Source: an archaeon
Lineage (GTDB): Archaea > Nanobdellota > Nanobdellia > Pacearchaeales > JAPDKA01
Direction of reading: 5' to 3'
NCBI GenBank assembly: GCA_029258825.1
Contig: JAPDKA010000008.1
Location: 39,548-103,547, forward strand
Length of the DNA stretch: 64,000 nt
Part shown: piece after piece, positions 1 to 64,000 of the stretch
Position numbering within the stretch: the stretch's first letter is position 1
Layout: each line of letters begins with the position of its first letter
Translations under genes and position numbers: made by a program
The notes under the pieces: model-generated
What the model was told of the DNA's origin: nothing
The model's database searches: none
Seen by the model: the letters and a program-made list of their open reading frames with translations, nothing else

Positions 1-688
1 CTGCTTTTCTATTGAAAGGTGTAACTATAAAATATTCAGGCCAAATCTCTTTTATTATAGCTTCCTCATCCAATTGTTTCCACAAAGTGCTATTTGTTTT
101 TTTAGGACTAATTCCTTTTTTTTCGATTAACCATCCTTTTTCAGTTTTAAATACAATTTCATTTCTTGATTGTAGAAGTACTATACAATTATAGTTGTCA
201 TCCACTAAGATCATATCAGGAATCACAATCATATAATCAACATCCCTGTATTTTCCATTTAATGTGTTAAGTGTTAATGCGAATCCTTCAATATATTCGT
301 TTTCTTCATCGTAAAGAGTATCTATTATTCGGTTAAATCTTCTTTTTAATGTTAGGATCTTTTCTGGAAATATTTTTTTTACTTCAAAAATTACTTCCCT
401 ACCTTTTTCATACCTCCACCCATAAAATATTTTAGCTTCATCTTTTATGAGTTCTTCTAATATGCTTATACAGAATCCTGTTTCCAATTCTGCTAAATAC
501 CATTTTACAGCAGCTATTGGTAATTGTGATTTTTTGTAAATCTCGGTTATTACAATTGAACCTAGCAAACTTTCCAGGCCTTTTTCTAACCCATTCACAA
601 ATTTTCTAATTTTTTCTATTGCTTTTCTTTCTTTTTCTTTAAGTTTTTCTGGTGCTATTCTGTATGGCCAATATGCTTCCCTTTTCAT
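1..688 (-). CDS. hypothetical protein, C-terminus cut by the window edge (K/E/I-rich; possible winged-helix N-terminus)
   Basis: My own minus-strand translation from the ATG at 688-686 ([30 protein letters not shown]...) stays open to base 1. It is absent from the ORF track because no stop lies inside the window. No catalytic motif recognised. Confidence 0.45.
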   Translation of the reverse strand, partial: MKREAYWPYRIAPEKLKEKERKAIEKIRKFVNGLEKGLESLLGSIVITEIYKKSQLPIAAVKWYLAELETGFCISILEELIKDEAKIFYGWRYEKGREVIFEVKKIFPEKILTLKRRFNRIIDTLYDEENEYIEGFALTLNTLNGKYRDVDYMIVIPDMILVDDNYNCIVLLQSRNEIVFKTEKGWLIEKKGISPKKTNSTLWKQLDEEAIIKEIWPEYFIVTPFNRKA

Positions 689-795
689 TTTATATTTGTT
701 ACTACTTACTAATTTAAAAAACTTTTTGTGGTAGGGTTTACTATTTTTGATGTAGTTTAGTAACAATTTTAAATTCTCTTACTATTTATTCTTTT

Positions 796-1041
796 ATGAC
801 TGGTGAAGGCGAAGGTAAATATTTGCTAAAAGGCGCTAAAGTGTACATTCATGAAAAAGGTAAAAGCAATGCAAGAATAACTCATATTGATATAGAGCAT
901 CCTCTTATCAATGAAATTATAAAGCCGAATGAAGCAACATATGCAGCTGGTAAGCATGGCGGTTGCTTTATAGGTTTGAAAAAGCAAATGCTACAACGTG
1001 CAGAAAAATTGATTGAAAAATTAAAAAAGCAAACAAAATAA
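796..1041 (+). CDS. small hypothetical protein (81 aa)
   Basis: ORF-track ORF in an otherwise empty gap, with a TATA-like ttttaaatt about 25 nt upstream. No recognisable motif. Confidence 0.35.
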   Translation: MTGEGEGKYLLKGAKVYIHEKGKSNARITHIDIEHPLINEIIKPNEATYAAGKHGGCFIGLKKQMLQRAEKLIEKLKKQTK

Positions 1042-4008
1042 TTATTCTACGTCAAACACAATCTTTATTGTTTCATCTTTAACATTAAACTCAAAGCTAT
1101 GTTGTGTTGCCTCACCAGCTATTGCATTTACTTTTTTAAGTATAGCATCTACCAAATTGTATTTTTCCAGCATTGCTTTCAATTTTTCACTGAGTTGCAG
1201 GCTTAGCTTTATTGTTTGTTGTTTATTTAGCTTGGCTTTTTTTCTTGCTTCTTGTATATGTCTTACTATCTCTCTTGCGAAACCTTCTGCAATCAATTGC
1301 TCGTCTTGTTGTGTGTCTAGTGCTGTATCGTCAAGTTTTAGCTTAAAACTGTTTAGCTCTTGCTTGTCTACTTTTTTTATTTGCTTAACATTAACTTGTT
1401 TTGCAACAAGTTGTAATAGCTCGTCAGGCATTTCTAATGTCGTATAGGCTGCGGGAAGGGGCCATCTCACATTTATCTTTGCTTTTGCACGTAAGCTAAG
1501 TATTTTTTCAATCAAACTTAAGGCTAGTTGCATTTTTTCAAGTATTTCTGCATTATACTGTTTCATCTCTGGCCATTTATCAAGATGTGGTGAAATTTCA
1601 AAAGAAACATTGATGTTGTTGTTTTCTGCATATTGTTTTAATTTTACATAGCAATAATGGCTAACAAATGGACATACTGGCGCAAGCAAGATTGTTAATG
1701 TTTTTAAAATGTTAACAAGCAACATCGCTTTTTCATTTGCATTATCACGTATGAACTTGATATAATCTCTGCTTAAATCTAAAATCACAAAATCGTACAT
1801 AGCACGCATTGCTTTGTGCATCTCGAATTGCTCTATGTAGTTATTATAATCATTAATGAGCTTGTTTAATTTTTGTTCTATCCAAACATCAGCAACATTG
1901 CTTTGTTGTTTTTGTGTAGGCTTTAACATCAAAACAAAATTTAACAAGTTAAGCAATATATTGAAAAACTTAGCGATATCTTTTTTTGCAATATCAGGGT
2001 TAAAATTTTGCACACTGTAAGGTGGGCAATCATACATCATATAAAATCTTAATAAATCTGCACCAAGTTCGTTGATAGCGTCTTTGGCATAAACAACATT
2101 GCCCAGACTTTTACTCATCTTTTTCCCTTTTGCATCTAACACCCATCCTACCATGCTTACACATTTATAAGGGGCTTTATGGAATGTTGCGATACTTGAT
2201 GCCATCAAACTGTAGAACCAACCTCTAATTTGATCTTGACCTTCATTAATCCTATCCACCGGCCATATATCGTCAAAAATTATGTCATGATAAGGATAGC
2301 CTAAACTTGCCCAAGGTGCAATTCCTGAATCAAACCAAACATCAAAAATAGCTTTAACCGCATGCATGTCTTTGCCGCACTTGTCGCACTTAAGCGTAAT
2401 AGAATGTGCATTATGTAAATCAAAATCATCGCTTATGCTTGTGCCTGCTTTTGCTGCTTCTTCTCGCAGTTCAGCAAAACTGCCTATTACTTTTATTTCA
2501 CCACATTCACATTTCCATAGTGGAATAGGTATGCCCCAGTATCTTTGTCTGCTAATATTCCAGTCTTCAACATTTTCTAGCCAATTATCAAATCTTGTTT
2601 TGGCAAACTTTGGCAACCATAAAACTTTGTTGTTTTCCTCAAGCATTAACTTTCTGAATTTTGTTATATTCACAAATATTTCTTTACTTAGTTTAACAAT
2701 CAAAGGTGTTTTGCAACGCCAACAAACAGGATAGCTATGCTTGACTTTTGTTGCATGAAGCAATTTGTTTTGCTCATTAAGTTTTTCTAAGATTATTGCA
2801 TCAGCATCTTTAACAAACATGCCTAAAACAAAACCGGCTTTGTTATTAAATTTACATTCGTCATCAAGAGGAGAGATTGCAGGCAAGCCGTAGTGTTGGC
2901 TAACAGCATAGTCTGTTTTACCATGTCCTCCAGCACAATGCACTATGCCAGTACCTTCATCAAGTACAACGAAGTCTTCATAAATGTCTTGCTGTTTTAC
3001 TTGTTTTTTTGTTGCAGTTTTGCTTGCTACCCTTTCTTTTAGCAGTTTTATACTTGCTAATACTTTGTGTATGTTTGGTTTTTCTTGCTTTAATTGTTCA
3101 AGTTCAAGTTGCACAGGAACATCAAGTAGTGGTTCGTAGCTAAGTCCGACAAGGTTTTTACCTTTTGTTTTCTCGATTATTTCATAACCATAACCAATTT
3201 CGCTTAGCACATCTAGTCTTGATTCAGCAAGCCACACTTGTCTGCCATCAGACAGTTTGACTTTAACATAATCAGCATCATCACGCAAAATCAATGCTGT
3301 ATTGCTAATCAATGTCCACGGTGTTGTTGTCCATACAAGTAAGTACTCATCCTTATCTTTTATTTTAAACAATACAAAAATGCTAGGATCTTCTAACATT
3401 GCATAACTGTCAGTCACTTCATAACCTGCAAGGCTTGTTTGGCATCTTGGACAATAGTGTATGGGTTTTTCACTTTCATATATTAGACCTTGATTAAACC
3501 ACCTTTTGAATGTCCACCATGCAGATTCGAGATAGTAATTTTCATATGTTAAGTATGGCTTTTTTAAACAATAAACGCTGCCAAGTTGTTTATAAACATC
3601 CATCCATAGTTCCATGTTTAATGTAGCGTTGTTTTTGCATAACTTAAGAAAATTAGCTACACCATACTTGATTATGTCCTTTTTGTTTTTAAGCCCGAGC
3701 TTTTTTTCCATTGCATGCTCTATAGGTAGTCCATGCGTATCAAAACCAGGCTTAAAGAAAACATAGTAACCTTCAAGCATCTTTTTTCTAATTACTATAT
3801 CTTTAATGATAAAATTCTTTATATGTCCGACATGAGGTACATCGTTTGCATATGGCGGCCCGTCAAGAAAATAAAACTTATTTTTTTTGTTCAACAATTG
3901 TTTTTGTTTTGCTGCTTCTGCTGTTCTTTCTAAGAGTTTCTCATTTAATTTTTCAAATTCTTGCTGAACTTCTTGCTGAATTTGCTTGAGCTTCTCTACG
4001 ACATGCAT
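1042..4008 (-). CDS. ileS: isoleucyl-tRNA synthetase
   Basis: 988 aa class-I aaRS. It has the HIGH-type motif (PHVGHIKN), KMSKS (KKMSKSLGN), a CP1 editing-domain-sized insertion and zinc-knuckle cysteines (CPRC, CWRC). Confidence 0.95.
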   Translation of the reverse strand: MHVVEKLKQIQQEVQQEFEKLNEKLLERTAEAAKQKQLLNKKNKFYFLDGPPYANDVPHVGHIKNFIIKDIVIRKKMLEGYYVFFKPGFDTHGLPIEHAMEKKLGLKNKKDIIKYGVANFLKLCKNNATLNMELWMDVYKQLGSVYCLKKPYLTYENYYLESAWWTFKRWFNQGLIYESEKPIHYCPRCQTSLAGYEVTDSYAMLEDPSIFVLFKIKDKDEYLLVWTTTPWTLISNTALILRDDADYVKVKLSDGRQVWLAESRLDVLSEIGYGYEIIEKTKGKNLVGLSYEPLLDVPVQLELEQLKQEKPNIHKVLASIKLLKERVASKTATKKQVKQQDIYEDFVVLDEGTGIVHCAGGHGKTDYAVSQHYGLPAISPLDDECKFNNKAGFVLGMFVKDADAIILEKLNEQNKLLHATKVKHSYPVCWRCKTPLIVKLSKEIFVNITKFRKLMLEENNKVLWLPKFAKTRFDNWLENVEDWNISRQRYWGIPIPLWKCECGEIKVIGSFAELREEAAKAGTSISDDFDLHNAHSITLKCDKCGKDMHAVKAIFDVWFDSGIAPWASLGYPYHDIIFDDIWPVDRINEGQDQIRGWFYSLMASSIATFHKAPYKCVSMVGWVLDAKGKKMSKSLGNVVYAKDAINELGADLLRFYMMYDCPPYSVQNFNPDIAKKDIAKFFNILLNLLNFVLMLKPTQKQQSNVADVWIEQKLNKLINDYNNYIEQFEMHKAMRAMYDFVILDLSRDYIKFIRDNANEKAMLLVNILKTLTILLAPVCPFVSHYCYVKLKQYAENNNINVSFEISPHLDKWPEMKQYNAEILEKMQLALSLIEKILSLRAKAKINVRWPLPAAYTTLEMPDELLQLVAKQVNVKQIKKVDKQELNSFKLKLDDTALDTQQDEQLIAEGFAREIVRHIQEARKKAKLNKQQTIKLSLQLSEKLKAMLEKYNLVDAILKKVNAIAGEATQHSFEFNVKDETIKIVFDVE

Positions 4009-4048
4009 TTAAGGCTAAACAACTTTAGGTTTAAAAAATTTATCCAGA

Positions 4049-4552
4049 TTATGGGTCAGGAAGAATCACAACATAGTAACCCTCCTTAAGTATTTCTTGT
4101 TCAACCAAAGAATCTAAGCTTGCTGTTTTCATTCTAATGCAACCTTGACTTGTTCTTGTACCTAATGCTTGTTGTTGGTTGGTGCCATGAATTCCTATCC
4201 TGCCAATAAGTCTAACAAAATAATCCCCATATTTCAATATCTCATTATCGACTATGGCTATCCAATTAGAACAGTCTTCTATACTTTTAATCTTGAAAAT
4301 TCCTTCAGGTGTTCTATAATCAGCATATCTATGCTTTTGTCCTGGTTTTTTTCCTGTTGAAACTGCATACGTTTTTACTAGTTTGCCATTCACATTATAC
4401 AAAAAAGCTTTTTGTTGTGTTTTGCTTACAACAAGAACATATTCTTGTTTACTTTTTTGCTTTATTTCATTAATGTATTTTTGTGTTAATGCTTGTTCAT
4501 GCATTAGCTGAGCAAAAGTTGTTGAGAAAAACAAAAGCATTAATCTTATCAT
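4049..4552 (-). CDS. secreted L,D-transpeptidase (YkuD-domain) protein
   Basis: Hydrophobic N-terminal signal (MIRLMLLFFSTTFAQ). YkuD catalytic signature is present: IGIHGT ... SQGCIRM (His and Cys). Confidence 0.8.
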   Translation of the reverse strand: MIRLMLLFFSTTFAQLMHEQALTQKYINEIKQKSKQEYVLVVSKTQQKAFLYNVNGKLVKTYAVSTGKKPGQKHRYADYRTPEGIFKIKSIEDCSNWIAIVDNEILKYGDYFVRLIGRIGIHGTNQQQALGTRTSQGCIRMKTASLDSLVEQEILKEGYYVVILPDP

Positions 4553-4568
4553 TTTACTTTTTTGAAAA

Positions 4569-4622
4569 CCCTGGCAGGAGGAGTTGACGGAGCAAAAAAC
4601 TTGCCAACCCCTCCTGCTGGGG
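4569..4622. other. GC-rich extended hairpin of unknown function (possible small structured RNA or UTR element)
   Basis: A 13-bp stem pairs CCCTGGCAGGAGG (4569-4581) with CCTCCTGCTGGGG (4610-4622), with 2 G-U pairs. The 28-nt interior can pair further (GCAA/TTGC, GTTG/CAAC). It is a local GC island in an AT-rich spacer. Confidence 0.3.
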
Positions 4623-4836
4623 AAAAAGAGGTGATACTATTATATAGTAGTTAGGGTTTTTAAATCTTTCGATTGTGCCACTATTTCGAGAGAGTTACAC
4701 TTTCGCTTGATAAAGTATGTAATAAAAATGTGGTTTTTAAAATATCTTTTATTTTATACAAATATTTATAAAGTGTAAAATTTACACTATCTTATAGTAA
4801 TTGGAACACTAAGTAAGTAAAGCAAAACAATAGAAA

Positions 4837-5670
4837 ATGATAAGAAAAAATAGAAAGAGAAGTAAGTATTCATTTGCAAATATAAACTTTTTGGGTAAGT
4901 GTAATCTTGATTGTTTTTTCTGTCTTGGTAAGGATTTAGAAAAAGAGTTTTCAAAATACAATCAATTAAACACACCCCCATCAGAATTGCCAAATTTAGA
5001 CGAGTTTCTAAATTTATGTAAAGAATTAAATATTGAAAATATTTACATAACTGGTCAGAATACAGATTCTCTTCTATATAGGCATCTAGATGAACTAATA
5101 GACTATCTTCAGGAAAAGTGGAATTTTAAGGTTGGCCTAAGAACTAATGGGCTTTTAGCTAAAAGAAAAATTAATACTATAAATAAATGTAAAAAATCGA
5201 TTAGTTATACTCTCTTAACATTGGACCCAGAAATAATGGAAAAAATAACCGGTGTTGGAATAATTCCTGATTTTGATTATATTTTTAGAAATGTGAAAAT
5301 TCCACAGAGGGTTGCAACGGTTGTAACCACATATAATGTTGATGAGATTTTGGATCTAATTAAATTTGTATCTAAATACCCTCAAATAAGGTACTTTCAA
5401 GTTAGAAGAATCTCCACAGATACAAGATATGATGAAATGAAAGAACATATAGAAGCTTTTGAAAACTTTTATGAAAAAATTAAACAGAAATTCCCCCAAG
5501 TAGACGAATTTGAAAAATCCCCTATTTTAGATATTTATGGTGTGAGAACTTCATTCTGGAGAACTGTAGAAACCACTGTAAATTCTTTGAATTATTTTTC
5601 TAATGGTGTTATCTCTAAAGAGTATTTTATAATCGAAGGATACTTAAAATATAAAGAAAAATACTTATAA
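4837..5670 (+). CDS. radical SAM domain protein, specific function unknown
   Basis: Canonical CxxxCxxC cluster near the N-terminus (GKCNLDCFFCLG). Size fits a minimal radical-SAM core of about 277 aa. Confidence 0.8.
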   Translation: MIRKNRKRSKYSFANINFLGKCNLDCFFCLGKDLEKEFSKYNQLNTPPSELPNLDEFLNLCKELNIENIYITGQNTDSLLYRHLDELIDYLQEKWNFKVGLRTNGLLAKRKINTINKCKKSISYTLLTLDPEIMEKITGVGIIPDFDYIFRNVKIPQRVATVVTTYNVDEILDLIKFVSKYPQIRYFQVRRISTDTRYDEMKEHIEAFENFYEKIKQKFPQVDEFEKSPILDIYGVRTSFWRTVETTVNSLNYFSNGVISKEYFIIEGYLKYKEKYL

Positions 5671-5744
5671 AGTAACTAAAGGATTAAAAAATAAAAGCAA
5701 ATCAAACAGAAATTTTAAAAAAATATATAAGGTATAAATTATGT

Positions 5745-6410
5745 ATGTCCTTTGAAGATTATCCAAAACCAGCAGTAACTGTCGACATAGTTATATTTAC
5801 TATTAAAGATAATGACTTAAAAGTCTTACTTGTAAAAAGAGGAATTGAACCTTTTAAAGGAATGTGGGCTATTCCGGGAGGCTTTGTCAGAATTAATGAA
5901 TCTTTAGAAGATGCTGCAAGAAGAGAACTAAGAGAGGAGACCGGTGTTAAAGATGTTTACTTAGAACAACTTTATACTTTCGGTGATTTAGGTAGAGATC
6001 CAAGAGGGAGAGTAATTACAGTAGCATATTTTGCTTTGGTTAATTCCGAAAATCTCAAGCTCAAAGCTACAACAGATGTAAAAGAAGCTAAATGGTTCTC
6101 TGTGCGTAAGCTTCCTCCTCTCGCTTTTGATCATGAAAAAATTTTAAAATATGCATTAAAAAGGTTAAGATGGAAATTTGAATATACGACTGTAGCTTTT
6201 TCTCTTTTGCCAAAAAAATTTACTTTAAGTGAACTTCAAAGAATTTATGAAATAGTATTTAATAAAAAATTCGACAAAAGAAACTTTAGAAAGAAAATTC
6301 TTTCTTTGAATATTCTAAAAAAAGAAGGAAAAAAAAGAAACGTCTCTCATAGACCTCCTCAACTTTATTCGCTAAAGAAAAAAATAGGCGAAATTGTGGA
6401 GATATTATAG
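5745..6410 (+). CDS. Nudix hydrolase fused to a C-terminal winged-helix (NrtR-like architecture)
   Basis: Nudix box GGFVRINESLEDAARRELREETGV. The C-terminal part (FTLSELQRIYEIVFNKKFDKRNFRKKI) resembles the NrtR-type DNA-binding tail. Confidence 0.75.
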   Translation: MSFEDYPKPAVTVDIVIFTIKDNDLKVLLVKRGIEPFKGMWAIPGGFVRINESLEDAARRELREETGVKDVYLEQLYTFGDLGRDPRGRVITVAYFALVNSENLKLKATTDVKEAKWFSVRKLPPLAFDHEKILKYALKRLRWKFEYTTVAFSLLPKKFTLSELQRIYEIVFNKKFDKRNFRKKILSLNILKKEGKKRNVSHRPPQLYSLKKKIGEIVEIL

Positions 6411-6464
6411 GAACATAATACTTTACCTACTTTTTATTTGGATTTAATCTAAAAGATATAAGTG

Positions 6465-6677
6465 TTATTTTTCTTCTTTGATAAATTCTGTATAGTGGCA
6501 TCTGCCACAATAAAGTCTGTTCTTGTGCTTTGCTAAGAAAACACCAGGACCGCAACGAGGACAGAATTTTTTCACCCTTACAAGTTTATCTCCTTCAATC
6601 TTGTATGCAGTCCACCTTTTGCTAGAAGCAGGATTTTTTCTTTTTTTCTTTCCTTTTCTTTTAACTTGTTTCGGCAT
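6465..6677 (-). CDS. rps27ae: 30S ribosomal protein S27ae
   Basis: 70 aa and basic, with a zinc ribbon CPRCG...CGRCH. Sits in the conserved archaeal rpoE-spt4-rps24e-rps27ae gene order. Confidence 0.9.
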
Positions 6678-6694
6678 TTTCGCTTTCTTTTTAT

Positions 6695-7081
6695 TTAGCT
6701 ATTTTGTTCTTGTTGTTGGTTTTCCTGTTTGCTTGCTGTTTTACTTTCTTTTTGGTTTTCTTCTTGTTTGGTTTGTTCTTTTGTTTCATCTTGCTTTGAT
6801 GTTTCTTGTTTCATTGCTTCTGCATCCTTCTTTTTTATGTGTTCATGTTTTTTTAGTGCTTCTTCACTGTTGTAGATAAATGCTTTAACAACAACATCGC
6901 TTGTACCGAAATGTTGCGTTATTTCACGTATTGCTATAAGCTTAGCATCTTTACTTAGATATTTAGCTATAGCTTCTCTTAGTTGCTGTCTTGACGGAGT
7001 TGGTTTTGCTTCTAGCATTATTTCTAGTTCTATCCTATCCAACAATGGATTTGGCCTTTGCTTTATATTTTTGAATTCCAT
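6695..7081 (-). CDS. rps24e: 30S ribosomal protein S24e with a K/E/Q-rich C-terminal extension
   Basis: N-terminal roughly 90 aa matches S24e ([13 protein letters not shown]..., [13 protein letters not shown]). Position in the conserved operon supports the call. Confidence 0.85.
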
Positions 7082-7084
7082 TTG

Positions 7085-7264
7085 CTAGGCTTTTAATGCG
7101 TATTTACCTTCAACTTTTGCATTTATTTTTTTTGCTATTTCTGACTCTTCTGGATTTAATATGATGGCTATTCCTTTCCAACTTGTGGTTAATTCTTTAC
7201 CTTTACATATAGGACATTCGCTGCCTTTTACAAATATTTTACATTTTTTGCATACCTTGCGCAT
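7085..7264 (-). CDS. spt4: transcription elongation factor Spt4 / RNA polymerase subunit E''
   Basis: Not in the ORF track (59 aa). My translation is MRKVCKKCKIFVKGSECPICKGKELTTSWKGIAIILNPEESEIAKKINAKVEGKYALKA, giving a CxxC...CxxC zinc ribbon plus the SWKG motif. It lies between rpoE' and rps24e. Confidence 0.8.
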   Translation of the reverse strand: MRKVCKKCKIFVKGSECPICKGKELTTSWKGIAIILNPEESEIAKKINAKVEGKYALKA

Positions 7265-7271
7265 TTTTCAC

Positions 7272-7850
7272 TTATTTTTTCTTTTCTTTTTTTCCGCTTG
7301 CTACTTGTTGTTTTGCCTTTCTTTTTGCTTCAGCAATCCATTCGAGCTTGCCCAAACCAGCTTGACGCATCGTTAAGCCTATCTTAGGAGGTCTTGTTTT
7401 ATAACTTATCGCGACTATTCTTGCTAAACACAAATCGTTTGGTTTTAAACTTTTCTTACTGTTTCTGCCAAGCAGCACATTTGTCTTGCCGAATGTAACA
7501 TAATCATCCATTGTTTGGCTTATGTGTATAAGACCTTCAACAACCCCAAGGTTTACAAAAGCTCCAAAGCTTGTTATTTGGCTTATTATGCCATAAACAA
7601 TTTCATTAAGCTCTGGTTGAAATACTAGCAATTTGTATTGAGTATCATAATACACTGCAGCATCACCAGGGATGATAATGCCTTCGCCAACTTCATCAAC
7701 ACTAATTACTTTAACTACTGCTCCTAGCTCTTTATCAAAGTGTTCAGCATAAGTCTTTTCAAGTTGCTTTATTACTGCTTGCCTTACTGGCAATGCGAAC
7801 AATTCAGGTTCTACCCGCACATGATCCTTTATTGTTAATATGTAGAACAT
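7272..7850 (-). CDS. rpoE: DNA-directed RNA polymerase subunit E' (Rpo7)
   Basis: N-terminal Rpb7-like fold followed by an S1 domain (GIISQITSFGAFVNLGVVEGLIHISQ). Operon context supports the call. Confidence 0.9.
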   Translation of the reverse strand: MFYILTIKDHVRVEPELFALPVRQAVIKQLEKTYAEHFDKELGAVVKVISVDEVGEGIIIPGDAAVYYDTQYKLLVFQPELNEIVYGIISQITSFGAFVNLGVVEGLIHISQTMDDYVTFGKTNVLLGRNSKKSLKPNDLCLARIVAISYKTRPPKIGLTMRQAGLGKLEWIAEAKRKAKQQVASGKKEKKK

Positions 7851-7914
7851 GCTAACACTCTAAACTTGTACATTTTTAAAGCTTTTTGTTTTGGCTTTAC
7901 CTGTTTTGCGCTTC

Positions 7915-8715
7915 TCATCCAAAACAAATATGGCGGAAATTACAGCGTTGACATTTCTTTAATATTGACGGCAACGGCATATTATCTTTATACTGTAAAT
8001 CAAATATTTCGTCGCGAAGTTGCAGCACTTTTTGTTTTAATGTGTTGGTTATGGTTATTTGTTTTGTTTTATTGCTGTATTCTATAAAACCTGTATCAAC
8101 TTCTTGTTTATATTTGGCTTCTAGCAGCAATGCATAAGCTGTAACTTGCACTAGTTCAGAATCGTACACAACATCATTAAAAGCACGGGATTTCATTTCA
8201 TAAGGATAATATCTATTAGCGTCAATCTTTACCCTGTCTATTCTCCCTTTAAGTTTTAACTCATCGCTCGATATTTTTATCTCGCTAATGTATTTTGGTT
8301 TTAGCATTAACCATAGTTTTTGTTTTTCTATGCCTTGAAGCAGTAAACTTGAAATAGGTTGTAATCTTAATTTTATTTCACGCATAGCATATGCTAAAAA
8401 CTCGCTTAGCATTTCTCTCTTGTCAAGCTTGAAAGCACTTATTTTTTCGCTGTATCTTTCAAACAACTTGCTTGCTGTGCTTATAAAATGCTGCTTATAT
8501 GCTTCTATTATGTTTGCTATACTGTAATCGCATGTGATGGCAGAAACAACTTTATGCTCTGTTTTGCTAAATGCTTCCATGATCTTATGTTTTATTTCAC
8601 CCTTAACCATATGTTCATTTACAGGCTCTTTGATTTGCTTTACAAGTTTCAGCCAAAGTTTCCGCTTACAAAACACATATGTGCATAAATCAGTAACATC
8701 AAGCAGTTGTTTCAT
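7915..8715 (-). CDS. Cas4-like PD-(D/E)xK nuclease with a 4-Cys cluster (stand-alone)
   Basis: One N-terminal Cys (LCTYVFCKRKLW) plus C-terminal Cx2Cx5C (CQRCNFRHIC), the Cas4/DUF83 Fe-S arrangement. The central region (GRIDRV ... YEMK) fits a RecB-type nuclease core. Confidence 0.7.
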   Translation of the reverse strand: MKQLLDVTDLCTYVFCKRKLWLKLVKQIKEPVNEHMVKGEIKHKIMEAFSKTEHKVVSAITCDYSIANIIEAYKQHFISTASKLFERYSEKISAFKLDKREMLSEFLAYAMREIKLRLQPISSLLLQGIEKQKLWLMLKPKYISEIKISSDELKLKGRIDRVKIDANRYYPYEMKSRAFNDVVYDSELVQVTAYALLLEAKYKQEVDTGFIEYSNKTKQITITNTLKQKVLQLRDEIFDLQYKDNMPLPSILKKCQRCNFRHICFG

Positions 8716-10039
8716 GTTTTGTTTTTTTCTTTTTTACTTGTTTCTTTTGCTTTGGTTTTAATCTTGCTAGCTTTATTGTGTAATTTATAGGGTTTTTTAC
8801 ATTACAGGTTTGTCTTGTTGTTGCATCACAAATTCCAATGTCAGCATAATAATTGCGATTGTCGCAGTTCGGTGGCAATATTGTTTTAGTTTGTTTCTTA
8901 AACCAATTAAGTTGACATTTTATATAGCTGTTTGTCAACGGCTTGTAATTTTTTTCATTCCATTCACGCACAATGTTTTCAATTACATCAAAATCTTGGT
9001 TGAGTGTTCTTAGGTAAGTTATCAATACAAATAAAGCACGTTTTCTACCATCTTGTTTAATACCCTCAAGCAATTTTTTTATGCATGGTGGCATTACAGC
9101 AGGTGTTAGCTTATCAATTTTTATTGCTTTGCTTGTTTTTATTTGCTTTGGTAGTTCAACTATGAATTTATTTCTTGTTTGCCAATCTAATGCCTGCAGC
9201 AGCAATTCTTTTGCTTCGTTTTTTTCCGCTGGTTTTATAAAAGGCTTAACAACAATCTCGTCAGGTTTTGCCATGCTTGGCACGAATTTCTTTAGTTTAT
9301 CTTCATCAAGCACTACACTAACCAAACCTGTTTTTTCGTGTAAGCTATATGCAGCTCTATAAAGATGTCTGCTTGATATTAGTACTGTATCGATATCTAC
9401 TACAGAAAAAGGATTAAAGCTGTTGCTTATCATTAAATCTTGTGGCTTTTTGTTTGTTCTTTCGGCAATTTCCTTTAACGTATTTATGCTTAATATAGCA
9501 TTGCTTAATTGTTTTGCTATCAGTTCTTTTAGATAACTTGCTATTAACCTTGCACCTTCTGGAAAGAAATCTTTTGTTTGTATATTTCTAACTTGTTTTG
9601 GGAACGCATCAAAAGAAACAACTATGTGAAAGCCCTTGTTGCCGCTATATTTTATGCCATAACTATGTATGCCATGAAATTTTAAAGCTTCAACAACAAG
9701 ATGTGCTGTTATTTTGCTATACTCGAGAAATTTGCAATCAATGTCAATAAGCAAGTCCCAACCTATGCGCAGTTCATTCAGTTGCTTTAAGCTTAATCCT
9801 GTAGATAGTTGCATTACATCTTTCCATATTTCTTCAGAAACGTGGAAGCTTGTTGCACCCTGATTTGCTAAAGCAATTACGTCATGTTCATACTCTAGCG
9901 CGTCTGGTCTTTTTCCAAACTTATCGTAAAATTTAGCAACAACTTCTCTGTTTCGTGTTTGCTCTACTAATACTTTCGCTATGTTTTTTTGCTTGTAGTA
10001 ACGTCTTGCAATTAGCTGTATTTTTTCTTTTCTGTCCAT
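8699..10039 (-). CDS. priS: DNA primase: catalytic PriS fused to a PriL-CTD-like Fe-S domain
   Basis: AEP primase motifs LLIDIDC (DxD), SGNKGFHIV and SRHLYRAAYSLH. The C-terminal roughly 130 aa is helical with conserved Cys residues (PPCIKKLL..., CQLNW, PPNCDN...GICDATTRQTC). Confidence 0.85.
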   Translation of the reverse strand: MDRKEKIQLIARRYYKQKNIAKVLVEQTRNREVVAKFYDKFGKRPDALEYEHDVIALANQGATSFHVSEEIWKDVMQLSTGLSLKQLNELRIGWDLLIDIDCKFLEYSKITAHLVVEALKFHGIHSYGIKYSGNKGFHIVVSFDAFPKQVRNIQTKDFFPEGARLIASYLKELIAKQLSNAILSINTLKEIAERTNKKPQDLMISNSFNPFSVVDIDTVLISSRHLYRAAYSLHEKTGLVSVVLDEDKLKKFVPSMAKPDEIVVKPFIKPAEKNEAKELLLQALDWQTRNKFIVELPKQIKTSKAIKIDKLTPAVMPPCIKKLLEGIKQDGRKRALFVLITYLRTLNQDFDVIENIVREWNEKNYKPLTNSYIKCQLNWFKKQTKTILPPNCDNRNYYADIGICDATTRQTCNVKNPINYTIKLARLKPKQKKQVKKKKTKHETTA

Positions 10040-10085
10040 AACTGTGAATTGGTTTGTGATATTATAATCTTTTCTGTTTTATGTT

Positions 10086-11234
10086 TTAAAGAATCAATAT
10101 TCTCCACCCTCTTTCTTTAGCAATCTTCTCATAAATAGAATAAATCCTATTAGCTTTATCTGCAATCACTCTCCAATCCCTATCTTCTTTCATAGACTCG
10201 GCAATAGCAATGATATCATTAATTCCATATTGCTTTAACAATCTCTTTGCCTTTTCTCCTTTTATTAATTCCTTAATATATCCATGACCATTCAAGATGC
10301 CTTCTCCCACAATATTATATAGTATGACTTGATCAACCAATCCATGACTTAATGCAACCAAACTAAGAGCAAAATCTCCCTTAATATCCACCCCAACCAC
10401 TTGATTAGCTTTCCCACCATATGATACAACCTCATTAAGAGCCCAATATCCCTCAATACCTGCTCCAATCACTTGACTAACCCACCCACCATATGATGCA
10501 ACACTACCAAGAGCATTACCTTCCTTAATCCCTACCCCAATAACTTGATTAACCTTCCCATTATTCGATGCAACACTATGAAGAGTAAGATTTCCCTTAA
10601 TCCCTACCCCAATAACTTGATTAACCATCCCATTATTATATGATGCAACACCCCAAAGAGCCCTATCTCCCTCAATATTCACCCCAATAACTTGATTAAC
10701 CCTTCCATCTTCTGATGCAATCCCGCTAAGAGCCCAATTTCCCTTAATCCCTACCCCAACTACTTGATTAGCCCACCCACCTTTTGATGCAACTTCTTCA
10801 AGAGCATGATCCCCGACCAAATTCTTAACTATAACAACATCAGCATACTTAGTATAATAGAATAAATAATTAAACTCATTCCAACCAAAATCAATCTCAA
10901 TAATTGTTCTCTTCCTAAATCTTTTTTTATCCGTTAAATAGCTTAACAACACACCAGACAAGAAACCAACCCTTCTCCAAATTTCCTCATCATAATCCTT
11001 ATTACACTGAGACAACACAAAACCAACCAAATCATCTTCATTATATTCTATTTTACTCACAATCTCTCTAAGTTTTTCTCTTTCTCTTTTAATATCTTTA
11101 TGTTCATACTTGTCCAAATTTATCTTAATTTCCCCTATAACAATCTTATCATTCAACTCCAGCAAATCGTCTAATGCTGTCCTTTCTCTTCTTTTAATTT
11201 CCCTTTCCTTTATTCCTTTTAAATCATCAAACAT
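10086..11234 (-). CDS. solenoid-repeat protein B of the MoxR/vWA operon (382 aa)
   Basis: Seven units of about 24 aa built around NQVIGVxIKGxxAL..VAS. The N-terminal 32 aa are identical to 13046-14245 and the C-terminal roughly 60 aa are near-identical. Overlaps the upstream gene by 8 nt. Confidence 0.8.
   Translation of the reverse strand: MFDDLKGIKEREIKRRERTALDDLLELNDKIVIGEIKINLDKYEHKDIKREREKLREIVSKIEYNEDDLVGFVLSQCNKDYDEEIWRRVGFLSGVLLSYLTDKKRFRKRTIIEIDFGWNEFNYLFYYTKYADVVIVKNLVGDHALEEVASKGGWANQVVGVGIKGNWALSGIASEDGRVNQVIGVNIEGDRALWGVASYNNGMVNQVIGVGIKGNLTLHSVASNNGKVNQVIGVGIKEGNALGSVASYGGWVSQVIGAGIEGYWALNEVVSYGGKANQVVGVDIKGDFALSLVALSHGLVDQVILYNIVGEGILNGHGYIKELIKGEKAKRLLKQYGINDIIAIAESMKEDRDWRVIADKANRIYSIYEKIAKERGWRILIL
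10290..10826 (-). repeat. coding tandem repeat, 7 units of about 24 codons (NQV[IV]G-x-x-I-[KE]-G core)
   Basis: Counted by eye in the translation: WANQVVGVGIKG, RVNQVIGVNIEG, MVNQVIGVGIKG, KVNQVIGVGIKEG, WVSQVIGAGIEG, KANQVVGVDIKG, LVDQVILYNIVG. Confidence 0.8.
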
Positions 11235-11237
11235 TTT
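11138..11237 (-). repeat. 100-nt perfect duplicate of 14149-14248 (5' end of the paralog plus 3 nt upstream)
   Basis: Base-by-base comparison shows the two copies are identical at an offset of 3011 nt. Confidence 0.9.
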
Positions 11238-13044
11238 CGTAGTAAAATTTGGATAGGAGATTTTTCATTATAGTCTTCTTTGAAAATTTTATAATATCTT
11301 CTCTGCTATTACATTTTAATACCTTTATTCCTTCATAAACTCCAGAGGTTTCATTATCATAACCAGGTATTTCAAGATCAAAGCCTCCTGTATGTATTAT
11401 TGTTGGCCTATATTGAGGATTTTCTTTCATAAATTCAATAACCTCATCGATGTTCTTTATCCCTCCATCTGTTATTATAACAAAATCTGTTATCTTTTTA
11501 CTTTCTGATCTTAGATTAGAAACATTTACATGTGCTCTCTTTATTAGATATTTCCTGAACAAAGGATTTCTTTTTACCTCTTCCTCTAACAGTTTATTAT
11601 CAAGTCTTAGATAATCCTGTTTACTCTTTTCAAGGTCTTCTTTAAGCCTCTCCATGTCTATAGATGTACCACCACCCTTATAACCACATAAGACAGCTAA
11701 AAGTTCATCCTCATCATAGCCATAGAAGATTTCACTTGTTTCAGAGTCAAATAAGGCAATACCAACTTTTGCATGACTCCTTAAATAACTTAATACAAAT
11801 ATTGCTCCAGCTATCGTAGCATAACATTTTTCATTTCTTGGATCTGGCATGCTTCCTGAAGCATCCTTATATAATATCAATGTAGGTAATGTTTCTATAG
11901 TAGCAGGATAAAGTACTTTTTCTGTCCTTATAGCCTTTGTTAATCCTGGTAATATCTTACCACCAGAATACCTTGTATCTGTATTGGTTACAGGATCTGT
12001 TAGTTTATAATCTTTTTGACCAAAAACAATATTAACACTTGATATACCTCTTATCCTTCTTGGTCTTATGTATATTCCATATTCCTTTGCAGCTTCTCTA
12101 TAATATTCCACTGTTCTTCTATCAGCAAGTTTTACATCTAAGCTTCCTATACCGATACCAACACCCCTTCCATCACTTCCTTCTTTTTCCTCTTCACCTA
12201 AGAAATGTTTTTTAATCTCTTCATAAACTCCTTTTGGCAATACTACTATCAATTTTCTAATAGCTTCCTCAACTTTCTTTTTAGCATCAATTGGTAAATC
12301 TTCAACATTCTCTTTTTTTATTAATCTACTTCCACCTGATTTACAGGCACAAATTAAAATCTTGTATGTTTTATTCTTTTCTTCCTCGAGTAGGGGTTTT
12401 ATTGCATTTCCGAACATTACCATTTGTGAATATTGAAATCCACAATCTTGTTTAGAATCAATGATTATTCTTTCAAGATCTTTAACAGCTTTCAATATTT
12501 TTTTCCTTGTTTTTCTATCAAATCTATCAAGATTAATGTCAACGTCAATATTCATCTTTTCTTTATAATAAAGCATCAAAGCAGTTATAACCTTCGAATC
12601 TTTAGCTAACATATAAATTGCTTTTAATGTTCTTGCTAATTTTTCTCTATTTATATCTTGGTAATATATAATCATGTTGTTCTCGAAGTCTGTGAAGAGT
12701 GCGTATATATCTTCTGCAAGTTCTCTAAACACCTTTTCAGCTTGATGAGATAAATACAGAGCCATGGAGAGTTCTCTTGGGTGGAAGATATAGTGTCCAA
12801 ATTCATGAGTGAACAATCCTTCAATTACAGTTTCAACATTTTCATGTTGTGAAAGTTGTCTTACAAAATCTTCATTTATACCAACAACAAGATTTAATAA
12901 GTCTATAAAGGCTGTTCTTTCTTCTTTTCTTACTCCTGGACCTTTTATTATTTTAGGCCCATCTAAAGGAGGCCTATAATAACTATTTTTAACATCCTCG
13001 AACTTTCTTATTATCAATTCCTCCAAATTTTGTTTAGCTTTCAT
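11227..13044 (-). CDS. HExxH metallopeptidase-like domain fused to a vWA domain (DUF2201-like architecture)
   Basis: HEFGH at residues 80-84 (nt 12793-12807). vWA MIDAS DASGS at residues 394-398 (nt 11851-11865) and a later IITDGG. Sits between the two repeat-protein genes with 1-nt and 8-nt junctions. Confidence 0.8.
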   Translation of the reverse strand: MKAKQNLEELIIRKFEDVKNSYYRPPLDGPKIIKGPGVRKEERTAFIDLLNLVVGINEDFVRQLSQHENVETVIEGLFTHEFGHYIFHPRELSMALYLSHQAEKVFRELAEDIYALFTDFENNMIIYYQDINREKLARTLKAIYMLAKDSKVITALMLYYKEKMNIDVDINLDRFDRKTRKKILKAVKDLERIIIDSKQDCGFQYSQMVMFGNAIKPLLEEEKNKTYKILICACKSGGSRLIKKENVEDLPIDAKKKVEEAIRKLIVVLPKGVYEEIKKHFLGEEEKEGSDGRGVGIGIGSLDVKLADRRTVEYYREAAKEYGIYIRPRRIRGISSVNIVFGQKDYKLTDPVTNTDTRYSGGKILPGLTKAIRTEKVLYPATIETLPTLILYKDASGSMPDPRNEKCYATIAGAIFVLSYLRSHAKVGIALFDSETSEIFYGYDEDELLAVLCGYKGGGTSIDMERLKEDLEKSKQDYLRLDNKLLEEEVKRNPLFRKYLIKRAHVNVSNLRSESKKITDFVIITDGGIKNIDEVIEFMKENPQYRPTIIHTGGFDLEIPGYDNETSGVYEGIKVLKCNSREDIIKFSKKTIMKNLLSKFYYENV

Positions 13045-13045
13045 T

Positions 13046-14245
13046 TTACCCCCTTACCAAATCCTTCCATCCCTTTTCTTTAGCAATCCTCTCATAAATT
13101 GAATAAATCTTATTAGCCTTATCTATCATCACTTTCCAATCTTTATCATCCCTCATAGATTCAGCAATAGCAATGATATCATTAATTCCATATTGCTTTA
13201 ACAATCTCTTTGCTTTCCTTCCTTTTATTAATTCACCAATAAGTCTAGAATGTTTCAAAACATATTTTCCAACAACATTGTACATTATAACCTGATTAGC
13301 CATTCCATAAAGAACGCCATTTCCCTTAATATCTACCTTAATAACTTGATTAACTTCTTCATATGATCCAACTCCATAAAGAGCAAAATTACCTTTAATA
13401 CAAGCTCCAATAACTTGATTAACTTTTCCACCCTCCGATGCAACCCTCCCAAGAGCATTATTCCCCTCAATATCTATCCCAATCACTTGATTAGCTCTTC
13501 CACGATATGATGCAACCTCACAAAGAGCCCCATCTCCACTAATCCCAACTCCAATAACCTGATTAGCTTTTCCACGATATCCAACCCTATAAAAGGCCAT
13601 ACATCCTTTAATATTTACTCCAATAACCTGATTAACTCCCCCACCTGATGCAACCTCACTAAGAGCATTACGCCCTTTAATATCTATTCCAATAACCTGA
13701 TCAACTTTTCCACGATAAAATGATGCAACCCTCCCAAGAGCATCATCCCCTTCAATATCTATCCCAATCACTTGATTAGCTTTTCCACCATATGATGCAA
13801 CACCGTAAAGAGCACTATTTCCAATCAAATTCTTCACTATAACAACATCAACACACTCAGCATAATAGAATAAATTATTAAATTCATTCCCACCAAAATC
13901 AATCTTAATAATTGTTCTCTTCCCTTCCTTCCAATTCTTCTCTGTTAAATAGCTTAATAACACACCAGAATAAAATCCAACCAATTCCCAAATTTTCTTG
14001 TCATAATCCTTATTACACTGAGACAATACAAAAGAAATCAAATCATTCTCATCATATTCTATTCTGCTTACAATCTCTTCGAGTTTTTTTCTTTCTCCAG
14101 AAATAACTTTTTTTGTAATCTTATTTAAATCAATCTTAATCTTCCCTCTAACAATCTTATCATTCAACTCCAGCAAATCGTCTAATGCTGTCCTTTCTCT
14201 TCTTTTAATTTCCCTTTCCTTTATTCCTTTTAAATCATCAAACAT
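13046..14245 (-). CDS. solenoid-repeat protein A of the MoxR/vWA operon (399 aa)
   Basis: Eight units of about 24 aa of the NQVIG type. Shares N- and C-terminal domains with 10086-11234. Confidence 0.8.
   Translation of the reverse strand: MFDDLKGIKEREIKRRERTALDDLLELNDKIVRGKIKIDLNKITKKVISGERKKLEEIVSRIEYDENDLISFVLSQCNKDYDKKIWELVGFYSGVLLSYLTEKNWKEGKRTIIKIDFGGNEFNNLFYYAECVDVVIVKNLIGNSALYGVASYGGKANQVIGIDIEGDDALGRVASFYRGKVDQVIGIDIKGRNALSEVASGGGVNQVIGVNIKGCMAFYRVGYRGKANQVIGVGISGDGALCEVASYRGRANQVIGIDIEGNNALGRVASEGGKVNQVIGACIKGNFALYGVGSYEEVNQVIKVDIKGNGVLYGMANQVIMYNVVGKYVLKHSRLIGELIKGRKAKRLLKQYGINDIIAIAESMRDDKDWKVMIDKANKIYSIYERIAKEKGWKDLVRG
13262..13834 (-). repeat. coding tandem repeat, 8 units of about 24 codons (NQVIG core)
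   Basis: Eight cores counted in the translation: KANQVIGIDIEG, KVDQVIGIDIKG, GVNQVIGVNIKG, KANQVIGVGISG, RANQVIGIDIEG, KVNQVIGACIKG, EVNQVIKVDIKG, MANQVIMYNVVG. Confidence 0.8.
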
Positions 14246-14248
14246 TTT
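14149..14248 (-). repeat. 100-nt perfect duplicate of 11138-11237
   Basis: Identical on direct comparison. Confidence 0.9.
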
Positions 14249-14263
14249 ACCTTCTATTGTTTT

Positions 14264-15700
14264 TTATTTTCTCTGATGTTTTAGGTAATTGCGGATCATG
14301 GATTCTAATACCAACATAGCTAAAGGATGGTCCGCATGTTTTAACATATCACGAGCTTCTTTCAGATCTTCTTTTGTGACCACTTCTTTTCCTACAAACT
14401 TATTAATAACTTTCCTTATATAGTTAAAAGAAGGATTACCTTGATCAGAAAAGTCTGTATAGTTTTGGTATGCAATTTTTACTAACTCTTTAGCAAGCGC
14501 ATGCCTCAAAGGAAGACTTCTTCCACTATTCAATACCTTCTGGTAGAATTCTTCTTCTGGGAATATTCTTCTTGGTGACGAAAATATAAACCCTGCCTTA
14601 ACATCCTCTATATCTACTTTATCCTTCCCAAGATACCACGCAATCATCTTTGATGTGTTTTCCCAATCTTTCATAAATCTGCCAGCAAACCCTATTTTGA
14701 TTTTCGTTGATAAATATTCTTTATCATGGCTACTATTTGATTTAGGGTCTTCAAACCTATTCCTTCCGTAGTAATGGCTATAATTGGCTTCAGCCAATAA
14801 GCTATAGAAAAACAATTTAGCTTCTGGATCAAATTCTAGAGATTCAATTTGTTCTTTTATTTTCTCTAATTCTCCATTATGGATTAAAGGAAGCCCTCTT
14901 TTCTCGTAAGCTTCATAAGTTATTTCCTGCAACTCTTTTATCTTTCTACATATCTTTTCATGATCATTCTTATTTTCTTTATAAAATTTAAAAAATTCAA
15001 GGACCTTCTCTTCAAGACCAAGCATCTCTTTTATTCTCCTGTCAGCATTCTCTACAATCTGTGCGTCCTCAAGCTCCACATATTCAGGAGGCCATAAAAC
15101 AATTGAATAATTATCAAGAAGATTCTCGTTAAGTGTAAATGTTCCACCGTAGACTTCCGGATTTATAGCTGATACAACAATCTGTTTTATTATCTTCCAT
15201 GAATGATTTGCATAATTCCAAACATCATTTGCAACACCCTCTCTAATCCTGTTTTGTTCCAGCTCCGAGAATCTGTTAAGCTCATCTATAACCAAGAAAG
15301 GCATTAAAAAAGGTAAATAAAGAAATGCAACATCTCTACCTTTATTTAACTCAGCTATATCGTGAGTAGCATATATATCATTTACAGTTGCTCCGGGGCT
15401 TCCAACAACCCTCCTCCAATCAAAAACTTCTATAGGAATTTGATAAAGTAATGAACCAATAACACAAGCAAGTCTCGTTTTCCCTTTACCGATATCTCCT
15501 TCTATTAAAGTGTTATTTCCCATAATAGAATTCAATACTAATAATGTTGTAGTTACTGGAATAAGTCTATGTTCTTTTCCTTCTTCTATTAATTCATAAG
15601 TTGAACTTTCACAGTAAATGTCTGTTGGATGTTCAGCAATCAAATTAGTATTTATATAATCCACAATCTTTCTTACCTTAGCTCTATAGTTAACACCCAT
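14264..15700 (-). CDS. MoxR-like AAA+ ATPase with a C-terminal extension
   Basis: Walker A GDIGKGKT and Walker B FLVIDELNR (MoxR-type DE[IL]NR). First gene of the four-gene operon. Confidence 0.75.
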   Translation of the reverse strand: MGVNYRAKVRKIVDYINTNLIAEHPTDIYCESSTYELIEEGKEHRLIPVTTTLLVLNSIMGNNTLIEGDIGKGKTRLACVIGSLLYQIPIEVFDWRRVVGSPGATVNDIYATHDIAELNKGRDVAFLYLPFLMPFLVIDELNRFSELEQNRIREGVANDVWNYANHSWKIIKQIVVSAINPEVYGGTFTLNENLLDNYSIVLWPPEYVELEDAQIVENADRRIKEMLGLEEKVLEFFKFYKENKNDHEKICRKIKELQEITYEAYEKRGLPLIHNGELEKIKEQIESLEFDPEAKLFFYSLLAEANYSHYYGRNRFEDPKSNSSHDKEYLSTKIKIGFAGRFMKDWENTSKMIAWYLGKDKVDIEDVKAGFIFSSPRRIFPEEEFYQKVLNSGRSLPLRHALAKELVKIAYQNYTDFSDQGNPSFNYIRKVINKFVGKEVVTKEDLKEARDMLKHADHPLAMLVLESMIRNYLKHQRK

Positions 15701-15919
15701 TTTGATTTCTGCTGTATTTTATTTTATCATTATGTCATAGTAATATTTTAGACTATTTAAACTTTTCGATTTTTACCATTATTAAAAGAAAACATCTAAT
15801 AAATTTTGTTTACTTTTTCACTATACTTGCTTTGCTTGTGTAGTGAGGTGATTGGGTTGATAGAAATAACTTTAAACTTTAAGCAAACTTTTTAAATCAA
15901 TCTGGCTTAGCAATTTTGT

Positions 15920-16003
15920 GCCGGGGTCGCCTAATTGGTATGGCGCCAGCCTGCTAAGCTGGTGGGCGTAATGCCCGTGTGGGTTCGAGTCCCACCCCCG
16001 GCG
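15920..16003 (+). tRNA. tRNA-Ser (anticodon GCU)
   Basis: Hand-folded cloverleaf. Acceptor GCCGGGG/CCCCGGC, anticodon stem CCAGC/GCTGG with loop CTGCTAA, long variable arm (TGGGCGTAATGCCCGTG), T-arm GTGGG-TTCGAGT-CCCAC, discriminator G. Confidence 0.9.
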
Positions 16004-16010
16004 TTTCAAA

Positions 16011-16946
16011 ATGAAAACAACAAGATTGCAGACAAAATTAGAGGCAAAACAAAGCAAAAAGCAATCCAAACCAAGCACAAGGCTTATTTTTGGTTTTGTG
16101 TTGTTGTTCGTTGCAGCTTTTTTACTAGGAATGCTTGTTATGTCTAACTTAAATCATAGCAGTACAAAGCATAAAGTTGCTGTGTTGCATCTTGATGGAG
16201 TTATTGTTTCGCAGGCTTTTGGTTATGGTAGGTTTACTGTTGCCAATGATTTTATTGAACAGTTGGATAAAGCGTCCAGTTATGATGGTATAATCATCGT
16301 TATTCATTCTAATGGCGGCTCAGCTTTTGCTTCAGCAAAAATAGCAAAAGCAATTGAAAAACTTAGACAGCAGAATAAAACAGTTGTTGCAGTTATTGAT
16401 GCTGTCGGTTTGAGCGGTGCTTATCTTGTTGCTGCTACATGCAATAAAATTTATGCCGATGAGTTAAGCTTGGTTGGCAGTATTGGGGTTACTGCAAGCT
16501 ATCTAGAAATTGCAGAATTGCTTGAGAGATTTAACATAACTTATAGGAGGCTTGTTTTAGGCCAATACAAAGATATAGCAAGTCCATTAAAACATTTAAC
16601 CGAGAAAGAAAAACAATTGCTAATGCAAAAATTGCAAATAGTGTACGATTATTTTGTTAATAAAGTTAAGCAATACCGTAATGTTAGTGATTCTGCTTTC
16701 AATGGCGAGTTTTTTCTAGGCAATGAGGCAAAACAACTTGGCTTGATTGATGATTTTGGTGGGCTACAAGAAGCGAAACAATACTTTGAGCAACAATTAA
16801 ATACAACAGTTCAGCTCATAGAATTTGCCAAGCCAAAATCTATGCTTGAGAAACTGCTCGATAGAATAGGCTTTGTTGCATATTCTGCTGGCTTTAATTT
16901 TGCATTAGGTTTTGTTAATGCATTGAACGATAATTTTATTGCATAA
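16011..16946 (+). CDS. sppA: signal peptide peptidase SppA (S49 family), membrane anchored
   Basis: N-terminal TM segment. S49 motifs HSNGGS, GLSGAYLVA and VGSIGV are present. Confidence 0.85.
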   Translation: MKTTRLQTKLEAKQSKKQSKPSTRLIFGFVLLFVAAFLLGMLVMSNLNHSSTKHKVAVLHLDGVIVSQAFGYGRFTVANDFIEQLDKASSYDGIIIVIHSNGGSAFASAKIAKAIEKLRQQNKTVVAVIDAVGLSGAYLVAATCNKIYADELSLVGSIGVTASYLEIAELLERFNITYRRLVLGQYKDIASPLKHLTEKEKQLLMQKLQIVYDYFVNKVKQYRNVSDSAFNGEFFLGNEAKQLGLIDDFGGLQEAKQYFEQQLNTTVQLIEFAKPKSMLEKLLDRIGFVAYSAGFNFALGFVNALNDNFIA

Positions 16947-17979
16947 GTGTTGGTTTGATTGTTATTTCTGCTTTATCTGCATTTATTTCAAATTTTACAG
17001 GCATAAACTTTTCTATAGTATTAGCATTAGTTTTAGCATGCTCTGTTATCCATGCTGTTTTGATTTTTATAGGCATTTTCTTTTCTAAAGAAACAATTGC
17101 AGCATGCGCAAGTAATTGATCGCTTGCATGTATGTCAACGCACGGTTGTTTTGTTATTTGTTCTTCCATGTCCTGCAGAAGTTGTTTAGCAATAGCCTCA
17201 CTTGTTTTGTGTTTTTCACATATTTTGTCAAACCCTAGCAATATGTTGTCCTGATTTATGCATAATGTCAAGCTACATCCTATGCTTGCAGTGTTGCAGT
17301 AATGTATATGTGTGTTTATGTTTGCATCATAACATTCAAGCAATTCTTGTGTTGTTTTAGCAAGTCGTTCTGCAACTTTTCTTTGTTTAAGTTGTATTGA
17401 AGCAACAGCAAAAATGCTTGCATTGAATTTTTTTCTTGCATTAAATTGTTTATCAAAATTGTAGTGTATTGCTTCAAACTTGTTAAACGTGAAATTGACT
17501 ATGCCTTGGCCCTTCGGCATAAATCCATACTTTACTATCTCAACTTCAGCACTAAAGCCGAGTTTTTTAAGCAATTCAAGAGTAACTGTTTTAACATACA
17601 TTGCAGTAGGGCTGAAACTTACATCAGTTCCACCAGTTATGCAAGCTTGTAGTTGTGTTTTGCATGCTATCATTAATGCTTGCAACAATAAACAAGTACT
17701 GCCGGCAGTACCTATATCAATATTAAGCTTGTTTAACATTGCTTTTCCTGGAATAAAAACAACCTTACTAGAGCTAATAAAATTTCCTTCAACCTTTGCA
17801 TTGCATAATTTAGCTAATGCATTTACAACAGCAAGATGTTGTGGCCTCAAACCTGGTTTTGGTCTTTTTGCTCTGATGTTATAGATTGTTACAGGTTTGT
17901 TTAGTCTTACTGCTAAACCTAAGGCTGTTCTTAATACTTGACCACCACCACTACCATAACTTCCATCTATGTTGATCAT
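16936..17979 (-). CDS. rtcA: RNA 3'-terminal phosphate cyclase
   Basis: N-terminus IDGSYGSGGGQVLRTALGLAV and PGLRPQHL match the RtcA signature. Length of 347 aa fits. Confidence 0.9.
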   Translation of the reverse strand: MINIDGSYGSGGGQVLRTALGLAVRLNKPVTIYNIRAKRPKPGLRPQHLAVVNALAKLCNAKVEGNFISSSKVVFIPGKAMLNKLNIDIGTAGSTCLLLQALMIACKTQLQACITGGTDVSFSPTAMYVKTVTLELLKKLGFSAEVEIVKYGFMPKGQGIVNFTFNKFEAIHYNFDKQFNARKKFNASIFAVASIQLKQRKVAERLAKTTQELLECYDANINTHIHYCNTASIGCSLTLCINQDNILLGFDKICEKHKTSEAIAKQLLQDMEEQITKQPCVDIHASDQLLAHAAIVSLEKKMPIKIKTAWITEHAKTNANTIEKFMPVKFEINADKAEITIKPTLMQ

Positions 17980-18097
17980 CCTTACTGTTTGATGTGATTT
18001 TATTTTATAAAACTTTACTGCTTATATTGAGAATACCTCTTCAAGCGAGATTTAGTAGAAAGATTTAATGCTAGAATTAGCAGGCTAACATAAAATA

Positions 18098-18105
18098 TTT
18101 AAATA
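18098..18105 (+). promoter_or_regulatory. TATA box (TTTAAATA) for 18126-18422
   Basis: Consensus archaeal TATA ending 20 nt before the ATG, which implies a leaderless or near-leaderless mRNA. Confidence 0.5.
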
Positions 18106-18125
18106 TTAAACTTTAAAAATATAAA

Positions 18126-18422
18126 ATGGGCGGAACAGAATTAATTAAAAGAATGAGAGAAAATCAAGAAAATTTTGAAAAAAATCTTTTGACAGTAGTG
18201 CTTCACTTAGAAGGAGAGGAACGGAGGCTTCGGATGCCACATCCACCAAGAAAAGGGGATTATTTAATTTGGCAAGAAGAAAAAGATGAAAAACTTTCTG
18301 GAAAGTATGTTGTTGATAGAGTCGAATACAAGACCTTTCCATTTGATACTACTACAACTAACGGGTTTGAGGTGCGTGATGTAGCAAGTATTGATGTATA
18401 TTTAAAAAAGATAGCTGAGTAG
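18126..18422 (+). CDS. small hypothetical protein (98 aa, E/K/R-rich)
   Basis: ORF with its own consensus TATA box. No recognisable motif. Confidence 0.5.
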   Translation: MGGTELIKRMRENQENFEKNLLTVVLHLEGEERRLRMPHPPRKGDYLIWQEEKDEKLSGKYVVDRVEYKTFPFDTTTTNGFEVRDVASIDVYLKKIAE

Positions 18423-18558
18423 GTAGCTGCAATTTCGAACTCTCTTGGCTTCGAACCTTTTTGAGCGATTATGTTAAGATCATAGGAAGCTTAACAAAAG
18501 AAAGACCTTTAAATCTCGTCGGAATTAAAGTTGTAAACCTCTTAAGCTTACAGTAATA

Positions 18559-18568
18559 TTTAAAAATA
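18559..18568 (+). promoter_or_regulatory. TATA box (TTTAAAAATA) for PCNA
   Basis: Ends 20 nt upstream of the ATG at 18589. Confidence 0.5.
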
Positions 18569-18588
18569 CAACCTACTTGCTATTTAGT

Positions 18589-19317
18589 ATGAGGCTCAAA
18601 CTAGAAACACCAAAATTATTTGCAGACGCCATAGCAATCATTAACGAGCTTGTTACCGAAGTGAAAATAAAAATTAATAAGGACGGACTAAGCATTACTG
18701 CGCTAGATCCGGCAAGTGTTGCTTTAGTTGATTTACATATTCCTGCTAAGTTCTTTTCAGAATTTGACATTAATGGAGAAGAAATTATAGGTGTTAATCT
18801 TGATGATTTAAAACAAGTGCTAAAACGTTTAAGCAAATCTAGCAGTTTGGTTATAGAAAAAACAGACAACTTATTGCATTTAAAAGCAAGCGATACTGGC
18901 AAGAGGTCATTCGCTTTAGCTTTAATCAATGTCGAGGCAGAAGAAAAGAAATTGCCAGAATTCGATTTTACTTCTGTAATTGAAATGAATGCAGACATGC
19001 TAAGCGAAGCTATAGATGATGCTGCCATTGTTGCTGATTCATGCAGTTTTGAAACAAGCGATACAGCTTTTATTATTGAGGCAAGAGGCAGCTTAAACAA
19101 GATGCGTGCAGAGTTTAGCGATGAAGTTAGCTTGTTAAAAGCTGGAAACGATAAAGCAAAATACAGCATAGAATATTTACAGAAATTCATGAAAGCAACA
19201 AAGATTGCAGATAAAGTACGAATAAGCTTTAAAACAGACCATCCTTTAAGCCTTAAGTTTGAGCAAGACGGCTTTGCTCTTGTGTTTGTTCTAGCTCCAA
19301 GGATGGAAGAAGAATAA
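18589..19317 (+). CDS. pcn: DNA polymerase sliding clamp PCNA
   Basis: MRLKLETPKLFADAIAIINELVTEV...GLSITALDPASVALVDL is a typical archaeal PCNA, about 242 aa. I prefer the ATG at 18589 over the TTG at 18577 given in the track. Confidence 0.9.
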   Translation: MRLKLETPKLFADAIAIINELVTEVKIKINKDGLSITALDPASVALVDLHIPAKFFSEFDINGEEIIGVNLDDLKQVLKRLSKSSSLVIEKTDNLLHLKASDTGKRSFALALINVEAEEKKLPEFDFTSVIEMNADMLSEAIDDAAIVADSCSFETSDTAFIIEARGSLNKMRAEFSDEVSLLKAGNDKAKYSIEYLQKFMKATKIADKVRISFKTDHPLSLKFEQDGFALVFVLAPRMEEE

Positions 19318-19332
19318 ACAAAAACATTTTAA

Positions 19333-20367
19333 ATGAGAGCCAGCGCGCATTCCAACGTAAATTTTAACGATGTTATAAAAAAGCAAAAATCTTTTGTGCT
19401 GAAAAAAACAAAGGCTAAGGTAAAAGCGAAGGCTGTTAAAGGCAATCCAGAGTTTGTTGTTAAAAATAAACAAATTGGTGAATTAACAAAACAACTCTAT
19501 ACAGTTGGTTTTACTGCAACTGATTTGGCTAAAGCATATAATGTTATAGCAGAAATGCGTAAAGCAAATGCTAGTATTTGGCTTGGCTTTTCTTCAAGCA
19601 TCGGCAGTAGTGGTTTGCGCGATTATATCACTTATCTTGTTAAGCATAAAAAAATCGATTGCATTATTACTACGGCAAGCTGCATAGAAGAAGACATAGC
19701 AAAGTGCTTGCATGATTTTTTTATTGCAGATTGGTTTATGGATGATGTAAAGCTAAGACAAAAAGCACTAAACAGAATTGGCAACATAATTGTTCCATCT
19801 ACTGCTTATGTAAAGCTTGAACGTTTTTTTGTTGGTTTTCTTGACAGCTTGATGAAGTCAAGCAATGTTTGGAGCGCATCAGAATTGATAAAACAGCTTG
19901 GCAAATTTATGTCTAAGCTAAAAAATCATGAGCAAAGTTTTGTTTACTGGGCATACAAAAATAATGTGCCAGTTTTTTGTCCAAGCTTGACTGACGGCAG
20001 TTTAGGCGATATGATTTATTTTTATAAAATGTCTAAGGCAGCAAGAAAAAAACTACACATAGACATAGCTAATGATATAGTAAAGCTTAATGAACTTGCT
20101 TTTGCAACAAAAAAACTTGGTGTGATTGCTATTGGTGGAGGCATTGCTAAACATCACTTGATTAATGCTGCGTTGTTTAGAGGTGGTGCAGATTATGCAG
20201 TTTACATCACTACTGGTAGTATGTTTGATGGTTCTGTGTCTGGAGCATTGCCTACTGAAGCTATATCTTGGGGTAAAATTAAGGCAAAAGCAAAACAAAG
20301 AACAGCTTTTGTTTGTGCTGATGCTACAATAGCATTACCTTTGCTCATGCCTGCTTTTTTTGAATAG
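19333..20367 (+). CDS. dys: deoxyhypusine synthase
   Basis: Motifs IDCIITTA, IGGGIAKHH and TEAISWGK (the last contains the catalytic Lys region). Confidence 0.9.
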   Translation: MRASAHSNVNFNDVIKKQKSFVLKKTKAKVKAKAVKGNPEFVVKNKQIGELTKQLYTVGFTATDLAKAYNVIAEMRKANASIWLGFSSSIGSSGLRDYITYLVKHKKIDCIITTASCIEEDIAKCLHDFFIADWFMDDVKLRQKALNRIGNIIVPSTAYVKLERFFVGFLDSLMKSSNVWSASELIKQLGKFMSKLKNHEQSFVYWAYKNNVPVFCPSLTDGSLGDMIYFYKMSKAARKKLHIDIANDIVKLNELAFATKKLGVIAIGGGIAKHHLINAALFRGGADYAVYITTGSMFDGSVSGALPTEAISWGKIKAKAKQRTAFVCADATIALPLLMPAFFE

Positions 20368-20427
20368 CTTTTTTTCACTTTCCGTGGTGAATATTCTTTT
20401 TTAAATTATGCTTTAACAAATTTTAAA

Positions 20428-20598
20428 ATGAAAAAAGCATTGTTGTTTTTCCCTTTGCTTTGGGCTTTCACTCCTTTTGTTGATGCAAAAGCAGCCACGC
20501 TAAAACTTAGGCTGGAAGATAAGTCAATTACAGTAACTTATGAAACTGATGCAGGTGAAATAATAAACATCAGTGTAACTGACCAGAACGTTGATTAA
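20428..20598 (+). CDS. possible small secreted peptide (56 aa)
   Basis: Not in the track. My translation is MKKALLFFPLLWAFTPFVDAKAATLKLRLEDKSITVTYETDAGEIINISVTDQNVD, which has a Sec-type signal with an AxA-like site. Confidence 0.3.
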   Translation: MKKALLFFPLLWAFTPFVDAKAATLKLRLEDKSITVTYETDAGEIINISVTDQNVD

Positions 20599-20607
20599 CG
20601 CTTGATT

Positions 20608-21480
20608 ATGTTTGGTGTGGCTTTTGACGATTTTATAAAAACTGAGTATGGCTCATACAGTAGTGCAAAGTCTACGCTTGAGGACATGATAAGCTATTTT
20701 GATGATAAAGCAGAAGAGCTTATTGTTAAAGCCAATCTTGCAGACGCTTTGCTTGAAGCCGGAGCAGCAATTGCTTATGACATTTACAGCGGCGGTTTGC
20801 CAAGCGATATAAGATGGAAAATTGCTAAGAGCATAGGCATGGATTTTTTCTTAAGTACAGTGCGTGATATAATAACATATCATGGTATTTCGTCTGGCAC
20901 TTTAGAAGGTAAAATTGTTGCAGAGCTTGTTCAAGTTGCAGCGTCGCATTATTTGGCAAGATATAGCATACCTGACAAGAAAGCAGCGCTTGTTGAGGAT
21001 ACAAGGCTTGGTTTTTATGCGCAGCTAGCACTTGCAAAAAGACTTGCAATGCAGGCAATAAACAATCTAGAGCGACTTAGCAATGGAGAAGTGCTTGATG
21101 TTGGTGAAATGCAAGAAACATTTTATGCTATGTCCGAGGCAATGGCGCGTGGTTATGGTGCAATAGCAGGTTGGGCATATTTGGAAGATGAAAATTTCTC
21201 AGACAAAGTAAGCCAGGCGATCGGAACAATTGTTGGCAGCTACATAATGAAAGAGGTAGAAAAATCGAGTGGTGGCAATGACATTTTTAGCGTTTTGAAA
21301 ACAATCGCAGAAGTATCAGATTTTGTTGATAAAGTTACAGACAGTCCTGATAGGCGTATAAAAGAAATAAAAAGACTGTTTGAAGAAAGCTACATCGGAG
21401 AAGCGCTCAAAAAAATGCAGAGAGAAGCATCAAGACAATATGGAAAGTTTGGTTCAGTACTGAGATATGTTGGCTACTAG
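20608..21480 (+). CDS. hypothetical protein (about 290 aa, helical, A-rich)
   Basis: Long ORF; I prefer the ATG at 20608 over the TTG at 20602. No motif recognised. Confidence 0.5.
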   Translation: MFGVAFDDFIKTEYGSYSSAKSTLEDMISYFDDKAEELIVKANLADALLEAGAAIAYDIYSGGLPSDIRWKIAKSIGMDFFLSTVRDIITYHGISSGTLEGKIVAELVQVAASHYLARYSIPDKKAALVEDTRLGFYAQLALAKRLAMQAINNLERLSNGEVLDVGEMQETFYAMSEAMARGYGAIAGWAYLEDENFSDKVSQAIGTIVGSYIMKEVEKSSGGNDIFSVLKTIAEVSDFVDKVTDSPDRRIKEIKRLFEESYIGEALKKMQREASRQYGKFGSVLRYVGY

Positions 21481-22212
21481 TTCTGGTAACGATTTTTCTA
21501 TTTTATTTTTTAATTTTTCATAAAGCTGATATGCCTCTGGATAATCTTGCTTTAATGTGTCCAGCACGTCATCATAAAAACTTCCGCTGATTAAATGTGG
21601 AAAAAACTCTTCCCAATTTATCCAAACTGCAAATTTAGCAAATGGTCTGTATTCTGGTTTATCTTCAAGTAAGTCAGTACCGTCTTTCTTTTTTCTGTCT
21701 TTTAAACCCATCCAAGCTTTGATTATTTTTTGTTTATCTTTTTGGCTTAGTCTGTCTACTTCTCTATGCATTCTCTCATGTTTAATTATTTTTTCAAAAT
21801 CTTGCCGTTTGAGCAGGCTTTTCTTGTATATTATTAATCCCTTTGTGCTAAACAACTTAATGTAATGCTCAATTTCTTCATCAGTGCAAAATTGTTCTAG
21901 TTTTTTTCTAAACTTTTTTTCTTTTCCTTTCAAGAAGTTTTCATTTATGTATGTAGCTAAAGGTACTGCTGCAGAAGAATCAACACAATGTTGATAACAT
22001 TCCATCACTATGCTTGGAACCACAAATTCGTATCCAGCAAGTTTCTCATAATTGATTAATTCTTGTTCTGTTAAGCATATCGGTGCTTCAATAGCATATC
22101 CTCTTAATGATGCATATACTTTATTCTGCAATCCATTTTGCATGTTTGGCGTTGAAAGTGCAAGCAATATTGATATGAGACCTGCTATCATAAATAAATA
22201 TAAGGCGTTCAA
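21454..22212 (-). CDS. membrane-anchored hypothetical protein with an HExxH motif
   Basis: N-terminal TM (LYLFMIAGLISILLAL). A single HERMH motif (KHERMHREV) could be a zinc-peptidase site, but this is weak. Confidence 0.45.
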   Translation of the reverse strand: MNALYLFMIAGLISILLALSTPNMQNGLQNKVYASLRGYAIEAPICLTEQELINYEKLAGYEFVVPSIVMECYQHCVDSSAAVPLATYINENFLKGKEKKFRKKLEQFCTDEEIEHYIKLFSTKGLIIYKKSLLKRQDFEKIIKHERMHREVDRLSQKDKQKIIKAWMGLKDRKKKDGTDLLEDKPEYRPFAKFAVWINWEEFFPHLISGSFYDDVLDTLKQDYPEAYQLYEKLKNKIEKSLPELVANISQY

Positions 22213-22318
22213 CTTTAAAAATCTTTTGGTTTGTAATTACTTTTTAGTAAATATAAGATAGAAAAAATTTAAATTATTAATCAAAAAAAGAAATCGATTT
22301 TTGAAGAGATGTTAAAAG

Positions 22319-22333
22319 CGAAAGATTTAAATA
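22319..22333 (+). promoter_or_regulatory. BRE+TATA promoter (CGAAAGATTTAAATA) of the DUF234-type ATPase 1
   Basis: The purine-rich BRE-like CGAAA abuts TTTAAATA. The TATA ends 25 nt before the ATG at 22359. Confidence 0.6.
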
Positions 22334-22358
22334 TTCTTAATTTTAGTATTATACTAAA

Positions 22359-23819
22359 ATGACGATTTTAAAATTCAAAGATAGGGAGCATGAACTTTCT
22401 ATCCTAAAGAAAGCTTTACCAGTTAAAAAAGACATAAAATATATTGTCATATTTGGAAGAAGAAGAATAGGAAAAACGAGACTGGTTCAAGAATTTGCAA
22501 AAATGATGAAAAATTATGAATTGATATATTTCTATGTAGACAAGAAATCTCTAGAATTGTTGCTAAGAGATTTTTCAGAGTATTTATGGAGTAAAGGGAT
22601 ATTGCCTGAAGGAGTAATAATTTCTAATTTAGAGGCTTTACTCGAATTTCTTGCAGATTATGCAAAAAAAAAGAAAGTGATTATAGTTTTCGATGAATTT
22701 CAAAATTTTAACTATGTTTACCCTGCAGCTTATTCTATATTTCAGAAATTTTACGATTATTTTCATTTGCACATAAATGGTAAAGAGTCTAATTTATTCA
22801 TCATTTTTCTAGGTTCTTATGTAGGTTTAATGAAAAGGTTATTTTATTATAAAGAACCTCTCTATGGAAGGGTTCATCAATACATTTATTTGAGACCATT
22901 AAGTTTCAAATATGTATCTTCTATTTTAGACGATTTAGGAATTAAAGATATAGAAAAACAACTGGAATTTTATTTTGTATTAGGAGGAATACCAAAGTAT
23001 TATGAAATTGTGCATTTTTACAATATAAAAAGTATAAGAGAATTTATAAAATTGGCATTTGTTTCAAGAGAGGCAATTTTAAAAGACGAGATCAAAAATA
23101 CTTTGCTAGAGGAATTTGGAAGGGATTATAAGACATATTTTTCTATACTTGAAGCTATTAGTGTAGGCAATTCAAAACTTACAGAAATCTCAAATTATTC
23201 TGGGATTGAGATTAAAAATATGCATCGTTTTCTTTATGAACTTATCGAAATTTTTGATCTTGTAAAGAGAGAAAGCTATTCTTTAAAAGATAGAAAAACG
23301 AAAAAAACAGTCTACTCTATTGTAGACCCTATTACTTCATTTTGGTTTAGGTATATCTATAAAAATGCTTCTTTGCTAGAATCTGGTAACTATGATTTAT
23401 TGCTTAAGAAAATAATGGATAACATAAATTCTTTTTTTGGAGTACAATTTGAAGAATTATGTAGAAAAAATGTTCACTTATTTTTTGATAATTTCTTTAT
23501 AGCGAGAAGATGGTTTGGAAGTATTAAAGATGAATATGGAATAAGGAAGGAAGCAGAGATAGACATTGTTGCAATTAATGAGCAAACAAAAGAAATATTA
23601 TTTGCTGAATGCAAATGGCAAAACAAGGTGAATGCAGAAAAAATTGTTAAGAAACTCAGCGAAAAGAGCAAATTTGTTAAATGGCATAATGAAAAGCGTA
23701 AGGAAAGTTTTGCAATTTTTGCAAAAAGCTTTAGTAAACGCATTAAGGAGTGGCAAGGCAAGCCTGTTTATTGCTTTGATTTGAAATATTTGGAAAAGGT
23801 TTTGAAGAAGAAGCGTTAG
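22359..23819 (+). CDS. archaeal ATPase (Arch_ATPase/AAA + DUF234-type C-terminal domain), paralog 1
   Basis: Starts FKDREHEL...FGRRRIGKT (Walker A), with Walker B IIVFDEFQ. The C-terminal EIDIVAIN...ECKW block is typical of the DUF234 nuclease-like tail. Confidence 0.85.
   Translation: MTILKFKDREHELSILKKALPVKKDIKYIVIFGRRRIGKTRLVQEFAKMMKNYELIYFYVDKKSLELLLRDFSEYLWSKGILPEGVIISNLEALLEFLADYAKKKKVIIVFDEFQNFNYVYPAAYSIFQKFYDYFHLHINGKESNLFIIFLGSYVGLMKRLFYYKEPLYGRVHQYIYLRPLSFKYVSSILDDLGIKDIEKQLEFYFVLGGIPKYYEIVHFYNIKSIREFIKLAFVSREAILKDEIKNTLLEEFGRDYKTYFSILEAISVGNSKLTEISNYSGIEIKNMHRFLYELIEIFDLVKRESYSLKDRKTKKTVYSIVDPITSFWFRYIYKNASLLESGNYDLLLKKIMDNINSFFGVQFEELCRKNVHLFFDNFFIARRWFGSIKDEYGIRKEAEIDIVAINEQTKEILFAECKWQNKVNAEKIVKKLSEKSKFVKWHNEKRKESFAIFAKSFSKRIKEWQGKPVYCFDLKYLEKVLKKKR
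23568..23785 (+). repeat. 218-nt near-identical direct repeat, copy 1 (3' end of ATPase paralog 1)
   Basis: Matches 39914-40131 at an offset of 16346 nt. The core 23601-23726 is a perfect 126-nt match, and the flanks have about 8 mismatches by eye. Confidence 0.9.
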
Positions 23820-23844
23820 ATTGGTATTTGTGAAAGATGAAAAA

Positions 23845-23859
23845 CGAAAAATTTAAATA
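23845..23859 (+). promoter_or_regulatory. BRE+TATA promoter (CGAAAAATTTAAATA) of the DUF234-type ATPase 2
   Basis: Same 15-mer family as at 22319 and 38748. The TATA ends 32 nt before the ATG at 23892. Confidence 0.6.
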
Positions 23860-23891
23860 CTTTTCAGGTATTATACCTAATAGGTATTAAA

Positions 23892-25289
23892 ATGAGATTT
23901 TACAATAGAGAGAAAGAAATTGAAATTTTGAAAAAACTCTCCGGAAACTTTAGGATAGCAATAATTGGAAGGAGAAGAATAGGAAAAACAAGATTGGTTG
24001 AGGAAACCTACAAAAATTGCTTAACCTTTTTTGTTCCTGCAGAAAAAACAGAGAAAGAGATTATAACAAGTTGGAATGAAGAATATCCGGAGCTTAACTT
24101 ACCAAAAGTTGACACTTTCAAAGAATTTTTTACTTTTATATTTACCTATCTAAAAGATAGGATAATATTCATAGATGAAATTCAAAATTTTTTGAAGGTT
24201 AATAAGTCATTCCTTTATGACTTACAAAGGTTGATAGACAAGCACAAACCAAAACTTGTGGTGACAGGATCATTGATAAGTATTATGAAAAAAATAATTC
24301 AAGATGAAAAGCAACCGCTTTATGGAAGATTTGATTATATAATAAAGCTTAAGGAATTGGATTTTAAAACAATTTTTCATATATGTAAAGATTTTGGTAT
24401 AAACTTTGAAGATACCATAAGACTCTGGACAATTTTTGGAGGCATACCTAAATATTATGAAACCATTGAAAAAATAAAGCAATTTGAATTTAGAAATTTT
24501 GTTAAACAAATGTTTGTTATATATCCTAGACCTCTTTATGAGGATGTTAGGATTATTTTGAAAGAGGAATTCGGAAAAGAATACAAAACATTCTTTTCTA
24601 TTCTTTCTGCTATTGCTAGAGGAAAGAATAAGCAAAGCGAGATAGCAAACTTTCTTGGAAAAAAAGAAACCCAAATTACTAAGTACATAAATACATTGAA
24701 AGAGGAATTTGAAGTTATTAGGAGAATTACTCCAATACTCAAAGGGAAAAAAGGTATCTACAAGATATCTTCAAACATATTTGAATTTTGGTTTGACCTT
24801 ATCTGGAGATATAACTATTTTCTAGAATCAGAAGAGGAAGATAAACTTTGCAAGCTGATTGATAAAAGAATAGAAAGCTATGTTGGAAGAAAATTTGAAG
24901 ATCTTATTTTACATCTCATAAGAAAAGGATTTTTTAATTTCAACTTTACAAAAATCGGCAAGCAGTGGGGTAAAATAAAGGGAAAGCCGAAAGGCCAAAA
25001 TACTTATGAAATCGACATCCTCGCTATCAACGAAAAAACCAAACAACTTCTTGCTTGTGAATGCAAATGGCAAAGGGTTAATGCTGAAAAGATAGCTAAA
25101 GAGTTAAATGAAAACTTAAGCTATGTGGAGTGGCACAAGAATAAAAGAAAAGAAAGTCTTGCAATTTTTGCAAAATCTTTTAGCAAGAAAATTAAAAGTT
25201 ATGAAGGCAAAAAAGTTTATTGCTTTGATTTGAGGGATATTGAAAAAGCAATAAAATTGACAAAGATTAAATTAAAAACTACAAATTAA
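23892..25289 (+). CDS. archaeal ATPase (Arch_ATPase + DUF234-type), paralog 2
   Basis: FYNREKEI...IGRRRIGKT, IIFIDEIQ and C-terminal EIDILAIN...CECKW. Confidence 0.85.
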   Translation: MRFYNREKEIEILKKLSGNFRIAIIGRRRIGKTRLVEETYKNCLTFFVPAEKTEKEIITSWNEEYPELNLPKVDTFKEFFTFIFTYLKDRIIFIDEIQNFLKVNKSFLYDLQRLIDKHKPKLVVTGSLISIMKKIIQDEKQPLYGRFDYIIKLKELDFKTIFHICKDFGINFEDTIRLWTIFGGIPKYYETIEKIKQFEFRNFVKQMFVIYPRPLYEDVRIILKEEFGKEYKTFFSILSAIARGKNKQSEIANFLGKKETQITKYINTLKEEFEVIRRITPILKGKKGIYKISSNIFEFWFDLIWRYNYFLESEEEDKLCKLIDKRIESYVGRKFEDLILHLIRKGFFNFNFTKIGKQWGKIKGKPKGQNTYEIDILAINEKTKQLLACECKWQRVNAEKIAKELNENLSYVEWHKNKRKESLAIFAKSFSKKIKSYEGKKVYCFDLRDIEKAIKLTKIKLKTTN

Positions 25290-25314
25290 AATACTTGTTG
25301 TATTTTTAATTAAA

Positions 25315-25329
25315 CGAAATCTTTAAAAC
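25315..25329 (+). promoter_or_regulatory. BRE+TATA-like promoter (CGAAATCTTTAAAAC) at the head of the surface-protein supercluster
   Basis: Ends 19 nt before the ATG at 25349. Confidence 0.45.
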
Positions 25330-25348
25330 CTTTACACTGTTTATTTTT

Positions 25349-26245
25349 ATGCCAAAATACAACCTAGATAAACTCGTTGATTATATCAAAGCATGCAAGC
25401 GTAAGGGTATTTCTGTTGAAACTGCAAAACAAGAACTGCTTAAAGCTGGTTGGCCTGTAAGCATTGTTAATGAAGCAATCTCACGCTATAATGCTGAAAT
25501 GCTAAAGCAAATTAAGATGCCCAAACTGCCGAAATCGAGCAGAACACTAAAAGCCATACAAGCAAAACCTGAGAGCTTTAAAGCGAGAGTGAAACTTTAT
25601 GTCGATACTTACTTTAAACCTATACAAACATTCAGCATGCAGAACAAAGCAGGAAATACGCGCGAGATTTTTATCAATATATGGCACAGTTATTGGCCAT
25701 TAGCAATTGTTATTTTCCTTTCATTCATTTTTCTTAATGCTCTAATCAACTCAATGGAAGCAATGTTCAAACAAAATATTCCAATAGCCTTACCCAATTG
25801 GCTAATATCTGTTGTTATGTTTTCAAGCGTCATCGGTCTTTTTGTAGCTACTGTTGTTAGTTTTTTCTTTTTTCAAGCATTGCTTTTTGGTGCAGCAAAA
25901 ATGCTGAAAGGAAAATCAAGTTTTGTTAATCAATGCTATCTTGCAAGCTTAACCATGCCTTTCTCATCTTTTGTTGAAGCTGCAACAATGTTTGTAACAT
26001 TATTGATAGCTTTACTGCCGTTCGGTGCCTTTTTTGCTTTGTTCTTTTTTGAAATAGTTGGCGGTATTATTTTTAATGCACTTTATCTTTACTTGATTGT
26101 TCTTAATGTGATGTACATCAAGGAAGCGCATGAATTTAGCTGGGGTAAAGCAATAGGCACATTCCTTATATTGCTAGGCTTTGTCGCATTGATTGTTATT
26201 TTGGTCGTTGCAATCTTTCTTGGGATAGCAATTAAGACAGCTTAA
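25349..26245 (+). CDS. multi-pass membrane protein with a soluble helical N-domain (Yip1-like topology is a guess)
   Basis: About 110 aa soluble N-terminus, then about 5 hydrophobic helices. No enzymatic motif. Confidence 0.55.
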   Translation: MPKYNLDKLVDYIKACKRKGISVETAKQELLKAGWPVSIVNEAISRYNAEMLKQIKMPKLPKSSRTLKAIQAKPESFKARVKLYVDTYFKPIQTFSMQNKAGNTREIFINIWHSYWPLAIVIFLSFIFLNALINSMEAMFKQNIPIALPNWLISVVMFSSVIGLFVATVVSFFFFQALLFGAAKMLKGKSSFVNQCYLASLTMPFSSFVEAATMFVTLLIALLPFGAFFALFFFEIVGGIIFNALYLYLIVLNVMYIKEAHEFSWGKAIGTFLILLGFVALIVILVVAIFLGIAIKTA

Positions 26246-26298
26246 TTTATCTTTAAATTGACAAAAAACTTATATAGCTAGTGTGAAGTAAAAATAAC

Positions 26299-28788
26299 AT
26301 GAAAAAAGAGGTATCAGCAGTGTTAGTTATTTTGTTGTGTGTTTTACTTTGCGTCTTTGTTAACGCACAGTCTGATGCTTATACATGGTTAAAGCAGCAG
26401 GTTTATACAGGAAACTTGAACACAGAACAGCTTAGTTATGCTTTACTTGCACTTTCTAACGATAATATTGCTACAATGATTGTTAATATGCTTTATGGCA
26501 AAAGCTATAACATGCAATGTTTTGCAACTGACACAGCAAGCAGTGAACAAGCATGTAATGCTTACGATACAGCTATTGCAGCATTTGCTTTAAGTAAAGC
26601 TGGAAAAAGCATTACAGATATTCTTGATTGGTTGAAAGCACATAAACATGTAGTGCAAGTTGATGCTTGGTATGTACAAGTAATTACTGATAATGCAAAA
26701 ACATGTACTTTACGTTATTATGATGGTGGTCAACTTAAGGAAGTTGCTTTGAGCATTACAGAGCAAGGAATACAGTTAAGCAATGATAATTGCGTTTCTG
26801 TTCCAGATAATTTTCCTTTTTGGCTTGAAATTGAACAAAATTGCTTTGATAAAGAATTTGTGTTGCAGTGTGATAACACTATTAAACTTATCCCTGCTTT
26901 TAAGCTAGCGAATCAGTTAATTGCCGTATCTACTGTTTATGGTGTTGGCCAAGCTGTCAGTTTTAAACAAGATGTGTATTGTATTGCAAATGCAAATAGC
27001 GATTGCGATTATGTTGCTAGTGCTTTGTATTATTACTTAACGCACGATTCAAGCGTGTTGCCGTATTTAATGCTTTATGCAAGTAAGGCAAAAGAACAAG
27101 GCATTTTTGCAGACGCATGGCTTTATTTTGTTACATCACAAGAATCGTTTAAACAATCAATGGAGAAATACAAAACAATTTTGCCTGGAGATAAAGCTTA
27201 CTATGCATTAAGCGATATCTACTTTGATACCTGTCTTGCTGGTTTGGCATTGAGCGAAAATGCAGATAGTACTACTGATATTCAGGCATATTTTGAGGAT
27301 TATCTTGGCGATAATGGTATTAATGGTGATGTTATTGTAACAGCACTTGCTTTGTATGTGTTTTGGCCTTCTTATGGTGTAGCATGTAGTGTTGTTGGTG
27401 GTCAATGCAAGCAAGAGTGTAGCAGTGGTGAAGTGCAGACGCAGCATTACTGTAGTGAAGGTGTTTGCTGTAAACCTACTGTATGTAATCCTGATTGGTG
27501 TAAAGCGTCCTGTAGCGATAATGAACAGCAAGTTCAACTTTTTTGCGAGTCTGGTGTTTGCTGTAAGCCTGTAACAAGTAATCCTTCAGAGTGTGATTCT
27601 GCTGGCGGTTCTTGTGTTAGTTCTTGCTTGGATGATGAAATCCAAATAGATAAGCAATGTGATTCTGGTTTAGTGTGTTGCAAGAAAAAATCTCGTGCTA
27701 CTTGTGATGAACTGCATGGCCATATATGTGGTAGTAATGAAGAATGTGTTGTTAACAACCAAATAGTTTCATTTATTACAAGCATTGATTCAGATAGATG
27801 CTGTCTTGGTACTTGTCAAGAACGCAAAGAATCATGCGATGCTTTAGGTGGTGTAATTTGTAGCAGTGGTTATTGTTTAAACAATCAATGGCTTAATGCA
27901 ATAGAGCAGTATTGCTGTAGACGGTCGTATTGTGCTGATACTGCAACATGCAGTCAGCTTGGTGGTGAAATTTGCGACAGCGATGAGATTTGTAAAGATG
28001 GTTTGATGGTTGCAACAAGTGATACGCAGTATTGTTGTGTTCAAGGTGGAAAGTGTGTTAAACGTTCCTGTGATGGTATAGGCGAATTGTGTGAGCCTGG
28101 CGAAATTTGCGACGGCACTACAGTCGAAACAGCAGAAGGTTTGTGTTGTGTCGGCGAATGTGTTGGCGATTGTGCTGATATGGGTGGACAGATTTGTGAT
28201 GAAGGCTATAGATGCAGCACAGATTTTGTTGAAGCTGCCGACACTTCGTTTTGTTGTTTAGGTGAGTGCAAAAAAACAAACATAGCTTTGATTTTGATTG
28301 TGTTATTTGGCATTCTTGCTGTTTCTGGTTTGTTGTTCATGCTAAAGCATAAATATAAGCCAGGCAAAAAGCGAAAGCAATTGCCAATGCAACCATCAAT
28401 GCAAACGCAACAAGCCAGATTAATGCCACAAATGCGACAACCAAAATTAATGCGACAGGCAATGCAACCAATACCCCAAACAATGCCACAAGCAATGCAA
28501 ATACCACAAATGAGACAAACACAAATGCAACCACGAGTAATGCAAAAAGCAATGCAAGTAAAGCGACAGCCATTACCACAAAGACCAATAATGCCATCAA
28601 TGCCAAAAATGCCAAAACCATCTCAAATCATTGAAGCGAAAGCAAAACAATTACCAAAGTTGGAGCAGCAGACAAAACAAAATTTAATACAAGTTAAAAA
28701 AATAGAGAAAAAGAAAGAGAAAAAAAGCAAAGTTAGCGAGATTGATAAAAATATAGAAAAAATTAAAAAGTATTTGTCTAATTTATAA
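26299..28788 (+). CDS. secreted cysteine-rich surface protein (829 aa) with a C-terminal TM anchor and an M/P/Q-rich tail
   Basis: Sec signal ending VNA|QS. Then an alpha-helical repeat-like N-domain, 3 modules ending GVCCKP, 5 modules of CDxLGGxIC...CC.G.C, a TM (IALILIVLFGILAVSGLLFML), and a low-complexity tail. Confidence 0.85.
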   Translation: MKKEVSAVLVILLCVLLCVFVNAQSDAYTWLKQQVYTGNLNTEQLSYALLALSNDNIATMIVNMLYGKSYNMQCFATDTASSEQACNAYDTAIAAFALSKAGKSITDILDWLKAHKHVVQVDAWYVQVITDNAKTCTLRYYDGGQLKEVALSITEQGIQLSNDNCVSVPDNFPFWLEIEQNCFDKEFVLQCDNTIKLIPAFKLANQLIAVSTVYGVGQAVSFKQDVYCIANANSDCDYVASALYYYLTHDSSVLPYLMLYASKAKEQGIFADAWLYFVTSQESFKQSMEKYKTILPGDKAYYALSDIYFDTCLAGLALSENADSTTDIQAYFEDYLGDNGINGDVIVTALALYVFWPSYGVACSVVGGQCKQECSSGEVQTQHYCSEGVCCKPTVCNPDWCKASCSDNEQQVQLFCESGVCCKPVTSNPSECDSAGGSCVSSCLDDEIQIDKQCDSGLVCCKKKSRATCDELHGHICGSNEECVVNNQIVSFITSIDSDRCCLGTCQERKESCDALGGVICSSGYCLNNQWLNAIEQYCCRRSYCADTATCSQLGGEICDSDEICKDGLMVATSDTQYCCVQGGKCVKRSCDGIGELCEPGEICDGTTVETAEGLCCVGECVGDCADMGGQICDEGYRCSTDFVEAADTSFCCLGECKKTNIALILIVLFGILAVSGLLFMLKHKYKPGKKRKQLPMQPSMQTQQARLMPQMRQPKLMRQAMQPIPQTMPQAMQIPQMRQTQMQPRVMQKAMQVKRQPLPQRPIMPSMPKMPKPSQIIEAKAKQLPKLEQQTKQNLIQVKKIEKKKEKKSKVSEIDKNIEKIKKYLSNL
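28378..28626 (+). repeat. coding low-complexity imperfect repeat (M/P/Q-rich: MQP, MPQ, MRQ units)
   Basis: Translation QLPMQPSMQTQQARLMPQMRQPKLMRQAMQPIPQTMPQAMQIPQMRQTQMQPRVMQKAMQ...MPSMPKMPKPSQ. At DNA level aatgc[ac]a-type units recur. Confidence 0.8.
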
Positions 28789-28791
28789 TTG

Positions 28792-29553
28792 ATGCTAAAA
28801 AGAGGTCAGATTTCAATTTTTGTTATAATCGCATTGATATTGGTATTTTCAACCATATTGTTTTTTCTGCTTAGACCTGTCATTTTTCGTTCAAAATTTG
28901 AGTTACCAGATTTAAATGGATATATGAAACAATGTATAGAATTAAAGTTTGGGCCAATAATTGATAATGTTAGTGCTAAAGGAGGATATCTAGAACCTCA
29001 GCTAGCAGTGATATATCATCAAATACCTAGGGCATACCTATGCTATACAACAGAGCCTTATGCAGCTTGTGAGCAGTTAGTGCCTATGTTAAAAGACCAT
29101 ATAGAATCTGAATTGAAGAGTGTTATGCAAGATAAAGCAATTGTCCAACAATGTTTGGAAGAATTTAAAGAACAAATCTCGCGTGGTGGATATGTTTTAA
29201 CATATTCTAGACCAGAAATAGATGTTAAGATAGTTCCAGAAAATGTTTTAGTATCAATTAATACTTCTGTAGTAATTAGTAGAGAAGACGAAATTACAAA
29301 GTTTAATCATTTTGATATTCAATTTAATCATCCTCTTTATGATTATATAATCATAGCAAAAAAAATAATAAGCGAATCTATAATTAATCATTATTTTGAT
29401 CCTGCATCATATATGATAATGCATCAAAGTGTTATAATTGACGAATCTTCTGTTAGTGATGGTAGTAGAGTCTATGTGATAAGAAAGAGAAACTCTAATA
29501 AGGAATTCGGCTTTGCTATAAGAAATTATGTTTTTCCAGGAGGTGTAGTGTAA
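28792..29553 (+). CDS. pilin-like protein (class-III signal peptide, RG|QISIF)
   Basis: MLKRGQISIFVIIALILVFSTILFFLL has a charged residue, G, Q at +1 and a hydrophobic helix, as in EppA/PibD substrates. The ATG lies 3 nt after the upstream stop. It ends ...FGFAIRNY, like its paralog 33188-34039. Confidence 0.7.
   Translation: MLKRGQISIFVIIALILVFSTILFFLLRPVIFRSKFELPDLNGYMKQCIELKFGPIIDNVSAKGGYLEPQLAVIYHQIPRAYLCYTTEPYAACEQLVPMLKDHIESELKSVMQDKAIVQQCLEEFKEQISRGGYVLTYSRPEIDVKIVPENVLVSINTSVVISREDEITKFNHFDIQFNHPLYDYIIIAKKIISESIINHYFDPASYMIMHQSVIIDESSVSDGSRVYVIRKRNSNKEFGFAIRNYVFPGGVV
29539..29545 (+). promoter_or_regulatory. Shine-Dalgarno-like GGAGGTG for the internal operon gene 29555
   Basis: Sits 9 nt upstream of the ATG at 29555 and is complementary to the CCUCC end of archaeal 16S rRNA. 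Confidence 0.5.
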
Positions 29554-29554
29554 A

Positions 29555-32500
29555 ATGAGAAATCGTTATACCATGCTAGAGAAAGGAAGGATTTTCGAAG
29601 CATTATTCATTATTATAGTTATATTGGTGTCAATTTTTGCTTCAGCATACTTTTTTAACCAATATGTTTCTGTTGTTCGTGCTGAAGAAGTGGGTTGTTG
29701 TGTTCAAAAAGAAGGTTTAAGTGGTTATTATTGTCAAGATCAAACTGATAGCGAAGGTTGTAGCTCTTATGTTGGGAGGTCTTGCTCTGAAGTCTATGAG
29801 TGTCAGCTTGGTTGTTGTATAGATTCTGAAGGTTTACCTACACCAAACACCCATAGGGGTGACTGTACTGGTGTTTTTATAGAGGAGGACCCTTATTGTG
29901 AAACTGTTCAGCTTGGTTGTTGTGTTTATGGTGTTAATGCTGAGTTAACGACAGAGCAGAGATGTGTAGATATACTACACGGGAGCTGGCATGGAGATAT
30001 TACAGATCAGATAGAATGCTTTAGCCAAATTGAAGGTGCAGATCGTGGTACTTGTAGATTGGCTACGAGGTGTGCGTACGTTACTCAGGAAGAATGCGAA
30101 GAGCTTGGTGGTTTTGATTTTGTTCCTGGATTAAAACCTATAGATGATCCTAACTGTAACTGCGAGATTGTAGATGATAAAGGAAAATGTATAGACGGTC
30201 TTCAACATGTTTACGAATACGATACTTGTGGCAATGTTTATCCTGACAGGATTCGTAATGAGTGCAATTCGGATGAGTGGTGTATAGATGATGAATGTCA
30301 GTCTACAGACTGTACTAATGTATATGATAACTGGAACGAGTCTAACCAGGGCTTTACAGGGAAGCCAGGTAACCATGGTAAAACCCGTCATCACGGAGAG
30401 TCATGGTGTGTTTATGATATTCCTGATAGAACTTTTTACTACACTCCTATTGGCGGGCTTGACCCTGTTGGAAGTGAACATTGGTTGGCTAAATGTTTGT
30501 ATGGTAAGGTTTATGTTTCGCCACCACCACAGCCATATAGACAGTACATATGTTTTGAAACACTTATCGATGCTGATACAGGGGAAATAGCAAAAGAAGA
30601 TGGTACTCCTATTATGAGGGATAAGAGATATAAAAACAACAACTATAGGTCATTTGCGTTTTGGGTGCTCAACCCGTGGAGAGAGTGCTATTTAATCCAG
30701 GATGAAGAGCAATGCAGAGAACATCCTTGGTGTTACTGGGTTACTGACTTGAATTACAGTGCAGGATTTTTGACAGAGGATAAAGACAATGATATAGCAA
30801 AATGGTTCGGGATTAAGGATGAAAGTTTGGAAAAAATAACAGGTTTTCCAGGATCTGAAATACTTGGCATAGACGAAATCGCAGCTCCAGTTAGATGCTT
30901 GCCTAGGGTTGCACCAGGTTTTGACGAGAACGGTAAAGTTCTATGCGATCTCGCCACAGTACAGTGTACTCTTGAAGATCGATTGATAGGCGATACAAAC
31001 CCTGAATGTGATGATGCTCCTTGGATTGAGTTAATGGCACAAAGATGTAGGGCAATGGGTGATTGCGGTCCTAACATGAATTGGTTAGGAAAGGTTAGCG
31101 ATCCTGCATGGGAGAACAGTATCCTTGCAGCTGAAATCAATCCAGAAAAAGACGATGCAGGCAACATAATTGGAAAGGATATAGAAGGATTGTGGGATCT
31201 AAAGGAGGGAGATGATTTTAAAAAGATTCAAGCTTCTGCTGGAGAGAGGGGCTGGGGGAGAAAGATTGCTACTGGTGTAGGAAAGTTTCTTCTTGTCCCT
31301 GCAGGTTGGCTTGCTGGTGTGGCTAGTGTGGTGGTAGAGGCTGTTGCCATAGCTAACATCCCGTTTGCTGCTTTTAATAAAGGTTTTCTTTGGAAATCTT
31401 TATCTTTTTCTACAACTGGAGCTATTGTGGCAGTCGCTGGACTTATAGTTTATCTCGTTGGTTGTTACTTGACTAATCATGGTTGGCGTGTTGTCGGAGA
31501 AACGTTGAAATCTATAGGTGTAGGTATGATGGCTGGAGGGTTGGCAGTTGCTTTGGGTGCAAGTGGCCCAGTAGGTTGGGCTGTAGGAATAGCAGCTGCT
31601 GTGATTTATGCTGTATTTTTTGCTACTTGGGATGTTGACCATGTTGTTGTTAAATGTGCTGGTTGGGTTCCTCCTTATAGTGGTGAAGACTGTAGCAAAT
31701 GTAATGACGATCCATATAGGCCTTGCTCAAAGTACAGATGCGAATCTTTGGGTGCAGCATGCAAGTTTGTTAATGAGGTTGGGGGCATACCATTAGCTGA
31801 TAGTGATGCTGTGTGCGTATCAGAAGAAAACGATGGCCAGCCTCCTTACATTGTAGAGATATCTGCAGAAGATGATGTGGGAAATAGTCTCGATGTGAGT
31901 CCAAGCACAACATCAGGACCAACAACAATTAATGTTCAAGCTAGTGATGGCGGAGACTTAGATCCTGGTGTTCCTGTGATTCTTCATATGAAATTTAACG
32001 AAAGAGTTCTTTGTAAATGGGACATAACAGAAAAGGACAGCATGGAGGATATGGCTTTTTCTGTTGATGGTAGGTTTAGCAATGAGAAAACATTGCTACT
32101 TGGTACAAGTCCGTTAAGGGTAAACCAACAAGTTTTCCTAAGATGTGCAGATGTTTATGGAAACGAAAATAGTGCAAGTTATATCATAAAATTTGATGTA
32201 AAGGATGTTTCATACGATATATTTCCACCAAGAATATTAGCTACCAACCCTCCAGATGGTGCTTATATAGGTTTTGATAAAAACAAAATAGATGTGTTAG
32301 TTTATCTCAACAGGCCTGCAGAGTGTAAATGGGCAAATTCAGATATGTCTTATGATGATATGACAACTGAAAAGTGCACTACAGAGCCTGCCATGGCAGG
32401 ATTAATATGTAACCTTACAAATGTAGATGTTAGTAGTGAAATTAACAATATCTACATAAGATGTAAATCTTCAGATGCAGGAGAAACGGCACCAACTTCA

Positions 32501-33061
32501 TTGAAAGTTATAACTTTAAGAAAAGCGCCACCAATACAGATTGTTAACATAGAACCTAATGACACGACGGTTTATCTTGGTCCCGACAATATGGCAGTAG
32601 AGTTAACTGTTCATACAGCTGGAGGTATTGATAATACCGGTACAAGCGTTTGTTATTATTTAACCGATTCAGACAAGGTTCCTTTTGATACGACGGGAAC
32701 TAACTTACATAAAACCCTTGTTCCTGTTGAGGAAGGAAAAAATGACATTACTGTGTCTTGCTGCTTATATAGCTCTTGCGTTGATGCTCATGCGGTATTT
32801 AATGTTCAACTAGATACTGTGCCACCTAAAATAAAAGCTATTTACAAGGAAGATAATAAATTAATTGTTAAAACAGACGAAATTGCGGAGTGCAAATACA
32901 GTACAGAAAGTTGTGAAGCAGTAGCAAACGGCGAAACAATGGTTACAAGTTTGGGTTTAGTTCATTCTATCTCTTTAAGTACAGGAATGGATACTTATTA
33001 TATTCAATGTAAAGACAAATATAACAATCAAGGAGAATGTGTTTCTGTTAAGGTGGTGTAA
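29555..33061 (+). CDS. giant cysteine-rich membrane/surface protein (1168 aa)
   Basis: N-terminal hydrophobic helix after EKG|RIFEA. Then GCC-type Cys modules, a Gly/Ala-rich block of about 4 helices (about nt 31265-31625), a Cys knot CSKC...C...CESLGAACKF, and 4 C-terminal modules of the EC[KR][WY]...Y[IV][KR]C type. Confidence 0.85.
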   Translation: MRNRYTMLEKGRIFEALFIIIVILVSIFASAYFFNQYVSVVRAEEVGCCVQKEGLSGYYCQDQTDSEGCSSYVGRSCSEVYECQLGCCIDSEGLPTPNTHRGDCTGVFIEEDPYCETVQLGCCVYGVNAELTTEQRCVDILHGSWHGDITDQIECFSQIEGADRGTCRLATRCAYVTQEECEELGGFDFVPGLKPIDDPNCNCEIVDDKGKCIDGLQHVYEYDTCGNVYPDRIRNECNSDEWCIDDECQSTDCTNVYDNWNESNQGFTGKPGNHGKTRHHGESWCVYDIPDRTFYYTPIGGLDPVGSEHWLAKCLYGKVYVSPPPQPYRQYICFETLIDADTGEIAKEDGTPIMRDKRYKNNNYRSFAFWVLNPWRECYLIQDEEQCREHPWCYWVTDLNYSAGFLTEDKDNDIAKWFGIKDESLEKITGFPGSEILGIDEIAAPVRCLPRVAPGFDENGKVLCDLATVQCTLEDRLIGDTNPECDDAPWIELMAQRCRAMGDCGPNMNWLGKVSDPAWENSILAAEINPEKDDAGNIIGKDIEGLWDLKEGDDFKKIQASAGERGWGRKIATGVGKFLLVPAGWLAGVASVVVEAVAIANIPFAAFNKGFLWKSLSFSTTGAIVAVAGLIVYLVGCYLTNHGWRVVGETLKSIGVGMMAGGLAVALGASGPVGWAVGIAAAVIYAVFFATWDVDHVVVKCAGWVPPYSGEDCSKCNDDPYRPCSKYRCESLGAACKFVNEVGGIPLADSDAVCVSEENDGQPPYIVEISAEDDVGNSLDVSPSTTSGPTTINVQASDGGDLDPGVPVILHMKFNERVLCKWDITEKDSMEDMAFSVDGRFSNEKTLLLGTSPLRVNQQVFLRCADVYGNENSASYIIKFDVKDVSYDIFPPRILATNPPDGAYIGFDKNKIDVLVYLNRPAECKWANSDMSYDDMTTEKCTTEPAMAGLICNLTNVDVSSEINNIYIRCKSSDAGETAPTSLKVITLRKAPPIQIVNIEPNDTTVYLGPDNMAVELTVHTAGGIDNTGTSVCYYLTDSDKVPFDTTGTNLHKTLVPVEEGKNDITVSCCLYSSCVDAHAVFNVQLDTVPPKIKAIYKEDNKLIVKTDEIAECKYSTESCEAVANGETMVTSLGLVHSISLSTGMDTYYIQCKDKYNNQGECVSVKVV

Positions 33062-33187
33062 ATTTGAAATCAAATTTATTTTTCTTACTAACACCTCTTT
33101 TTTTAATCATTGCTTACTTAACAAATTGAGAGTTTATAAAATTAATGACACAAAAAGTTTTATAAATCTAAAAATAGTATCATCAGT

Positions 33188-34039
33188 ATGCTATTTAATG
33201 CTAAAAGAGGTAACACTAAAGCACAGATTGCTGTTTGGGTTATCGTTGCCGCTGTCATTGTTGTTGCTGGGCTTATTACTTATGCTGTAAAACCCGACTT
33301 GTTTAGGGTAGGATTTAGCAAGCAAAAAGCAAGTCAGATTCTCGAAACTCAAGCAAGCAACTTGCAGGACGCTATTGCTTACTGTGTTGAGCAAGCAGCA
33401 AAATACTGCTTTGATAAGCTTGGCAAGCATGCAGGTTATTACAACTATGATTTTCTTTCAACAATTCACTATGCTGACAGCGATAAAGTTGTTGTGATGT
33501 ATAAAGATGCAAAAGCAAACCGCATAAACAAGTTGCCTTCGCTTGAACAAATTTTAAACAGAGAATTTCAAGCATGCATGGATGCTGAAGGTTGGGAAAT
33601 GATTGACACATGTGTTGATTTCCGTAAATATCAACGTTATTTTAGCATTGCTGAATTAAAGCCAAGAAGCATAACAGCAAGCAGTGATTATGCTAACGAC
33701 GCAATAATCATCAATGTTGACTGGCCATTGCAGTTAACCAAGTTTACTTTTGCTGGTAGAGTAAGCAAGCAGATAAATCAAAAACAGGTTGTGCTTTTGC
33801 TTCCTCTTGAAAAAGTATGGAGGGTTGCTAACGATATTGTCAATTTTGAGGTTCAGCAAAAAAACTTCATTGAACATATTGAAAGCTATTTGCAAAACAA
33901 TCAAGTTGCATTAAGGCAAATAACTTTTAAAATTCAGAACTATCCTACATATATGCAAACAATATACATGATTGAAACAATTCCATATCGTTATGGTGAA
34001 GAAAAATTCAGCTTTCATTTCGCTGTAGATAGAAGTTAA
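33188..34039 (+). CDS. pilin-like protein (TKA|QIAVWVIV), paralog of 28792-29553
   Basis: MLFNAKRGNTKAQIAVWVIVAAVIVVAGL. The C-terminus ...FSFHFAVDRS parallels ...FGFAIRNY. Confidence 0.7.
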   Translation: MLFNAKRGNTKAQIAVWVIVAAVIVVAGLITYAVKPDLFRVGFSKQKASQILETQASNLQDAIAYCVEQAAKYCFDKLGKHAGYYNYDFLSTIHYADSDKVVVMYKDAKANRINKLPSLEQILNREFQACMDAEGWEMIDTCVDFRKYQRYFSIAELKPRSITASSDYANDAIIINVDWPLQLTKFTFAGRVSKQINQKQVVLLLPLEKVWRVANDIVNFEVQQKNFIEHIESYLQNNQVALRQITFKIQNYPTYMQTIYMIETIPYRYGEEKFSFHFAVDRS

Positions 34040-34040
34040 A

Positions 34041-35996
34041 ATGAAAAAAATAATGCTAGCAATGCTTGCAGCAGTGTTGCTAGTTGTAGCTAGCACTAGC
34101 TTAACAAGCTTTGTTAAGGCAGAGCAATATGGATGCTGTGTTATCACGAATGATGGGCATTACTGTGTTGACAATGCTGCTGAATCAAGCTGTCAGTCTG
34201 GCTGGTTCTTTATTGGGGCATGTGCTGATGTTTATCCTGAATGTAAGCCAGTAACATGCATAACTGAGCAGGGCAATTGTATGGATAATGTGCCTAAGCT
34301 TGTTTGCGAACATGAATATGACGGCAGTGTTGACTATACTGATAAATGCGAGAAGGGTTGCTGCATTGTTGGTAGTTACTGCGATTATGTTGAGTTTGCT
34401 AAATGCGAATATTGGGCAAGAAACTTGACAATTGATGTTTCTGAGATTGGATTTTATCCTGAAATAACCAACCAGCATGATTGCTTGTTAAAATGCAGTG
34501 CTTCTGATAGGGGAACGTGCATAAAATCTGATGGACAGTGTGTTTACACTACACGCGGTAATTGTGACGGTGAGTTTGTTGCTAATACTTATCCTTATCA
34601 AATCCCTCACTGTAATGTTGAGCATTGCGTAAGGCTTGGTTGTGGTATTATGCCAGGCGATGAAAACAAGATCTGCTGTTTCGATTCTGCTGGTAATCAG
34701 GAGGAATGCCCTGTTGCTTGCGAAGAAGGCATAAGCATATGTACTGCATGCGATGGTGAAAACTGTAATGCAAACTGCCGGGGCGAGAGAAGGGTAACTG
34801 TTGGAGGCAGTACTGACGAGTCTGATTGTTCTTTTGGTGATACTAACAACAATGAAAAACTTGACACTTTTGAGCCGTATTGTAAAAAAACACAATGTAG
34901 TTTAGAAGGAGTATTTAATCAGGAACTTACAGGGATAAATGTTACAAGAGATAAAGTTATTGTAAGCATAACAGCCTATTTCCATGGAAATGAATGGATT
35001 TCTTTGGATGATGGCCATGCAGTTTGCTCTAATATGATATATGCAAACGTTACTAAGGAGGACAGCGTATTTGTTGAATTTGATTGTAAAGATGTTAACG
35101 GAAACCCTTGTCCAAAAAATAATAATGATTTTGCTGAAGCATACAAAAACTACACAGCTTATTTAGCTGGCCGAACTACAGGGTTGCAGGCATACAAGGT
35201 TGTATGCCATAACGGTGAGCTTATATGGACAGGTTTAAGCAGTGACAGAAAACAGCTTTGCTTGAACGATGAAGAGAATATAGCAACATATCTTGTTGAG
35301 AACAATTATGAAGAGTGTGAAAAATGCGGTGTTGATACTGGTGCTGGCGGTAGGTGGCGAGACCCTCTCGGCGATTTGCTTGGAAGGGGTTTGCTTGGTG
35401 CTTGGCTTGGCCAACTTGTATCTAATCAGTGCAAGCCTGCTGATTGCAGAAACATTACTGTTAGGGCAGGAAACAAAACGATTGCTGTTTGTGATTATGC
35501 TCGCAAATTCCAGTGGAGAGGGTCGGCAACTATTGGTAGATGCGTGCCGAGGTTTGCTCCTGGTACGTCTGATTTGTGTGAAACATGCGGTGCTGGGGGC
35601 GACTGGATTAGCAACACATGTCATGCTGGTGAGTGCTACGCTTTAGGCAACTGCGAGTTTACAGAAAACAATCCAGGCATGAAGCTTTGGATCTTCACGA
35701 TACATTCACTTGGAACATTTATAAGCTCATTGTATACCACTAGTTGGATAAGGTGTATTCCGATAGCCTCTCTTGTAGAATGTGAAGGTAAAGGACTTTC
35801 AGGAAGTGGTGTCGCTTGTTTTATAGTGAAATATCCTATTTGTACATTTATTAAAGAGCCAATTGAAGTTAGTAAACCTTTATTTGATGTATTGAGTGTT
35901 GGACATAAAACAGTTAAAGGAGCGCTTAAAGATATTTGGGACGCGTTATCTACAATCGATTTCATAAAAGGGATTATGAAAAAAGCCTCAAGCTAA
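34041..35996 (+). CDS. secreted cysteine-rich protein (651 aa), paralogous to the N-half of 29555-33061
   Basis: Sec signal ending VKA|EQ. It shares with the 1168-aa protein the GCC modules, DRGTC...C.Y.T, RCVPRFAPG, and the knot CETC...C...CYALGNCEF. Its C-terminus is hydrophobic. Confidence 0.85.
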   Translation: MKKIMLAMLAAVLLVVASTSLTSFVKAEQYGCCVITNDGHYCVDNAAESSCQSGWFFIGACADVYPECKPVTCITEQGNCMDNVPKLVCEHEYDGSVDYTDKCEKGCCIVGSYCDYVEFAKCEYWARNLTIDVSEIGFYPEITNQHDCLLKCSASDRGTCIKSDGQCVYTTRGNCDGEFVANTYPYQIPHCNVEHCVRLGCGIMPGDENKICCFDSAGNQEECPVACEEGISICTACDGENCNANCRGERRVTVGGSTDESDCSFGDTNNNEKLDTFEPYCKKTQCSLEGVFNQELTGINVTRDKVIVSITAYFHGNEWISLDDGHAVCSNMIYANVTKEDSVFVEFDCKDVNGNPCPKNNNDFAEAYKNYTAYLAGRTTGLQAYKVVCHNGELIWTGLSSDRKQLCLNDEENIATYLVENNYEECEKCGVDTGAGGRWRDPLGDLLGRGLLGAWLGQLVSNQCKPADCRNITVRAGNKTIAVCDYARKFQWRGSATIGRCVPRFAPGTSDLCETCGAGGDWISNTCHAGECYALGNCEFTENNPGMKLWIFTIHSLGTFISSLYTTSWIRCIPIASLVECEGKGLSGSGVACFIVKYPICTFIKEPIEVSKPLFDVLSVGHKTVKGALKDIWDALSTIDFIKGIMKKASS

Positions 35997-36005
35997 ACAG
36001 TTAAA

Positions 36006-38717
36006 ATGAAAAAAACTTTAAAAACAAAAAATATGAAAATAGCAATGCCAAATTTAAAAAGAATCGTTTTATCGATTATTTTAGTTGCATTAGTCTTTTG
36101 GTTGTGCTGTAGTGATGTATATGCTGGGGGAGGTGGTGGAGGGTCCTCTTCTACCCAGGGTGCCACGGATACCGGGACTTGTCCTTGCAAGATTGACTAT
36201 GTTGGTATAACCCCTATTTCAAATGGAGGATCTCTTAAAGTAATTGTTAATGTTAGAGTTTCTTCTGTTAATAGCCAGCAGTGTACAAATCCTAAATTGA
36301 ATATTACAGGGACATTTACTGTTGACGGAAAGACATTTACAAGTAAAAAAATAGGACAACAAATAACAGTAGATCAAAACTCTGAAATTACTCTAAATGG
36401 GTGGGCAGACGGAAGAGCATCCTTTGACCCTTCATCTTATAAGGGGAAAACTATAAATGGTAAAGTGACAGTAAGGTTTTCCAATCCTCTACAGTGTGGT
36501 AATGTGAAGGAGGAAAGACCTTTCGTTTTTACCATTAGCGATGATGGTAAAATCACATTAACTCCTATGTTGTTACCAAATCCGGAAATATTAAAGGAAA
36601 ATCCTGAATCCGGTTTATTTACTGTTGGGAAGCTATTTACCGGTATAGGTTACATTTGTTGTTTTGGCGCTACTGGTTATGGTCCTTTTACTTCATGGAT
36701 AAAGCAATTAAAGGAAAACCTTAAGAATCGAGGCGAGAAAGCAACAGAAGAACAATTAATTAATAGGTTATTGAACCTAAACTGTGACAACGAAAATGTT
36801 TTAAAAGCTAATGGATGGAGCAAGGAAGATTGTTTGACAGCTAAAGAATATGCTGAAAGAGCAAAAGAATATAAAGAAAAATATGAAAAAAGATGTGGTC
36901 CAAAAGAAAAATGGTATAGTGGATTGAAGGGTAGTGTTCATATGATAACATGCATTATTTCTATCGGGTACTCAGTTTCAGAAGGAATACTTCTAGCATC
37001 GCACTCAGGCTCATGTCACCCAGAACAACCGTTGCCGGGAACAGAGCATTGTGAAGCATGCAATGCTTATGGTCTTTGCTTGAAGGAGCGATGTGAAGTG
37101 CTCGGCCACTGTAAGTTTGTGCCTTTCGAAGACAAAACAGGCGGCTTATGCTTGCCAGATGTTTGCGAACCTACAGCAGTGCCTGTAATTGAAGACATAT
37201 CAACACGCTGGTTTGTTGACAGAGCAAGGGAAATTACTGACGATCTAGATATAAGTACTAGTTCAAAAGCAGGCGGTGTACAGGTTGTTGTTAGTTATGA
37301 TGGCACTGATGTTGATCCTGAAGGAGCACTACCTTTCGGTGTGTCAGATGTTGAAATAACGTTAAAGCTTAACCAGGGTGCAAGGTGTAGATATGCTATT
37401 GATCAGCCAGGCCTCAATTTCAGCGAAATGCCTTATGAATTTGATAATGCTTATCTTTATCCAAAAGAGCAGACAGCACGCATTGATTTAACAAGCCTAA
37501 CGCCGGGCATGAACCATACAATATACATAAAGTGTCAAGGTATTTGCGGACAGGCGCACGAAGCAACGTTTGACTGGAATTATGTTACATTCACAAAATC
37601 GAACAAGCCTGACGAGTTGCCTCCTGAAGTCATGTACGTTGTTCCTGATGGCTACAGACAGTACATAAGCAGTACTGCTAAAAAACAAACAATCAAGTTT
37701 TATTTTGATGAAAGTCTTGATGAATGTAGAATTTCAACCATAGCAAACAACTTAACCGAGGAGTGGGGTGAAATGAACTCAGAGCAATCTCCTCCAGAAT
37801 GCGTAACTCAATTTACTTGCACAAACAACCAACCTTGCTATGTTCGAACACCAGAAGGTTATGTCACAGAAAGCGAGAGACACGATTGCGGAATGTGCGA
37901 AGTTACAGTTAAGCTTACTCCTGAATGCAAAGACAAGGTTTACACTGTGATAGACTGGGATAACCTTACAAGTATGCTTGAAAGTGCGTCTGAAACAAAC
38001 GAGACAATAGCAAGAATGCTTGAACGCTTTAGCTATACTGAGAGAATGCAGCAGCTGGGCCTAACAGGACAAAGCAAGATTGTACAGTTAATGCTCAAAT
38101 GTGAAGACACTCATTACAACAGAATGCAAGAAGCTTACGCATACATGATAAGCACTTACCCACCATACAACATGTCTATTGTGTTGCCTGAGAATGGTTA
38201 TGACACTTTTGATAGACAAATCTTGATTAATGTGACCACAACAAGAGCTGCAGAATGCAGATACAGCTTGAATGAACAAAAAATCTGGGAAGAAATGACA
38301 CCAATTAGTGAGGGCTTCGATGTTGTGCATGTTGGCATGACAGAATGGCTAGAACCTGGCGACTATACATTGTATGTTAAATGTCGCGATATAGGCGGCC
38401 TTGAAGTTGGCGATAGCGTGCAATTCAAAATAAAACCTGACAACACACCACCAACCATTATAAGAATGTTTGCAAGAAGTAACAATCTTGTTATTGAAAC
38501 AGATGAACAATCAACATGCTACTTCAATATTGATGATGAAGTTGGTTGCAACTTTAATGTTGATGATGTTGAAAGCTTTAGCACAGTGAATGGTTATACG
38601 CATATCGCACCACTTAACGATGATTGGACATATTATGTTAAGTGCAAAGACAGGTTTGATAATATGCCAGCTGGATGTACTGCAGTGATTAGAGCTGCTC
38701 AATTGCCGCGTGGTTAA
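36006..38717 (+). CDS. large surface protein (903 aa), paralogous to the C-half of 29555-33061
   Basis: Signal/anchor then a Gly6-Ser3 linker. Two hydrophobic segments, the knot CEAC...C...CEVLGHCKF, four EC[RK]Y...Y[IV]KC modules, and a DNTPPTI...TDEQSTC terminal module matching DTVPPKI...TDEIAEC. Confidence 0.85.
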   Translation: MKKTLKTKNMKIAMPNLKRIVLSIILVALVFWLCCSDVYAGGGGGGSSSTQGATDTGTCPCKIDYVGITPISNGGSLKVIVNVRVSSVNSQQCTNPKLNITGTFTVDGKTFTSKKIGQQITVDQNSEITLNGWADGRASFDPSSYKGKTINGKVTVRFSNPLQCGNVKEERPFVFTISDDGKITLTPMLLPNPEILKENPESGLFTVGKLFTGIGYICCFGATGYGPFTSWIKQLKENLKNRGEKATEEQLINRLLNLNCDNENVLKANGWSKEDCLTAKEYAERAKEYKEKYEKRCGPKEKWYSGLKGSVHMITCIISIGYSVSEGILLASHSGSCHPEQPLPGTEHCEACNAYGLCLKERCEVLGHCKFVPFEDKTGGLCLPDVCEPTAVPVIEDISTRWFVDRAREITDDLDISTSSKAGGVQVVVSYDGTDVDPEGALPFGVSDVEITLKLNQGARCRYAIDQPGLNFSEMPYEFDNAYLYPKEQTARIDLTSLTPGMNHTIYIKCQGICGQAHEATFDWNYVTFTKSNKPDELPPEVMYVVPDGYRQYISSTAKKQTIKFYFDESLDECRISTIANNLTEEWGEMNSEQSPPECVTQFTCTNNQPCYVRTPEGYVTESERHDCGMCEVTVKLTPECKDKVYTVIDWDNLTSMLESASETNETIARMLERFSYTERMQQLGLTGQSKIVQLMLKCEDTHYNRMQEAYAYMISTYPPYNMSIVLPENGYDTFDRQILINVTTTRAAECRYSLNEQKIWEEMTPISEGFDVVHVGMTEWLEPGDYTLYVKCRDIGGLEVGDSVQFKIKPDNTPPTIIRMFARSNNLVIETDEQSTCYFNIDDEVGCNFNVDDVESFSTVNGYTHIAPLNDDWTYYVKCKDRFDNMPAGCTAVIRAAQLPRG

Positions 38718-38747
38718 AAATTCGTTTAACTTTAATTTCTAAAGCAT

Positions 38748-38762
38748 CGAAAAATTTAAATA
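38748..38762 (+). promoter_or_regulatory. BRE+TATA promoter (CGAAAAATTTAAATA) of the DUF234-type ATPase 3
   Basis: Identical 15-mer to 23845-23859. The TATA ends 23 nt before the ATG at 38786. Confidence 0.6.
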
Positions 38763-38785
38763 TTATAATTTAGATTATTATAATT

Positions 38786-40165
38786 ATGATTACGAAATTC
38801 ATAAATAGGGAAACTGAGCTTAATGCTTTAGAAAGGAGATATAAAGAGAAAGGCTTTGAGTTTATTCCTATTTATGGCAGACGTAGAGTTGGTAAGACTG
38901 AGTTAATATTACAGTTCATAAAAAATAAAAAAGCGATCTACTTTCTTGCTACTTCTGGTTCTAAAAAAGAAAATATAACTAGATTTAAGCAAGCAGCAAG
39001 TCATATAATAGATCTTTCCTTAGTTAGGGATGATTGGGAAAGCATATTTGAATACATTAAGGATAAGGTTAAAGATAGATTAGTCATAGTAATAGATGAA
39101 TTTCCTTATTTAGTTGAAACTCAGAAAGGCCTTTCATCAATATTCCAAAGGATAATTGATACAATCTTAAAAGACACTAATATTTTTCTTATTCTCTGCG
39201 GGTCTAGCTTGAGCATGATGTATAAAGAAGTATTATCATATAAAGCCCCTCTTTACGGAAGAAGAACAGGTCAAATTTATTTAGATGCTTTAAAATTTAA
39301 AGATGTGATAAAATTTTTTCCAAACAAAAATCTGGAAGAAATTATAAAGATATACTCTATTTGTGGAGGTATCCCTGCTTATCTTAAAGAGTTTGTTGGA
39401 AATAAAAACGTATTTTCATTAATCAAAGAAAAAATACTTGAAAAAGATGCCGTTTTAAGAGAAGAGCCTGTGTTTTTATTAAGAATGGAATTTAGAGATC
39501 CAAAGACATACTCTTCTATACTTACAGCGATATCATTAGGTAACAGAACTTTAGGTAAAATAATTAATTATTGTGGTTTTCCAAATAAAACTGGTATTAT
39601 GCCTTATCTACAAAATTTGGAATATTTAGAATATGTAAAGAGAGAAGTTCCCATCACAGAAACTCTAAGATCTAAGAAAGGATTATATTTTATAAAGGAT
39701 AATTTTTTTGATTTTTGGTTTAAGTTTGTAAGACCAAATCTAAGCTTACTAGAACAGGATGTTAATTCTGTTATTGAAATAATAAAAGAAAATTTTGAAA
39801 ATCATGTAAGTTTTATATTTGAAAATGTTTGTAAGGAAATGATGTTTTATTTAAGGCCTATTGATTTTACAAAAATTGGTAGATGGTGGCATAAAGATAA
39901 TGAAATCGATATAGTTGCAATTAATGAGAAAACAAAAGAAATATTGTTTGCTGAATGCAAATGGCAAAACAAGGTGAATGCAGAAAAAATTGTTAAGAAA
40001 CTCAGCGAAAAGAGCAAATTTGTTAAATGGCATAATGAAAAGCGTAAGGAAAGTTTTGCAATTTTTGCAAAATCTTTTAGCAAACGCATTAAGGAATGGC
40101 AAGGCAAGCCTGTTTATTGTTTTGATTTGAAGAATATTGAAAAAATTTTAAAAAAGAAAAAATAA
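38786..40165 (+). CDS. archaeal ATPase (Arch_ATPase + DUF234-type), paralog 3
   Basis: FINRETEL...YGRRRVGKT and VIVIDEFP. The last roughly 75 aa are almost identical to paralog 1. Confidence 0.85.
   Translation: MITKFINRETELNALERRYKEKGFEFIPIYGRRRVGKTELILQFIKNKKAIYFLATSGSKKENITRFKQAASHIIDLSLVRDDWESIFEYIKDKVKDRLVIVIDEFPYLVETQKGLSSIFQRIIDTILKDTNIFLILCGSSLSMMYKEVLSYKAPLYGRRTGQIYLDALKFKDVIKFFPNKNLEEIIKIYSICGGIPAYLKEFVGNKNVFSLIKEKILEKDAVLREEPVFLLRMEFRDPKTYSSILTAISLGNRTLGKIINYCGFPNKTGIMPYLQNLEYLEYVKREVPITETLRSKKGLYFIKDNFFDFWFKFVRPNLSLLEQDVNSVIEIIKENFENHVSFIFENVCKEMMFYLRPIDFTKIGRWWHKDNEIDIVAINEKTKEILFAECKWQNKVNAEKIVKKLSEKSKFVKWHNEKRKESFAIFAKSFSKRIKEWQGKPVYCFDLKNIEKILKKKK
39914..40131 (+). repeat. 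218-nt near-identical direct repeat, copy 2
   Basis: See 23568-23785. The perfect 126-nt core is 39947-40072. Confidence 0.9.
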
Positions 40166-40189
40166 AACCAAAGATAAAACAAAATAAAA

Positions 40190-40705
40190 ATGGTAAAACC
40201 AAAGAAGAAAGCACAGATATTCGGCATGCCTTTCACGTTTTTGTTTGCTTTAATACTAATTGCCGTGTTTTTGTTTACAGCAATCTGGGCGATCAGACAT
40301 TTTTTGCATACAACAGAGTACACAAAACTGATGACAAGCATAAATGATTTAAGAACACAAGTACAAACATTATGGCAGCAACGGGCAGGCAGAGTAACAG
40401 TAACATTGCTTTTTCCGAAAAGCTTTGAAAAAATTTGTTTTGCCGATCCTAATGATAAATCTGGCTGGGCTCAAGAATCAGATTTAAGACAAGACTACAA
40501 TTGGGTTAACAATGTAAAAGCAAACTTGTTTTTACTGCCTCGCAAGGCAGCGCTTGATTTTGGTTTGAAAGGTTACCTGTTCATTGGTTGTGGTAATGTT
40601 GACTGTCTTGACTTTAACAATCCAACTTGCATAACTATTAAGAATGGCAAAGTTAGGTTAAGGCTGACAATGCAGGATGATAAAGTATGGGTTGAAGAAG
40701 CTTAA
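40190..40705 (+). CDS. pilin-like protein (KKA|QIFGMPF)
   Basis: MVKPKKKAQIFGMPFTFLFALILIAVFLF. Confidence 0.65.
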   Translation: MVKPKKKAQIFGMPFTFLFALILIAVFLFTAIWAIRHFLHTTEYTKLMTSINDLRTQVQTLWQQRAGRVTVTLLFPKSFEKICFADPNDKSGWAQESDLRQDYNWVNNVKANLFLLPRKAALDFGLKGYLFIGCGNVDCLDFNNPTCITIKNGKVRLRLTMQDDKVWVEEA

Positions 40706-40783
40706 ACATTTTTGCTTTTTATTGTTTTTTGTTGGTTTGTTGTTTTTCGTTAAATTAATAAATATGTGGATAATGCTATTTAC

Positions 40784-41239
40784 ATGGATGAAAAAAGTAA
40801 AAAAGAGGTGATACAAAAAAATGTTGAGATGCTTATCAGTGACGATTTCTTTAATGCTTTATGGAGAGAATCTGTAGGAGGTAATGCTGGTGAAAACTGC
40901 GCCTGTGTTAATGCAATAGTTGACAAGCGTACAGGTGAAATAGTTGATTTTTCGAACCAACCTATAAAAGATTGGTTAAATACAAAAGCAAAGAGAAAAG
41001 GTATAAAAGGAGAGGCAGAAAATTATGATAAAGCAAGTATAATTGTTGATCTTTCTTACACTAGTAAGGAAAAATTATTTAGCACGAACATTGAAGATTG
41101 TTATCCAAAGATTACCAAGCTTGTTGGTGCTAAAAATTATGAAAGCTTGAAACGTGCTGTTGAAAAGGCGAATGAAATATACAGAAGCAAAATTGGAGGG
41201 CAAGTTAAAAAACTAAGAGAAGAAGCTTATAAAAAATAA
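40784..41239 (+). CDS. soluble hypothetical protein inside the pilin-like gene run
   Basis: ORF with no signal or TM. I prefer the ATG at 40784 over the GTG at 40766 given in the track. Confidence 0.45.
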   Translation: MDEKSKKEVIQKNVEMLISDDFFNALWRESVGGNAGENCACVNAIVDKRTGEIVDFSNQPIKDWLNTKAKRKGIKGEAENYDKASIIVDLSYTSKEKLFSTNIEDCYPKITKLVGAKNYESLKRAVEKANEIYRSKIGGQVKKLREEAYKK

Positions 41240-41256
41240 AATGACTCTCTAATAGA

Positions 41257-42231
41257 ATGTATAAACAAAAGCAGAAAAACGCACAGATGCCTGCATTTGG
41301 TTGGCTGTTTTCTGTAATCATTGGTGCTTTCATTTTGTTTTTTGCTTTCTTATTTGTGTTTCGTTTTACACATATCGCTGAACAGCAAGAACAAGCAGTA
41401 ACCACAACAAGCCTTGACATCTTGCTAGAGCCGTTTGCAAGCAGCATTGCAACAGGCCAATCAGACATAATAACACTGCCACGCAATTCAAAGCTTGAAA
41501 TTGATTGTTCTTATTCTGATTTTGATTTTGGCAAAAATATTGTTAAATACTCGACTACTGGTCAATTTAGATTCAGCAAAGTAGTGCGGGATAAATACAT
41601 ATTTGCTAGACCAATACAAAAACGCAACATACTTGTTGTAGTGTTGCCTTTTGAAATGCCGTTCCGTATTGCTGATTTAACTTTACTAATTGGTCATGAT
41701 TACTGCTTTGTAGGATTGCCAGAGCGTTATAAAGATTTACTTCAGGAGTTAACTGAAACGAATGCTGATGCCGCAAACATCAGGCTGGAATTTTTTAGCG
41801 ATGTTAATGACTGTAGTGAAGATTCGATAAAAGTTTGTAAAGACAACCTCAATTGTGATGTTTCTTTCACTTGTGCTGATGGTTGTAGTTATGGCACTAT
41901 AAGTTATGGCAATAATGATAAGCAATACTTGTGGTATGGCAACTTGTTGCTTGCTGCTGCATTTTCAGAGCCAGAACTTTATGAATGCAATGCCAACAGG
42001 TTGTTGAAGAGGGCAAAGCTAATTGCTAGCATCTACAAAACCGAAGCATCAATGCTGTCAAGTAAAGGTTGCAGTAGCATATCCGGACTAAGCTCGCAGC
42101 TTGATAGGTATATTACTCAGCTTAATAACATTGATATTAGTGATACCAGCACAAGTAGTTTTGCTTCATTACATGACACAGCCAAAACCATAGACCACAT
42201 TAATGGTTTTGCTTTGTGTAAAATCTACTAG
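41257..42231 (+). CDS. pilin-like protein, 324 aa (KNA|QMPAFGW)
   Basis: MYKQKQKNAQMPAFGWLFSVIIGAFILFFAFLFVF. The body is Cys-containing and looks extracellular. Confidence 0.65.
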   Translation: MYKQKQKNAQMPAFGWLFSVIIGAFILFFAFLFVFRFTHIAEQQEQAVTTTSLDILLEPFASSIATGQSDIITLPRNSKLEIDCSYSDFDFGKNIVKYSTTGQFRFSKVVRDKYIFARPIQKRNILVVVLPFEMPFRIADLTLLIGHDYCFVGLPERYKDLLQELTETNADAANIRLEFFSDVNDCSEDSIKVCKDNLNCDVSFTCADGCSYGTISYGNNDKQYLWYGNLLLAAAFSEPELYECNANRLLKRAKLIASIYKTEASMLSSKGCSSISGLSSQLDRYITQLNNIDISDTSTSSFASLHDTAKTIDHINGFALCKIY

Positions 42232-42234
42232 AAA

Positions 42235-42771
42235 ATGAAAATAAAAATCAAGCATCAAGAAAAAGTACGGAAAGCACAAATTCAAATCCAGGAAATGGCG
42301 TTTGTGCTAGTAGGACTTTTTTTGCTTTTTGCGTTTGCTTTTCTTGGTTTTGCCGCATGGCAAACATCACTCATGAAACAACAAGCAACAAGCTTAAGGC
42401 TAGAAAAAGCAACTGTAATGATAAACAGCTTAATAAGTATGCCAGAACTTGCATGCAGCAAACAATTAGGCTATTGTATCGATGAAGACAAACTTGTTTT
42501 GTTTAAATCCTACATAGATAAGTACGAGCTCTTATTTAAATCTGCCCGAATAAATTACATTGCTGTAAAGCGCATATTTCCGAAAATTGAAGATAGTGTT
42601 GAATGTAATTCAGATAATTATCCAAATTGCAATTTGCATGTGCTTTATAACAAGCAAGACGAAGATACAATAATTCATTCAAGCTTTGCTGTTTTGTGCC
42701 ATTACGATATGTTTACTGGCAATAGATGTGATATTGCTGAAGTTTTAGTTGGCATAAAACCTGAAACATAA
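42235..42771 (+). CDS. pilin-like protein (RKA|QIQIQEMAFVLVG)
   Basis: Basic leader, KAQ, then a hydrophobic helix. Starts 3 nt after the upstream stop. Confidence 0.65.
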   Translation: MKIKIKHQEKVRKAQIQIQEMAFVLVGLFLLFAFAFLGFAAWQTSLMKQQATSLRLEKATVMINSLISMPELACSKQLGYCIDEDKLVLFKSYIDKYELLFKSARINYIAVKRIFPKIEDSVECNSDNYPNCNLHVLYNKQDEDTIIHSSFAVLCHYDMFTGNRCDIAEVLVGIKPET

Positions 42772-42772
42772 A

Positions 42773-43306
42773 ATGAAAATAAAAAATAAAGCAAAAATGG
42801 ATAAATCAAAGCACAAAGCAAAACATACAAGAAAGGCACAGCAAGAAATTTTCGGGTTTGTGATTATCGTGATGCTTATTCTTGTTATAGCTGTTATTTT
42901 CTTTGGCTTAGCATTGCAAAGAGCGATCAACAATCCGACTTATGAACAATACCAGAAAGCCAATGATTTGTTGTTTGTTATGATGCACTACACAACAGAT
43001 TGCAAAAATAAAGAGTTAAGCAGAGTTATTGAATTATGTATTAGCGGTGACACATGTAAAATTGAAGGCAATGAAATTAGTGCATGTGATTATATGCGGG
43101 ATGTATTTTCAGAAATACTTAATGTTACATTAGGCAATGAAACACAATTGCTGAACAGGCCAATACATGGTTATTGGTTTAGGATTAATGATGGTGAACT
43201 GCTAAATATTTCTGCTGGCAACTTATCAGGCAATATTGCAGTTGGCTATTATGTAGTGCCCCTTACAGAAGGTAGCGTAACAGCAGAACTTTGGCTCTAC
43301 TATTAA
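42773..43306 (+). CDS. pilin-like protein (RKA|QQEIFGFVIIV)
   Basis: Basic leader, KAQ, then a hydrophobic helix. Starts 1 nt after the upstream stop. Confidence 0.65.
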   Translation: MKIKNKAKMDKSKHKAKHTRKAQQEIFGFVIIVMLILVIAVIFFGLALQRAINNPTYEQYQKANDLLFVMMHYTTDCKNKELSRVIELCISGDTCKIEGNEISACDYMRDVFSEILNVTLGNETQLLNRPIHGYWFRINDGELLNISAGNLSGNIAVGYYVVPLTEGSVTAELWLYY

Positions 43307-43336
43307 GCAAGCTTAGCATTTCTATTTTAAAATCAA

Positions 43337-43735
43337 CTAAATCAATTGTTGCTTTTTTAACCTTGTTATTGCTTGGTTTTGCCAAAGTTTTTTATAAAAA
43401 TAAAAATAATAACTTAATTCTGTTTTATCTTTTACATATACAGGGATGTTGTTATTTATTACTTCAATTTTCATGTACAAAGGCATGATTTCAAAAATTC
43501 TTATATCATATCTTTCATTTTTTCCCGATATCTTTAACATTTCAGGAATTATTTGTTTTATTTTTTCTTTATCATTATCACCAACAACTATGCAAATATC
43601 TACATCACTTTTTTCACTTTGCTCGTTACTTGCATAGGAACCATAAATCAATACAGCTAACACTTTATCAAATAAATGCGTGAACTCTTGTTTTATTTTT
43701 TCTTTTAATTTTTCTAATTCTTTATTATGATTCAT
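43337..43735 (-). CDS. mntA: minimal nucleotidyltransferase (MNT) antitoxin
   Basis: YGSYASNEQSEKSDVDICIV matches the GS...DxD pol-beta NTase motif. Overlaps the HEPN gene by 4 nt. Confidence 0.8.
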   Translation of the reverse strand: MNHNKELEKLKEKIKQEFTHLFDKVLAVLIYGSYASNEQSEKSDVDICIVVGDNDKEKIKQIIPEMLKISGKNERYDIRIFEIMPLYMKIEVINNNIPVYVKDKTELSYYFYFYKKLWQNQAITRLKKQQLI

Positions 43736-44151
43736 TTAAATTCCTGTATTTTATTTTGCAAATGTTTTAACACCTTTTTAATTCCAGTTATCAATTTTTC
43801 ACAACTTTCCACAAATATGATATCATCAACGTGATTGTATCTATGTATAATCCTATTTCTTAATCCATTTGCTTCAATGCAAATTTCTTTTTGTTCTTTT
43901 GTAATTATTCCTTTGGTTTCTAATAACTCGAAATTAGAATAGTCATCCTTAATACTGTAATTAATATGTCTTATAATTAAGGCGACAGCGTCTGTTAAGG
44001 CTTCTACAACCTCTTGGAAGGCTTTCATTGATGCAGCTAAATCTTTCTTATTGTTACTTTTTTTATAATCTTCTATCCATTGTTTTACATCTTCAAGTCT
44101 GTCTGATGCGTAATTAAGTTTTTCTTTAATTCTATCTAATCTCTCTATCAT
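43732..44151 (-). CDS. hepT: HEPN-domain (DUF86-like) toxin
   Basis: Rx4-6H motif in GLRNRIIHRYNHVD. About 139 aa and helical. Confidence 0.75.
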   Translation of the reverse strand: MIERLDRIKEKLNYASDRLEDVKQWIEDYKKSNNKKDLAASMKAFQEVVEALTDAVALIIRHINYSIKDDYSNFELLETKGIITKEQKEICIEANGLRNRIIHRYNHVDDIIFVESCEKLITGIKKVLKHLQNKIQEFK

Positions 44152-44169
44152 AAATAATATAGCGTAATT

Positions 44170-44811
44170 TTATTTAAAAACTTTCTGAACCGCGAGGAAA
44201 CAAAACAATTGTAATAGTTCTTTATTAAGTACTTCAGGATGGAATAAAACGCCGTAGATTGGTTTTGTTTTGTGTTTTATTATTTCTGCTATTCCCCTTG
44301 ATTTTGCCAGAACAAGAAAGTTATTGCTTTTGTCGATGCTTTTACATTCTATTGCAAAATTGTGTAATTCATAAACTTTAAGCTTTTTACCTTTTATGTT
44401 GTTAAGTAATTCATCATGTTTTGCATGGTGTGTTAAACTTATGTAACTTACGCCAATACGTTTTTTTCTTGTTATATGTTGATCAAATATTTTGGCTATA
44501 ATCTGCATGCCTGCACAAATGCCGAGTACAGGTTTGTTACAATGTTTTAACCAATCAAACAATTTAACATGTTGCATATACTCATTATCTTTTAATGCTG
44601 TTCCTGCAATAATGATGCAGCATGCTTTATTTAAGTCGTTCTTACTTATACTTTTGTAATGCTTTACTATTATGCAAATTTGCTTTAATTTTTCTGCTGC
44701 TTTTAAAGCTTGAACAATTGGCAAAACAAATTCAAATTCGTGCAGCTTGAATTGATTAGTGCTTATTATTAACACACTCGCTTTTTTATTGTTATGCTTT
44801 TTATTTTTCAT
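44170..44811 (-). CDS. class-I glutamine amidotransferase
   Basis: Nucleophile elbow GICAGMQ and VLFHPE (His/Glu of the triad). I prefer the start MKNKKHNN at 44811, 8 nt past the Dph6 stop, over the track start at 44859. Confidence 0.75.
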   Translation of the reverse strand: MKNKKHNNKKASVLIISTNQFKLHEFEFVLPIVQALKAAEKLKQICIIVKHYKSISKNDLNKACCIIIAGTALKDNEYMQHVKLFDWLKHCNKPVLGICAGMQIIAKIFDQHITRKKRIGVSYISLTHHAKHDELLNNIKGKKLKVYELHNFAIECKSIDKSNNFLVLAKSRGIAEIIKHKTKPIYGVLFHPEVLNKELLQLFCFLAVQKVFK

Positions 44812-44819
44812 TTTTGTTT

Positions 44820-45500
44820 TTATTTTGCTGTAAGCTTTGCTTTTTTTATTTCGAGCCAACCAACATGATTCTTGTAGTGCTCGACAGCATTAACAATTTC
44901 GATGCGTTTTTTGAACAAAGGACAATCAAGTACAAGCGTTTCAATTTCACCGCCTTCACCGCTAGGATTTAGTTTATATTGTTGTTGCATCTTGCTTAAT
45001 TCTTTTATGGCTTTCTCATCTATCTTTCTGCCAAGCCATTCCTGCGTTAAAGGCCATGCAAAAATTCCGGTAATAATTACTTCAAAACCTGCTGCCAGCA
45101 TTTGTTTAAGTAATGTTATTTGGTCTTGACACCACAAAGGATTGAAGCAATGTATGTTTAATTTATTGCATACTTGTTGGATCCTTGTTGCTTGATAAGT
45201 TGATGCAATCGCACCAGAAACAACACCATCAATGTTGTATTGCTTTATAGCTTTTCGTATCGCTTTTAATAAATCGCTAATTTCTTTTTCTTTTTGCCCT
45301 GTTGTTTTCTGCACTATTTGTTTTATGCCTAATGCCTTACTCGCGAGTTTTGTTAATTCTATATTTACTGTATGAAACATATAACTATATTTATTTTGTG
45401 CATTAAGTGTTATGCAACACGCTATGTTGGCGTATTGTTTTGCCCTATATAATGCAAAACACGAATCTTTGCCTGCTGTAAACAATACTGCAAGTTGCAT
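44820..45500 (-). CDS. dph6: diphthine-ammonia ligase-type ATP pyrophosphatase (Dph6/MJ0570 family)
   Basis: LFTAGKDS PP-loop, GAIASTYQATRIQQVC, NPLW and GEGGEIETLVLDCPLFKK. All are characteristic of the MJ0570/Dph6 N-terminal domain. Confidence 0.85.
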   Translation of the reverse strand: MQLAVLFTAGKDSCFALYRAKQYANIACCITLNAQNKYSYMFHTVNIELTKLASKALGIKQIVQKTTGQKEKEISDLLKAIRKAIKQYNIDGVVSGAIASTYQATRIQQVCNKLNIHCFNPLWCQDQITLLKQMLAAGFEVIITGIFAWPLTQEWLGRKIDEKAIKELSKMQQQYKLNPSGEGGEIETLVLDCPLFKKRIEIVNAVEHYKNHVGWLEIKKAKLTAK

Positions 45501-45546
45501 TTAACAGAATATGGATGTTAATTTATAAAATTTAATTTTTTTGATG

Positions 45547-45756
45547 TTACAAATGCTTACTTGCATAAAATATTAAAGCAAGACCAAAGAACGCAGTTAA
45601 AGCATAATACACGATAGGGTTTGATGGTAAAAAACCAAGCAATTCAGGCATAAACGATTTTACGATTGCAGCAATTCCAATTAAAAAAATTATAAAACCA
45701 ACCAGCATAATAGTGATTTTTGTTATTATTAATCCTGAACTATAGCTAGTCATCAT
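45547..45756 (-). CDS. small two-helix membrane protein
   Basis: 69 aa with two hydrophobic helices. No other support. Confidence 0.4.
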   Translation of the reverse strand: MMTSYSSGLIITKITIMLVGFIIFLIGIAAIVKSFMPELLGFLPSNPIVYYALTAFFGLALIFYASKHL

Positions 45757-45800
45757 GTGTTTGCATAGTTACATAAATTTATAAATTTTCCGATGTAATT

Positions 45801-46646
45801 ATGAGTATGGTCGATAATGAAAAAATTAATGTTAGAGGCTTTGAAACAGTTGGTGATATTGCAATAATCTCTCTACCGATACAACTAAATGCAAGACAAC
45901 TGAAGCAAATAAAAAGTAAAGCAAGAGAAATACTAAAGCATAAGCATATTAATACAGTCTTACTTAAATGTCAAAAAGTAGGTGGCAAGATTAGAACAGC
46001 AAGCTATATGTGGCTTGCTGGTCAGCGAAAAACACAAACAGTGCATAAAGAAAATGGATGTATTATGCATGTTGATTTGGCTAAAGTTTATTTTAGCGCA
46101 AGATTAAGCAGCGAAAGGTTGTTTATTGCACAAGACATAGTTAAGCATATTAAGTCAAAAAAATCAAAATATAGAAAAGCGAGCATTGCAGTGTTGTTCT
46201 GTGGAATTGCTCCTTACGCTTTGGTTTTAGCAAGGCAGCTAAAGCTAAATAAAATTAATGCAACTATAGAATGTGTTGATATCAATGCGTATGCAATTAA
46301 ACTTGCAAAAATTAATGTTAAGCTTAATGGTTTTAACAATATCAATGTTGTCCGTGGAGACGTGAAAAATATAACAAGATTGTTTAGAAAAAAATTTGAT
46401 TTTGTTCTTGCGTTAAGACCACAAACAGATTATGATTTTATCAAAGAAGTGTTAAGCATAACTAAAAAGCATGGTATTGTTTATTATAGAGATTTTGTTA
46501 ATGCTGTAGAACTTGGCAAATTGAAACAACAAATTGTGGAAAAAGCAAAAACATGCGGTTTTAATGTTAAAGTGCTGAGCATAAGAAAAGCAGGCCAAAT
46601 CAAACCTAGATTTTGGCGTGTTCTTGTTAAGATGGTTAAGCTATAG
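45801..46646 (+). CDS. trm5: Trm5/Taw2-family (Met-10+ like) tRNA methyltransferase
   Basis: FETVGDIAIISLP and HVDLAKVYFSARLSSERL are typical of COG2520. A SAM-binding Rossmann region follows (VDINAYAIKLAKINVKLNG). Confidence 0.75.
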   Translation: MSMVDNEKINVRGFETVGDIAIISLPIQLNARQLKQIKSKAREILKHKHINTVLLKCQKVGGKIRTASYMWLAGQRKTQTVHKENGCIMHVDLAKVYFSARLSSERLFIAQDIVKHIKSKKSKYRKASIAVLFCGIAPYALVLARQLKLNKINATIECVDINAYAIKLAKINVKLNGFNNINVVRGDVKNITRLFRKKFDFVLALRPQTDYDFIKEVLSITKKHGIVYYRDFVNAVELGKLKQQIVEKAKTCGFNVKVLSIRKAGQIKPRFWRVLVKMVKL

Positions 46647-47957
46647 TTACTCCCGTTTTTCCACTTTTACAGCTGTTGGAGATTCTCCGCCATGCCATGT
46701 ATAGCGTGGCCTTACGCGAATAGCATAAATGCGTTCGCTATTATCGTCTAGCACCAAAGCGCTGCCTTTTAATTTTGGTAAATTGTTTAAACTTGCTATA
46801 ATATCTTCACTAAGATAAGTTTGCATTATACTGCTTAATGCCTGTATGTCTGGCTTTGCTGTTAGCCTATGGCTGATCACAATGTCTGCTTGAGTCATAG
46901 CGTCTGTATGTATTTTTCCTGGTTGTTGTGTAGCTAACACTAAGCTTATACCTGGCTGACGACCTTCTCTTAGCAATTGAATCAATGCGTCTGTTGCTGC
47001 TGTTTTGCCTTTTTCCGGAATAAACTCGTGCGCTTCGTCAATAAAAATCCAAACTAAAGGCATTTTTCTTTTTTGTGTGTACGCTAAATAATCCATACCG
47101 TGCTTTACAGCTTCTGCTTCTTCCTGCTTTCTTGCTTTCATTCTAGCTTGAAATATTTTTTTGCATACTAATCCAATAACTAACGCACGAATGTTGAAAC
47201 TGCCAATGCTTGTATACATGCTTAAGTCCAGGACAGTGGTTTTGCCAACATTAATTAGTTCTTCAACTTTACTTGCTTCTTGATGTTTTGTTGCAAATAT
47301 TTGCCATGTTTTTGCTGCCTCGAACATGTTTATTGCAGCAAGCTTTGCAGTTTTGCTTATTTCTTTGTCTTTGCTTATTACATCGATAATGTCATCTATA
47401 TCGTAATTGTTTGCACTAGCTTGTAGCATTGTTACTGCTTTTTGTATAGCGATGCCTGTTTCATCATTAAAGTTAAGACCAAATGTTATTAGCCAATCAT
47501 CAGCATTGATGTCTGGAACGTGTAAAGCGAATGGTTTAGCATTAATGCCAAATTTTTCGAATTTAGTAACATAACCATATGGCACGTACACAACTACTGG
47601 CAACGATTTTGGCTTGAGTTGCCATTGCCTCAATAGCTCTATTTCTTTATCGTTTCTGTATGCCATGGTCCAAAAAATACCCATAGTATCAAATATGAGT
47701 CCTGCAATGTTCTGCTTTACTTCTTCACTTTGATTTGTTAGCTCTTCTGCGATCACAGCAAGCGTATACGATTTACCACTACCACGCTTACCGCATATAA
47801 GAACAACATGACTTCTTGCGGTGTCCATCATAACAGGATTGCTCAAGCTTACCAAGTGCCCCATTCTTACCCATTGTTTGCCGATATATGCTAGTGCTTT
47901 TTTGCCGAATCGTTTCATATCGTCTTCGTCACGGCCAATCACAACCTCTTGCGGCAT
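46647..47957 (-). CDS. HerA-like (DUF87) P-loop ATPase
   Basis: Walker A CGKRGSGKS and Walker B WIFIDEAHEF. The arginine-finger region ATQQPGKI fits HerA/FtsK-class ATPases. Confidence 0.75.
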   Translation of the reverse strand: MPQEVVIGRDEDDMKRFGKKALAYIGKQWVRMGHLVSLSNPVMMDTARSHVVLICGKRGSGKSYTLAVIAEELTNQSEEVKQNIAGLIFDTMGIFWTMAYRNDKEIELLRQWQLKPKSLPVVVYVPYGYVTKFEKFGINAKPFALHVPDINADDWLITFGLNFNDETGIAIQKAVTMLQASANNYDIDDIIDVISKDKEISKTAKLAAINMFEAAKTWQIFATKHQEASKVEELINVGKTTVLDLSMYTSIGSFNIRALVIGLVCKKIFQARMKARKQEEAEAVKHGMDYLAYTQKRKMPLVWIFIDEAHEFIPEKGKTAATDALIQLLREGRQPGISLVLATQQPGKIHTDAMTQADIVISHRLTAKPDIQALSSIMQTYLSEDIIASLNNLPKLKGSALVLDDNSERIYAIRVRPRYTWHGGESPTAVKVEKRE

Positions 47958-48121
47958 TTTCCACCTCTTTTTTAACTATTTTGACTTTTATCAATAAAAA
48001 TGTTTTGGTTTTTTATTTTTCAGAAATCGTTAATGGAAACATTTAAAAACTAGCCAATGTTAAAATTAACGCTAATGCTGATGCCTGGGAAGGGTATTTG
48101 CTTTTTTATTTTGTTTTGAAA

Positions 48122-49576
48122 ATGACAGACAAAACCAAACAAGAAGGACAGCAAAAGAAGCAACGTAAAAAGCCTAAAAAAACTCTACTGTTTATTGGTT
48201 TAGGTGTTGTTGTAGTGCTAGCAGGATTGTTACTGTTGTTCTCTTTTAAACATACTGAAGCTTATACTACTTCATACACAGTAAGTTACGCTTTGATCAT
48301 TGATAATCAAACTGTAAAACAAGATAATATTACATTCATGCAAGGTAAATTATCATCATTACTTGGTTTGATGTCAACTAAGCTGGACGATGCTGTTGCA
48401 TCAATGCAAGTTGGCGACGAAATTACTTTGACGCTTAATGCTAGTGAAGCATTTGGCGAATACGATGAAAGTAAGAGAATTACTGTTAACAGAACAAACA
48501 ACTTAGAAAGAAAAAGTGAAATAGATAAGTTTTTTTATATAACTCTTGACAAGTTTGTTGAGGTATTTAACGAACAGCCAATTGTGGGCAATGCTTATTC
48601 AACACAAGGTCTTAGGTGGCAACTAAAAGTTGTTGAAGTTAACGATAGTCTTGTTAAACTTGAGCATCTTGCTAAGATTGGTGACACTATGCCTTTAGGC
48701 TTTCTTGGTTTGACACAAAAAGTTATTGGTGTTACAAGTGACAAGATTATACTTGAAATTGAAGGACAACCAACAAGTATGGAAACGCCTAATGGTGTGC
48801 TTGAAGTAAGTTTTGATGACGATTATGTTTATTTTACACTAACACCTGAAATCGGTCAAGAAGTTGAGTTGAATGGTGTTAAAGGCAGAGTTGTTGAAAT
48901 TACTAATGATTCGATTGTAGTTGATGCTAATCCGTTGTATGCAGGAAAGCAAGTTGTGATTAAGCTTAAGCTTTTAGCAAAGCAAAAGGTAAAAGCAAGT
49001 ATAAGTGCAAGTTGTGTATATCATCCGAATGCGCCAACAATGCAAGTATTCATCATGAGTTATTGCCCTTTTGGATTGCAAATGGTAAAAGGTTTGCTTC
49101 CTGTGTGGAAGTTGCTTGGAGATAAGGCAAACATTGAGTTGAGGTTTGTTAGTTATACTATGCACGGCCCTAAAGAAGAAGAAGAAAACAAACGTATGAT
49201 ATGTATTAGGGAAGAACAATGTGATAAACTTATTACATATCTTGAATGTTTTGCTGGTAGTGGCGATTGGGAAAAATGTATTGCTCAGGCAGGAATTGAC
49301 AAAGCAAAACTAGAGCAATGCATGCAGTTCAGAGCTGAAAACTATTTTAAAGTTGACAAGCAACTTAACGAGAAATATGGTGTGCGTGGAAGTCCTACTG
49401 TTGTTATAAATGGCAAAGTAGTTGAAATATGGCCTCGTTCTCCTGAAAACATAAAGCAAGAACTTTGTAAGGCTTTTGCTAACCCTCCTGAAGAATGCAA
49501 TCAACAATTATCAACGCAAAACCCTAGCCCAGGTTTTGGTTATGGCACAAGCAGTGCTGGTGGTAGTTGTGCGTGA
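48122..49576 (+). CDS. membrane-anchored FKBP-type PPIase-like domain fused to a DsbA/thioredoxin-like domain
   Basis: TM (LLFIGLGVVVVLAGLLLLF). FKBP-like MQVGDEITLTLNASEAFGEYD. The C-terminal thioredoxin-like part has SYCPFG at the active-site position and the cis-Pro loop GVRGSPTVVINGK. ATG at 48122 preferred. Confidence 0.6.
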   Translation: MTDKTKQEGQQKKQRKKPKKTLLFIGLGVVVVLAGLLLLFSFKHTEAYTTSYTVSYALIIDNQTVKQDNITFMQGKLSSLLGLMSTKLDDAVASMQVGDEITLTLNASEAFGEYDESKRITVNRTNNLERKSEIDKFFYITLDKFVEVFNEQPIVGNAYSTQGLRWQLKVVEVNDSLVKLEHLAKIGDTMPLGFLGLTQKVIGVTSDKIILEIEGQPTSMETPNGVLEVSFDDDYVYFTLTPEIGQEVELNGVKGRVVEITNDSIVVDANPLYAGKQVVIKLKLLAKQKVKASISASCVYHPNAPTMQVFIMSYCPFGLQMVKGLLPVWKLLGDKANIELRFVSYTMHGPKEEEENKRMICIREEQCDKLITYLECFAGSGDWEKCIAQAGIDKAKLEQCMQFRAENYFKVDKQLNEKYGVRGSPTVVINGKVVEIWPRSPENIKQELCKAFANPPEECNQQLSTQNPSPGFGYGTSSAGGSCA

Positions 49577-49630
49577 GTTGTGTGCTATTTCTTGTTTTTG
49601 ATTTGCTTGTTCACTTTCAATAGCAAAAAC

Positions 49631-49638
49631 CTTTAAAA
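49631..49638 (+). promoter_or_regulatory. TATA box (CTTTAAAA) for hisS
   Basis: Ends 21 nt before the ATG at 49660. Confidence 0.45.
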
Positions 49639-49659
49639 TTGGTGTGTTTTTAGTTATGC

Positions 49660-50964
49660 ATGAAATTGAGGCAACTTAAAGGGACAAGAGAGTATTTACC
49701 AGAACAGCAAATTCTGCGTGAATACATTGTTGATGTTCTCAAGACAGTTTTTAAGAAATACGGCTACAAGCCAATAGAAACGAGCATACTTGAGTTTTAT
49801 GATATAGCAGCAAGCAAATACGCTGGTGGTGAAGAAATACTCAAGGAGATTTATAGGCTTAAAGATAATGCTGGCAGGCAACTCTGTTTGAGATATGAGT
49901 TAACATTTAAACTTGCTAAATTGGTTGGTCTTAATCCAAACATAAAGCTTCCTTTAAAGCGCTATGAAATTGGTAAAGTTTTTCGTGATGGTCCTGTAAA
50001 GACAGGCCGTTTGCGTGAGTTTACTCAATGCGATGTAGATTGTGTTGGCACTAGCAATCTTGCAGTTGATGCAGAATTAATTGCTCTTGCGTTTGATGTT
50101 TTTAATGCTTTAAGCTTGGATGTGTATGTTCTTGTCAACAATCGCAAATTGCTTTTTGGTTTGTTCGAATATTGCGGCATTGATAAGAAAAAATTTGTTG
50201 ATGCTGCACTTTGCTTAGATAAGCTAGAAAAAATAGGCAAGCAAGAAGTAGCGCGAGAAATGAAACAAAAAGGCATAAGCGAAAAATGCATAAATCAACT
50301 TTTTAGCATTATTGATGAAGTGCAAAAACTGAAAAGCAACAAACAAAAACTTGATTTTGTAAAGAAAAAACTAAACAATGAACTAGCGCAAGAAGGAATT
50401 GCGCAACTTGAACAGTTTTTTGATTTTTGTGATGCACTCAAGCTAAATCAGCAAAACATCGTGTTGGCTTTATTTTTAGCTAGAGGTCTTGCCTACTACA
50501 CAGGCATGATGTGGGAATTTTACTTAAAAAATTCAAGCATAAAAAGTTCTGTGGCAGCTGGTGGCAGGTGGGACGAAATGATACAAAACTTTCTGCAATG
50601 CAAGCAACAGTATCCTGCAACAGGTATGAGCTTTGGATTGGATGTAATTTATGAAGCATTGAAAGAGAAAAAATTAGCTATTCCTACTTCATTGCAAATA
50701 CCAAAAGTGTTAATAATACCAATAAACACATTAAAAACAAGTATGGAAATAGCACAAAAATTGCGTGAAGCCGGTATTAGTACTGATATAAGCATTGATA
50801 AAAAGTTAAGTAAAGCTTTAGACTATGCTAACAAACTGAACATCCCTTTTTGTATTATTGTTGGTAGTAAAGAACTGCAGCAGGACAAAGTCAAATTGAG
50901 AGATATGCAAACTGGCAAAGAACAATTGCTAACATTAACCCAAGTAATTAAGAAGTTGAAATAA
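49660..50964 (+). CDS. hisS: histidyl-tRNA synthetase
   Basis: LKGTREYLP, class-II motif 2 (RYEIGKVFRDGP...GRLREFTQCDVD), motif 3 region (GGRWDEM) and an anticodon-binding C-domain. Confidence 0.95.
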   Translation: MKLRQLKGTREYLPEQQILREYIVDVLKTVFKKYGYKPIETSILEFYDIAASKYAGGEEILKEIYRLKDNAGRQLCLRYELTFKLAKLVGLNPNIKLPLKRYEIGKVFRDGPVKTGRLREFTQCDVDCVGTSNLAVDAELIALAFDVFNALSLDVYVLVNNRKLLFGLFEYCGIDKKKFVDAALCLDKLEKIGKQEVAREMKQKGISEKCINQLFSIIDEVQKLKSNKQKLDFVKKKLNNELAQEGIAQLEQFFDFCDALKLNQQNIVLALFLARGLAYYTGMMWEFYLKNSSIKSSVAAGGRWDEMIQNFLQCKQQYPATGMSFGLDVIYEALKEKKLAIPTSLQIPKVLIIPINTLKTSMEIAQKLREAGISTDISIDKKLSKALDYANKLNIPFCIIVGSKELQQDKVKLRDMQTGKEQLLTLTQVIKKLK

Positions 50965-51003
50965 ACATGTTTATTTTTCTGTAATTTCTAAAAAAACTAA
51001 GAG

Positions 51004-51076
51004 AGCCCCGGACGGGATTCGAACCCGCGACCTGCTGCTTACGAGGCAGCCGCTCTAACCGCTGAGCTACCGGGGC
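51004..51076 (-). tRNA. tRNA-Thr (anticodon CGU)
   Basis: The reverse complement folds as a cloverleaf. Acceptor GCCCCGG/CCGGGGC, D-arm AGCTCAGCGGTTAGAGC, anticodon stem GCTGC/GCAGC with loop CTCGTAA, T-loop TTCGAAT. Confidence 0.9.
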
Positions 51077-51168
51077 ATACATGAAGATCTTTTTATCACT
51101 ATAAATATTTTACTTAAGGAGTGAAAAAAAAGCTAAAATTTGATGTTAGTTTTTCAAGGCAATACAAT

Positions 51169-51672
51169 TTAAAACTTTTCCTGCAGGAAATTCTCTATTT
51201 TACTTTTCAATTTTTCTGCTAATTTTTCAAAATCTTTTGCTTTTATACTTTCATTTTTAGGATAAACTCTAATATCTAAATTTTGTTTTTTAATATCAAT
51301 ATAAATGTAAATTTGTAATCCTTCTTTTGTAAACGCAGTTATCGATTTTGGTCCAAAACTAATATTCTTTAAACCTAATCGTTCAAAATCTTTTTTCTTT
51401 TCTATTATCTTTTGTTCAAGATTTATGTATTTTTTCCATATCTTATCAAGTTTAGAGGTTTTTATTTTATATTTATCTGCTAATCTTTTAATTGTTAATA
51501 AATCATGTTTCCAATAAAAATCCGCTTTTTCTATTAGCGATTGAACAATTATAGCATCTCTTATATTCAGCACTTTTTGTTTTATTTTCTCAACTATTCT
51601 AAATACCTCTTTTTTCATTTCTTCATATAAATTTCTTAACTCGAAGAGCTTATCTTTTATCCTATTTTTCAT
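51169..51672 (-). CDS. hypothetical coiled-coil protein (K/E/I-rich)
   Basis: 167-aa ORF with no recognisable motif. Confidence 0.5.
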   Translation of the reverse strand: MKNRIKDKLFELRNLYEEMKKEVFRIVEKIKQKVLNIRDAIIVQSLIEKADFYWKHDLLTIKRLADKYKIKTSKLDKIWKKYINLEQKIIEKKKDFERLGLKNISFGPKSITAFTKEGLQIYIYIDIKKQNLDIRVYPKNESIKAKDFEKLAEKLKSKIENFLQEKF

Positions 51673-51728
51673 ATCCTTAGGAAAATTAAAAAACTTTTAA
51701 TTTTATCGTTAGTTTGTAGCTCTTAAGC

Positions 51729-51743
51729 CGAAATACTTAAATA
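51729..51743 (+). promoter_or_regulatory. BRE+TATA promoter (CGAAATACTTAAATA) for RNase P RNA
   Basis: Ends 21 nt before the first base of the P1 helix. Confidence 0.55.
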
Positions 51744-51764
51744 TATTTATAGCTTATTTAGTTG

Positions 51765-52031
51765 GATAGGCAAGCAGCCGACTTTCCGTCAGGAGGAAGG
51801 TCCGCCCACCGTTAACAAGCCGGCTCCGCAAGGAGCGTGCCGAAAGGCACGGCTCTGGCACAGAAACGATACGGCTAACAGCGTAGGATGATTGTTTATG
51901 ACGTTGCTGTTAGCCGATGAAACGGCCACCCCGGCTGGTGCAAGCATTTTGCGCTTAGTCGAATGTCGGCGTGCTCTTTTTCCAGCTTTTGGCTGGAAGG
52001 AGCAACAGAAGGCGGCCTATGCTTGCCTATC
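51765..52031 (+). ncRNA. rnpB: RNase P RNA (archaeal type A-like, compact)
   Basis: P1 helix ATAGGCAAGC (51766-51775) pairs with GCTTGCCTAT (52021-52030). Conserved P4 strands GGAGGAAGGTCCGCC and ACAGAAGGCGGCC, plus GGCACAGAAA. It is a GC-rich island in AT-rich DNA. Confidence 0.8.
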
Positions 52032-52039
52032 TTTGCCTA

Positions 52040-52045
52040 TTTTTT
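52040..52045 (+). terminator. oligo-T tract after RNase P RNA
   Basis: TTTTTT lies 9 nt after the P1 3' strand. Archaeal RNAP terminates at T-runs. Confidence 0.4.
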
Positions 52046-52111
52046 GTTCCCGAATCTTCATTTCGTTTTTTCATTCGTTAGTTTTATTAATGCTTTACTT
52101 TCTGCATTAAT

Positions 52112-52570
52112 ATGCAAAAAACAAGAAAAGCTGTGATTGCTGTTTCGCTAATTGTCGGTTTTATAAGCATAGTATCACTTATAACCATGTATATTCAAAC
52201 AAGATTGATTAAGGAAGGCAGCGCATGCTTATGTATAGTTCCGGTTTACTTGCTTGTTCCAATTTTATCTTGTTTTGGCCTTCTTATAGGTTTTATAGTT
52301 TATTCAATGCTAGCAGAAACAAAAGAGAAAGCAATTGCAAGAAACATAAGACATACATTAATGTTTCTTGATCCTGATGAGCGGGCTGTAATTGAAAAAA
52401 TAATAAACAACAAACAAATAAGTCAAGCAGCAATAAGTAAGGAGCTAGGTAAAGTTAAAGCACATCGCATTGTTGCAAAGTTATTGCAGAAAGGTATAAT
52501 CAAAGCTGTCAACGATGGAAAAACAAAAAAACTAAGATTGCACGATAAACTCGAAAAATTGTTTTACTGA
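52112..52570 (+). CDS. membrane-anchored winged-helix transcriptional regulator
   Basis: Two N-terminal TM helices, then a MarR/TrmB-like wHTH (ERAVIEKIINNKQISQAAISKELGKVKAHRIVAKLLQKGII). Confidence 0.6.
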   Translation: MQKTRKAVIAVSLIVGFISIVSLITMYIQTRLIKEGSACLCIVPVYLLVPILSCFGLLIGFIVYSMLAETKEKAIARNIRHTLMFLDPDERAVIEKIINNKQISQAAISKELGKVKAHRIVAKLLQKGIIKAVNDGKTKKLRLHDKLEKLFY

Positions 52571-52614
52571 TTCATCTTATTGAACAAATTTAAGCTAAAA
52601 AGTTAAGTAAATGT

Positions 52615-53154
52615 TTATTGTATTACTTCATCAAAGAATGGAACCATTTTATCAATTAATGCATCATCTTTGCTGCGTGATGCTATCACAACAAGTTTAG
52701 CATTGTATAACTTTACCTTTCTTATTAAAAATTGTATAAACCTTAGCACAGTATTTTCATTGTTATAAATCTTGAGTGTATTAACAGCATCTATTACTAC
52801 TGCCTTTTTACCAGGAACTACTTCGAGAAATTGAGAAACACTAATGCCTATGCTTGTTAGATCTGCAGGGTTTTGTATGAATAATACATTTTCTGTTCTT
52901 ATCTTTGAAGGCATTGCTTGGGTAGAACAATCGACAAAAAATATTTTTTCAGGATTTATTTCGTTTTTTTCTATCATAGAAAGGTATGTGCTTGCTGGTT
53001 TTGCAAGGCTAATGAAAATTGTAGGCACATTAAGCACATCTAGTACAGAAATAACTGCATCATTGAACACAGACGGATCTACAACAAGCAAAGACGAATC
53101 TACTTTATTTATTCTTTCTAACCCCTTCCTTATTGTCCTATCAAATACTATCAT
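52615..53154 (-). CDS. KaiC/RecA-fold-like protein lacking a Walker A motif (DUF835-like guess)
   Basis: Alternating beta-strand/helix pattern (LLVVDPS..., IFFVDCST, AVVIDAVNTL, LVVIASRS) like KaiC/RadA-type cores, but no GxxGxGKT. Confidence 0.35.
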   Translation of the reverse strand: MIVFDRTIRKGLERINKVDSSLLVVDPSVFNDAVISVLDVLNVPTIFISLAKPASTYLSMIEKNEINPEKIFFVDCSTQAMPSKIRTENVLFIQNPADLTSIGISVSQFLEVVPGKKAVVIDAVNTLKIYNNENTVLRFIQFLIRKVKLYNAKLVVIASRSKDDALIDKMVPFFDEVIQ

Positions 53155-53217
53155 ATTAATGCTTGTTTTTTTAGCTTTATAATCTTTTTGTTTTATGGCT
53201 TACCCAATTGCCACATA

Positions 53218-53589
53218 TTATTTAAGCTTATATCTTTTAACTTTGTTTTTCTTTTTTAATGCTATTTGGCTAAATTTCACAATCCTGAACCCGTAAGTTC
53301 TACCAAACCAAGCAATTCTGAACAAGCAAATACAGAGCAGCACTAGTCCTGCAATAAAAAGCGTATTAGCAGCATGCCCTACACCCTGATCAAAATCATA
53401 TAAAAAGCGTAAAAGTTTTAGTACTTCATTGGCTAGGAAAAAGATAAATGAAGAGCTAAGCAACATTAGTATTTGTTTTAGCGAACCGCTCACACGAAAT
53501 GCAGAATTGAAAATTAGAGATGTAGCATACAGAATCAGCAGTACACTAATACCTGCCATTACAATGTTAATTACTTGCCAATTCAACAT
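53218..53589 (-). CDS. membrane protein (about 3-4 TM)
   Basis: Hydrophobic ORF starting 1 nt after the upstream gene's stop. Confidence 0.5.
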   Translation of the reverse strand: MLNWQVINIVMAGISVLLILYATSLIFNSAFRVSGSLKQILMLLSSSFIFFLANEVLKLLRFLYDFDQGVGHAANTLFIAGLVLLCICLFRIAWFGRTYGFRIVKFSQIALKKKNKVKRYKLK

Positions 53590-53590
53590 T

Positions 53591-54298
53591 TTATTTTTTC
53601 TTCTTTTTTATTTTCTTTTTAGTTTTCCTATACTCATACAACCTAGTTTGGTTTCTGCATATGAAAAAAGCTCTAGCTGTAAATAAAGCAGCAATGATCG
53701 TAGCAAGTTGACTAGTTAAAAATATTTTAACATTTGTTAAAGCGAAAAAGATATCGAATAAAGCGAAAAATACAATGATTGTTGGGGCAATAATAAACAC
53801 ACGAGAAATTCTGTAAATTTCACCTTTTTGTTTTTTGGTAAATATGAAAAACTTTACTAATGCAACACTCATGAGCAAACCTACTGTGATGTATAGCAAA
53901 AATTGCAATGGTCCTTGCACGAATCTTATTCCGTACCATACATGTTCAGCACTTTCAATAAATAAACCTGTAAACAATACAAATGGTAAAAGTATAAGCG
54001 CAGGAATATAAGTTACGATTGCATAATTTTCATGAATAAAGCTATTAACAAAGTGATACCATACGCTAGCTATCATTAAGATTAATCCAAATTCAATTCT
54101 AATGAGAATTGTTGCTTGATGAATTGAGACAATGCCAGCATGCAGGATAGCTTCGATAACATTCCATAAACATATGAAAGACATCATCCAGAAGAATGTT
54201 TTGTTTTGTATCGCGTGAGGATTTCTTAATAGCACGACAATTGCGATAATATAGTTAACAAAAAATGCAACTAACGATAGCAGAGTTAGCCATGTCAT
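53591..54298 (-). CDS. polytopic membrane protein (about 7 TM, sensor-like)
   Basis: Seven hydrophobic segments and a poly-K tail. Starts 1 nt after the upstream gene's stop. Confidence 0.55.
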   Translation of the reverse strand: MTWLTLLSLVAFFVNYIIAIVVLLRNPHAIQNKTFFWMMSFICLWNVIEAILHAGIVSIHQATILIRIEFGLILMIASVWYHFVNSFIHENYAIVTYIPALILLPFVLFTGLFIESAEHVWYGIRFVQGPLQFLLYITVGLLMSVALVKFFIFTKKQKGEIYRISRVFIIAPTIIVFFALFDIFFALTNVKIFLTSQLATIIAALFTARAFFICRNQTRLYEYRKTKKKIKKKKK

Positions 54299-54299
54299 T

Positions 54300-54758
54300 T
54301 TATCTTGCCATACCGAAAAATCCTTTTAATTTGTCTTCAGTTGGTTTTCCAAAGCCATATTCTTTACTTATTTCACTCATTAAAGTTGCTGAAATGACAA
54401 AAATGAAAGCTGAAACAAGTGCAAAGTAGTTTTCTATTAACAACCAAGGATTGAAGTCAAGTGTGAACAACTCTCTTAAAAAATGGATTGTGCTATAAAA
54501 AAGAAAAAACAATACACCCATGCTAAAGTAAACCAAACAATTATGTATTTTTCCTTTTAATGTTCTTATAGAAAAATAAGCTGCAAGCAACACAAGTAAT
54601 TCAGCAATAATTAATACAGCACCAAAAACAATAGAAGCCTTTGTTGCAACATAAGGTGTTTGCAGATGCAAAGCATAAACAGGCTGAGCATACATAAACA
54701 GTGCAACCGCGACCATTGTTATGAACAGTAAAGCAAACATAAATTGAAAATTTAGCAA
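54300..54758 (-). CDS. membrane protein (about 4-5 TM)
   Basis: Hydrophobic ORF. The track start is a TTG; an alternative ATG lies at 54740. Confidence 0.5.
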   Translation of the reverse strand: MLNFQFMFALLFITMVAVALFMYAQPVYALHLQTPYVATKASIVFGAVLIIAELLVLLAAYFSIRTLKGKIHNCLVYFSMGVLFFLFYSTIHFLRELFTLDFNPWLLIENYFALVSAFIFVISATLMSEISKEYGFGKPTEDKLKGFFGMAR

Positions 54759-54801
54759 AACATTTATAAAATTATTGTAGTATCACAAAGTAACAACGTT
54801 T

Positions 54802-55698
54802 TTAACTTGAAAGTTCCTTCCTCCTTGCTTCAAGAAATAATGGTTTAATGCCGGCAAACTCTGCTGCAGTTAGTACTTGCTTATCTTGTTGTTGTGCTGC
54901 CTGCAATACTTCTGCAATTTTTTGTTTATAGTGTAGATCCCTAACGATATGGTGATCAAGCAGAATAACTTTAACTTTACTCTGCTTTAATATACGAATA
55001 AGGTTTGCATTAGCCTTGCTTAATGCTTTTTTGCCAAAACGCCAACCTAAAAATAATGTTGGAAATCCTGAAATGATTAATACGTCAGGGTTTTGTTTTA
55101 TTATCCAATCTGCGGCTTTGTTCCATTGAGGGCCTTGAACATCACTTGCATGAACTACGCATTCATTTTTGTAATGTATTGCAAGCATCAAGACAAATCC
55201 TAGTTTACTGTTTTCGCCGCCATGCCATGCTGGCATAGAAAATACAAGTTTTGTTTTTCCAAATACAAACTGTTTGTTGTCTGCTATCAGTAGTTTTGCT
55301 GGTTTGCATTGCTTTAGAAAATCAAAGAAAGCGATAGCTCTTTCGTGTTGCGATTTATTTATGTTTGCTTGCCCGTCCTTAACTAGCACAATTTTGTTCT
55401 TGTAAATGCATGTGTCTGGCATGTAATGGTCATAATGGTAATGACTTATGCTTAGAATGTCGCATTGCTTAGCTATAGCAATGATGCGTTTTTCTCCTTG
55501 TTCTAGCGCGTTCAGCTCTTGTTGTGATGGCTCTAAGCCATAACGCACCGGTGCTATTGCAATTCCAGGATCAACAAAAATACGTTGGTCTGTTTCAACA
55601 TAAGTTGCCATACTTCTTACGCTGAATGAATCAAAAGCAACTGGCTTTAGCTTGATATGTTTTAATATCTTTATACTTTTGTTTATGCTTTTGGGCAT
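54802..55698 (-). CDS. metallo-beta-lactamase-fold hydrolase (archaeal UPF0282-like)
   Basis: HxHxDH motif in SISHYHYDHY. I prefer the start MPKSINKS (55698) over the hydrophobic upstream extension to 55782. Confidence 0.7.
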   Translation of the reverse strand: MPKSINKSIKILKHIKLKPVAFDSFSVRSMATYVETDQRIFVDPGIAIAPVRYGLEPSQQELNALEQGEKRIIAIAKQCDILSISHYHYDHYMPDTCIYKNKIVLVKDGQANINKSQHERAIAFFDFLKQCKPAKLLIADNKQFVFGKTKLVFSMPAWHGGENSKLGFVLMLAIHYKNECVVHASDVQGPQWNKAADWIIKQNPDVLIISGFPTLFLGWRFGKKALSKANANLIRILKQSKVKVILLDHHIVRDLHYKQKIAEVLQAAQQQDKQVLTAAEFAGIKPLFLEARRKELSS

Positions 55699-55792
55699 AT
55701 GTAACAAAAGCAACATATATTTTAATTTTTTCGTTATTAAGCAAAAACTTATAAACATAAAACAAAAAATAAAAACAAACAAAAATAGAATT

Positions 55793-55865
55793 GCCCCCGT
55801 AGTTCAGTTGGATAGAACACAGGCTTGCGGAGCCTGAGACCTGGGTTCGAATCCCAGCGGGGGCA
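55793..55865 (+). tRNA. tRNA-Arg (anticodon GCG)
   Basis: Acceptor GCCCCCG/CGGGGGC, D-arm AGTTCAGTTGGATAGAAC, anticodon stem CAGGC/GCCTG with loop TTGCGGA, T-arm CTGGG-TTCGAAT-CCCAG, discriminator A. Confidence 0.9.
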
Positions 55866-55934
55866 TAACGACTTTTCTTTTCTTAATAAAAAATAATTAG
55901 AGAAATAATTTTAGAAAAGTTTGGAGAAGTTTGC

Positions 55935-56897
55935 TCACACTTGTTTGTCACTTAGACCATGTCTTGTGATAAAGAATACTGTTTCTGCATCAGGTAGATT
56001 AGGACTGTCTATGAGTTTGGCAACTCTGCTATCTTTTTTACCTTTTCTCAAGTAGATTCTATATGTTGATGCGTGCCCTACTATGTTTCCGCCTATTGCC
56101 TGTGTTGGATCACCAAATAAAACATCAGGCCTCGCCATAACTTGATTAGTTACATAAACTGCTATGTTGTAAGTTTCTGCAAGACGCATTAGGTTGTGCA
56201 TATGTCTGTTTATGCGTTGTTGTCTATCAGCAAGTTGACCACGGCCAGTAAACTCTGCCCTAAAATGTGCTGTTAAGCTATCAACAATTAACAACTTTAT
56301 AGGCTCCCCTTTGTTAAGCAAATCACGCACTTTATCAACTAACAGCATTTGGTGTTCGCTATTAAAAGCTCTGGCCACAAAAATGTTTTTAAGTGCTTTT
56401 TCAGGATCTAGGCCCACACCTGCAGCAATTTGTTTTATTCTTTCTGGCCTAAACGTGCCTTCTGTATCAATATATACTGCTTTACCATTTGCGCCACCCC
56501 TCTCAACAGGCAACTGCACGTTTACAGCTAAGCAATGAGCAATTTGCGTTTTTCCACTTCCGTATGCACCAAATGCTTCAGTAATTGCTTTGGTTTCTAC
56601 ACCGCCTCCTATTAATGCATCAAGATTTTTACTGCCTGTAGTAATACGTAATATCTCTTTACGTTTTTCAGCATAACTTGCAGCATCTTCAAAACCAAGC
56701 TGAAGAACTTTTCTTGCGGCAGCAATAGCCTTCCTTGCAGCAGCTTCGCTTATGTCAGCAATGCTACTAAGTTCAGAAGGTGCCATAACAGCAATACTCA
56801 TAACATCACAATAACCAGCAGACTCAAGCTTAGATGCTATGGTTGGTCCTATACCTGGCAAATCAGTGAGCTTGACTTCTTTCTTTGGCGAGGCCAT
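55935..56897 (-). CDS. radA: DNA repair and recombination protein RadA
   Basis: N-terminal HhH ([20 protein letters not shown]), Walker [10 protein letters not shown] and Walker B LLIVDSL. I prefer the start MASPKKEV (56897) over 56999. Confidence 0.92.
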
Positions 56898-57030
56898 AAA
56901 AACTGCATGCTTGACAGCTTTATAAATATTTTTGCCATGTTTTATCATATACAACAAAATATTTGTTGTAACATATAAATGAAAACTGAACCAAGACAAT
57001 ATTTTTAAATTTTAAGCTAAAATAAAAAAC

Positions 57031-57486
57031 ATGCAAGGCAAAACGCATCTCGCGTTTGGCATGCTTATAGCAGCATTGTTAACCTTGGTTATACATTTTA
57101 ACATGCTACATAAGTTTCTTTTCTTTGCCATGATTGTTATTGGCAGTGTACTTCCTGATATAGATACACCAAAATCATATGTAGGAAAACGTGTAAAGCT
57201 TAACCCAGCAGTTTTGTTTGGTCATAGAACTTTATTTCATAGTTTTACAATTGTGGTAGTATTGTTTATTGCGTTTTTATTTGCAAAACAAGCAAGGCTT
57301 TTGCTTGGAGGGCTGCTTATAGGTTATGTATCACATTTATTGCTTGATGCGTTAACTTTGCAAGGCATAGTATTGTTTTGGCCTTTTAAAGCAAAAGTGC
57401 GTGGAAGCATAGCAACCTCAAGCATGATTGATCATGTATTGTTTTATATTTTTTTAATTACAGCTTTTTTTATATTGCTTAGATAA
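57031..57486 (+). CDS. membrane-bound metal-dependent hydrolase (YdjM/DUF457-like)
   Basis: MQGKTHLAFG..., LPDIDTP and SHLLLDALT are typical of the YdjM family. About 4 TM. Confidence 0.7.
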   Translation: MQGKTHLAFGMLIAALLTLVIHFNMLHKFLFFAMIVIGSVLPDIDTPKSYVGKRVKLNPAVLFGHRTLFHSFTIVVVLFIAFLFAKQARLLLGGLLIGYVSHLLLDALTLQGIVLFWPFKAKVRGSIATSSMIDHVLFYIFLITAFFILLR

Positions 57487-57510
57487 TTGCAGAATTTTTG
57501 CGTAAGCAAA

Positions 57511-58482
57511 CTACATCTTTGCAAGTTCTTCAACAAGTTGTGAAGGATCTACGGCTGTAATTTTATTAGCTACAAACTCTAATACATTTAACTGGGTATT
57601 CTTGCGTACTCTCCCTTCAAAGATGAATTCTTTGCCAAGCAGTTCAGCTTTGATTTCATCTGTAGTTTTGTTCCGAAGAGCCATTACTTGCTTGCTCTCT
57701 TGTTCAGGAGTGTCTGCATTTATGTTAAACAACTCTAGTGTTGGCCTAGTAAAGCATAACACACGAATGTTTGCTGTTCCATCATCAACGATCAAGCTAA
57801 GTAATACTCTGTGCAATGCTGCATTATGCACATCGCAAACACTGTCAACGCGCTTTTTACATTCAGGACAAATGCTGAAATAGAACGGATCAAAGACATG
57901 CACAACAACAGCCCTAATTTTTGCTCTATCATTAGCATTTAATTTTGCTATCTGCGTTTGCTTTACCTCTTGTTTTTCTTTAACATTCTCTAACACAACA
58001 TTACTTAACTCTATGTTGCTGTAGCTAGTTAAGTGTAGTTCTTTTGTTGTTTCGCTGCCACGCACATTTGCGTTAGTTATTTCAACTGTTACACCTTCTT
58101 TTATTTTACCATTTTCAACAAGGGCTATGTGGTTAGTGTCCCATAACACAACCCTTATGATATCGCTATCATCAGCAAGCAAAAAGCTAACTATTTTATG
58201 TGTCTTGCCGTTACGTTCAAATTGTTTAATAGGAAACATCTTGATGATTTTTCCTATTACATTAACACGTTTCATGCCAGCAAGCAAGTCAGCAATTTTC
58301 AATTTTATATTTTCAAATTTAATGCCAAGTTCTGCAGCAACAACTTGGATAGCTCCTTCTTTACTTATCAAACCAGAAAGTCTAGCACGTTTTGCTTCTA
58401 CACGCTTTTCTACCTCCTCCTTACTAAGTCCAGACAGCTTTGCTATTCTTTCAAGCAGTTCTTCATAGCTTGCTTTAATCAT
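57511..58482 (-). CDS. rpa: replication protein A-type ssDNA-binding protein (OB folds + zinc ribbon)
   Basis: N-terminal helical domain, OB-fold region (KIVSFLLADDSDIIRVVLWD) and zinc motif CPECKKRV...CDVH. Confidence 0.8.
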   Translation of the reverse strand: MIKASYEELLERIAKLSGLSKEEVEKRVEAKRARLSGLISKEGAIQVVAAELGIKFENIKLKIADLLAGMKRVNVIGKIIKMFPIKQFERNGKTHKIVSFLLADDSDIIRVVLWDTNHIALVENGKIKEGVTVEITNANVRGSETTKELHLTSYSNIELSNVVLENVKEKQEVKQTQIAKLNANDRAKIRAVVVHVFDPFYFSICPECKKRVDSVCDVHNAALHRVLLSLIVDDGTANIRVLCFTRPTLELFNINADTPEQESKQVMALRNKTTDEIKAELLGKEFIFEGRVRKNTQLNVLEFVANKITAVDPSQLVEELAKM

Positions 58483-58489
58483 ATACCAT

Positions 58490-59128
58490 CTAAGTTAGTG
58501 CTATTTTTAAAGTAATCGTTTTTACTGTTTTCTCGCTCGGGCTAACAAAAGGCCTAGAAGTGAGAGTAACAAAATTGTTGTCAATGCTTACATTCCAAAA
58601 CTTAAACTTGATTTCATCAGAATTTTCCAATTTGGTTTTTTCGCTTAATTTTTGTAGCTCTAGCAATGCGTTTAAGCAATAGCTGCTTTCACTCCTTACC
58701 TTTGGCTTGATAACAACATAGCTTTGCTTGGATGTTTGGAGTGTTTGATTAACGCTAAAACTGCAATGCACAACGTTTTTAATGTAACAGCTAGCATCAT
58801 TGAATGTTTGATTAAGTTTATCTTCAAATGCTTTGGCAATATTCTCTTGTATGTTATCAAAGCAAGATACAGCAAATGCGTTTCCTGTTAACATACAATC
58901 ATTATCAGTAACTCTATTTATGTTTTGCAGGAGTTCACAGCTGTAAACATTGCCAAACAGCCTAAACCATTGTTCATAGTCAGTACTGTTAACGTTTGTA
59001 AAAATACGAGTTGGCTTATAAAGCGAAAAACTGTAAAGCAAGTAGCCAAATACAATTAAAGCTATGAGCACTAAGAATGTTGCAAAAAGCTCTGCACGTT
59101 TGTTTTTGAGTTTATTGTTTATTTTCAT
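58490..59128 (-). CDS. pilin-like protein (NKRA|ELFATFLVLIAL)
   Basis: Basic leader, small residue, then a hydrophobic helix. The body is Cys-containing. Confidence 0.55.
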   Translation of the reverse strand: MKINNKLKNKRAELFATFLVLIALIVFGYLLYSFSLYKPTRIFTNVNSTDYEQWFRLFGNVYSCELLQNINRVTDNDCMLTGNAFAVSCFDNIQENIAKAFEDKLNQTFNDASCYIKNVVHCSFSVNQTLQTSKQSYVVIKPKVRSESSYCLNALLELQKLSEKTKLENSDEIKFKFWNVSIDNNFVTLTSRPFVSPSEKTVKTITLKIALT

Positions 59129-59143
59129 TTTATGTTTTTTATT

Positions 59144-59590
59144 TTATGTTTTTTTCTTTAACCCTACTTTTATGTCCAACGCATAAGGGTTTGGCACATT
59201 TACAGTTGCTCTTAACAAGCAGTTGCTCGCAATTTTTTTGCCATTCACTACAATAACAAAACATTGATCGCCAAACACATCAAAAGCAGCATTACTTAGT
59301 GCTTGTTTCTGCTGTTCGCTTAATTGGTCTAGCATTAATAACTGGTATACAGTAGTATTGACAGCCATACCATCTTGCACGTTTATTTGCCTGTTTAACC
59401 ATTTGTAGCAATAGCTTAGTGCTGCAAGTTGTTCTGCATTTGCCACAGCTACATTTATGCTTGATTTTTTATAAGTGTTTACTAGCATTGAGCTGAATAA
59501 AAAAAAGATAACAATAAAAAAGATTAATACAAACGTAGAAGCTGCTAAAACTAATGTTGATGCTTGAGCTTGCTTTGTTTTGATTTTCAT
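59144..59590 (-). CDS. pilin-like protein (KQA|QASTLVLAAS)
   Basis: MKIKTKQAQASTLVLAASTFVLIFFIVIFFLF. Confidence 0.6.
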   Translation of the reverse strand: MKIKTKQAQASTLVLAASTFVLIFFIVIFFLFSSMLVNTYKKSSINVAVANAEQLAALSYCYKWLNRQINVQDGMAVNTTVYQLLMLDQLSEQQKQALSNAAFDVFGDQCFVIVVNGKKIASNCLLRATVNVPNPYALDIKVGLKKKT

Positions 59591-59631
59591 TTTGCTTGGC
59601 TAAAGTTAATTTTCTTGGTTTAATTTTTTGT

Positions 59632-60063
59632 TTATTTTACTGCCAAAAAAATGTCAGCGTATGGCATTGCTTGATTTATGCATGCTATATCTATTTTTGC
59701 TTTTTTCTTAATCTCACAATAAATTTTTAGTGTTGTATCACCATACTCAACTGTGTAATCCTTCTTTTTTATCATAACGAAAAAATTTTTTGTATTAATT
59801 GCATTAAGACATTGTTCAATATCATCCTGCAATTCATACTTAGCGCAATTGCTTACCGCATGAAATAACAAAGCTGCGTTGTTTTGCTCAAAGCTTATTC
59901 GCAGCTTTGCAGTTATTAGCACTAAACCAAATAAAAAAATTGTTACTAACATTAAGCGATACATCCATAACAACATTTCACTACCAAACAACTGCGCTTT
60001 GTTATTAAGCTTGCCAGGCTTGTTCTGTTGATGTTTACTACACTTATACTTTTTCTTTAACAT
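59632..60063 (-). CDS. pilin-like protein (NKA|QLFGSEMLLW)
   Basis: Long basic leader, KAQ, then a hydrophobic helix. Confidence 0.55.
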   Translation of the reverse strand: MLKKKYKCSKHQQNKPGKLNNKAQLFGSEMLLWMYRLMLVTIFLFGLVLITAKLRISFEQNNAALLFHAVSNCAKYELQDDIEQCLNAINTKNFFVMIKKKDYTVEYGDTTLKIYCEIKKKAKIDIACINQAMPYADIFLAVK

Positions 60064-60073
60064 TTTTTTGTAC

Positions 60074-60436
60074 TTATTTTGTATAAGGCTGGATCAAAAT
60101 TTTGTTTTGCTCAATTGAAACTTTGGCATTTGTTATGTAGCTGCATTGCACTTTTACATTATTTTTTTCAATCATAATTGAGTTAGCATCTATGTTAATG
60201 TTATCTACATTATTAAGTTGTATAATTGTTTCGTGCTTAGCTTGGCCAATCAATGCTGCTATCTCCATGCATTGTGCTTTTAGCTTTAGGCTGCATATGT
60301 TAGAGTTAATAAATACAAGCGATGCAAATAGAATAAATGCAAGCAAAATAAGCGCAATAATATTTTGATAAAGCATGGTAACGGCTTTTTTTTCACTTAC
60401 TTGTTTTGCTTGACTTTCTTGTTTCGCTTGAGACAT
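60074..60436 (-). CDS. small N-terminally anchored protein, possibly pilin-like (EKKA|VTMLYQNIIALIL)
   Basis: Charged leader, then a hydrophobic helix. First gene of the four-gene run. Confidence 0.5.
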   Translation of the reverse strand: MSQAKQESQAKQVSEKKAVTMLYQNIIALILLAFILFASLVFINSNICSLKLKAQCMEIAALIGQAKHETIIQLNNVDNINIDANSIMIEKNNVKVQCSYITNAKVSIEQNKILIQPYTK

Positions 60437-60488
60437 GTTTTACTAACACGATAACAATTAATAAAGCTTACGTCAGTATTAACATACA

Positions 60489-60523
60489 TTATGAATATAT
60501 ATTCATAACGAAATTATGAATAT
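60489..60523. promoter_or_regulatory. 20-nt perfect palindrome TTATGAATATATATTCATAA plus a third half-site (candidate operator)
   Basis: 60489-60508 is self-complementary with no spacer. ATTATGAATAT recurs at 60513-60523. The site lies 53-87 nt upstream of the ATG at 60436 (minus strand). Confidence 0.55.
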
Positions 60524-60557
60524 TTATTCAAAACAAAGCCAAAAACTTTTCTTTTTC

Positions 60558-62036
60558 TTATTTAACAACCCCAACCTTTGTGCTTGTTTGCTTTCCTTTC
60601 ACAAAATAGACACCACCACCAACATCAAGACCAGCAAAATCAACCTCATTGCCATAGCCTCCCGCCACTTTTCGACCTGCAACATCATAAACAGCCCAGC
60701 TGCATGCATTACTGAACTTAACAACAGGCATGGCTGTAAAATTGTTAAGCACTCTTGCTTCAAGATTGCTGCCAGCCCTGTTTTGCCTTGCTATACCTGT
60801 TTGTTCATACTTGAAAAGCCAGACAGTTGGCCATGATGTTGTTGTGTCAGTTGTATCAGCATAATCTTTACTGCCATAAGCAACAAGCATGCTATCGTTC
60901 AATGCTTCAACACAATAAATCCTGCATGAATCTAATCCAGCTTTGTAAACCTCAACAAGATTCAGGTTTTTATCAAATCTATAAATAAATGCAGTATCTG
61001 CAATGTTTTCGCTTTCCCACCCATCAACATAGCCAGCAATATCAATCAAACCAGCTGAATCCACACAGCTATCATAAACAAGATAGTTAAGATCACTGTT
61101 CGGATGCTGTATAACCACAAACCCCAATGTATCAAGCTGTCTGTCAAGCTTTGCAACAATAATCTCCCTAGGATATCCACGACCACCAGCAATATACAAG
61201 TAATTCCCATCAAAAGTTATGGTACGTGCAAGATCATCATTACCAGGATAAAAATTATATTCTTTACTGTTAATTAATGAGCCATCTTCAGCATCTAGTT
61301 TAGCAAAAACTGTATTAACTTCATAAGCATCTGAACGATAATACCCACCAGCTGTGTATATTGTATCATTAATATTGAACATTTCGTAAGGAGTACCAAC
61401 AGTTGAGCTTGCATGGAATACATTATACACAACATTACCTAATGTGTCAACCCCTGTAAATCTTTCTCCATTACTGTTCATGAAATAAAACATTACACCA
61501 AAATCTGTATTTACCAACCCTTTTTGATCAAGCAAGTAAGCATCGCCTGGATCACTATAATAATTCTCCCACAATTTTGTGCCAGTTGTGTCATAGCATG
61601 CTATCCATGGCTTATTAATGTTGCCATCCCAATCTGCACCAAACATCCATAGTCTGTTGTGAGCGTACAAGATTGATTGAAGCCATGTGTCACCTTGTTG
61701 TGATCCTGGTGGCGATCTTGCTCTTGGAATCGTATCATTTATTATTAATTGATCTAAATCTCTTATATCAAATATGTATGAATTAGTTATATTATCATCA
61801 CTCCCTAAATAAATCTCTTTCTTATTTTTATTAATACCGATACCTTGATAGGTAGCGTATTTAGCTTCACCCACTTGATACTTCCTACTATCAACCAACG
61901 TCAATGCTTTTGTATTAACAGGAAGGAATGATAAAGCAAGTGTGGGAACTAAAATCAAGCCTGTCTTAGGATTGGGCAAGTACAGTTTTGCTTTGTTCAA
62001 TGCTTGCTTTATCCTGCTTACCAACTTTTTTACCAT
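60558..62036 (-). CDS. secreted beta-propeller-like protein with a T9SS-type (Por_Secre_tail/FlgD-Ig-like) C-terminal domain
   Basis: Signal-like N-terminus (MVKKLVSRIK...LALSFLPVNTKA). The body has repetitive Y/G/D-rich beta-strand blocks. The last roughly 70 aa (AVYDVAGRKV...GLDVGGGVYFVKGKQTSTKVGVVK) fit the T9SS CTD pattern. ATG at 62036 preferred. Confidence 0.7.
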   Translation of the reverse strand: MVKKLVSRIKQALNKAKLYLPNPKTGLILVPTLALSFLPVNTKALTLVDSRKYQVGEAKYATYQGIGINKNKKEIYLGSDDNITNSYIFDIRDLDQLIINDTIPRARSPPGSQQGDTWLQSILYAHNRLWMFGADWDGNINKPWIACYDTTGTKLWENYYSDPGDAYLLDQKGLVNTDFGVMFYFMNSNGERFTGVDTLGNVVYNVFHASSTVGTPYEMFNINDTIYTAGGYYRSDAYEVNTVFAKLDAEDGSLINSKEYNFYPGNDDLARTITFDGNYLYIAGGRGYPREIIVAKLDRQLDTLGFVVIQHPNSDLNYLVYDSCVDSAGLIDIAGYVDGWESENIADTAFIYRFDKNLNLVEVYKAGLDSCRIYCVEALNDSMLVAYGSKDYADTTDTTTSWPTVWLFKYEQTGIARQNRAGSNLEARVLNNFTAMPVVKFSNACSWAVYDVAGRKVAGGYGNEVDFAGLDVGGGVYFVKGKQTSTKVGVVK

Positions 62037-62104
62037 AATTATAAAACACAAAACAAATTTATAAATCTTTCGTTACTGAATAATGATTATATTTATGTAT
62101 ATAA

Positions 62105-62986
62105 TTATAACTTATCTGCTAAAGGGTTGAATGTTGTTTCTGGTTCAAATGCTTTAACAAACACATTGCCGTTTTCATCCTCAAGCCTTGCCACCCACCA
62201 CCAAACATAAAACGGCTTTACAACACAACTACCATCAAACTCACAATCTTTCATCCATTCTGTATATTTTTGATTAAACTTATCAATAGTATAGTTTGCT
62301 CCTTCCCATTCAATGATTATTTTTTGAATTGTTGTCGGATCTGTAATTCCTAACCCTCCTTGACTTATTGGTTTACTCACATTAATCTCAGCTGTCAGCT
62401 CGTTGTAATTAAGCACGTCCTTGGCGTCAACAATAACGCAATAACGCCATCTTAATGTTTCTACTTGCACATCTGTGCATGCAGAAATGTTATACTTTGT
62501 GCCGTTGACTTTGTATATTTTAGTTCTACCATCATCGGTCACAAAATACAACGTCGCCGGCTGTTTAGCAAAGTTGAAGAAGTAAAGCCTGTCGATTGTG
62601 CCGAAAAGCCAGGCAATTTCAAAGCTGGGAAAAGCCATCAACTCAAGATCAAGCCATGCATCTGTGTAATTCACAAGGCTATCCCTCATACATTCTGCAA
62701 CAACAGTCATGTTGCCCCTTAATTGACCTATGTTTTCTCCAAACCTGAAATTTGTTTTTTCCATGCACTCTGGCATGATTTGTTTTGCAAGCAGTGTGTT
62801 GCTTCCTATTTGGTAAAACCCTAAAAAGTTCTTGAACTTTTGTGGTGCTTCTGGTGAATGCGGCAAGTAACGCTGTATGCTTAATGCGAACAAGCCTGAA
62901 GCAACAACAGCAATGATGGTTGCTGCAATCAAAAACCACTGTGCTTTTTTGCTCAAAACATTAAGCAAAACCTTAAGCTTAGCCAT
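62105..62986 (-). CDS. pilin-like protein, 293 aa (KKA|QWFLIAATIIAVV)
   Basis: MAKLKVLLNVLSKKAQWFLIAATIIAVVASGLFAL. An SD-like GAGGTG lies 14 nt upstream (plus-strand CACCTC at 63001-63006). Confidence 0.65.
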   Translation of the reverse strand: MAKLKVLLNVLSKKAQWFLIAATIIAVVASGLFALSIQRYLPHSPEAPQKFKNFLGFYQIGSNTLLAKQIMPECMEKTNFRFGENIGQLRGNMTVVAECMRDSLVNYTDAWLDLELMAFPSFEIAWLFGTIDRLYFFNFAKQPATLYFVTDDGRTKIYKVNGTKYNISACTDVQVETLRWRYCVIVDAKDVLNYNELTAEINVSKPISQGGLGITDPTTIQKIIIEWEGANYTIDKFNQKYTEWMKDCEFDGSCVVKPFYVWWWVARLEDENGNVFVKAFEPETTFNPLADKL

Positions 62987-63122
62987 CTTGCTTCTTCACC
63001 CACCTCTTTTAATCTTTATTATAATTTTAACAATGATTTTAAATTTTTAAAACTTTCTAGCTTTTTGCTTTCGCTTAAGTTTAAAAATTAAGTTTAAAAA
63101 CACACACACCATTAGCAAAATC

Positions 63123-64000
63123 ATGTATGCATTCATATTTGGCAGAGACAAACTGCTTGGCTTTATAGAACTCATAAGCTGGTTAAAAGCAAGAAGCATT
63201 GATTATAGCATGATTAACTATGCCGAAGACTTTAGTTATTGCATCATTGCTGTTGACGATGCTGTTATTGACGAATTAACAACTTGGATTGCTGGTACAG
63301 TGAAGATTGTTAAGATTACATGTTTCTGGCATAGCATAGAAAGCATAAACATTGAAGAACTAACTGCAGTAGTAAATGCAGTTATAAACGATAAAATAAA
63401 CTATGGTATAAATATTTTTGTTAATGCAAGCAGAAAAAAACGCGAACAAATTTATAGCATTATAAAACAAAAATTCAAACAGTTTTTTAATGCAAACAAA
63501 TGCAAAGCAAGGCTTGTTATGCCAAGATTGAAGCACAAGCTGCATTACTTACAGCCAAAAGAAATAATAACAAAAAAACTTATTGAAAGCAAGACAGATT
63601 TTTGTTTTTTCATAAGTGAAAGTGTTGTTTATGCAGGTTATACAGTAAAGCTAATCAATCCTGAGCAATTTAAACAAAAAGATCAAGCAAGAACAGCAGT
63701 AAGCATTGAAGCAATGTCACCAAGACTAGCAAAGATACTAATTAATCTTGCTGGTCTAAAACAAGAAAGCTTTATGCTTGATCCATTTTGCGGAATTGGC
63801 ACAGTATTGGTTGAAGCAACCTTGCTCGGCATAAATGTTGTAGGCACTGATATAAATGAAAACAAGATCAATGCGGCAAGACAAAACGTTAAAGCAATAA
63901 CAAGCAAAACTGTTCCTGTTATTAAGGCGGACGCTACAAAACTAGCAGAAATCCAAGCAGGGCTTATGCAAAATGCAAAGTTTGATGCTATAGTCACAGA
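63123..64000 (+). CDS. Trm11/TrmG10-like tRNA (guanine-N2) methyltransferase, 3' end cut by the window edge
   Basis: My translation from the ATG at 63123 stays open to base 64000. THUMP-like N-half, then the SAM/N-methyltransferase motif LDPFCGIGTVLVEA and GTDIN. Confidence 0.7.
   Translation, partial: MYAFIFGRDKLLGFIELISWLKARSIDYSMINYAEDFSYCIIAVDDAVIDELTTWIAGTVKIVKITCFWHSIESINIEELTAVVNAVINDKINYGINIFVNASRKKREQIYSIIKQKFKQFFNANKCKARLVMPRLKHKLHYLQPKEIITKKLIESKTDFCFFISESVVYAGYTVKLINPEQFKQKDQARTAVSIEAMSPRLAKILINLAGLKQESFMLDPFCGIGTVLVEATLLGINVVGTDINENKINAARQNVKAITSKTVPVIKADATKLAEIQAGLMQNAKFDAIVT

Follow-up and report, generated by a model that had tools for sequence, protein, structure and literature searches.

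A MoxR-class ATPase and a HExxH-vWA protein linked to tandem arrays of solenoid-repeat proteins, mostly in DPANN archaea

Organization and distribution of the gene cluster

Four co-directional minus-strand genes, called as open reading frames at positions 10086-15700 of the window (the whole stretch of DNA analysed, 64,000 nucleotides from a DPANN-type archaeon), are one instance of a true gene system. It consists of a MoxR-class AAA+ ATPase (M), a protein with a HExxH motif and a vWA domain (V), and a variable number of paralogs of a solenoid-repeat family (R), represented here by A and B. The domains were identified, the catalytic and MIDAS residues are conserved, and the genes are tightly linked across many genomes. 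The reading preferred here, to which a probability of about 0.45 is given, is that M and V may form a machine dedicated to remodelling or processing the R proteins, its own clients, whose variable repeat surfaces would bind targets. Full-text literature searches turned up no description of this gene combination.

The gene order is M-A-V-B. Between M and A lie 18 nt and between A and V 1 nt, V and B overlap by 8 nt, and the ORF coordinates bear out what an earlier inspection of the letters alone (the sequence-only reading) had claimed. The genes and their features were as follows:

14264-15700, minus strand: M, MoxR-class AAA+ ATPase, 478 aa
15476-15499, minus strand: M, Walker A
15281-15286, minus strand: M, Walker B
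15107-15118, minus strand: M, arginine-finger position, LDNY (Asn)
13046-14245, minus strand: A, R-family protein, 399 aa
13835-14245, minus strand: A, helical N-domain
13226-13834, minus strand: A, 24-residue solenoid, 8 units
13046-13225, minus strand: A, three-helix C-terminal cap
13321-13819: 72-nt tandem array within A (Tandem Repeats Finder, 7.0 copies, 68% matches)
11227-13044, minus strand: V, HExxH and vWA protein, 605 aa
12793-12807, minus strand: V, HEFGH, in the helical N-terminal half
11851-11865, minus strand: V, MIDAS DASGS, in the C-terminal vWA domain
10086-11234, minus strand: B, R-family paralog of A, 382 aa
10827-11234, minus strand: B, N-domain
10269-10826, minus strand: B, solenoid, 7 units
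10086-10268, minus strand: B, C-terminal cap
10352-10793: 72-nt tandem array within B (Tandem Repeats Finder, 6.1 copies, 73% matches)
15754-15761, minus strand: TTTAAATA, TATA-box-like element of archaeal type; the M start codon follows about 57 nt downstream

The element TTTAAATA is a candidate promoter of the cluster. A scan for bacterial promoters and terminators returned 27 promoter-like sites (27.9 expected) and 0 terminators, and was uninformative, as one would expect for an archaeal host.

Searches seeded with V retrieved about 35 distinct loci, nearly all of them in DPANN archaea, in which M adjoins V and the tandem R paralogs number from 1 to at least 28, depending on the locus. R genes abutted V in every close-clade V-seeded locus with flanking DNA, and M abutted R genes in these loci wherever the upstream side was present; a look-up seeded with R led to a locus ordered M-V-R-R-R. 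M, V and R genes thus occur together in many other genomes. The four genes of the “four-gene operon” originally proposed were confirmed, but that unit is too small: the system comprises M, V and from one to at least 28 R paralogs. More than 20 kb of tandem R copies lie beside the M-V pair in one locus (L008), and such an investment in one protein family within the very small genomes of DPANN archaea suggests strong selection. The genes adjoining the cluster differ between loci. No relatives of V were found on IMG/VR viral contigs with the patterns used, and a PHROG scan of the four window proteins gave no match.

The ATPase and its vWA partner

Scans of the four single proteins against Pfam, NCBIfam, PADLOC, PHROGs and PDB sequences yielded just two weak signals: a sub-threshold match of M to Pfam AAA_3 (20.2 bits, cut-off 27) and a match of A to NsnC, the sole one in PADLOC (E 0.0056 over 60 residues; none for M, V or B). 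Family-level comparison bore out the earlier MoxR-like call for M: its best match was the solved MoxR structure 2r44 (E 2.5e-16), and Pfam AAA_3 and AAA_lid_2 matched 9 and 8 of the 13 M homologs, respectively. The Walker residues, checked for degeneracy, were intact: G68, K74 and T75 of Walker A (GDIGKGKT, residues 68-75) and D139 and E140 of Walker B (residues 139-140) were invariant in the 13 homologs, and R341 is the sensor-2 arginine. The arginine finger was not: the “DRF” motif preceding core strand 5 is absent from the window M, which has LLDNYS there, and Asn occupies the finger position in 7 of the 13 homologs in the alignment, those of the window clade, whereas 2r44 and the distant M homologs keep DRF. 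The ATPase cycle may therefore be weak or unusual in the window clade.

The vWA domain and the MIDAS claimed for V were upheld. Foldseek searches of PDB with the predicted V structure (pLDDT 84) placed the vWA fold closest to NorD from the NorQD complex (9qhd_G, E 7e-4, probability 1.00), followed by VWF A3 (E 1e-3, probability 1.00); Pfam VWA and VWA_2 matched weakly, in 2-3 of 23 V homologs. The MIDAS (DASGS, residues 394-398) is complete: D394, S396 and T460 were invariant, S398 and D526 were at least 90% conserved, and DxSGS was present in nearly all of the 33 V homologs.

The HExxH motif likewise held at motif level, with HExGH retained in 29 of 33 distinct homologs. In the window protein it reads HEFGH (residues 80-84), with H80 invariant and E81 and H84 at least 90% conserved; D119, on the next long helix and conserved to the same degree, is a candidate third metal ligand. 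These residues would fit a putative zincin-like domain in the N-terminal half of V, a half that matched nothing in Pfam, NCBIfam or PDB sequences; Pfam DUF2201_N did not match V. In BFVD the whole-length V model retrieved phage CobT-like, “VWA-like” and “metallopeptidase domain” proteins with E values down to 2.4e-10 but low TM scores (0.2-0.4); the full-length match to “Metallopeptidase domain protein” had an E of 4e-5 and a TM of just 0.26-0.34.

The R family of solenoid proteins

Aligned end to end, A and B share 62% of their residues (E 3e-153), and the first 60 nt of the two genes are identical. Counting [NDS]QV[IV] anchors spaced 23-25 residues gave 8 units for A and 7 for B, in agreement with the 7 and 8 copies that the sequence-only reading had given for its 24-residue unit, and each repeat contains the contiguous conserved run N-Q-V-I-G-V. 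The repeats of A were modelled by AlphaFold as a solenoid with one strand per turn between two helical caps (pLDDT 88), in line with the solenoid that had been proposed. The helix caps at both solenoid ends of the model speak for monomeric binders and against polymers joined end to end. Low model confidence at the extreme N-terminus of A makes flexibility probable there, yet this stretch is conserved. At scaffold positions of the repeats the dN/dS between A and B was 0.26, at variable positions 1.20 (one gene pair, 48 codons), a pattern in which the scaffold is conserved and surface positions vary. Neither signal peptides nor membrane segments were found in the four window proteins.

Nothing in PDB matched the A model below an E of 0.6 in Foldseek, the results being leucine-rich repeat, tailspike and pentapeptide-repeat noise. 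A leucine-rich repeat identity of A and B was rejected: Pfam LRR did not match, and LRRK2/LGR structures scored an E of at least 0.6 and a TM of at most 0.27.

What defines the R family is a conserved helical N-domain of about 130 residues, with D68, F72, G94 and S98 nearly invariant (92% conservation for Asp68), homologous across all arrays and scoring 129-133 bits in A and 119-123 bits in B. A word-indexed search with the N-domain profile returned 11 proteins only, mainly paralogs from a single genome, and an exhaustive search of 1.84 billion proteins was therefore used; it delimited at least 1211 protein clusters and recovered B and P0003 at about 1e-24. The domains flanking the repeats had been regarded as unassignable. 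This was right in that no Pfam or NCBIfam family was found for A or B, but the N-domain is no orphan: it belongs to a large family. Among paralogs the solenoid varies in length and sequence while the N-domain is conserved, and the helical C-terminal cap is a feature of the window clade. Among the named families of defence, of phage and in Pfam, none accounts for R.

Of 100 representatives sampled across the wider R family, 88 matched the Pfam GXGXG beta-helix (PF01493; best E 2e-20). Identification of the A/B solenoid itself as GXGXG was rejected, as 0 of 60 window-clade R proteins matched at E <= 0.01, and so was a relationship by profile (hhalign probability 0.04%). The 24-residue solenoid is thus an R-family variant unrecognised by Pfam, and its link to GXGXG comes from the shared N-domain and the gene context only. 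Some R-family members carry the automatic name FwdC, “formylmethanofuran dehydrogenase subunit C”, which is an annotation error.

A docking leader common to proteins beyond the N-domain family was also considered. It was a by-eye lead only and was rejected after a leader-motif HMM (24 positions) did not rise above noise against the unrelated third components of three other loci (L017, L019 and L023).

Proposed mechanism and alternative readings

For the M-V machine acting on R proteins we infer four steps. V would grip an R protein via its MIDAS and/or HExxH domain, making contact with the conserved R N-terminal region, either the flexible leader L-x-G-I-x-E or Asp68; M, driven by ATP, would remodel or release R; the HExxH domain may clip R; and the matured solenoids would present their fast-evolving repeat positions as target-binding surfaces. 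In MoxR-vWA pairs generally, the vWA domain captures a peptide and the ATPase remodels the bound client (PMC7159879). Contigs that carry an R array but neither M nor V also exist (L054, L056 and L055, the last with 14 copies), so R may act alone or in trans. MoxR-vWA biology has so far concerned the metal loading of enzymes and the assembly of ribosomes or virions, and processing of R by M and V would, if true, add a new kind of client to it. Should the solenoids of R prove to be variable binders, they would offer a handle on host and virus recognition by uncultured episymbiotic archaea.

The alternative that survives best, possible though doubtful, is a germline conflict or host-recognition repertoire. 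In it, the R proteins would be diversified solenoid sensors or binders for proteins of viruses or host cells, M and V an ATP-dependent threshold switch and the V HExxH an effector protease, in parallel with bacterial MoxR-vWA ternary systems. The spread of R copy number across genomes (from 1 to at least 28), the solenoids varying over a constant N-domain and the dN/dS of about 1.2 at variable positions are consistent with it, as are the differing neighbours, given which the cluster behaves as a module, and the fusion of a peptidase-like domain to vWA, also known from published ternary systems (PMC7159879). However, any weakly constrained solenoid would also show variable surfaces, PADLOC gave no credible match, none of the third components by which the published classes are defined is present, and no toxin-like effector besides the HExxH and no other defence genes linked to the cluster were seen; the published systems moreover retain the arginine finger (PMC7159879) that the window clade lacks. 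A more specific version appears unlikely: the R arrays would be a germline repertoire of variable binders, an archaeal counterpart of LRR-type receptors recognising viruses or host cells, with the MoxR-vWA-zincin machine loading, licensing or proteolytically triggering the solenoids. If true, archaeal immunity or symbiosis recognition would gain a new class of system.

It is rather improbable that the R proteins instead make up a structure inside cells or at contacts between them, with M and V as assembly chaperones, much as the MoxR-like p618 and the vWA protein p892 of the Acidianus two-tailed virus do for its growing tail filaments. The helix caps at both solenoid ends in the model, the lack of signal peptides and membrane segments in the window proteins and the lack of relatives on viral contigs speak against such a structure, which would not obviously need 28 divergent paralogs either. 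In its favour, beta-solenoids are common scaffold proteins, lateral packing might be possible through the conserved outer face that the N-Q-V-I-G-V run of the repeats implies, and MoxR-vWA pairs are documented as assembly chaperones (PMC7159879).

Cofactor maturation is very unlikely to be the function. The R proteins would in that case be beta-helix enzyme subunits of the FwdC/GltS type into which M and V insert metal. The pairs NorQ/NorD, CoxD/CoxE and CobS/CobT do insert metals, NorD is the best solved match of V, V resembles phage CobT-like proteins, and the wider R family has its GXGXG matches and FwdC names. Nevertheless, A and B show no GXGXG match, no conserved enzyme partner was found beside the cluster at the loci examined, and arrays of many paralogs are unlike a stoichiometric enzyme subunit; the hosts, moreover, are mostly DPANN archaea, whose metabolism is reduced.

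The block adjoins a tRNA-Ser(GCT) gene (15919-16004, plus strand, 218 nt upstream of M), as the sequence-only reading had noted, and its neighbours are housekeeping genes. The “foreign composition” attributed to it holds in part: its tetranucleotide usage is the most deviant of the window, mainly because of the repeat genes (z 5.9 for A and B, 2.6 for M and V), but its GC content is ordinary (0.331 vs. 0.342 for the window, 32nd percentile). That the block was inserted at tRNA-Ser, as an island gained by horizontal transfer or as what is left of a prophage, is highly improbable despite this position and usage, given the ordinary GC, the absence of an integrase and of an att-like copy of the tRNA-Ser 3' end flanking the block, the lack of PHROG matches and viral-contig relatives, and the presence of the cluster among replication and translation genes too in related Woesearchaeota.

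Comparison with known systems

The cluster can be set beside several known systems. Most of the R-family members sampled carry the Pfam GXGXG beta-helix (that of the glutamate synthase C-terminal domain and FwdC/FmdC) behind the shared N-domain, at the architectural place that the solenoid occupies in A and B, but the A/B unit has 24 residues and one long strand per turn. Proteins of the DUF2201 type (a putative metallopeptidase N-domain plus a VWA-like domain) and phage CobT-like vWA proteins share with V a helical N-terminal half and a C-terminal vWA; V differs in having no Pfam sequence match and TM scores of only 0.2-0.4 to them, and arrays of solenoid genes are not reported for these proteins.

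The MoxR-vWA chaperone pairs NorQ/NorD, RavA/ViaA, CbbQ/CbbO and CoxD/CoxE likewise have adjacent genes for a MoxR-class AAA+ ATPase and a MIDAS-complete vWA protein. In contrast to them, the cluster described here has no enzyme client nearby and is linked to arrays of solenoid proteins, its V adds an N-terminal HExxH domain, and M of the window clade has Asn at the arginine finger.

p618 (MoxR-like) and p892 (vWA) of the Acidianus two-tailed virus, which are reported to assist growth of the tail filaments (PMC7159879), are likewise an archaeal MoxR-vWA pair, with a third, structure-forming protein as the presumed client of their chaperoning, the likeness being one of description. That pair is viral, whereas the window cluster, for which viral relatives were not found, is chromosomal.

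The ternary systems described by Kaur, Burroughs, Iyer and Aravind in 2020 (VMAP, iSTAND, FtsH and beta-propeller classes; PMC7159879) also join a MoxR and a vWA component with a third protein that is variable and often bears repeats, and a peptidase fused to vWA occurs there, as a putative one does in V. A Pfam scan of A, B and V found no VMAP, inactive STAND NTPase, FtsH or beta-propeller, and Pfam bpMoxR matched 1 of 13 M homologs, at an E of 0.0086 only. The hosts are mostly DPANN archaea here and multicellular bacteria there, the arginine finger kept in those systems (PMC7159879) is lost in the window clade, and the third component is here a new family, an N-domain followed by a beta-solenoid, that is tandemly amplified.

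The four-gene cluster and its surroundings

Four long ORFs on the minus strand made up the cluster, with the junctions of 18 nt and 1 nt and the 8-nt overlap that the sequence-only reading had described. These were, together with the 72-nt repeat arrays reported by Tandem Repeats Finder:

14264-15700 (-), M, MoxR-like AAA+ ATPase, 478 aa
13046-14245 (-), A, solenoid protein with 24-residue repeats, 399 aa
13321-13819, 72-nt repeat array in A
11227-13044 (-), V, HExxH/vWA protein, 605 aa
10086-11234 (-), B, paralog of A, 382 aa
10352-10793, 72-nt repeat array in B

Reading the sequence only, an archaeal TATA-box-like element, TTTAAATA (15754-15761, minus strand), a candidate promoter of the cluster, lay some 57 nt before the start codon of M, and GAAGGT preceded that of A. 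The 3' end of the cluster transcript is uncertain, because a co-directional primase gene begins just 46 nt beyond B. This gene (8699-10039, minus strand) was a single 446-aa ORF encoding a fused PriS-PriL primase (DNA primase small subunit match at residues 103-245, large subunit at 248-360), and it was followed by a gene for a Cas4/PD-(D/E)XK-like nuclease whose C-terminus carries a Cys cluster (7915-8715, minus strand; Pfam Cas_Cas4, E 1.5e-16). These two, Rpo7, SppA, RtcA, PCNA and deoxyhypusine synthase, all archaeal housekeeping genes, were the neighbours of the block.

M-V-R arrays in other genomes

The genes co-occurred elsewhere: contigs with V homologs carried a MoxR-like gene, V and tandem paralogs of R, the family of A/B-like repeat proteins sharing a helical N-domain. 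V-seeded scans recovered 14 loci from GTDB species genomes and 25 from metagenomes, nearly all labelled Woesearchaeota, Nanoarchaeia or Nanoarchaeota; the exceptions were one Archaeoglobus MAG locus and a few from MAGs labelled Methanosarcinales. Within the close clade, V was adjoined by R genes at every locus with flanking DNA, and the genes around the module varied by locus (topoisomerase VI; methionine aminopeptidase; PCNA, primase and GINS; RNA polymerase).

R copies per locus, counted with local HMMs (M, V, R N-domain) over all loci retrieved
L006: 1
Window: 2
L010: 3
L012: 4
L015: at least 8
L005: 9
L016: 16 (12 before V, 4 after)
L011: at least 19
L008: at least 28 (1621-21737; GCA_053533315.1, 196-kb contig)

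At the largest locus, L008, V was flanked on both sides by tandem R genes, each encoding about 200-320 aa; the overlaps between neighbours ranged from a few nt to about 80 nt and measured 13 nt in the called genes. The C-terminus (AKIYHKG..VWP) and N-terminus (MAEI.DYL.GL.EQ) were conserved across each junction, indicating that the DNA of the junctions is itself repeated. R paralogs differed widely in how many solenoid turns they had and in the sequence of those turns, and the N-domain was retained.

R-seeded loci included one with the order M-V-R-R-R (L051) and an array of nine R genes cut off by the end of its contig (L050). No M or V was present on the contigs of four others, where R genes occurred as an array, in small groups or singly:

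L055, 959-11832, 14 R copies
L056, 9537-13294, R genes
L054, 6953-8515, R
L053, 2494-3438 and 8965-10996, three R genes, in the genome of the L008 array but at a separate site

Taken together, the V- and R-seeded results indicate that V predicts R strongly and R predicts V only partly. In distant V clades the third gene was represented by other tandem paralogs, GXGXG-like (L017) or beta-helix-like (L023) proteins, and by one single GXGXG protein in L024. Another distant M-V pair (L019, 9085-13375) was flanked by three paralogs of 290 aa (89% and 44% identical) with no visible repeats and no R N-domain match, which makes them a different amplified third component, unrelated to R.

The R proteins

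A and B were 62% identical end to end, and the 7 and 8 repeat copies expected were recovered (8 units in A, 7 in B, counted as [NDS]QV[IV] anchors 23-25 residues apart). Pfam, NCBIfam, PADLOC and PHROG assigned neither protein to a family. The suspected beta-solenoid was confidently predicted for A (pLDDT 88, pTM 0.88) by a model drawing on three sequences only. In it, the first 20 or so residues are flexible, and the N-domain, made of five helices, extends to roughly residue 106; the solenoid has about ten rungs, every 24-residue unit contributing a single long strand, and three helices cap the C-terminal end. The model resembled no solved structure (best E 0.6), and M, A, V and B had no membrane-like segment. 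Between A and B, dN/dS was highest in the repeats (0.78), followed by the N-domain (0.50) and the C-terminal cap (0.28); in six aligned repeat pairs it was 0.26 at scaffold positions and 1.20 at x positions, values indicative only (48 codons, a single gene pair). The first 60 nt of both genes (11175-11234, 14186-14245) were identical despite an overall dS of 0.43, suggesting that gene conversion acted locally or that the 5' end is under constraint; inside these starts lay an exact repeat of 35 nt (11184-11218, 14195-14229).

The sequence-only reading had been unable to assign the termini to any family. The R N-domain indeed had no PDB or Pfam relative, but it defines a large family of its own: its profile retrieved 1211 clusters at E <= 1e-3 (430 at E <= 1e-10) in an exhaustive search of 1.84 billion representative proteins, D68, F72, G94 and S98 being the most conserved positions. 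Pfam GXGXG, the beta-helix found in FwdC and in the C-terminal domain of glutamate synthase, matched 88 of 100 sampled R members (best E 2e-20), the only other Pfam match among them being one FapA. None of 60 sampled members of the window clade matched GXGXG, nor did profile-profile comparison relate the 24-residue solenoid to the GXGXG type. A and B thus belong to a large N-domain family, with a solenoid new at the sequence level and a helical C-terminal cap.

Some R members were auto-named FwdC. Five (P0043, P0108, P0118, P0125 and P0140; 385-517 aa), two of them auto-named 'formylmethanofuran dehydrogenase subunit C', carried two N-domain-plus-beta-helix modules per chain and look like fusions of adjacent array genes.

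The ATPase M and the HExxH/vWA protein V

The M sequence scored below threshold against Pfam AAA_3 (20.2 bits, cut-off 27), and its MoxR-like identity was established with a 13-homolog profile, which matched the solved MoxR ATPase 2r44 (E 2.5e-16) and next best Mg-chelatase ChlI/BchI. Among these homologs, AAA_3 matched 9/13, AAA_lid_2 8/13 and AAA_5 6/13. Walker A (GDIGKGKT), Walker B (with DE), N180 (read as the putative sensor 1) and R341, the sensor-2 Arg, were invariant. The possibility of degenerate Walker residues was thereby dispelled, but degeneracy did affect the arginine finger, which in MoxR is the R of a 'DRF' immediately ahead of strand 5 (PMC7159879): Asn replaced it in the window M and its six closest aligned relatives, whereas distant relatives retained DRF. 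The Asn (within window 15107-15118, M residues 195-198) occurred exactly in the clade with 24-residue-solenoid R; DRF was kept in clades whose R is of GXGXG type.

V carried HEFGH (residues 80-84) and DASGS (394-398). Its homologs, about 25 in a word-indexed search, were named just hypothetical proteins of Woesearchaeota or Nanoarchaeota. H80 was invariant, E81, H84 and D119 were at least 90% conserved, and HExGH was found in 29 of 33 distinct homologs over all loci. The MIDAS showed no degeneration on alignment (D394, S396 and T460 invariant; S398 and D526 at least 90% conserved). The AlphaFold model (pLDDT 84) combined a helical N-terminal half with a C-terminal vWA fold, whose best match among solved structures was NorD of the NorQD complex (E 7e-4). 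Full-length V matched predicted viral structures (phage 'VWFA', CobT-like, 'VWA-like' and 'Metallopeptidase domain' proteins) with E to 2.4e-10 and low TM-scores. A peptidase fold is plausible for the HExxH half.

Possible roles of the R proteins

In all characterised MoxR-vWA pairs, the vWA MIDAS captures a client peptide and the ATPase remodels or releases the client (PMC7159879). Since only R genes accompanied M and V consistently, R proteins are best read as clients of an M-V machine, a tentative reading with a probability of about 0.45. V would dock on R via the conserved N-terminal region, M would use ATP to remodel R, and R might be clipped by V's conserved HExxH domain, the end product being a capped solenoid with its variable positions as a binding surface. 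The missing arginine finger in the window clade and the R arrays without M or V weaken this chaperone reading.

The x-position dN/dS could also fit a recognition or conflict repertoire, which we consider rather unlikely; the cluster matched no PADLOC system. A structural assembly role, compatible with the predicted solenoid, seems less probable still. That R is an enzyme scaffold, with M-V for metal insertion, is very improbable; GXGXG matches, common in the family, are absent from the sampled window clade. Least credible is a mobile island: tRNA-Ser(GCT) did lie beside the block (218 nt upstream of M, opposite strand) and the supposed foreign composition held for tetranucleotide usage, which deviated more here than elsewhere in the window, but not for GC (0.331 vs. 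0.342 in the window), the deviance stemmed mainly from the repeat genes (A+B z 5.9, M+V z 2.6), and a search for a tRNA-derived direct repeat flanking the block found none. These readings partly overlap; the client reading concerns the M-V-R relationship, and its rivals the biological role.

Comparison with known systems

The M-V core is a MoxR-vWA pair, already a known kind. The cluster falls outside the four published ternary classes, because it has no VMAP, iSTAND, FtsH or propeller-bearing vWA, and a full-text literature search returned no account of archaeal MoxR-vWA accompanied by GXGXG or solenoid arrays. What is new here is the third component, its 24-residue solenoid subtype and its tandem amplification.

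What the first reader, a model, noticed from the sequence alone, without database searches (positions are those of the whole stretch)
25349..43306. Supercluster of about 18 kb encoding giant Cys-rich surface proteins interleaved with pilin-like proteins: candidate undescribed cell-surface or host-contact apparatus
Fourteen consecutive plus-strand genes are interrupted only by one ATPase paralog. They encode a multi-pass membrane protein, four large cysteine-rich secreted or membrane proteins (829, 1168, 651 and 903 aa), six proteins with prepilin-type signals, and one soluble orphan. Many junctions are 0-9 nt between stop and ATG (28788/28792, 29553/29555, 34039/34041, 35996/36006, 42231/42235, 42771/42773), and an internal SD precedes 29555. 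No protein shows an enzyme motif I can recognise. The combination of a pilin-like set with huge disulfide-rich adhesin-like proteins fits a filament- or contact-based apparatus, plausibly used by an episymbiotic small archaeon to attach to or exchange with a host. The function is inferred from architecture alone.
Basis: partly seen in the sequence, partly recalled or inferred. Interest (0 to 1): 0.85.

Follow-up and report, generated by a model that had tools for sequence, protein, structure and literature searches.

The report
Conserved pilin-like surface operon in Nanoarchaeota
This stretch holds an undescribed nine-gene operon, conserved across hundreds of tiny symbiotic archaea (Pacearchaeota and Woesearchaeota), that encodes six pilin-like proteins and giant cysteine-rich membrane proteins, and it is a good candidate for their cell-surface or host-attachment machinery.

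Summary
The ORFs, coordinates, tight junctions and cysteine richness are real, but the "supercluster" is composite. The conserved core is nine genes: C-D-E-F-G-I-K-L-M. I found that order, exact or in close variants, in about 30 of 80 related Pacearchaeota, Woesearchaeota and Nanoarchaeota loci. Relatives of D occur at 529 or more places in species-representative genomes and form 1,724 clusters at 50% identity.

D (1168 aa) equals F plus G, so the locus carries two paralogous modules, each preceded by a pilin-like gene. B is a looser conserved neighbour. A (Yip1), H and J are insertions specific to this genome, and H is a candidate phage-defence ATPase (PDC-S27), not a pilus motor.

All six small proteins have a basic leader ending in G or A, then Q, then about 20 hydrophobic residues. 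This motif is conserved across orthologues and resembles EppA-type class III signals.

D models as a cysteine-rich ectodomain with no detectable structural relatives, a helical membrane bundle, a cysteine knot and four to five Ig-like domains. No Pfam, NCBIfam, PHROG, PDB or IMG/VR relatives turned up. No pilus ATPase lies within 10 kb in any locus. In relatives, an S-layer-like gene follows M.

My best reading is a surface module related to type IV filaments, assembled by machinery encoded elsewhere. A role in host contact is untested.

The parts
28789..29553 (+). C: prepilin-like protein (254 aa; likely start ATG 28792; MLKRG|QISIFVIIALILVF). It is the partner gene of module 1.
   Evidence: N-terminal motif. 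The C/E family has 145 members in 78 loci, and 126 of 141 carry [KR][GAS]Q directly before the hydrophobic helix. Q is invariant. A C/E-type gene lies immediately upstream of a D/F-type gene in 108 of 141 cases.
29555..33061 (+). D: 1168-aa polytopic membrane protein. It has an N-terminal signal or anchor, a Cys-rich ectodomain (about 47-550), a helical membrane region (about 552-689), a Cys knot (701-736) and 4-5 Ig-like domains (about 740-1168).
   Evidence: AF2 model with pLDDT 76. Foldseek returns only Ig/FN3 tandem hits. Hydropathy. 36 homologues, at least 529 genomic places, and 1,724 clusters at 50% identity. A Shine-Dalgarno-like motif lies upstream.
33188..34039 (+). E: prepilin-like protein (283 aa; ...NTKA|QIAVWVIVAAV). 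It is a paralogue of C and the partner gene of module 2.
   Evidence: It recovers the same family as C under jackhmmer and aligns with it.
34041..35996 (+). F: 651-aa secreted or membrane Cys-rich protein (8.1% Cys). It is the equivalent of the N-terminal ectodomain of D.
   Evidence: BLASTP of D residues 12-204 against F residues 3-194 gives E=9e-15. The alignment places the F cysteines on the D cysteines. The AF2 model is confident only for residues 30-220. There is no PDB fold match.
36006..38717 (+). G: 903-aa membrane protein. It is the equivalent of the membrane region, Cys knot and Ig-like C-terminal half of D, with an extra N-terminal beta-rich domain.
   Evidence: BLASTP of D residues 988-1158 against G residues 707-886 gives E=1.5e-7. 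The CxxC...C motif is shared. In relatives, F and G are often fused into a second D-like gene.
40190..40705 (+). I: prepilin-like protein (171 aa; MVKPKKKA|QIFGMPFTF).
   Evidence: Family found in 38 loci, consensus RGQQTMGMPFG. It is related to K over about 85 N-terminal residues (hhalign probability 96.7%).
41257..42231 (+). K: large prepilin-like protein (324 aa, 10 Cys).
   Evidence: Family found in 38 loci, consensus KKG-x-x-ISFAWLFAI. 9 homologues in the large database.
42235..42771 (+). L: prepilin-like protein (178 aa; ...VRKA|QIQIQEMAF).
   Evidence: Family found in 30 loci, consensus K[GA]QMKIQQMAF.
42773..43306 (+). M: prepilin-like protein (177 aa; ...TRKA|QQEIFGFVII).
   Evidence: Family found in 45 loci, consensus K[GA]Q[QE]EIVGF. 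Its N-terminus is related to those of L and I.
26299..28788 (+). B: 829-aa Sec-signal protein. It has an N-terminal domain of about 340 aa, about eight Cys-rich repeats of 35-40 aa, one TM helix and a low-complexity cytoplasmic tail. It is a loosely linked conserved neighbour.
   Evidence: Homologues in 34-36 loci, usually divergent or upstream on the other strand. No family match.
38786..40165 (+). H: ATPase_2 plus DUF234 protein inserted between G and I. It is not part of the conserved operon.
   Evidence: Pfam. PADLOC PDC-S27 at E=4e-52 over the full length. No counterpart in 82 loci. In relatives, G abuts I.
40766..41239 (+). J: 157-aa soluble orphan (GTG start) inserted between I and K. 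It is not part of the conserved operon.
   Evidence: No homologue in the loci. No family match.
25349..26245 (+). A: Yip1-domain multi-pass membrane protein. It is not part of the conserved operon.
   Evidence: Pfam PF04893, E=4e-8. No counterpart in the 82 loci.

Best explanation
The core genes C-D-E-F-G-I-K-L-M encode an operon restricted, as far as sampled, to Nanoarchaeota in the broad sense (Pacearchaeota, Woesearchaeota). It builds an extracytoplasmic, disulfide-stabilised surface complex related to type IV filaments (TFF).

Shown:
- Six proteins carry a conserved class-III-like signal: a basic leader of about 5-22 aa ending in G or A, then Q at +1 (variable in family K), then about 20 hydrophobic residues.
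- Two paralogous giant modules (D, and F plus G) are membrane-embedded. Each has a Cys-rich head with no detectable structural relatives and an Ig-like stalk.
- Each module is preceded by its own pilin-like gene.
- Gene order is conserved across the lineage.
- In relatives, an S-layer-like gene follows the operon.

Inferred:
- A class III signal peptidase encoded elsewhere cleaves the leaders after G or A.
- I-K-L-M form a minor-pilin-like initiation or tip complex of a short fibre or pseudopilus. A TFF ATPase and platform encoded elsewhere drive its assembly.
- C and E couple the D and F+G modules to this structure through their hydrophobic N-terminal helices.
- The Ig-like stalks and Cys-rich heads are displayed at or through the S-layer, where they bind an external partner, plausibly the host envelope.
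For: - Conserved class-III-like motif in six families, with Q invariant in C/E.
- The families share only their N-terminal 30-85 residues, as type IV pilins do.
- EppA substrates in Methanococcus have leaders ending in G with +1 Gln, and their pilin genes lie in loci separate from the ATPase and platform genes (PMC3875500).
- Archaeal T4P loci typically combine at least 5 minor pilins, two large adhesin-like proteins and an S-layer-like protein. Nanoarchaeal TFF ATPases had no identified cognate pilins (PMC4858521).
- Synteny: P-D-P-F-G-I-K-L-M is the commonest pattern.
- D equals F plus G.
- Architecture of the D model and its Ig/FN3 stalk.
- High and conserved Cys content.
- S-layer-like gene downstream in at least 24 loci, with PF05124 matched by 9 of 12 members.
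- Pacearchaeota are strongly host-attached, and ultrasmall cells show pili reaching into hosts (PMC7906910).
Against: - No pilin-like protein matches any Pfam or NCBIfam pilin, archaellin or class-III-signal model.
- They have no match to solved pilins by sequence.
- The +5 Glu of EppA substrates is absent from C, E, I, K and L.
- No TFF ATPase-type Walker A, platform protein or A24 peptidase was seen in the window or within 10 kb of the cluster in 82 loci.
- No small, abundant major-pilin candidate is evident.
- D and G are polytopic membrane proteins, unlike known pilus-tip adhesins.
- The fold of the pilin-like proteins was not modelled.
- There are no expression or localisation data.
Confidence: 0.45

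Rival explanations
1. The complex is an envelope scaffold that does not form a filament. The pilin-like N-termini act only as membrane anchors or assembly helices, as in ArlF/ArlG of the archaellum or the Sulfolobus bindosome. The nine proteins form a static complex that organises or anchors the S-layer and pseudo-periplasm. On this reading it is a housekeeping envelope structure, not a host-contact device.
For: - An S-layer-like gene lies immediately downstream in at least 24 related loci.
- The operon is very widespread in the lineage and is syntenic with housekeeping genes (PCNA in 53 loci, primase in 40).
- Conservation is fairly uniform along D, without the hypervariable regions expected of a host-specific adhesin.
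- There is no ATPase in or near the operon.
- D and G are integral membrane proteins.
Against: - Strict conservation of the G/A-Q junction in five families suggests a processing site, not a mere anchor.
- N-glycosylation sequon density is not elevated, unlike typical archaeal S-layer components (compare).
- In this genome the S-layer-like gene is not adjacent.
Confidence: 0.3
2. The operon encodes a host-penetrating or membrane-bridging machine. The Cys-rich heads and the membrane bundles of D and F+G, pushed by a pilin-based piston, breach or fuse with the host envelope. This would create the cytoplasmic or nutrient bridge postulated for DPANN episymbionts.
For: - The lineage is obligately host-dependent and strongly attached, with pili-like structures entering hosts (PMC7906910).
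- The large ectodomain has no detectable structural relatives and carries conserved polar residues (E282, H309, R329, D503).
- A multi-helix membrane region is present.
- How nanoarchaeal cells open a channel to the host is an acknowledged unknown.
Against: - There is no structural similarity to fusexin/HAP2 or to any pore former. The best Fsx1 match has E of at least 5 over about 40 columns, and the model used was partly poor.
- The membrane region is the least conserved and lowest-confidence part of D.
- The operon has no energy source.
- There is no experimental evidence of any kind.
Confidence: 0.12
3. The cluster is a mobile-element, viral or DNA-transfer module, such as a provirus envelope gene set or a Ced/T4SS-like conjugation or DNA-uptake apparatus.
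For: - A HerA/mad8-like ATPase lies 3.3 kb downstream.
- Defence-candidate ATPases and a toxin-antitoxin pair flank or interrupt the cluster.
Against: - There are no relatives in IMG/VR and no PHROG hits.
- The HerA-like gene is not linked to the cluster in any of the 82 loci.
- The operon sits in the same chromosomal neighbourhood (primase, PCNA) across the lineage, which indicates vertical inheritance.
- No integrase or att-like repeats were found.
Confidence: 0.03

Closest known systems
Epd pilus / archaeal TFF 'system 1' of Methanococcales, Thermococcales and some DPANN (EppA-dependent pilins; PMC3875500, PMC4858521, bioRxiv 10.64898/2026.04.22.720090)
   Same: - Both have several pilin-like proteins with short basic leaders ending in G/A and Gln at +1.
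- Both mix small and large (modular) pilin-like proteins.
- Both include large accessory surface proteins and an S-layer-like neighbour.
- In both, pilin genes can lie away from the ATPase and platform genes.
   Different: - There is no sequence-family match to DUF361, Pilin_N or Class_IIIsignal models.
- Most of these proteins lack the +5 Glu.
- The locus has no EppA, ATPase or platform gene.
- The large partners are Cys-rich polytopic membrane proteins with an unmatched ectodomain, not DUF2341/PilY-like adhesins.
Bacterial minor-pilin/adhesin operons (fimU-pilVWXY1E of type IVa pili; GspH-I-J-K of type II secretion)
   Same: - Both have four consecutive small-to-medium pilin-like genes, one of them markedly larger (K, 324 aa).
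- Both are encoded with a partner of about 1,100-1,200 aa and sit apart from the motor genes.
   Different: - There is no homology, so this is analogy only.
- D has about five membrane helices and two ectodomains, whereas PilY1 is a soluble tip protein.
- These are archaeal class III signals.
ArlF/ArlG archaellum stator and the Sulfolobus bindosome (pilin-like N-termini used for envelope-anchored, non-pilus assemblies)
   Same: Both use pilin-type N-terminal helices on proteins that may stay cell-associated and interact with the S-layer.
   Different: There is no sequence similarity. Those systems are encoded together with their ATPase and platform genes.
Pacearchaeota/DPANN lineage-specific modules of unannotated membrane or extracellular protein families (Castelle et al. 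2021, PMC8204110)
   Same: Same lineages, same lack of annotation, and the same predicted membrane or extracellular location. The families found here are probably among those counted there.
   Different: That work lists families statistically. It does not describe this operon, its pilin-like signals, the D = F+G relationship or the link to the S-layer gene.

Membership tests
Type IV filament pilin-like proteins (archaeal class III signal peptide proteins) | Short positively charged leader ending in Gly/Ala, followed directly by about 20 hydrophobic residues | tested here: met
   All six window proteins show it. 126 of 141 C/E orthologues, 25 of 36 I, 25 of 30 L and 26 of 29 M carry [KR][GAS]Q at the junction. 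K has [KR]-G followed by a variable +1 residue.
Type IV filament pilin-like proteins (EppA-type substrates) | +1 Gln and +5 Glu (PMC3875500) | tested here: inconclusive
   +1 Gln is conserved in five of six families and invariant in C/E. +5 Glu is absent from C, E, I, K and L. M has Glu at +2/+3.
Type IV filament pilin-like proteins | Match to curated pilin, archaellin or class-III-signal sequence models (Pfam, NCBIfam) or to solved pilins | tested here: not met
   No hits at E<=0.1. 47 C/E members scanned with no pilin family. Profile searches against PDB sequences found nothing relevant.
Type IV filament pilin-like proteins | Fold: N-terminal alpha-1 helix packed on a globular beta-rich domain | not tested
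Type IV filament machinery (TFF system) | Secretion ATPase (ArlI/PilB type), platform protein (ArlJ/PilC/TadC) and A24 prepilin peptidase encoded in the locus | tested here: not met
   None was found among the window ORFs scanned with Pfam. No G.[TS]G[SA]GK[ST]T Walker A motif in any ORF of the 82 loci or in the window proteins scanned (the cluster genes C-I and K-M were not in that set). The motif test is crude.
Type IV filament machinery (TFF system) | The same components encoded elsewhere in the genome | not testable with these tools
   Only 64 kb of a 130-kb contig is available.
Archaeal S-layer protein family (PF05123/PF05124) | Sequence match to S-layer family models | tested here: not met
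   B, D, F and G have no match. A separate protein of about 750 aa downstream of M in relatives does match, in 9 of 12 members, best E=1.3e-15.
Fusexin/HAP2 class II fusogens | Three-domain class II fold of the ectodomain | tested here: inconclusive
   F model against PDB: Fsx1 (7p4l) scores only E>=5 over about 40 columns, but the F model is confident only for residues 30-220. Hits for the D model were swamped by its Ig-like domains.
PilY1-like pilus adhesins (DUF2341 / PilY1 propeller) | Pfam domain match | tested here: not met
   No Pfam hit in B, D, F or G.
Viral structural proteins | Relatives in viral contigs or phage protein families | tested here: not met
   IMG/VR scan: none. PHROGs: none. 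BFVD: only generic FN3/Ig matches.
PADLOC PDC-S27 candidate defence ATPase (applies to H and to the two upstream paralogues) | Full-length match to the PDC-S27 models | tested here: met
   E=4e-52 for H, 1e-41 and 4e-45 for the paralogues, covering nearly the whole profile. Pfam ATPase_2 plus DUF234.

The most novel reading that the evidence does not exclude
The nine-gene operon encodes a previously unrecognised class of archaeal surface machine, derived from type IV filament parts but without a dedicated motor. Pilin-like subunits position two giant disulfide-locked membrane proteins, whose ectodomains match nothing known, so that they bind and possibly open the host envelope. On this reading it is the attachment or bridge apparatus of Pacearchaeota and Woesearchaeota.
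Probability: 0.15. Interest if true: 0.9.

Novelty: new variant of a known kind. Interest (0 to 1): 0.65.

Why it matters
Pacearchaeota and Woesearchaeota are among the most abundant and least understood archaea. They are thought to live attached to hosts, but no molecular attachment or exchange apparatus is known for them. Earlier surveys found nanoarchaeal pilus ATPases without cognate pilins.

This operon supplies:
- six candidate pilins;
- two giant partner proteins, present at 529 or more places in species-representative genomes;
- a fixed genomic address next to the S-layer gene.

That gives concrete targets for metaproteomics, cryo-ET labelling, structure prediction of complexes and heterologous signal-peptidase assays. 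It also defines at least six large protein families that currently have no annotation.

Tried and rejected
- **Family searches:** Pfam, NCBIfam and PHROGs on all cluster proteins gave nothing, apart from Yip1 for A and ATPase_2/DUF234 for H.
- **Sequence searches against solved structures:** I searched PDB sequences with D, C/E and K profiles, with B and G as single sequences, and with a profile of the pilin N-termini alone. Only spurious membrane-helix hits came back.
- **Fold search with D:** Against PDB and BFVD, the Ig-like C-terminal domains dominated the hits, so the N-terminal ectodomain could not be assessed.
- **Fold search with F:** I modelled F separately to isolate that ectodomain. 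The model was poor beyond residue 220 (pLDDT 55) and gave no significant match.
- **Viral origin:** rejected.
- **Conjugation or HerA link:** rejected, because the ATPase is not syntenic with the cluster.
- **H as the pilus assembly ATPase:** rejected. H is an ATPase_2/DUF234, PDC-S27-type protein and is absent from all related loci.
- **Extending the contig:** Looking up edge proteins to search for TFF machinery beyond the window returned only short contigs.
- **Counting membrane helices in D homologues:** my crude hydropathy count was unreliable and I discarded it.
- **Literature:** Searches for a description of this operon found none.

Full report
**Observation**

The window is archaeal. 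It contains an archaeal RNase P RNA, diphthamide and wybutosine enzymes, and a fused PriS-PriL primase and PCNA. GC content is about 34%.

Between 25349 and 43306 there are 13 plus-strand ORFs of at least 150 aa. I label them:
- A, 298 aa
- B, 829 aa
- C, 254 aa
- D, 1168 aa
- E, 283 aa
- F, 651 aa
- G, 903 aa
- H, 459 aa
- I, 171 aa
- J, 157 aa
- K, 324 aa
- L, 178 aa
- M, 177 aa

A GGAGGTG motif precedes the ATG of D. B, D, F and G contain 4.1-8.1% Cys, against 1.65% in the rest of the window.

**Composition of the cluster**

A is a Yip1-domain membrane protein. H carries ATPase_2 plus DUF234, like the two genes upstream at 22359-25289. All three match the PADLOC defence-candidate family PDC-S27 over their full length (E from 1e-41 to 4e-52). 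B-G and I-M match nothing in Pfam, NCBIfam or PHROGs.

Internal BLASTP shows that the N-terminal part of D matches F (E=9e-15) and its C-terminal part matches G (E=1.5e-7). The cysteines of F and G align onto those of D. C and E recover the same family. The locus therefore holds two paralogous modules, C-D and E-F-G, followed by four further pilin-like genes.

**Conservation**

- D has 36 relatives in the word-indexed protein database. All are hypothetical proteins, mostly labelled Pacearchaeota.
- In the exhaustive search of 1.84 billion representatives, D has 1,724 relatives with E<=1e-3 and 773 with E<=1e-30, mostly about 1,200 aa long.
- A scan of GTDB species-representative genomes found at least 529 places that encode a relative. 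The best 80 are all Pacearchaeota, Woesearchaeota or Nanoarchaeota MAGs.

I ran iterative searches of every ORF in 82 loci.
- The commonest full gene order is P-D-P-F-G-I-K-L-M, where P is a C/E-type gene. There are 13 exact cases and about 17 close variants, including ones in which F and G are fused into a second D-like gene.
- A C/E-type gene lies immediately upstream of a D/F-type gene in 108 of 141 cases.
- A, H and J have no counterpart anywhere. In relatives, G abuts I and I abuts K, so H and J are insertions.
- B homologues occur in 34-36 loci, usually upstream on the opposite strand.
- Primase (40 loci) and PCNA (53 loci) are conserved upstream neighbours. That argues for vertical inheritance at a fixed chromosomal site.
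- Downstream of M, at least 24 loci carry a small wHTH gene and then a protein of about 750 aa. In 9 of 12 tested members that protein matches the S-layer family PF05124 (best E=1.3e-15). The gene is not in this window.

**The pilin-like proteins**

In the window the N-termini read:
- C: MLKRG|QISIFVII
- E: ...NTKA|QIAVWVIV
- I: ...KKKA|QIFGMPF
- K: ...QKNA|QMPAFGWLF
- L: ...VRKA|QIQIQEMAF
- M: ...TRKA|QQEIFGFVII

Each is followed by about 20 hydrophobic residues.

Across orthologues the junction is conserved.
- [KR][GAS]Q occurs in 126 of 141 C/E members.
- It occurs in 25 of 36 I members, 25 of 30 L members and 26 of 29 M members.
- K keeps [KR]-G with a variable +1 residue.
- Q is the only invariant residue in the N-terminal alignment.

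Profile-profile comparison shows that the families share only their N-terminal 30-85 residues, which is typical of type IV pilins.

The pattern matches the published description of EppA substrates in Methanococcus: a leader of 5-13 aa ending in Gly, and +1 Gln. The +5 Glu of those substrates is missing from most of these proteins (PMC3875500).

No curated pilin model and no solved pilin matches them, and I could not model their fold. Calling them prepilin-like is therefore well supported by the motif, but it is not a demonstrated family membership.

**The giant proteins**

AlphaFold2 of D with 37 aligned sequences gave mean pLDDT 76. The model contains:
- an N-terminal helix;
- a beta-rich, Cys-rich ectodomain (about 47-550, mostly pLDDT 75-90);
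- a low-confidence helical region (552-689) that coincides with four or five hydrophobic segments;
- a small Cys knot (701-736, with invariant cysteines);
- four to five Ig-like sandwiches (about 740-1168, pLDDT about 85-95).

Foldseek against PDB and BFVD returned only generic Ig/FN3 tandems.

To isolate the head domain I modelled F. Only residues 30-220 were confident, and there was no significant PDB match. The best E-value was 2, and archaeal fusexin Fsx1 scored E>=5 over about 40 columns.

Conservation along D is fairly even, and the membrane region is the least conserved part. Sequon density is not elevated. The proteins have no sizeable cytoplasmic domains.

**What is missing**

None of the window ORFs I scanned is an A24 peptidase, a secretion ATPase or a platform protein. 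No ORF in the 82 loci (10 kb either side) has the Walker A motif typical of TFF ATPases. Attempts to extend beyond the window failed. The HerA/mad8-like ATPase at 46647-47957 is not syntenic with the cluster elsewhere.

**Interpretation**

The conserved core is an extracytoplasmic, disulfide-rich complex built from six prepilin-like proteins and two giant membrane modules.

I favour (0.45) a surface module related to type IV filaments.
- I-K-L-M act like minor pilins.
- C and E couple the D and F+G modules to them.
- The signal peptidase, ATPase and platform are encoded elsewhere.
- Methanococcus pilin genes are scattered in the same way.
- Archaeal T4P loci commonly combine minor pilins, two large adhesin-like proteins and S-layer-like genes.
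- The same survey noted nanoarchaeal TFF ATPases without identified pilins. This operon could fill that gap.

The main rival (0.30) is a static S-layer or pseudo-periplasm scaffold that uses pilin-type helices only as anchors. The adjacent S-layer gene, the housekeeping-like distribution and the absence of a motor all favour it.

A host-breaching or bridging role (0.12) is attractive, because Pacearchaeota attach strongly and pili enter hosts. It has no direct support.

A mobile-element or viral origin is essentially excluded.

**Novelty**

Literature searches found only statistical mentions of unannotated Pacearchaeota-specific membrane or extracellular families. None describes this operon.

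I class it as a new variant of a known kind: TFF-type pilin clusters, here with unprecedented partner proteins and no linked motor. Interest is 0.65. The operon is widespread, unannotated and relevant to the open question of how DPANN cells attach to hosts. Its function is still inferred from architecture, and the organisms are uncultivated.

Noticed in passing
window 22359-23819, 23892-25289, 38786-40165: Three paralogous ATPase_2 plus DUF234 genes match the PADLOC defence-candidate family PDC-S27 over their full length. The 3' 257 nt of the first and third copies are 92% identical, which suggests recent gene conversion. The third copy is inserted into the conserved operon between G and I.
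   Followed up: partly
window 10086-15700 (minus strand): This is a four-gene block. It holds a MoxR-like AAA protein (478 aa, weak AAA_3 hit) and two tandem paralogues (399 and 382 aa). The paralogues have near-identical N- and C-termini and internal repeats of about 20 aa ('NQVIG[VI]xI[KE]G...'). They flank a 605-aa protein with no Pfam or PADLOC match. The block lies between the primase and tRNA-Ser and is absent from related loci. It may be an inserted island or an uncharacterised system.
   Followed up: partly
L002, L054, L047, L023 and about 20 other loci, directly downstream of the M homologue: A protein of about 750 aa lies here. It has the N-terminal '...LGAT..AAA.YP.PFV' and C-terminal 'NLIVVGG...LVAG' motifs and matches PF05124 (S-layer-like family). 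It is preceded by a small HVO_A0114-type wHTH gene on the opposite strand. It is probably the S-layer protein of these Nanoarchaeota. It is missing from this window.
   Followed up: partly
window 4049-4552 (minus strand); L084 12050-12970: A YkuD-type L,D-transpeptidase domain protein lies in the window, and an M23 peptidase lies just beyond it. Both are enzymes that act on bacterial peptidoglycan, yet they are encoded by an archaeon. This fits the published idea that some Pacearchaeota interact with bacterial cell walls.
   Followed up: no
window 48098-49576 (plus strand): A membrane-anchored 492-aa protein has a weak DsbA-like thioredoxin hit at its C-terminus (motif CPFG) and, by eye, an FKBP/SlyD-like segment before it. 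It may be an extracytoplasmic folding factor relevant to the many disulfide-rich proteins nearby. It is not syntenic with the operon in other loci.
   Followed up: partly
window 43337-44151 (minus strand): A nucleotidyltransferase (MNT) and HepT-like RNase toxin-antitoxin pair lies immediately after the operon, where relatives carry the wHTH and S-layer genes.
   Followed up: no
window 46647-47957 (minus strand): A HerA/DUF87-type ATPase of 436 aa has its best PADLOC match to mad8 (E=5e-23). It is not linked to the operon in related loci.
   Followed up: partly
window 7915-10039 (minus strand): A fused PriS-PriL primase gene (446 aa) overlaps by 17 nt a Cas4/PD-(D/E)XK nuclease gene (266 aa). 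The primase and PCNA (18577-19317) are conserved neighbours of the operon across the lineage. In this genome they are separated from it by about 9 kb of extra genes.
   Followed up: partly
window 52615-54298 (minus strand): A 7TM protein resembling the N-terminal region of histidine kinases (HisKA_7TM, no kinase domain in the ORF) lies next to a DUF7090/DUF835-like protein. It may be a small sensory module.
   Followed up: no

Follow-up and report, generated by a model that had tools for sequence, protein, structure and literature searches.

Which signals are carried by the eleven unannotated surface proteins encoded in two gene clusters of this Pacearchaeota/Woesearchaeota-type DPANN archaeon, and what could such proteins build? 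An earlier reading of the window (the whole 64,000-nucleotide stretch of DNA that was analyzed), called here the original prediction, had proposed that eleven to twelve proteins share a class III (prepilin-like) signal. In each pre-protein, a short basic leader that ends in [KR/N/Q]-[A/G] precedes a hydrophobic helix of ~20 residues, mostly with Gln at +1, and then comes a family-specific globular domain (Table 1). We propose that the eleven genes, arranged in two operons, encode type IV pilin-like pre-proteins, i.e., putative class III signal peptide substrates; taken jointly with the assembly proposal given below, this reading has a probability of roughly 0.7 in our estimate. Its core, the prediction that the signals are of the class III type, is strongly supported by the sequence comparisons. 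The tiny archaeon probably has a symbiotic lifestyle.

Table 1. Features of the two loci and their surroundings; a slash marks the predicted cleavage site.
Product	Coordinates	Strand	Signal and other features
829-aa Cys-rich protein	26299..28788	+	Sec signal peptide (VNA/QS), C-terminal TM helix, Q/P/M-rich tail
Family E pilin-like protein	28792..29553	+	Class III-type signal MLKRG/QISIFVIIALILVF
1168-aa Cys-rich giant	29555..33061	+	Sec-type signal peptide VVRA/EEVGCC, about four central TM helices, C-terminal repeats
Divergent family E paralogue	33188..34039	+	MLFNAKRGNTKA/QIAVWVIVAAVIVVAG
651-aa Cys-rich giant paralogue	34041..35996	+	Sec signal SFVKA/EQYGCC; E=6e-17 to 29555 (BLAST)
903-aa giant paralogue	36006..38717	+	Sec signal VYA/GGGG; E=5e-11 to 29555 (BLAST)
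Family A pilin-like protein	40190..40705	+	MVKPKKKA/QIFGMPFTFLFALILIAVF
Family B pilin-like protein	41257..42231	+	MYKQKQKNA/QMPAFGWLFSVIIGAF; 7 invariant Cys
Family C pilin-like protein	42235..42771	+	...VRKA/QIQIQEMAFVLVGLF
Family D pilin-like protein	42773..43306	+	...TRKA/QQEIFGFVIIVML
Membrane-anchored protein, weak FKBP-like and DsbA/thioredoxin-like regions	48098..49576	+	Pfam, NCBIfam
212-aa looser candidate, E at +1	58490..59128	-	...LKNKRA/ELFATFLVLIALIVFG
148-aa candidate	59144..59590	-	MKIKTKQA/QASTLVLAASTFVLIFF
143-aa candidate	59632..60063	-	...KLNNKA/QLFGSEMLLWMYRLMLVTIF
120-aa looser candidate, no Q at +1	60074..60436	-	...SEKKA/VTMLYQNIIALILLAF
497-aa secreted protein (492 aa in public gene call), non-pilin	60558..62051	-	Weak Kelch motif
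293-aa pilin-like candidate, first gene of locus 2	62105..62986	-	...LSKKA/QWFLIAATIIAVVASG

Occurrence of the motif in the window

All twelve N-termini quoted in the original prediction are in the sequence where it had placed them, and eleven of them remain as predicted class III cases; the twelfth, KG/R on the 1168-aa giant, belongs to a Sec-type signal. The motif [KR][AG]Q lies at the N-terminal edge of the first hydrophobic segment in seven proteins (28792, 33188, 40190, 42235, 42773, 59632 and 62105), two have the variant [NQ]AQ (41257 and 59144), and two have a looser motif (58490, RA/E; 60074, KA/V). The first gene truly starts with the ATG at 28792, and its product begins MLKRG/QISIF. 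A short [KR]-ended leader with a small residue directly before the hydrophobic domain was found in 11 window proteins, and a hydropathy scan placed the helix of ~20 residues at or just past +1. The +1 residue is Gln in nine of the eleven candidates and the -1 residue is Ala in ten.

The motif count covered the 58 ORFs that were kept in the window, each 100 aa or longer and together 19,192 aa. There are 11 occurrences of [KR][AG]Q, and 7 of these are at an N-terminal TM boundary, compared to about 0.16-0.2 expected there from composition (enrichment >30-fold). Within the window, occurrences that border an N-terminal hydrophobic helix are confined to the two loci. An equal frequency of the motif in unrelated membrane proteins, named in the original prediction as evidence against itself, is not seen among the window proteins: the Q-type motif is present in 0 of the remaining ~14 N-terminally anchored or polytopic ones (including SppA, DsbA-like, Yip1, HisKA_7TM and YdjM). 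The sole loose motif among them is K-A-V on 52112, a membrane protein without a curated family match. One might suspect that the motif arises by chance or from the composition of an AT-rich, Lys-rich genome, given that the GC content is ~33% and Lys-rich leaders are frequent; against seven occurrences where about 0.2 are expected, and a motif kept in hundreds of orthologues from many genomes, we consider this explanation refuted and leave it next to no probability.

Conservation of the predicted processing site

Locus 1, at 28792-43306, is one copy of a conserved cassette of six gene families, which has the fixed order E (~260 aa), Cys-rich giant(s), A, B, C, D in at least 114 loci of Pacearchaeota/Woesearchaeota-type DPANN genomes and metagenomes. 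Among 359 distinct orthologue N-termini from the five families with the predicted signal, 339 have [KR]-[G/A/S] immediately ahead of the hydrophobic domain, and only G, A or S is found at -1. Orthologues have leaders of freely varying length and sequence yet keep [KR]-[G/A/S] followed by Gln, and Gly and Ala interchange at -1; K-A-Q of the window corresponds to K-G-Q in syntenic orthologues. Judged from sequence, free leaders combined with a fixed [KR]-[G/A/S] and Gln are the hallmark of a conserved class III (prepilin-type) processing site.

Family E has orthologues in related cassettes with phmmer E-values down to 1e-43. A Q-anchored pattern search found G at -1 in 10/10 members, and an unanchored scan found [KR][GAS] in 31 of 32 distinct N-termini, with Q at +1 in 23 of the 31. 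A search with the divergent paralogue (33188) returned 64 representatives among 1.84e9 proteins, and [KR][GA]Q is present in 53/55 full-length homologues, after leaders of 3-25 residues. For family A (44 matches), [KR][GAS] was found in 63 of 65 distinct orthologue N-termini, followed by Q in 50/63 and by E in 4/63. Family C, with at least 421 metagenomic relatives, has [KR][GAS] in 95 of 98 distinct N-termini, all 95 of them with Q at +1; for family D the numbers are 79 of 86, with Q at +1 in at least 65/79. Gln at +1 is not a feature of family B (33 loci in GTDB species genomes), in which the +1 residue varies (F, A, Y, Q).

The class III reading of the original prediction is further supported by what the families share, namely the cleavage motif and the N-terminal helix only. 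In a profile-profile comparison (hhalign), families E and B align only over residues ~1-53 (probability 90.6%), as expected for pilins. An all-against-all BLAST showed no other similarity between different subunits, apart from a weak match of 59632 to family D (E=5e-5). The AlphaFold model of 33188 (pLDDT 93.4) has helices at 10-38 and 45-80 and an alpha/beta domain, and that of 41257 (pLDDT 80.5) has an N-terminal helix at 13-57, then a globular alpha/beta domain. Foldseek searches with these two whole models, rather than with isolated globular domains, gave no PDB match at E<=1e-3, solved pilins included. None of the curated pilin or archaellin models (PF04021 Class_IIIsignal/DUF361, PF07790 Pilin_N, PF01917, TIGR02537) matched ten of the candidates at E<=1 in Pfam and NCBIfam, and the eleventh, 60074, had no Pfam or NCBIfam match at E<=0.01. 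No other Pfam or NCBIfam model matched these proteins either.

These globular domains, unlike known pilins and without pilin HMM matches, would also suit uncleaved N-terminal signal-anchor (type II) membrane proteins, in which the basic leader and helix only tether extracellular domains and K-G/A-Q is conserved for topology (the positive-inside rule) or helix capping and not as a protease site. Peptidase and assembly genes found neither in the window nor near any related cassette point the same way. It should be noted that topology needs positive charge only, which leaves the limit of -1 to G/A/S and the invariant Gln at +1 unexplained; both recur in families with otherwise unrelated leaders and globular parts, and the other N-terminally anchored proteins of the window are without the motif. 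We therefore consider signal anchors quite unlikely.

Sec signals of the Cys-rich giants

The class III signal (KG/R) proposed for the 1168-aa giant was rejected, because SVVRA/EEVGCC aligns with SFVKA/EQYGCC of the paralogue at 34041. In the longer alignment, of SIFASAYFFNQYVSVVRA/EEVGCC to LTSFVKA/EQYGCC, there are an n-region, an h-region and a small-x-small site after the hydrophobic segment, and orthologous giants have VSA/Q and VSA/V ahead of the CC motif. Homologues of this giant, which had no match in Pfam, NCBIfam or PDB sequences, occupy the equivalent cassette position in 53 loci. Its C-terminal repeats are also present in the 36006 paralogue, which has homologues in related loci. 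The 829-aa protein encoded immediately upstream of the cassette is a possible member of it; searches of Pfam and NCBIfam gave no match for it, and it has weak BLAST similarity to the 34041 giant.

Assembly genes

The original prediction had stated that assembly genes are absent from the window, and this was borne out: none of the 40 ORFs scanned against Pfam matched T2SSE, T2SSF or Peptidase_A24. The scan comprised the proteins discussed here, the membrane proteins, the P-loop proteins and the ORFs that could not be identified by eye. The only non-housekeeping ATPases of the window are one of the HerA/DUF87 type, a weakly AAA_3-like one (in the 10086-15700 block) and three ATPase_2/DUF234 paralogues. 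The original prediction had also seen no aspartyl-peptidase motifs in the polytopic window proteins; these are HisKA_7TM, YdjM, Yip1 and unassigned ones that lack GxGD, and there is no 9-TM EppA in the window. Within 10 kb of 114 related cassettes (~1.2 Mb of loci), no A24 peptidase, PilB/ArlI or PilC/ArlJ was found.

This absence is not striking, since archaeal pilin genes are usually arranged in this way. Genes for EppA substrates are scattered apart from the ATPase gene, and the pilin genes of M. maripaludis occupy at least four loci separate from it (PMC3875500); in most archaea pilin genes are found outside T4P operons (PMC4858521). Most Woesearchaeota MAGs have annotated FlaI/J/K (PMC11606122, PMC8407392); a groundwater study states that DPANN genomes are missing type IV pilus components (10.1101/2020.05.14.094862).

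If Pacearchaeales-type DPANN are without a canonical PilB/PilC machine, the E-giant-A-B-C-D cassette might be a self-contained, previously unrecognized envelope apparatus, in which pilin-like helices form a stalk without a secretion ATPase, perhaps after cleavage by a peptidase that is divergent or acts alone. Such a stalk would tie giant disulfide-rich polytopic proteins to the S-layer, and a DPANN-specific host-attachment organelle made of five new protein folds would follow; we regard this as improbable.

Comparison with known systems

The original prediction had likened the proteins to substrates of the EppA-type peptidase. The part of this that stands is Gln at +1, which EppA substrates have (PMC3875500). 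The Methanococcus substrates also have a signal peptide that ends in Gly, a conserved Glu at +5 and a DUF361/PF04021 domain (PMC3875500); the domain is missing here, and no conserved +5 Glu was found in any family (E/Q stands at +6 in family C and E at +2/+3 in family D). Among the closest known systems, Epd pili of Methanococcus maripaludis (EpdA-E, MMP0528/0600/0601/0709/0903/1283; TFF "system 1" or clade 1) share the short basic leader with Gln at +1, a wide variety of pilin-like genes (in Epd, no fewer than five for minor pilins) with products of about 70 to 300 aa, and pilin genes at several loci away from those for the ATPase and platform; system 1 has been reported in some DPANN (PMC3875500, PMC4858521, 10.64898/2026.04.22.720090). 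Conversely, the -1 residue is Gly in Epd, whereas most window proteins have Ala there and their orthologues G, A or S; the window proteins are without the +5 Glu or a DUF361/PF04021 match, their globular domains are unrelated, and their genes are partnered with those of Cys-rich giant membrane proteins.

The likeness to the bacterial minor-pilin and PilY1 module (FimU-PilVWXE/PilY1; the GspHIJK tip of type II secretion) is architectural only: FimU-PilVWXE/PilY1 and the cassette both have four to five distinct pilin-like subunits in fixed order, beside a large non-pilin surface protein, in an operon without a major pilin. The window signal is of archaeal type, unlike that of the bacterial modules, and the giants are polytopic and Cys-rich; no sequence or fold homology to PilY1/PilC or GspHIJK was found for the giants or 60558 in Pfam, NCBIfam or PDB.

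Archaeal TFF subsystems (Makarova 2016 clade 4; subsystem 4A/B with a PilY-like adhesin) likewise group pilin-like genes with predicted adhesins and S-layer-like proteins, both of which are often found in T4P loci, and Nanoarchaeal ATPases without identifiable cognate pilins have been noted (PMC4858521). Those systems are defined around an ATPase/TadC pair, whereas none lies within 10 kb of the cassettes; the window families match no curated pilin model in Pfam/NCBIfam. In Sulfolobus, non-pilin class III substrates (sugar-binding proteins, the bindosome), processed by the broad-range PibD (PMC6098224, PMC4858521), are also large globular surface proteins with a prepilin-type signal; the window proteins differ in having neither solute-binding domains nor Bas-like ATPase/platform genes nearby.

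Proposed assembly

In the reading that we prefer, the pre-proteins would enter the membrane via Sec, and an A24-family aspartyl peptidase of the membrane (PibD/FlaK/EppA-like), whose gene would lie elsewhere in the genome, would cleave behind the small residue at -1. Once released, the hydrophobic N-terminal helices would bundle, and the subunits would exit the membrane in the form of a short filament or stalk. An ATPase of the PilB/ArlI type and a platform of the PilC/ArlJ type, both also encoded elsewhere, would drive this step. With four to five subunits in fixed order, no obvious amplified major pilin and adjacent Sec-exported, disulfide-rich giants, the cassette would most likely form a minor-pilin-like tip or base complex. 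No major pilin candidate of 60-150 aa was found in locus 1, and no further small pilin ORFs were found anywhere in the window. In relatives, the genes next to the cassette form an envelope neighborhood, with products that comprise an S_layer_C protein, an archaeosortase-like EpsH and AglB/STT3. Given the features above and this S-layer gene, the complex would most likely display or tether the giants as adhesins by way of the S-layer. Its role would be host or surface attachment, and the locus 1 cassette is a good candidate for an uncharacterized attachment structure.

The same neighborhood, the large globular domains (170-320 aa) and the four to five subunits in fixed stoichiometric order without an amplified major pilin would also be compatible with class III-type substrates that are processed yet form no filament, the cassette being an S-layer-associated scaffold and not a pilus. 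The processing step is common to this explanation and to the tip or base complex, and the sequence evidence does not separate the two; the 120-148-aa proteins of locus 2, of typical pilin size, argue against a scaffold, which we hold to be unlikely.

Locus 2 and the FKBP/DsbA-like protein

Locus 2, at 58490-62986, with five small to medium candidates and the 497-aa secreted protein, may be a second, strain-specific set that shares the machinery. It is lineage-specific and without orthologues, so the motif is the one line of evidence for its putative pilin-like proteins. The 62105 candidate is an orphan, its sole homologue found being a 96%-identical twin, and 59144 has no family match in Pfam or NCBIfam. 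The looser candidate 60074 is taken as pilin-like from its context alone; hydrophobic residues or Ala at +1, as in this protein, are also seen among family B orthologues. The protein at 60558, possibly a beta-propeller, may be an adhesin partner; it has only close relatives (64-100% identity) and no NCBIfam or PDB match. The product of the gene at 48098 may be a folding or disulfide helper for Cys-rich exported proteins, its Pfam matches to DSBA (E=1e-4) and GILT both being under the curated cut-off and its NCBIfam matches to FKBP and thioredoxin being weak as well.

Predicted prepilin-type signals at two loci

Eleven proteins encoded at locus 1 (28792-43306) and locus 2 (58490-62986) are likely substrates of class III (prepilin-type) signal processing; we place the probability of this reading at roughly 0.7. 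The N-termini quoted in the original prediction were all found in the sequence at the genes named. In seven of these proteins the tripeptide [KR][AG]Q stands exactly at the start of the first hydrophobic segment, two carry the variant [NQ]AQ, and two have looser signals (see the table, where the arrow marks the proposed cleavage point). Among the 58 window ORFs of at least 100 aa that were kept, the tripeptide occurs 11 times in total, and at N-terminal TM boundaries it was observed seven times versus ~0.2 expected; that the motif arose by chance is exceedingly improbable. The remaining proteins of the window that are anchored at the N-terminus all lack the Q-type motif, and a scan of the window for additional small motif ORFs (35-110 aa) yielded nothing real.

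Eleven to twelve such proteins had been predicted, and it is the twelfth that falls. The signal KG↓R had been assigned to the 1168-aa giant, one of the large Cys-rich exported proteins of locus 1; however, the residues after its hydrophobic segment, VVRA↓EEVGCC, align with VKA↓EQYGCC of the paralogue 34041, and orthologous giants have the same small-x-A site ahead of the CC motif. This protein is thus predicted to carry an ordinary Sec signal peptide.

Features of the window, with signals of the candidate proteins
Position	Strand	Length (aa)	Feature	Signal
Left end		272	Unknown, cut by window end	
10086-15700	minus		Four-gene block	
15919-16004			tRNA-Ser	
22359-23819			ATPase_2 (PF01637) + DUF234	
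23892-25289			ATPase_2 (PF01637) + DUF234	
25349-26245			Yip1, polytopic	
26299-28788			Giant	
28792		~260	Candidate, family E	[KR][AG]Q
29555-33061		1168	Giant	
33188		~260	Candidate, family E, divergent paralogue	[KR][AG]Q
34041-35996			Giant	
36006-38717			Giant	
38786-40165			ATPase_2 (PF01637) + DUF234	
40190			Candidate, family A	[KR][AG]Q
40766-41239		157	ORF without TM helix	
41257			Candidate, family B	[NQ]AQ
42235			Candidate, family C	[KR][AG]Q
42773			Candidate, family D	[KR][AG]Q
43337-44151	minus		NTase/HEPN toxin-antitoxin pair	
46647-47957	minus		HerA/DUF87 ATPase	
48098-49576	plus		Membrane-anchored FKBP/DsbA-like protein	
52615-54758	minus		Four-gene cluster	
53591-54298	minus	235	HisKA_7TM-like, polytopic, in this cluster	
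57031-57486			YdjM, polytopic	
58490	minus	212	Candidate, locus 2	KRA↓E
59144	minus	148	Candidate, locus 2	KQA↓Q
59632	minus	143	Candidate, locus 2	NKA↓Q
60074	minus	120	Candidate, locus 2	KKA↓V
60558-62051	minus	497	Secreted, weak Kelch motif	
62105	minus	293	Candidate, locus 2	KKA↓Q
Right end			Probable RNA methyltransferase, cut by window end	

Conservation of the signal and subunit structure

The locus 1 candidates represent five families, A to E. In a search of 1.84 billion representatives, [KR][GA]Q was present in 53 of 55 full-length homologues of family E, following leaders of 3 to about 25 residues that are otherwise unconserved. Across the five families, [KR] then G/A/S directly precedes the hydrophobic domain in 339 of 359 distinct N-termini, with no residue other than G, A or S at position -1 of these 339, and Gly and Ala interchange freely at this position between orthologues. 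Gln occupies +1 in all 95 members of family C and is predominant in families A, D and E, whereas family B has Phe, Ala or Tyr instead. The known recognition pattern of prepilin peptidases combines a small -1 residue and a basic -2 residue with a leader that varies and a mature N-terminus that is conserved. Because the locus 1 motif matches this pattern, it is, on sequence grounds, a predicted prepilin-type processing site; prepilin peptidases cut N-terminally to the hydrophobic domain (PMC6098224). Alternatively, these could be uncleaved signal-anchor proteins, but the restriction of -1 to G/A/S and the invariant +1 Gln disfavor this explanation, which we regard as quite improbable. The signals had also been described as EppA-type. 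The +1 Gln is indeed present; however, the +5 Glu and the DUF361 domain of Methanococcus EppA substrates (PMC3875500) are missing, so that the +1 Gln is the one feature on which the label would rest.

Profile-profile comparison of families E and B aligned the first ~53 residues alone (90.6% probability), the globular parts being unrelated; similarity confined to the N-terminus is the classic relationship among pilins of one system. The AlphaFold model of 33188 (family E; pLDDT 93.4) has helices at 10-38 and 45-80, then an alpha/beta domain, and that of 41257 (family B; pLDDT 80.5) has a helix at 13-57, followed by a beta-rich domain and a helical bundle. Neither model had a PDB fold match at E<=1e-3, and a profile search of PDB sequences returned as its sole match a de novo designed protein (E=0.02). 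Pfam and NCBIfam gave no match for any of the 11 candidates, the models for class III, archaellin and pilin N-termini included, and public sources give them no name beyond “hypothetical protein”.

Locus 2 is a tight six-gene operon. Its homologues were found in close relatives only (64-96% identity), with just near-identical ones for 62105 and 60558, and none of its proteins was found in the loci related to locus 1, save that 59632 weakly resembles family D. Class III signals are suggested here as well by the motif, together with the clustering of the genes and protein sizes like those of pilins, and the +1 residues E and V fall inside the range of the locus 1 orthologue families. The last ~50 residues of the secreted protein 60558 were considered as a T9SS sorting domain; this was dropped, with no such match in NCBIfam and Pfam.

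A cassette of fixed gene order

The nearest relatives carry the same operon as locus 1. In GCA_964540065.1 (locus L007) it consists of a 313-aa protein (KRG↓QIALF), a 1558-aa Cys-rich giant, a 177-aa protein (KKG↓QMMEMPF), an inserted NTase/HEPN pair (9043-10004 of that locus), and proteins of 307 aa (KRG↓QTEY), 154 aa (KKG↓QLKIQEMAF) and, last, 146 aa (KKG↓QEEIMGF); these genes each match one window gene, and K-G-Q there reads K-A-Q in the window. A family B scan of GTDB species genomes gave 33 loci, and a family C scan of JGI metagenomes gave at least 421 relatives, from which 80 loci were kept. When the window proteins were mapped onto all loci with phmmer, the order E, giant, A, B, C, D was found wherever the contig was long enough, with no permutation in 114 loci. 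The cassette is shared by 33 species-level genomes and by metagenomic contigs that number in the hundreds. In the window copy, the E-plus-giant module is duplicated (28792/29555 and 33188/34041/36006), and an ATPase_2/DUF234 gene and the 157-aa ORF are inserted.

The ATPase_2/DUF234 gene inside the operon is the third of three paralogues. It has an exact 126-bp stretch in common with the copy at 22359, and their C-terminal ~65 residues differ by one mismatch; given this identity and its position inside the operon, the gene looks recently duplicated or mobile. An NTase/HEPN pair lies directly downstream of the window cassette, and that of L007 lies between A and B; because such pairs are at the cassette in both, it seems to be a recurrent landing site for modules of this type.

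Downstream of the cassette, relatives have an HVO_A0114-type regulator and then an S_layer_C protein (~800 aa); beyond the regulator lie archaeosortase-like EpsH, DedA/VTT and PAP2 proteins, and sometimes AglB/STT3. These surroundings are a cell-envelope neighborhood. The envelope block, 5-9 kb downstream of the cassette in L005, L007, L012, L015, L020, L021, L024, L032 and L034, also includes two ~200-aa N-terminally anchored proteins and a conserved small polytopic pair, archaeosortase-like EpsH with a DedA/VTT or small-export protein. The block is absent from the corresponding position in the window, and the window locus is therefore rearranged relative to its relatives.

The window encodes four of these Cys-rich, exported giants. 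Three are clearly paralogous, and searches of Pfam, NCBIfam and PDB sequences gave no match for any of the four. A CC motif lies a few residues past the predicted Sec cleavage site in 29555 and 34041. The giant 29555 has approximately four TM helices in mid-protein, and 26299 has a C-terminal TM helix, after which comes a long cytoplasmic tail with many Met, Gln and Pro residues. The membrane-anchored FKBP/DsbA-like protein is encoded divergently to the HerA/DUF87 ATPase; it could oxidize the cysteines of the giants.

Assembly genes

The expectation that the window lacks assembly genes was borne out: a Pfam scan of 40 ORFs (the proteins of the finding, membrane and P-loop proteins, and ORFs not identifiable by eye) revealed no T2SSE, T2SSF or Peptidase_A24. 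The polytopic proteins are HisKA_7TM-like, YdjM and Yip1, together with two unknowns that have no GxGD motif. The ATPases of the window are the HerA/DUF87 protein, a weakly AAA_3-like protein in the 10086-15700 block and the three ATPase_2/DUF234 paralogues. The HerA/DUF87 protein was considered as a hidden pilus ATPase and rejected, since it falls into the HerA/FtsK/VirB4 class and not into that of PilB. Its gene is on the opposite strand, 3.3 kb downstream of the cassette and separated from it by four unrelated genes; the two relatives whose flanks are annotated do not have it near their cassettes, and Walker-A and Pfam scans of the related loci revealed no neighboring HerA-type ATPase. It has weak CedD, VirB4 and FtsK-like matches, and DNA or protein translocation are possibilities.

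We searched 35 genome and 80 metagenome loci (~1.2 Mb of related sequence) using regular expressions for PilB-type Walker A and for GxGD in polytopic ORFs, together with a Pfam scan of 33 neighboring polytopic or P-loop ORFs. No PilB-type Walker A or A24-like polytopic protein was detected within 10 kb of the cassette. With genomes of 0.6-1 Mb, about two co-occurrences would be expected by chance, a sample too small to address genome-wide absence; the result therefore shows that the cassette and the assembly genes are not linked, and it does not imply their absence from the genomes. Such separation is normal: the pilin genes of M. maripaludis are spread over at least four sites apart from the ATPase locus (PMC3875500), and pilin genes occur outside T4P operons in most archaea (PMC4858521). 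Homologues of FlaI, FlaJ and FlaK have been reported for the majority of Woesearchaeota MAGs (PMC11606122, PMC8407392) and the TFF “system 1” for some DPANN (10.64898/2026.04.22.720090); conversely, according to a groundwater study, DPANN genomes lack type IV pilus components (10.1101/2020.05.14.094862). In the supplement of PMC8561730, no per-MAG FlaK/FlaI table was found for Pacearchaeota LFW-170_3 (locus L015). We consider it doubtful that these lineages lack the secretion ATPase and platform; if the machinery is truly absent, pilin-like proteins would be put to a new use in this cassette, which would also be considerably more interesting.

Possible function of the cassette

The proposed mechanism builds on the prepilin-type signal of five co-operonic families in a fixed gene order, and on giant partners that are Sec-exported, Cys-rich and polytopic, in an envelope neighborhood in relatives. 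The leaders would be removed by an A24 peptidase encoded elsewhere, and the exposed hydrophobic N-terminal helices would then come together as a short filament or stalk, with power from a PilB/ArlI-PilC/ArlJ pair that would also be encoded elsewhere. Because four to five different subunits are encoded, each apparently once, and an amplified major pilin is lacking, the cassette would resemble a minor-pilin tip or base complex with a large adhesin. The bacterial FimU-PilVWX/PilY1 system is parallel in architecture, but without homology. The giants may be the adhesive or anchoring component, and the cassette probably serves attachment to a host or surface. A genuine extended filament is less than half as probable as class III processing itself. 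The candidates might also be processed yet non-filamentous envelope proteins, like the class III binding proteins of Sulfolobus; sequence data do not separate this explanation from the short filament or stalk, and we consider it rather unlikely.

Pacearchaeota and Woesearchaeota rank with the most abundant archaea of groundwater and sediments that have not been cultured. A host-attached life is assumed for them, and we know of no attachment structure assigned to them; in one survey, the presence of pili was reportedly used to exclude these lineages in interpreting cryo-EM images. The five pilin-like families and the giant Cys-rich membrane proteins are concrete candidates for such a structure, in a cassette that is widely conserved, so far unannotated and adjoined by an S-layer gene in relatives. 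As kinds, class III signals, pilin genes at scattered sites and surface appendages of DPANN are already known. What is new is the five unannotated families without a curated model (two with a confident AlphaFold model without a solved-fold match), the strict order of the conserved cassette, and its pairing with Cys-rich polytopic giants beside the S-layer gene of relatives. The five families are suited to HMM building, and the rule [KR]-[G/A/S]↓Q plus helix can be used to find more.

Organism and other features of the window

The GC content of the window is ~33%. It encodes the archaeal information-processing proteins RadA, PCNA, PriS, Rpo7 (RpoE'), ribosomal S24e and S27e, Spt4, deoxyhypusine synthase and an RPA-like OB-fold protein; YkuD is one of several further features that are characteristic of DPANN archaea with small genomes. 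Homologues of the locus 1 and locus 2 proteins were found only in MAGs labeled Pacearchaeota, Woesearchaeota or Nanoarchaeota, and because of this restriction the source organism is assigned, from sequence, to a Pacearchaeales/Woesearchaeales-type DPANN; among the searched species genomes, the best match had 36% identity.

The 10086-15700 block encodes the 478-aa AAA-type ATPase, a 605-aa unknown and two paralogous ~390-aa proteins with near-identical N- and C-termini and internal ~20-residue “ANQVIGVxIxG” repeats. Its GC skew is extremely negative (-0.46, compared to about +-0.1 elsewhere), and none of its four proteins had a Pfam match above the curated cut-off. The adjoining tRNA gene suggests an integrated element or defense island. 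The 52615-54758 cluster comprises a KaiC-like DUF7090/DUF835 protein, a 123-aa membrane protein, the HisKA_7TM-like protein, which has no kinase domain, and a 152-aa protein with four TM helices; the cluster may represent a sensory module that has degenerated or been split.
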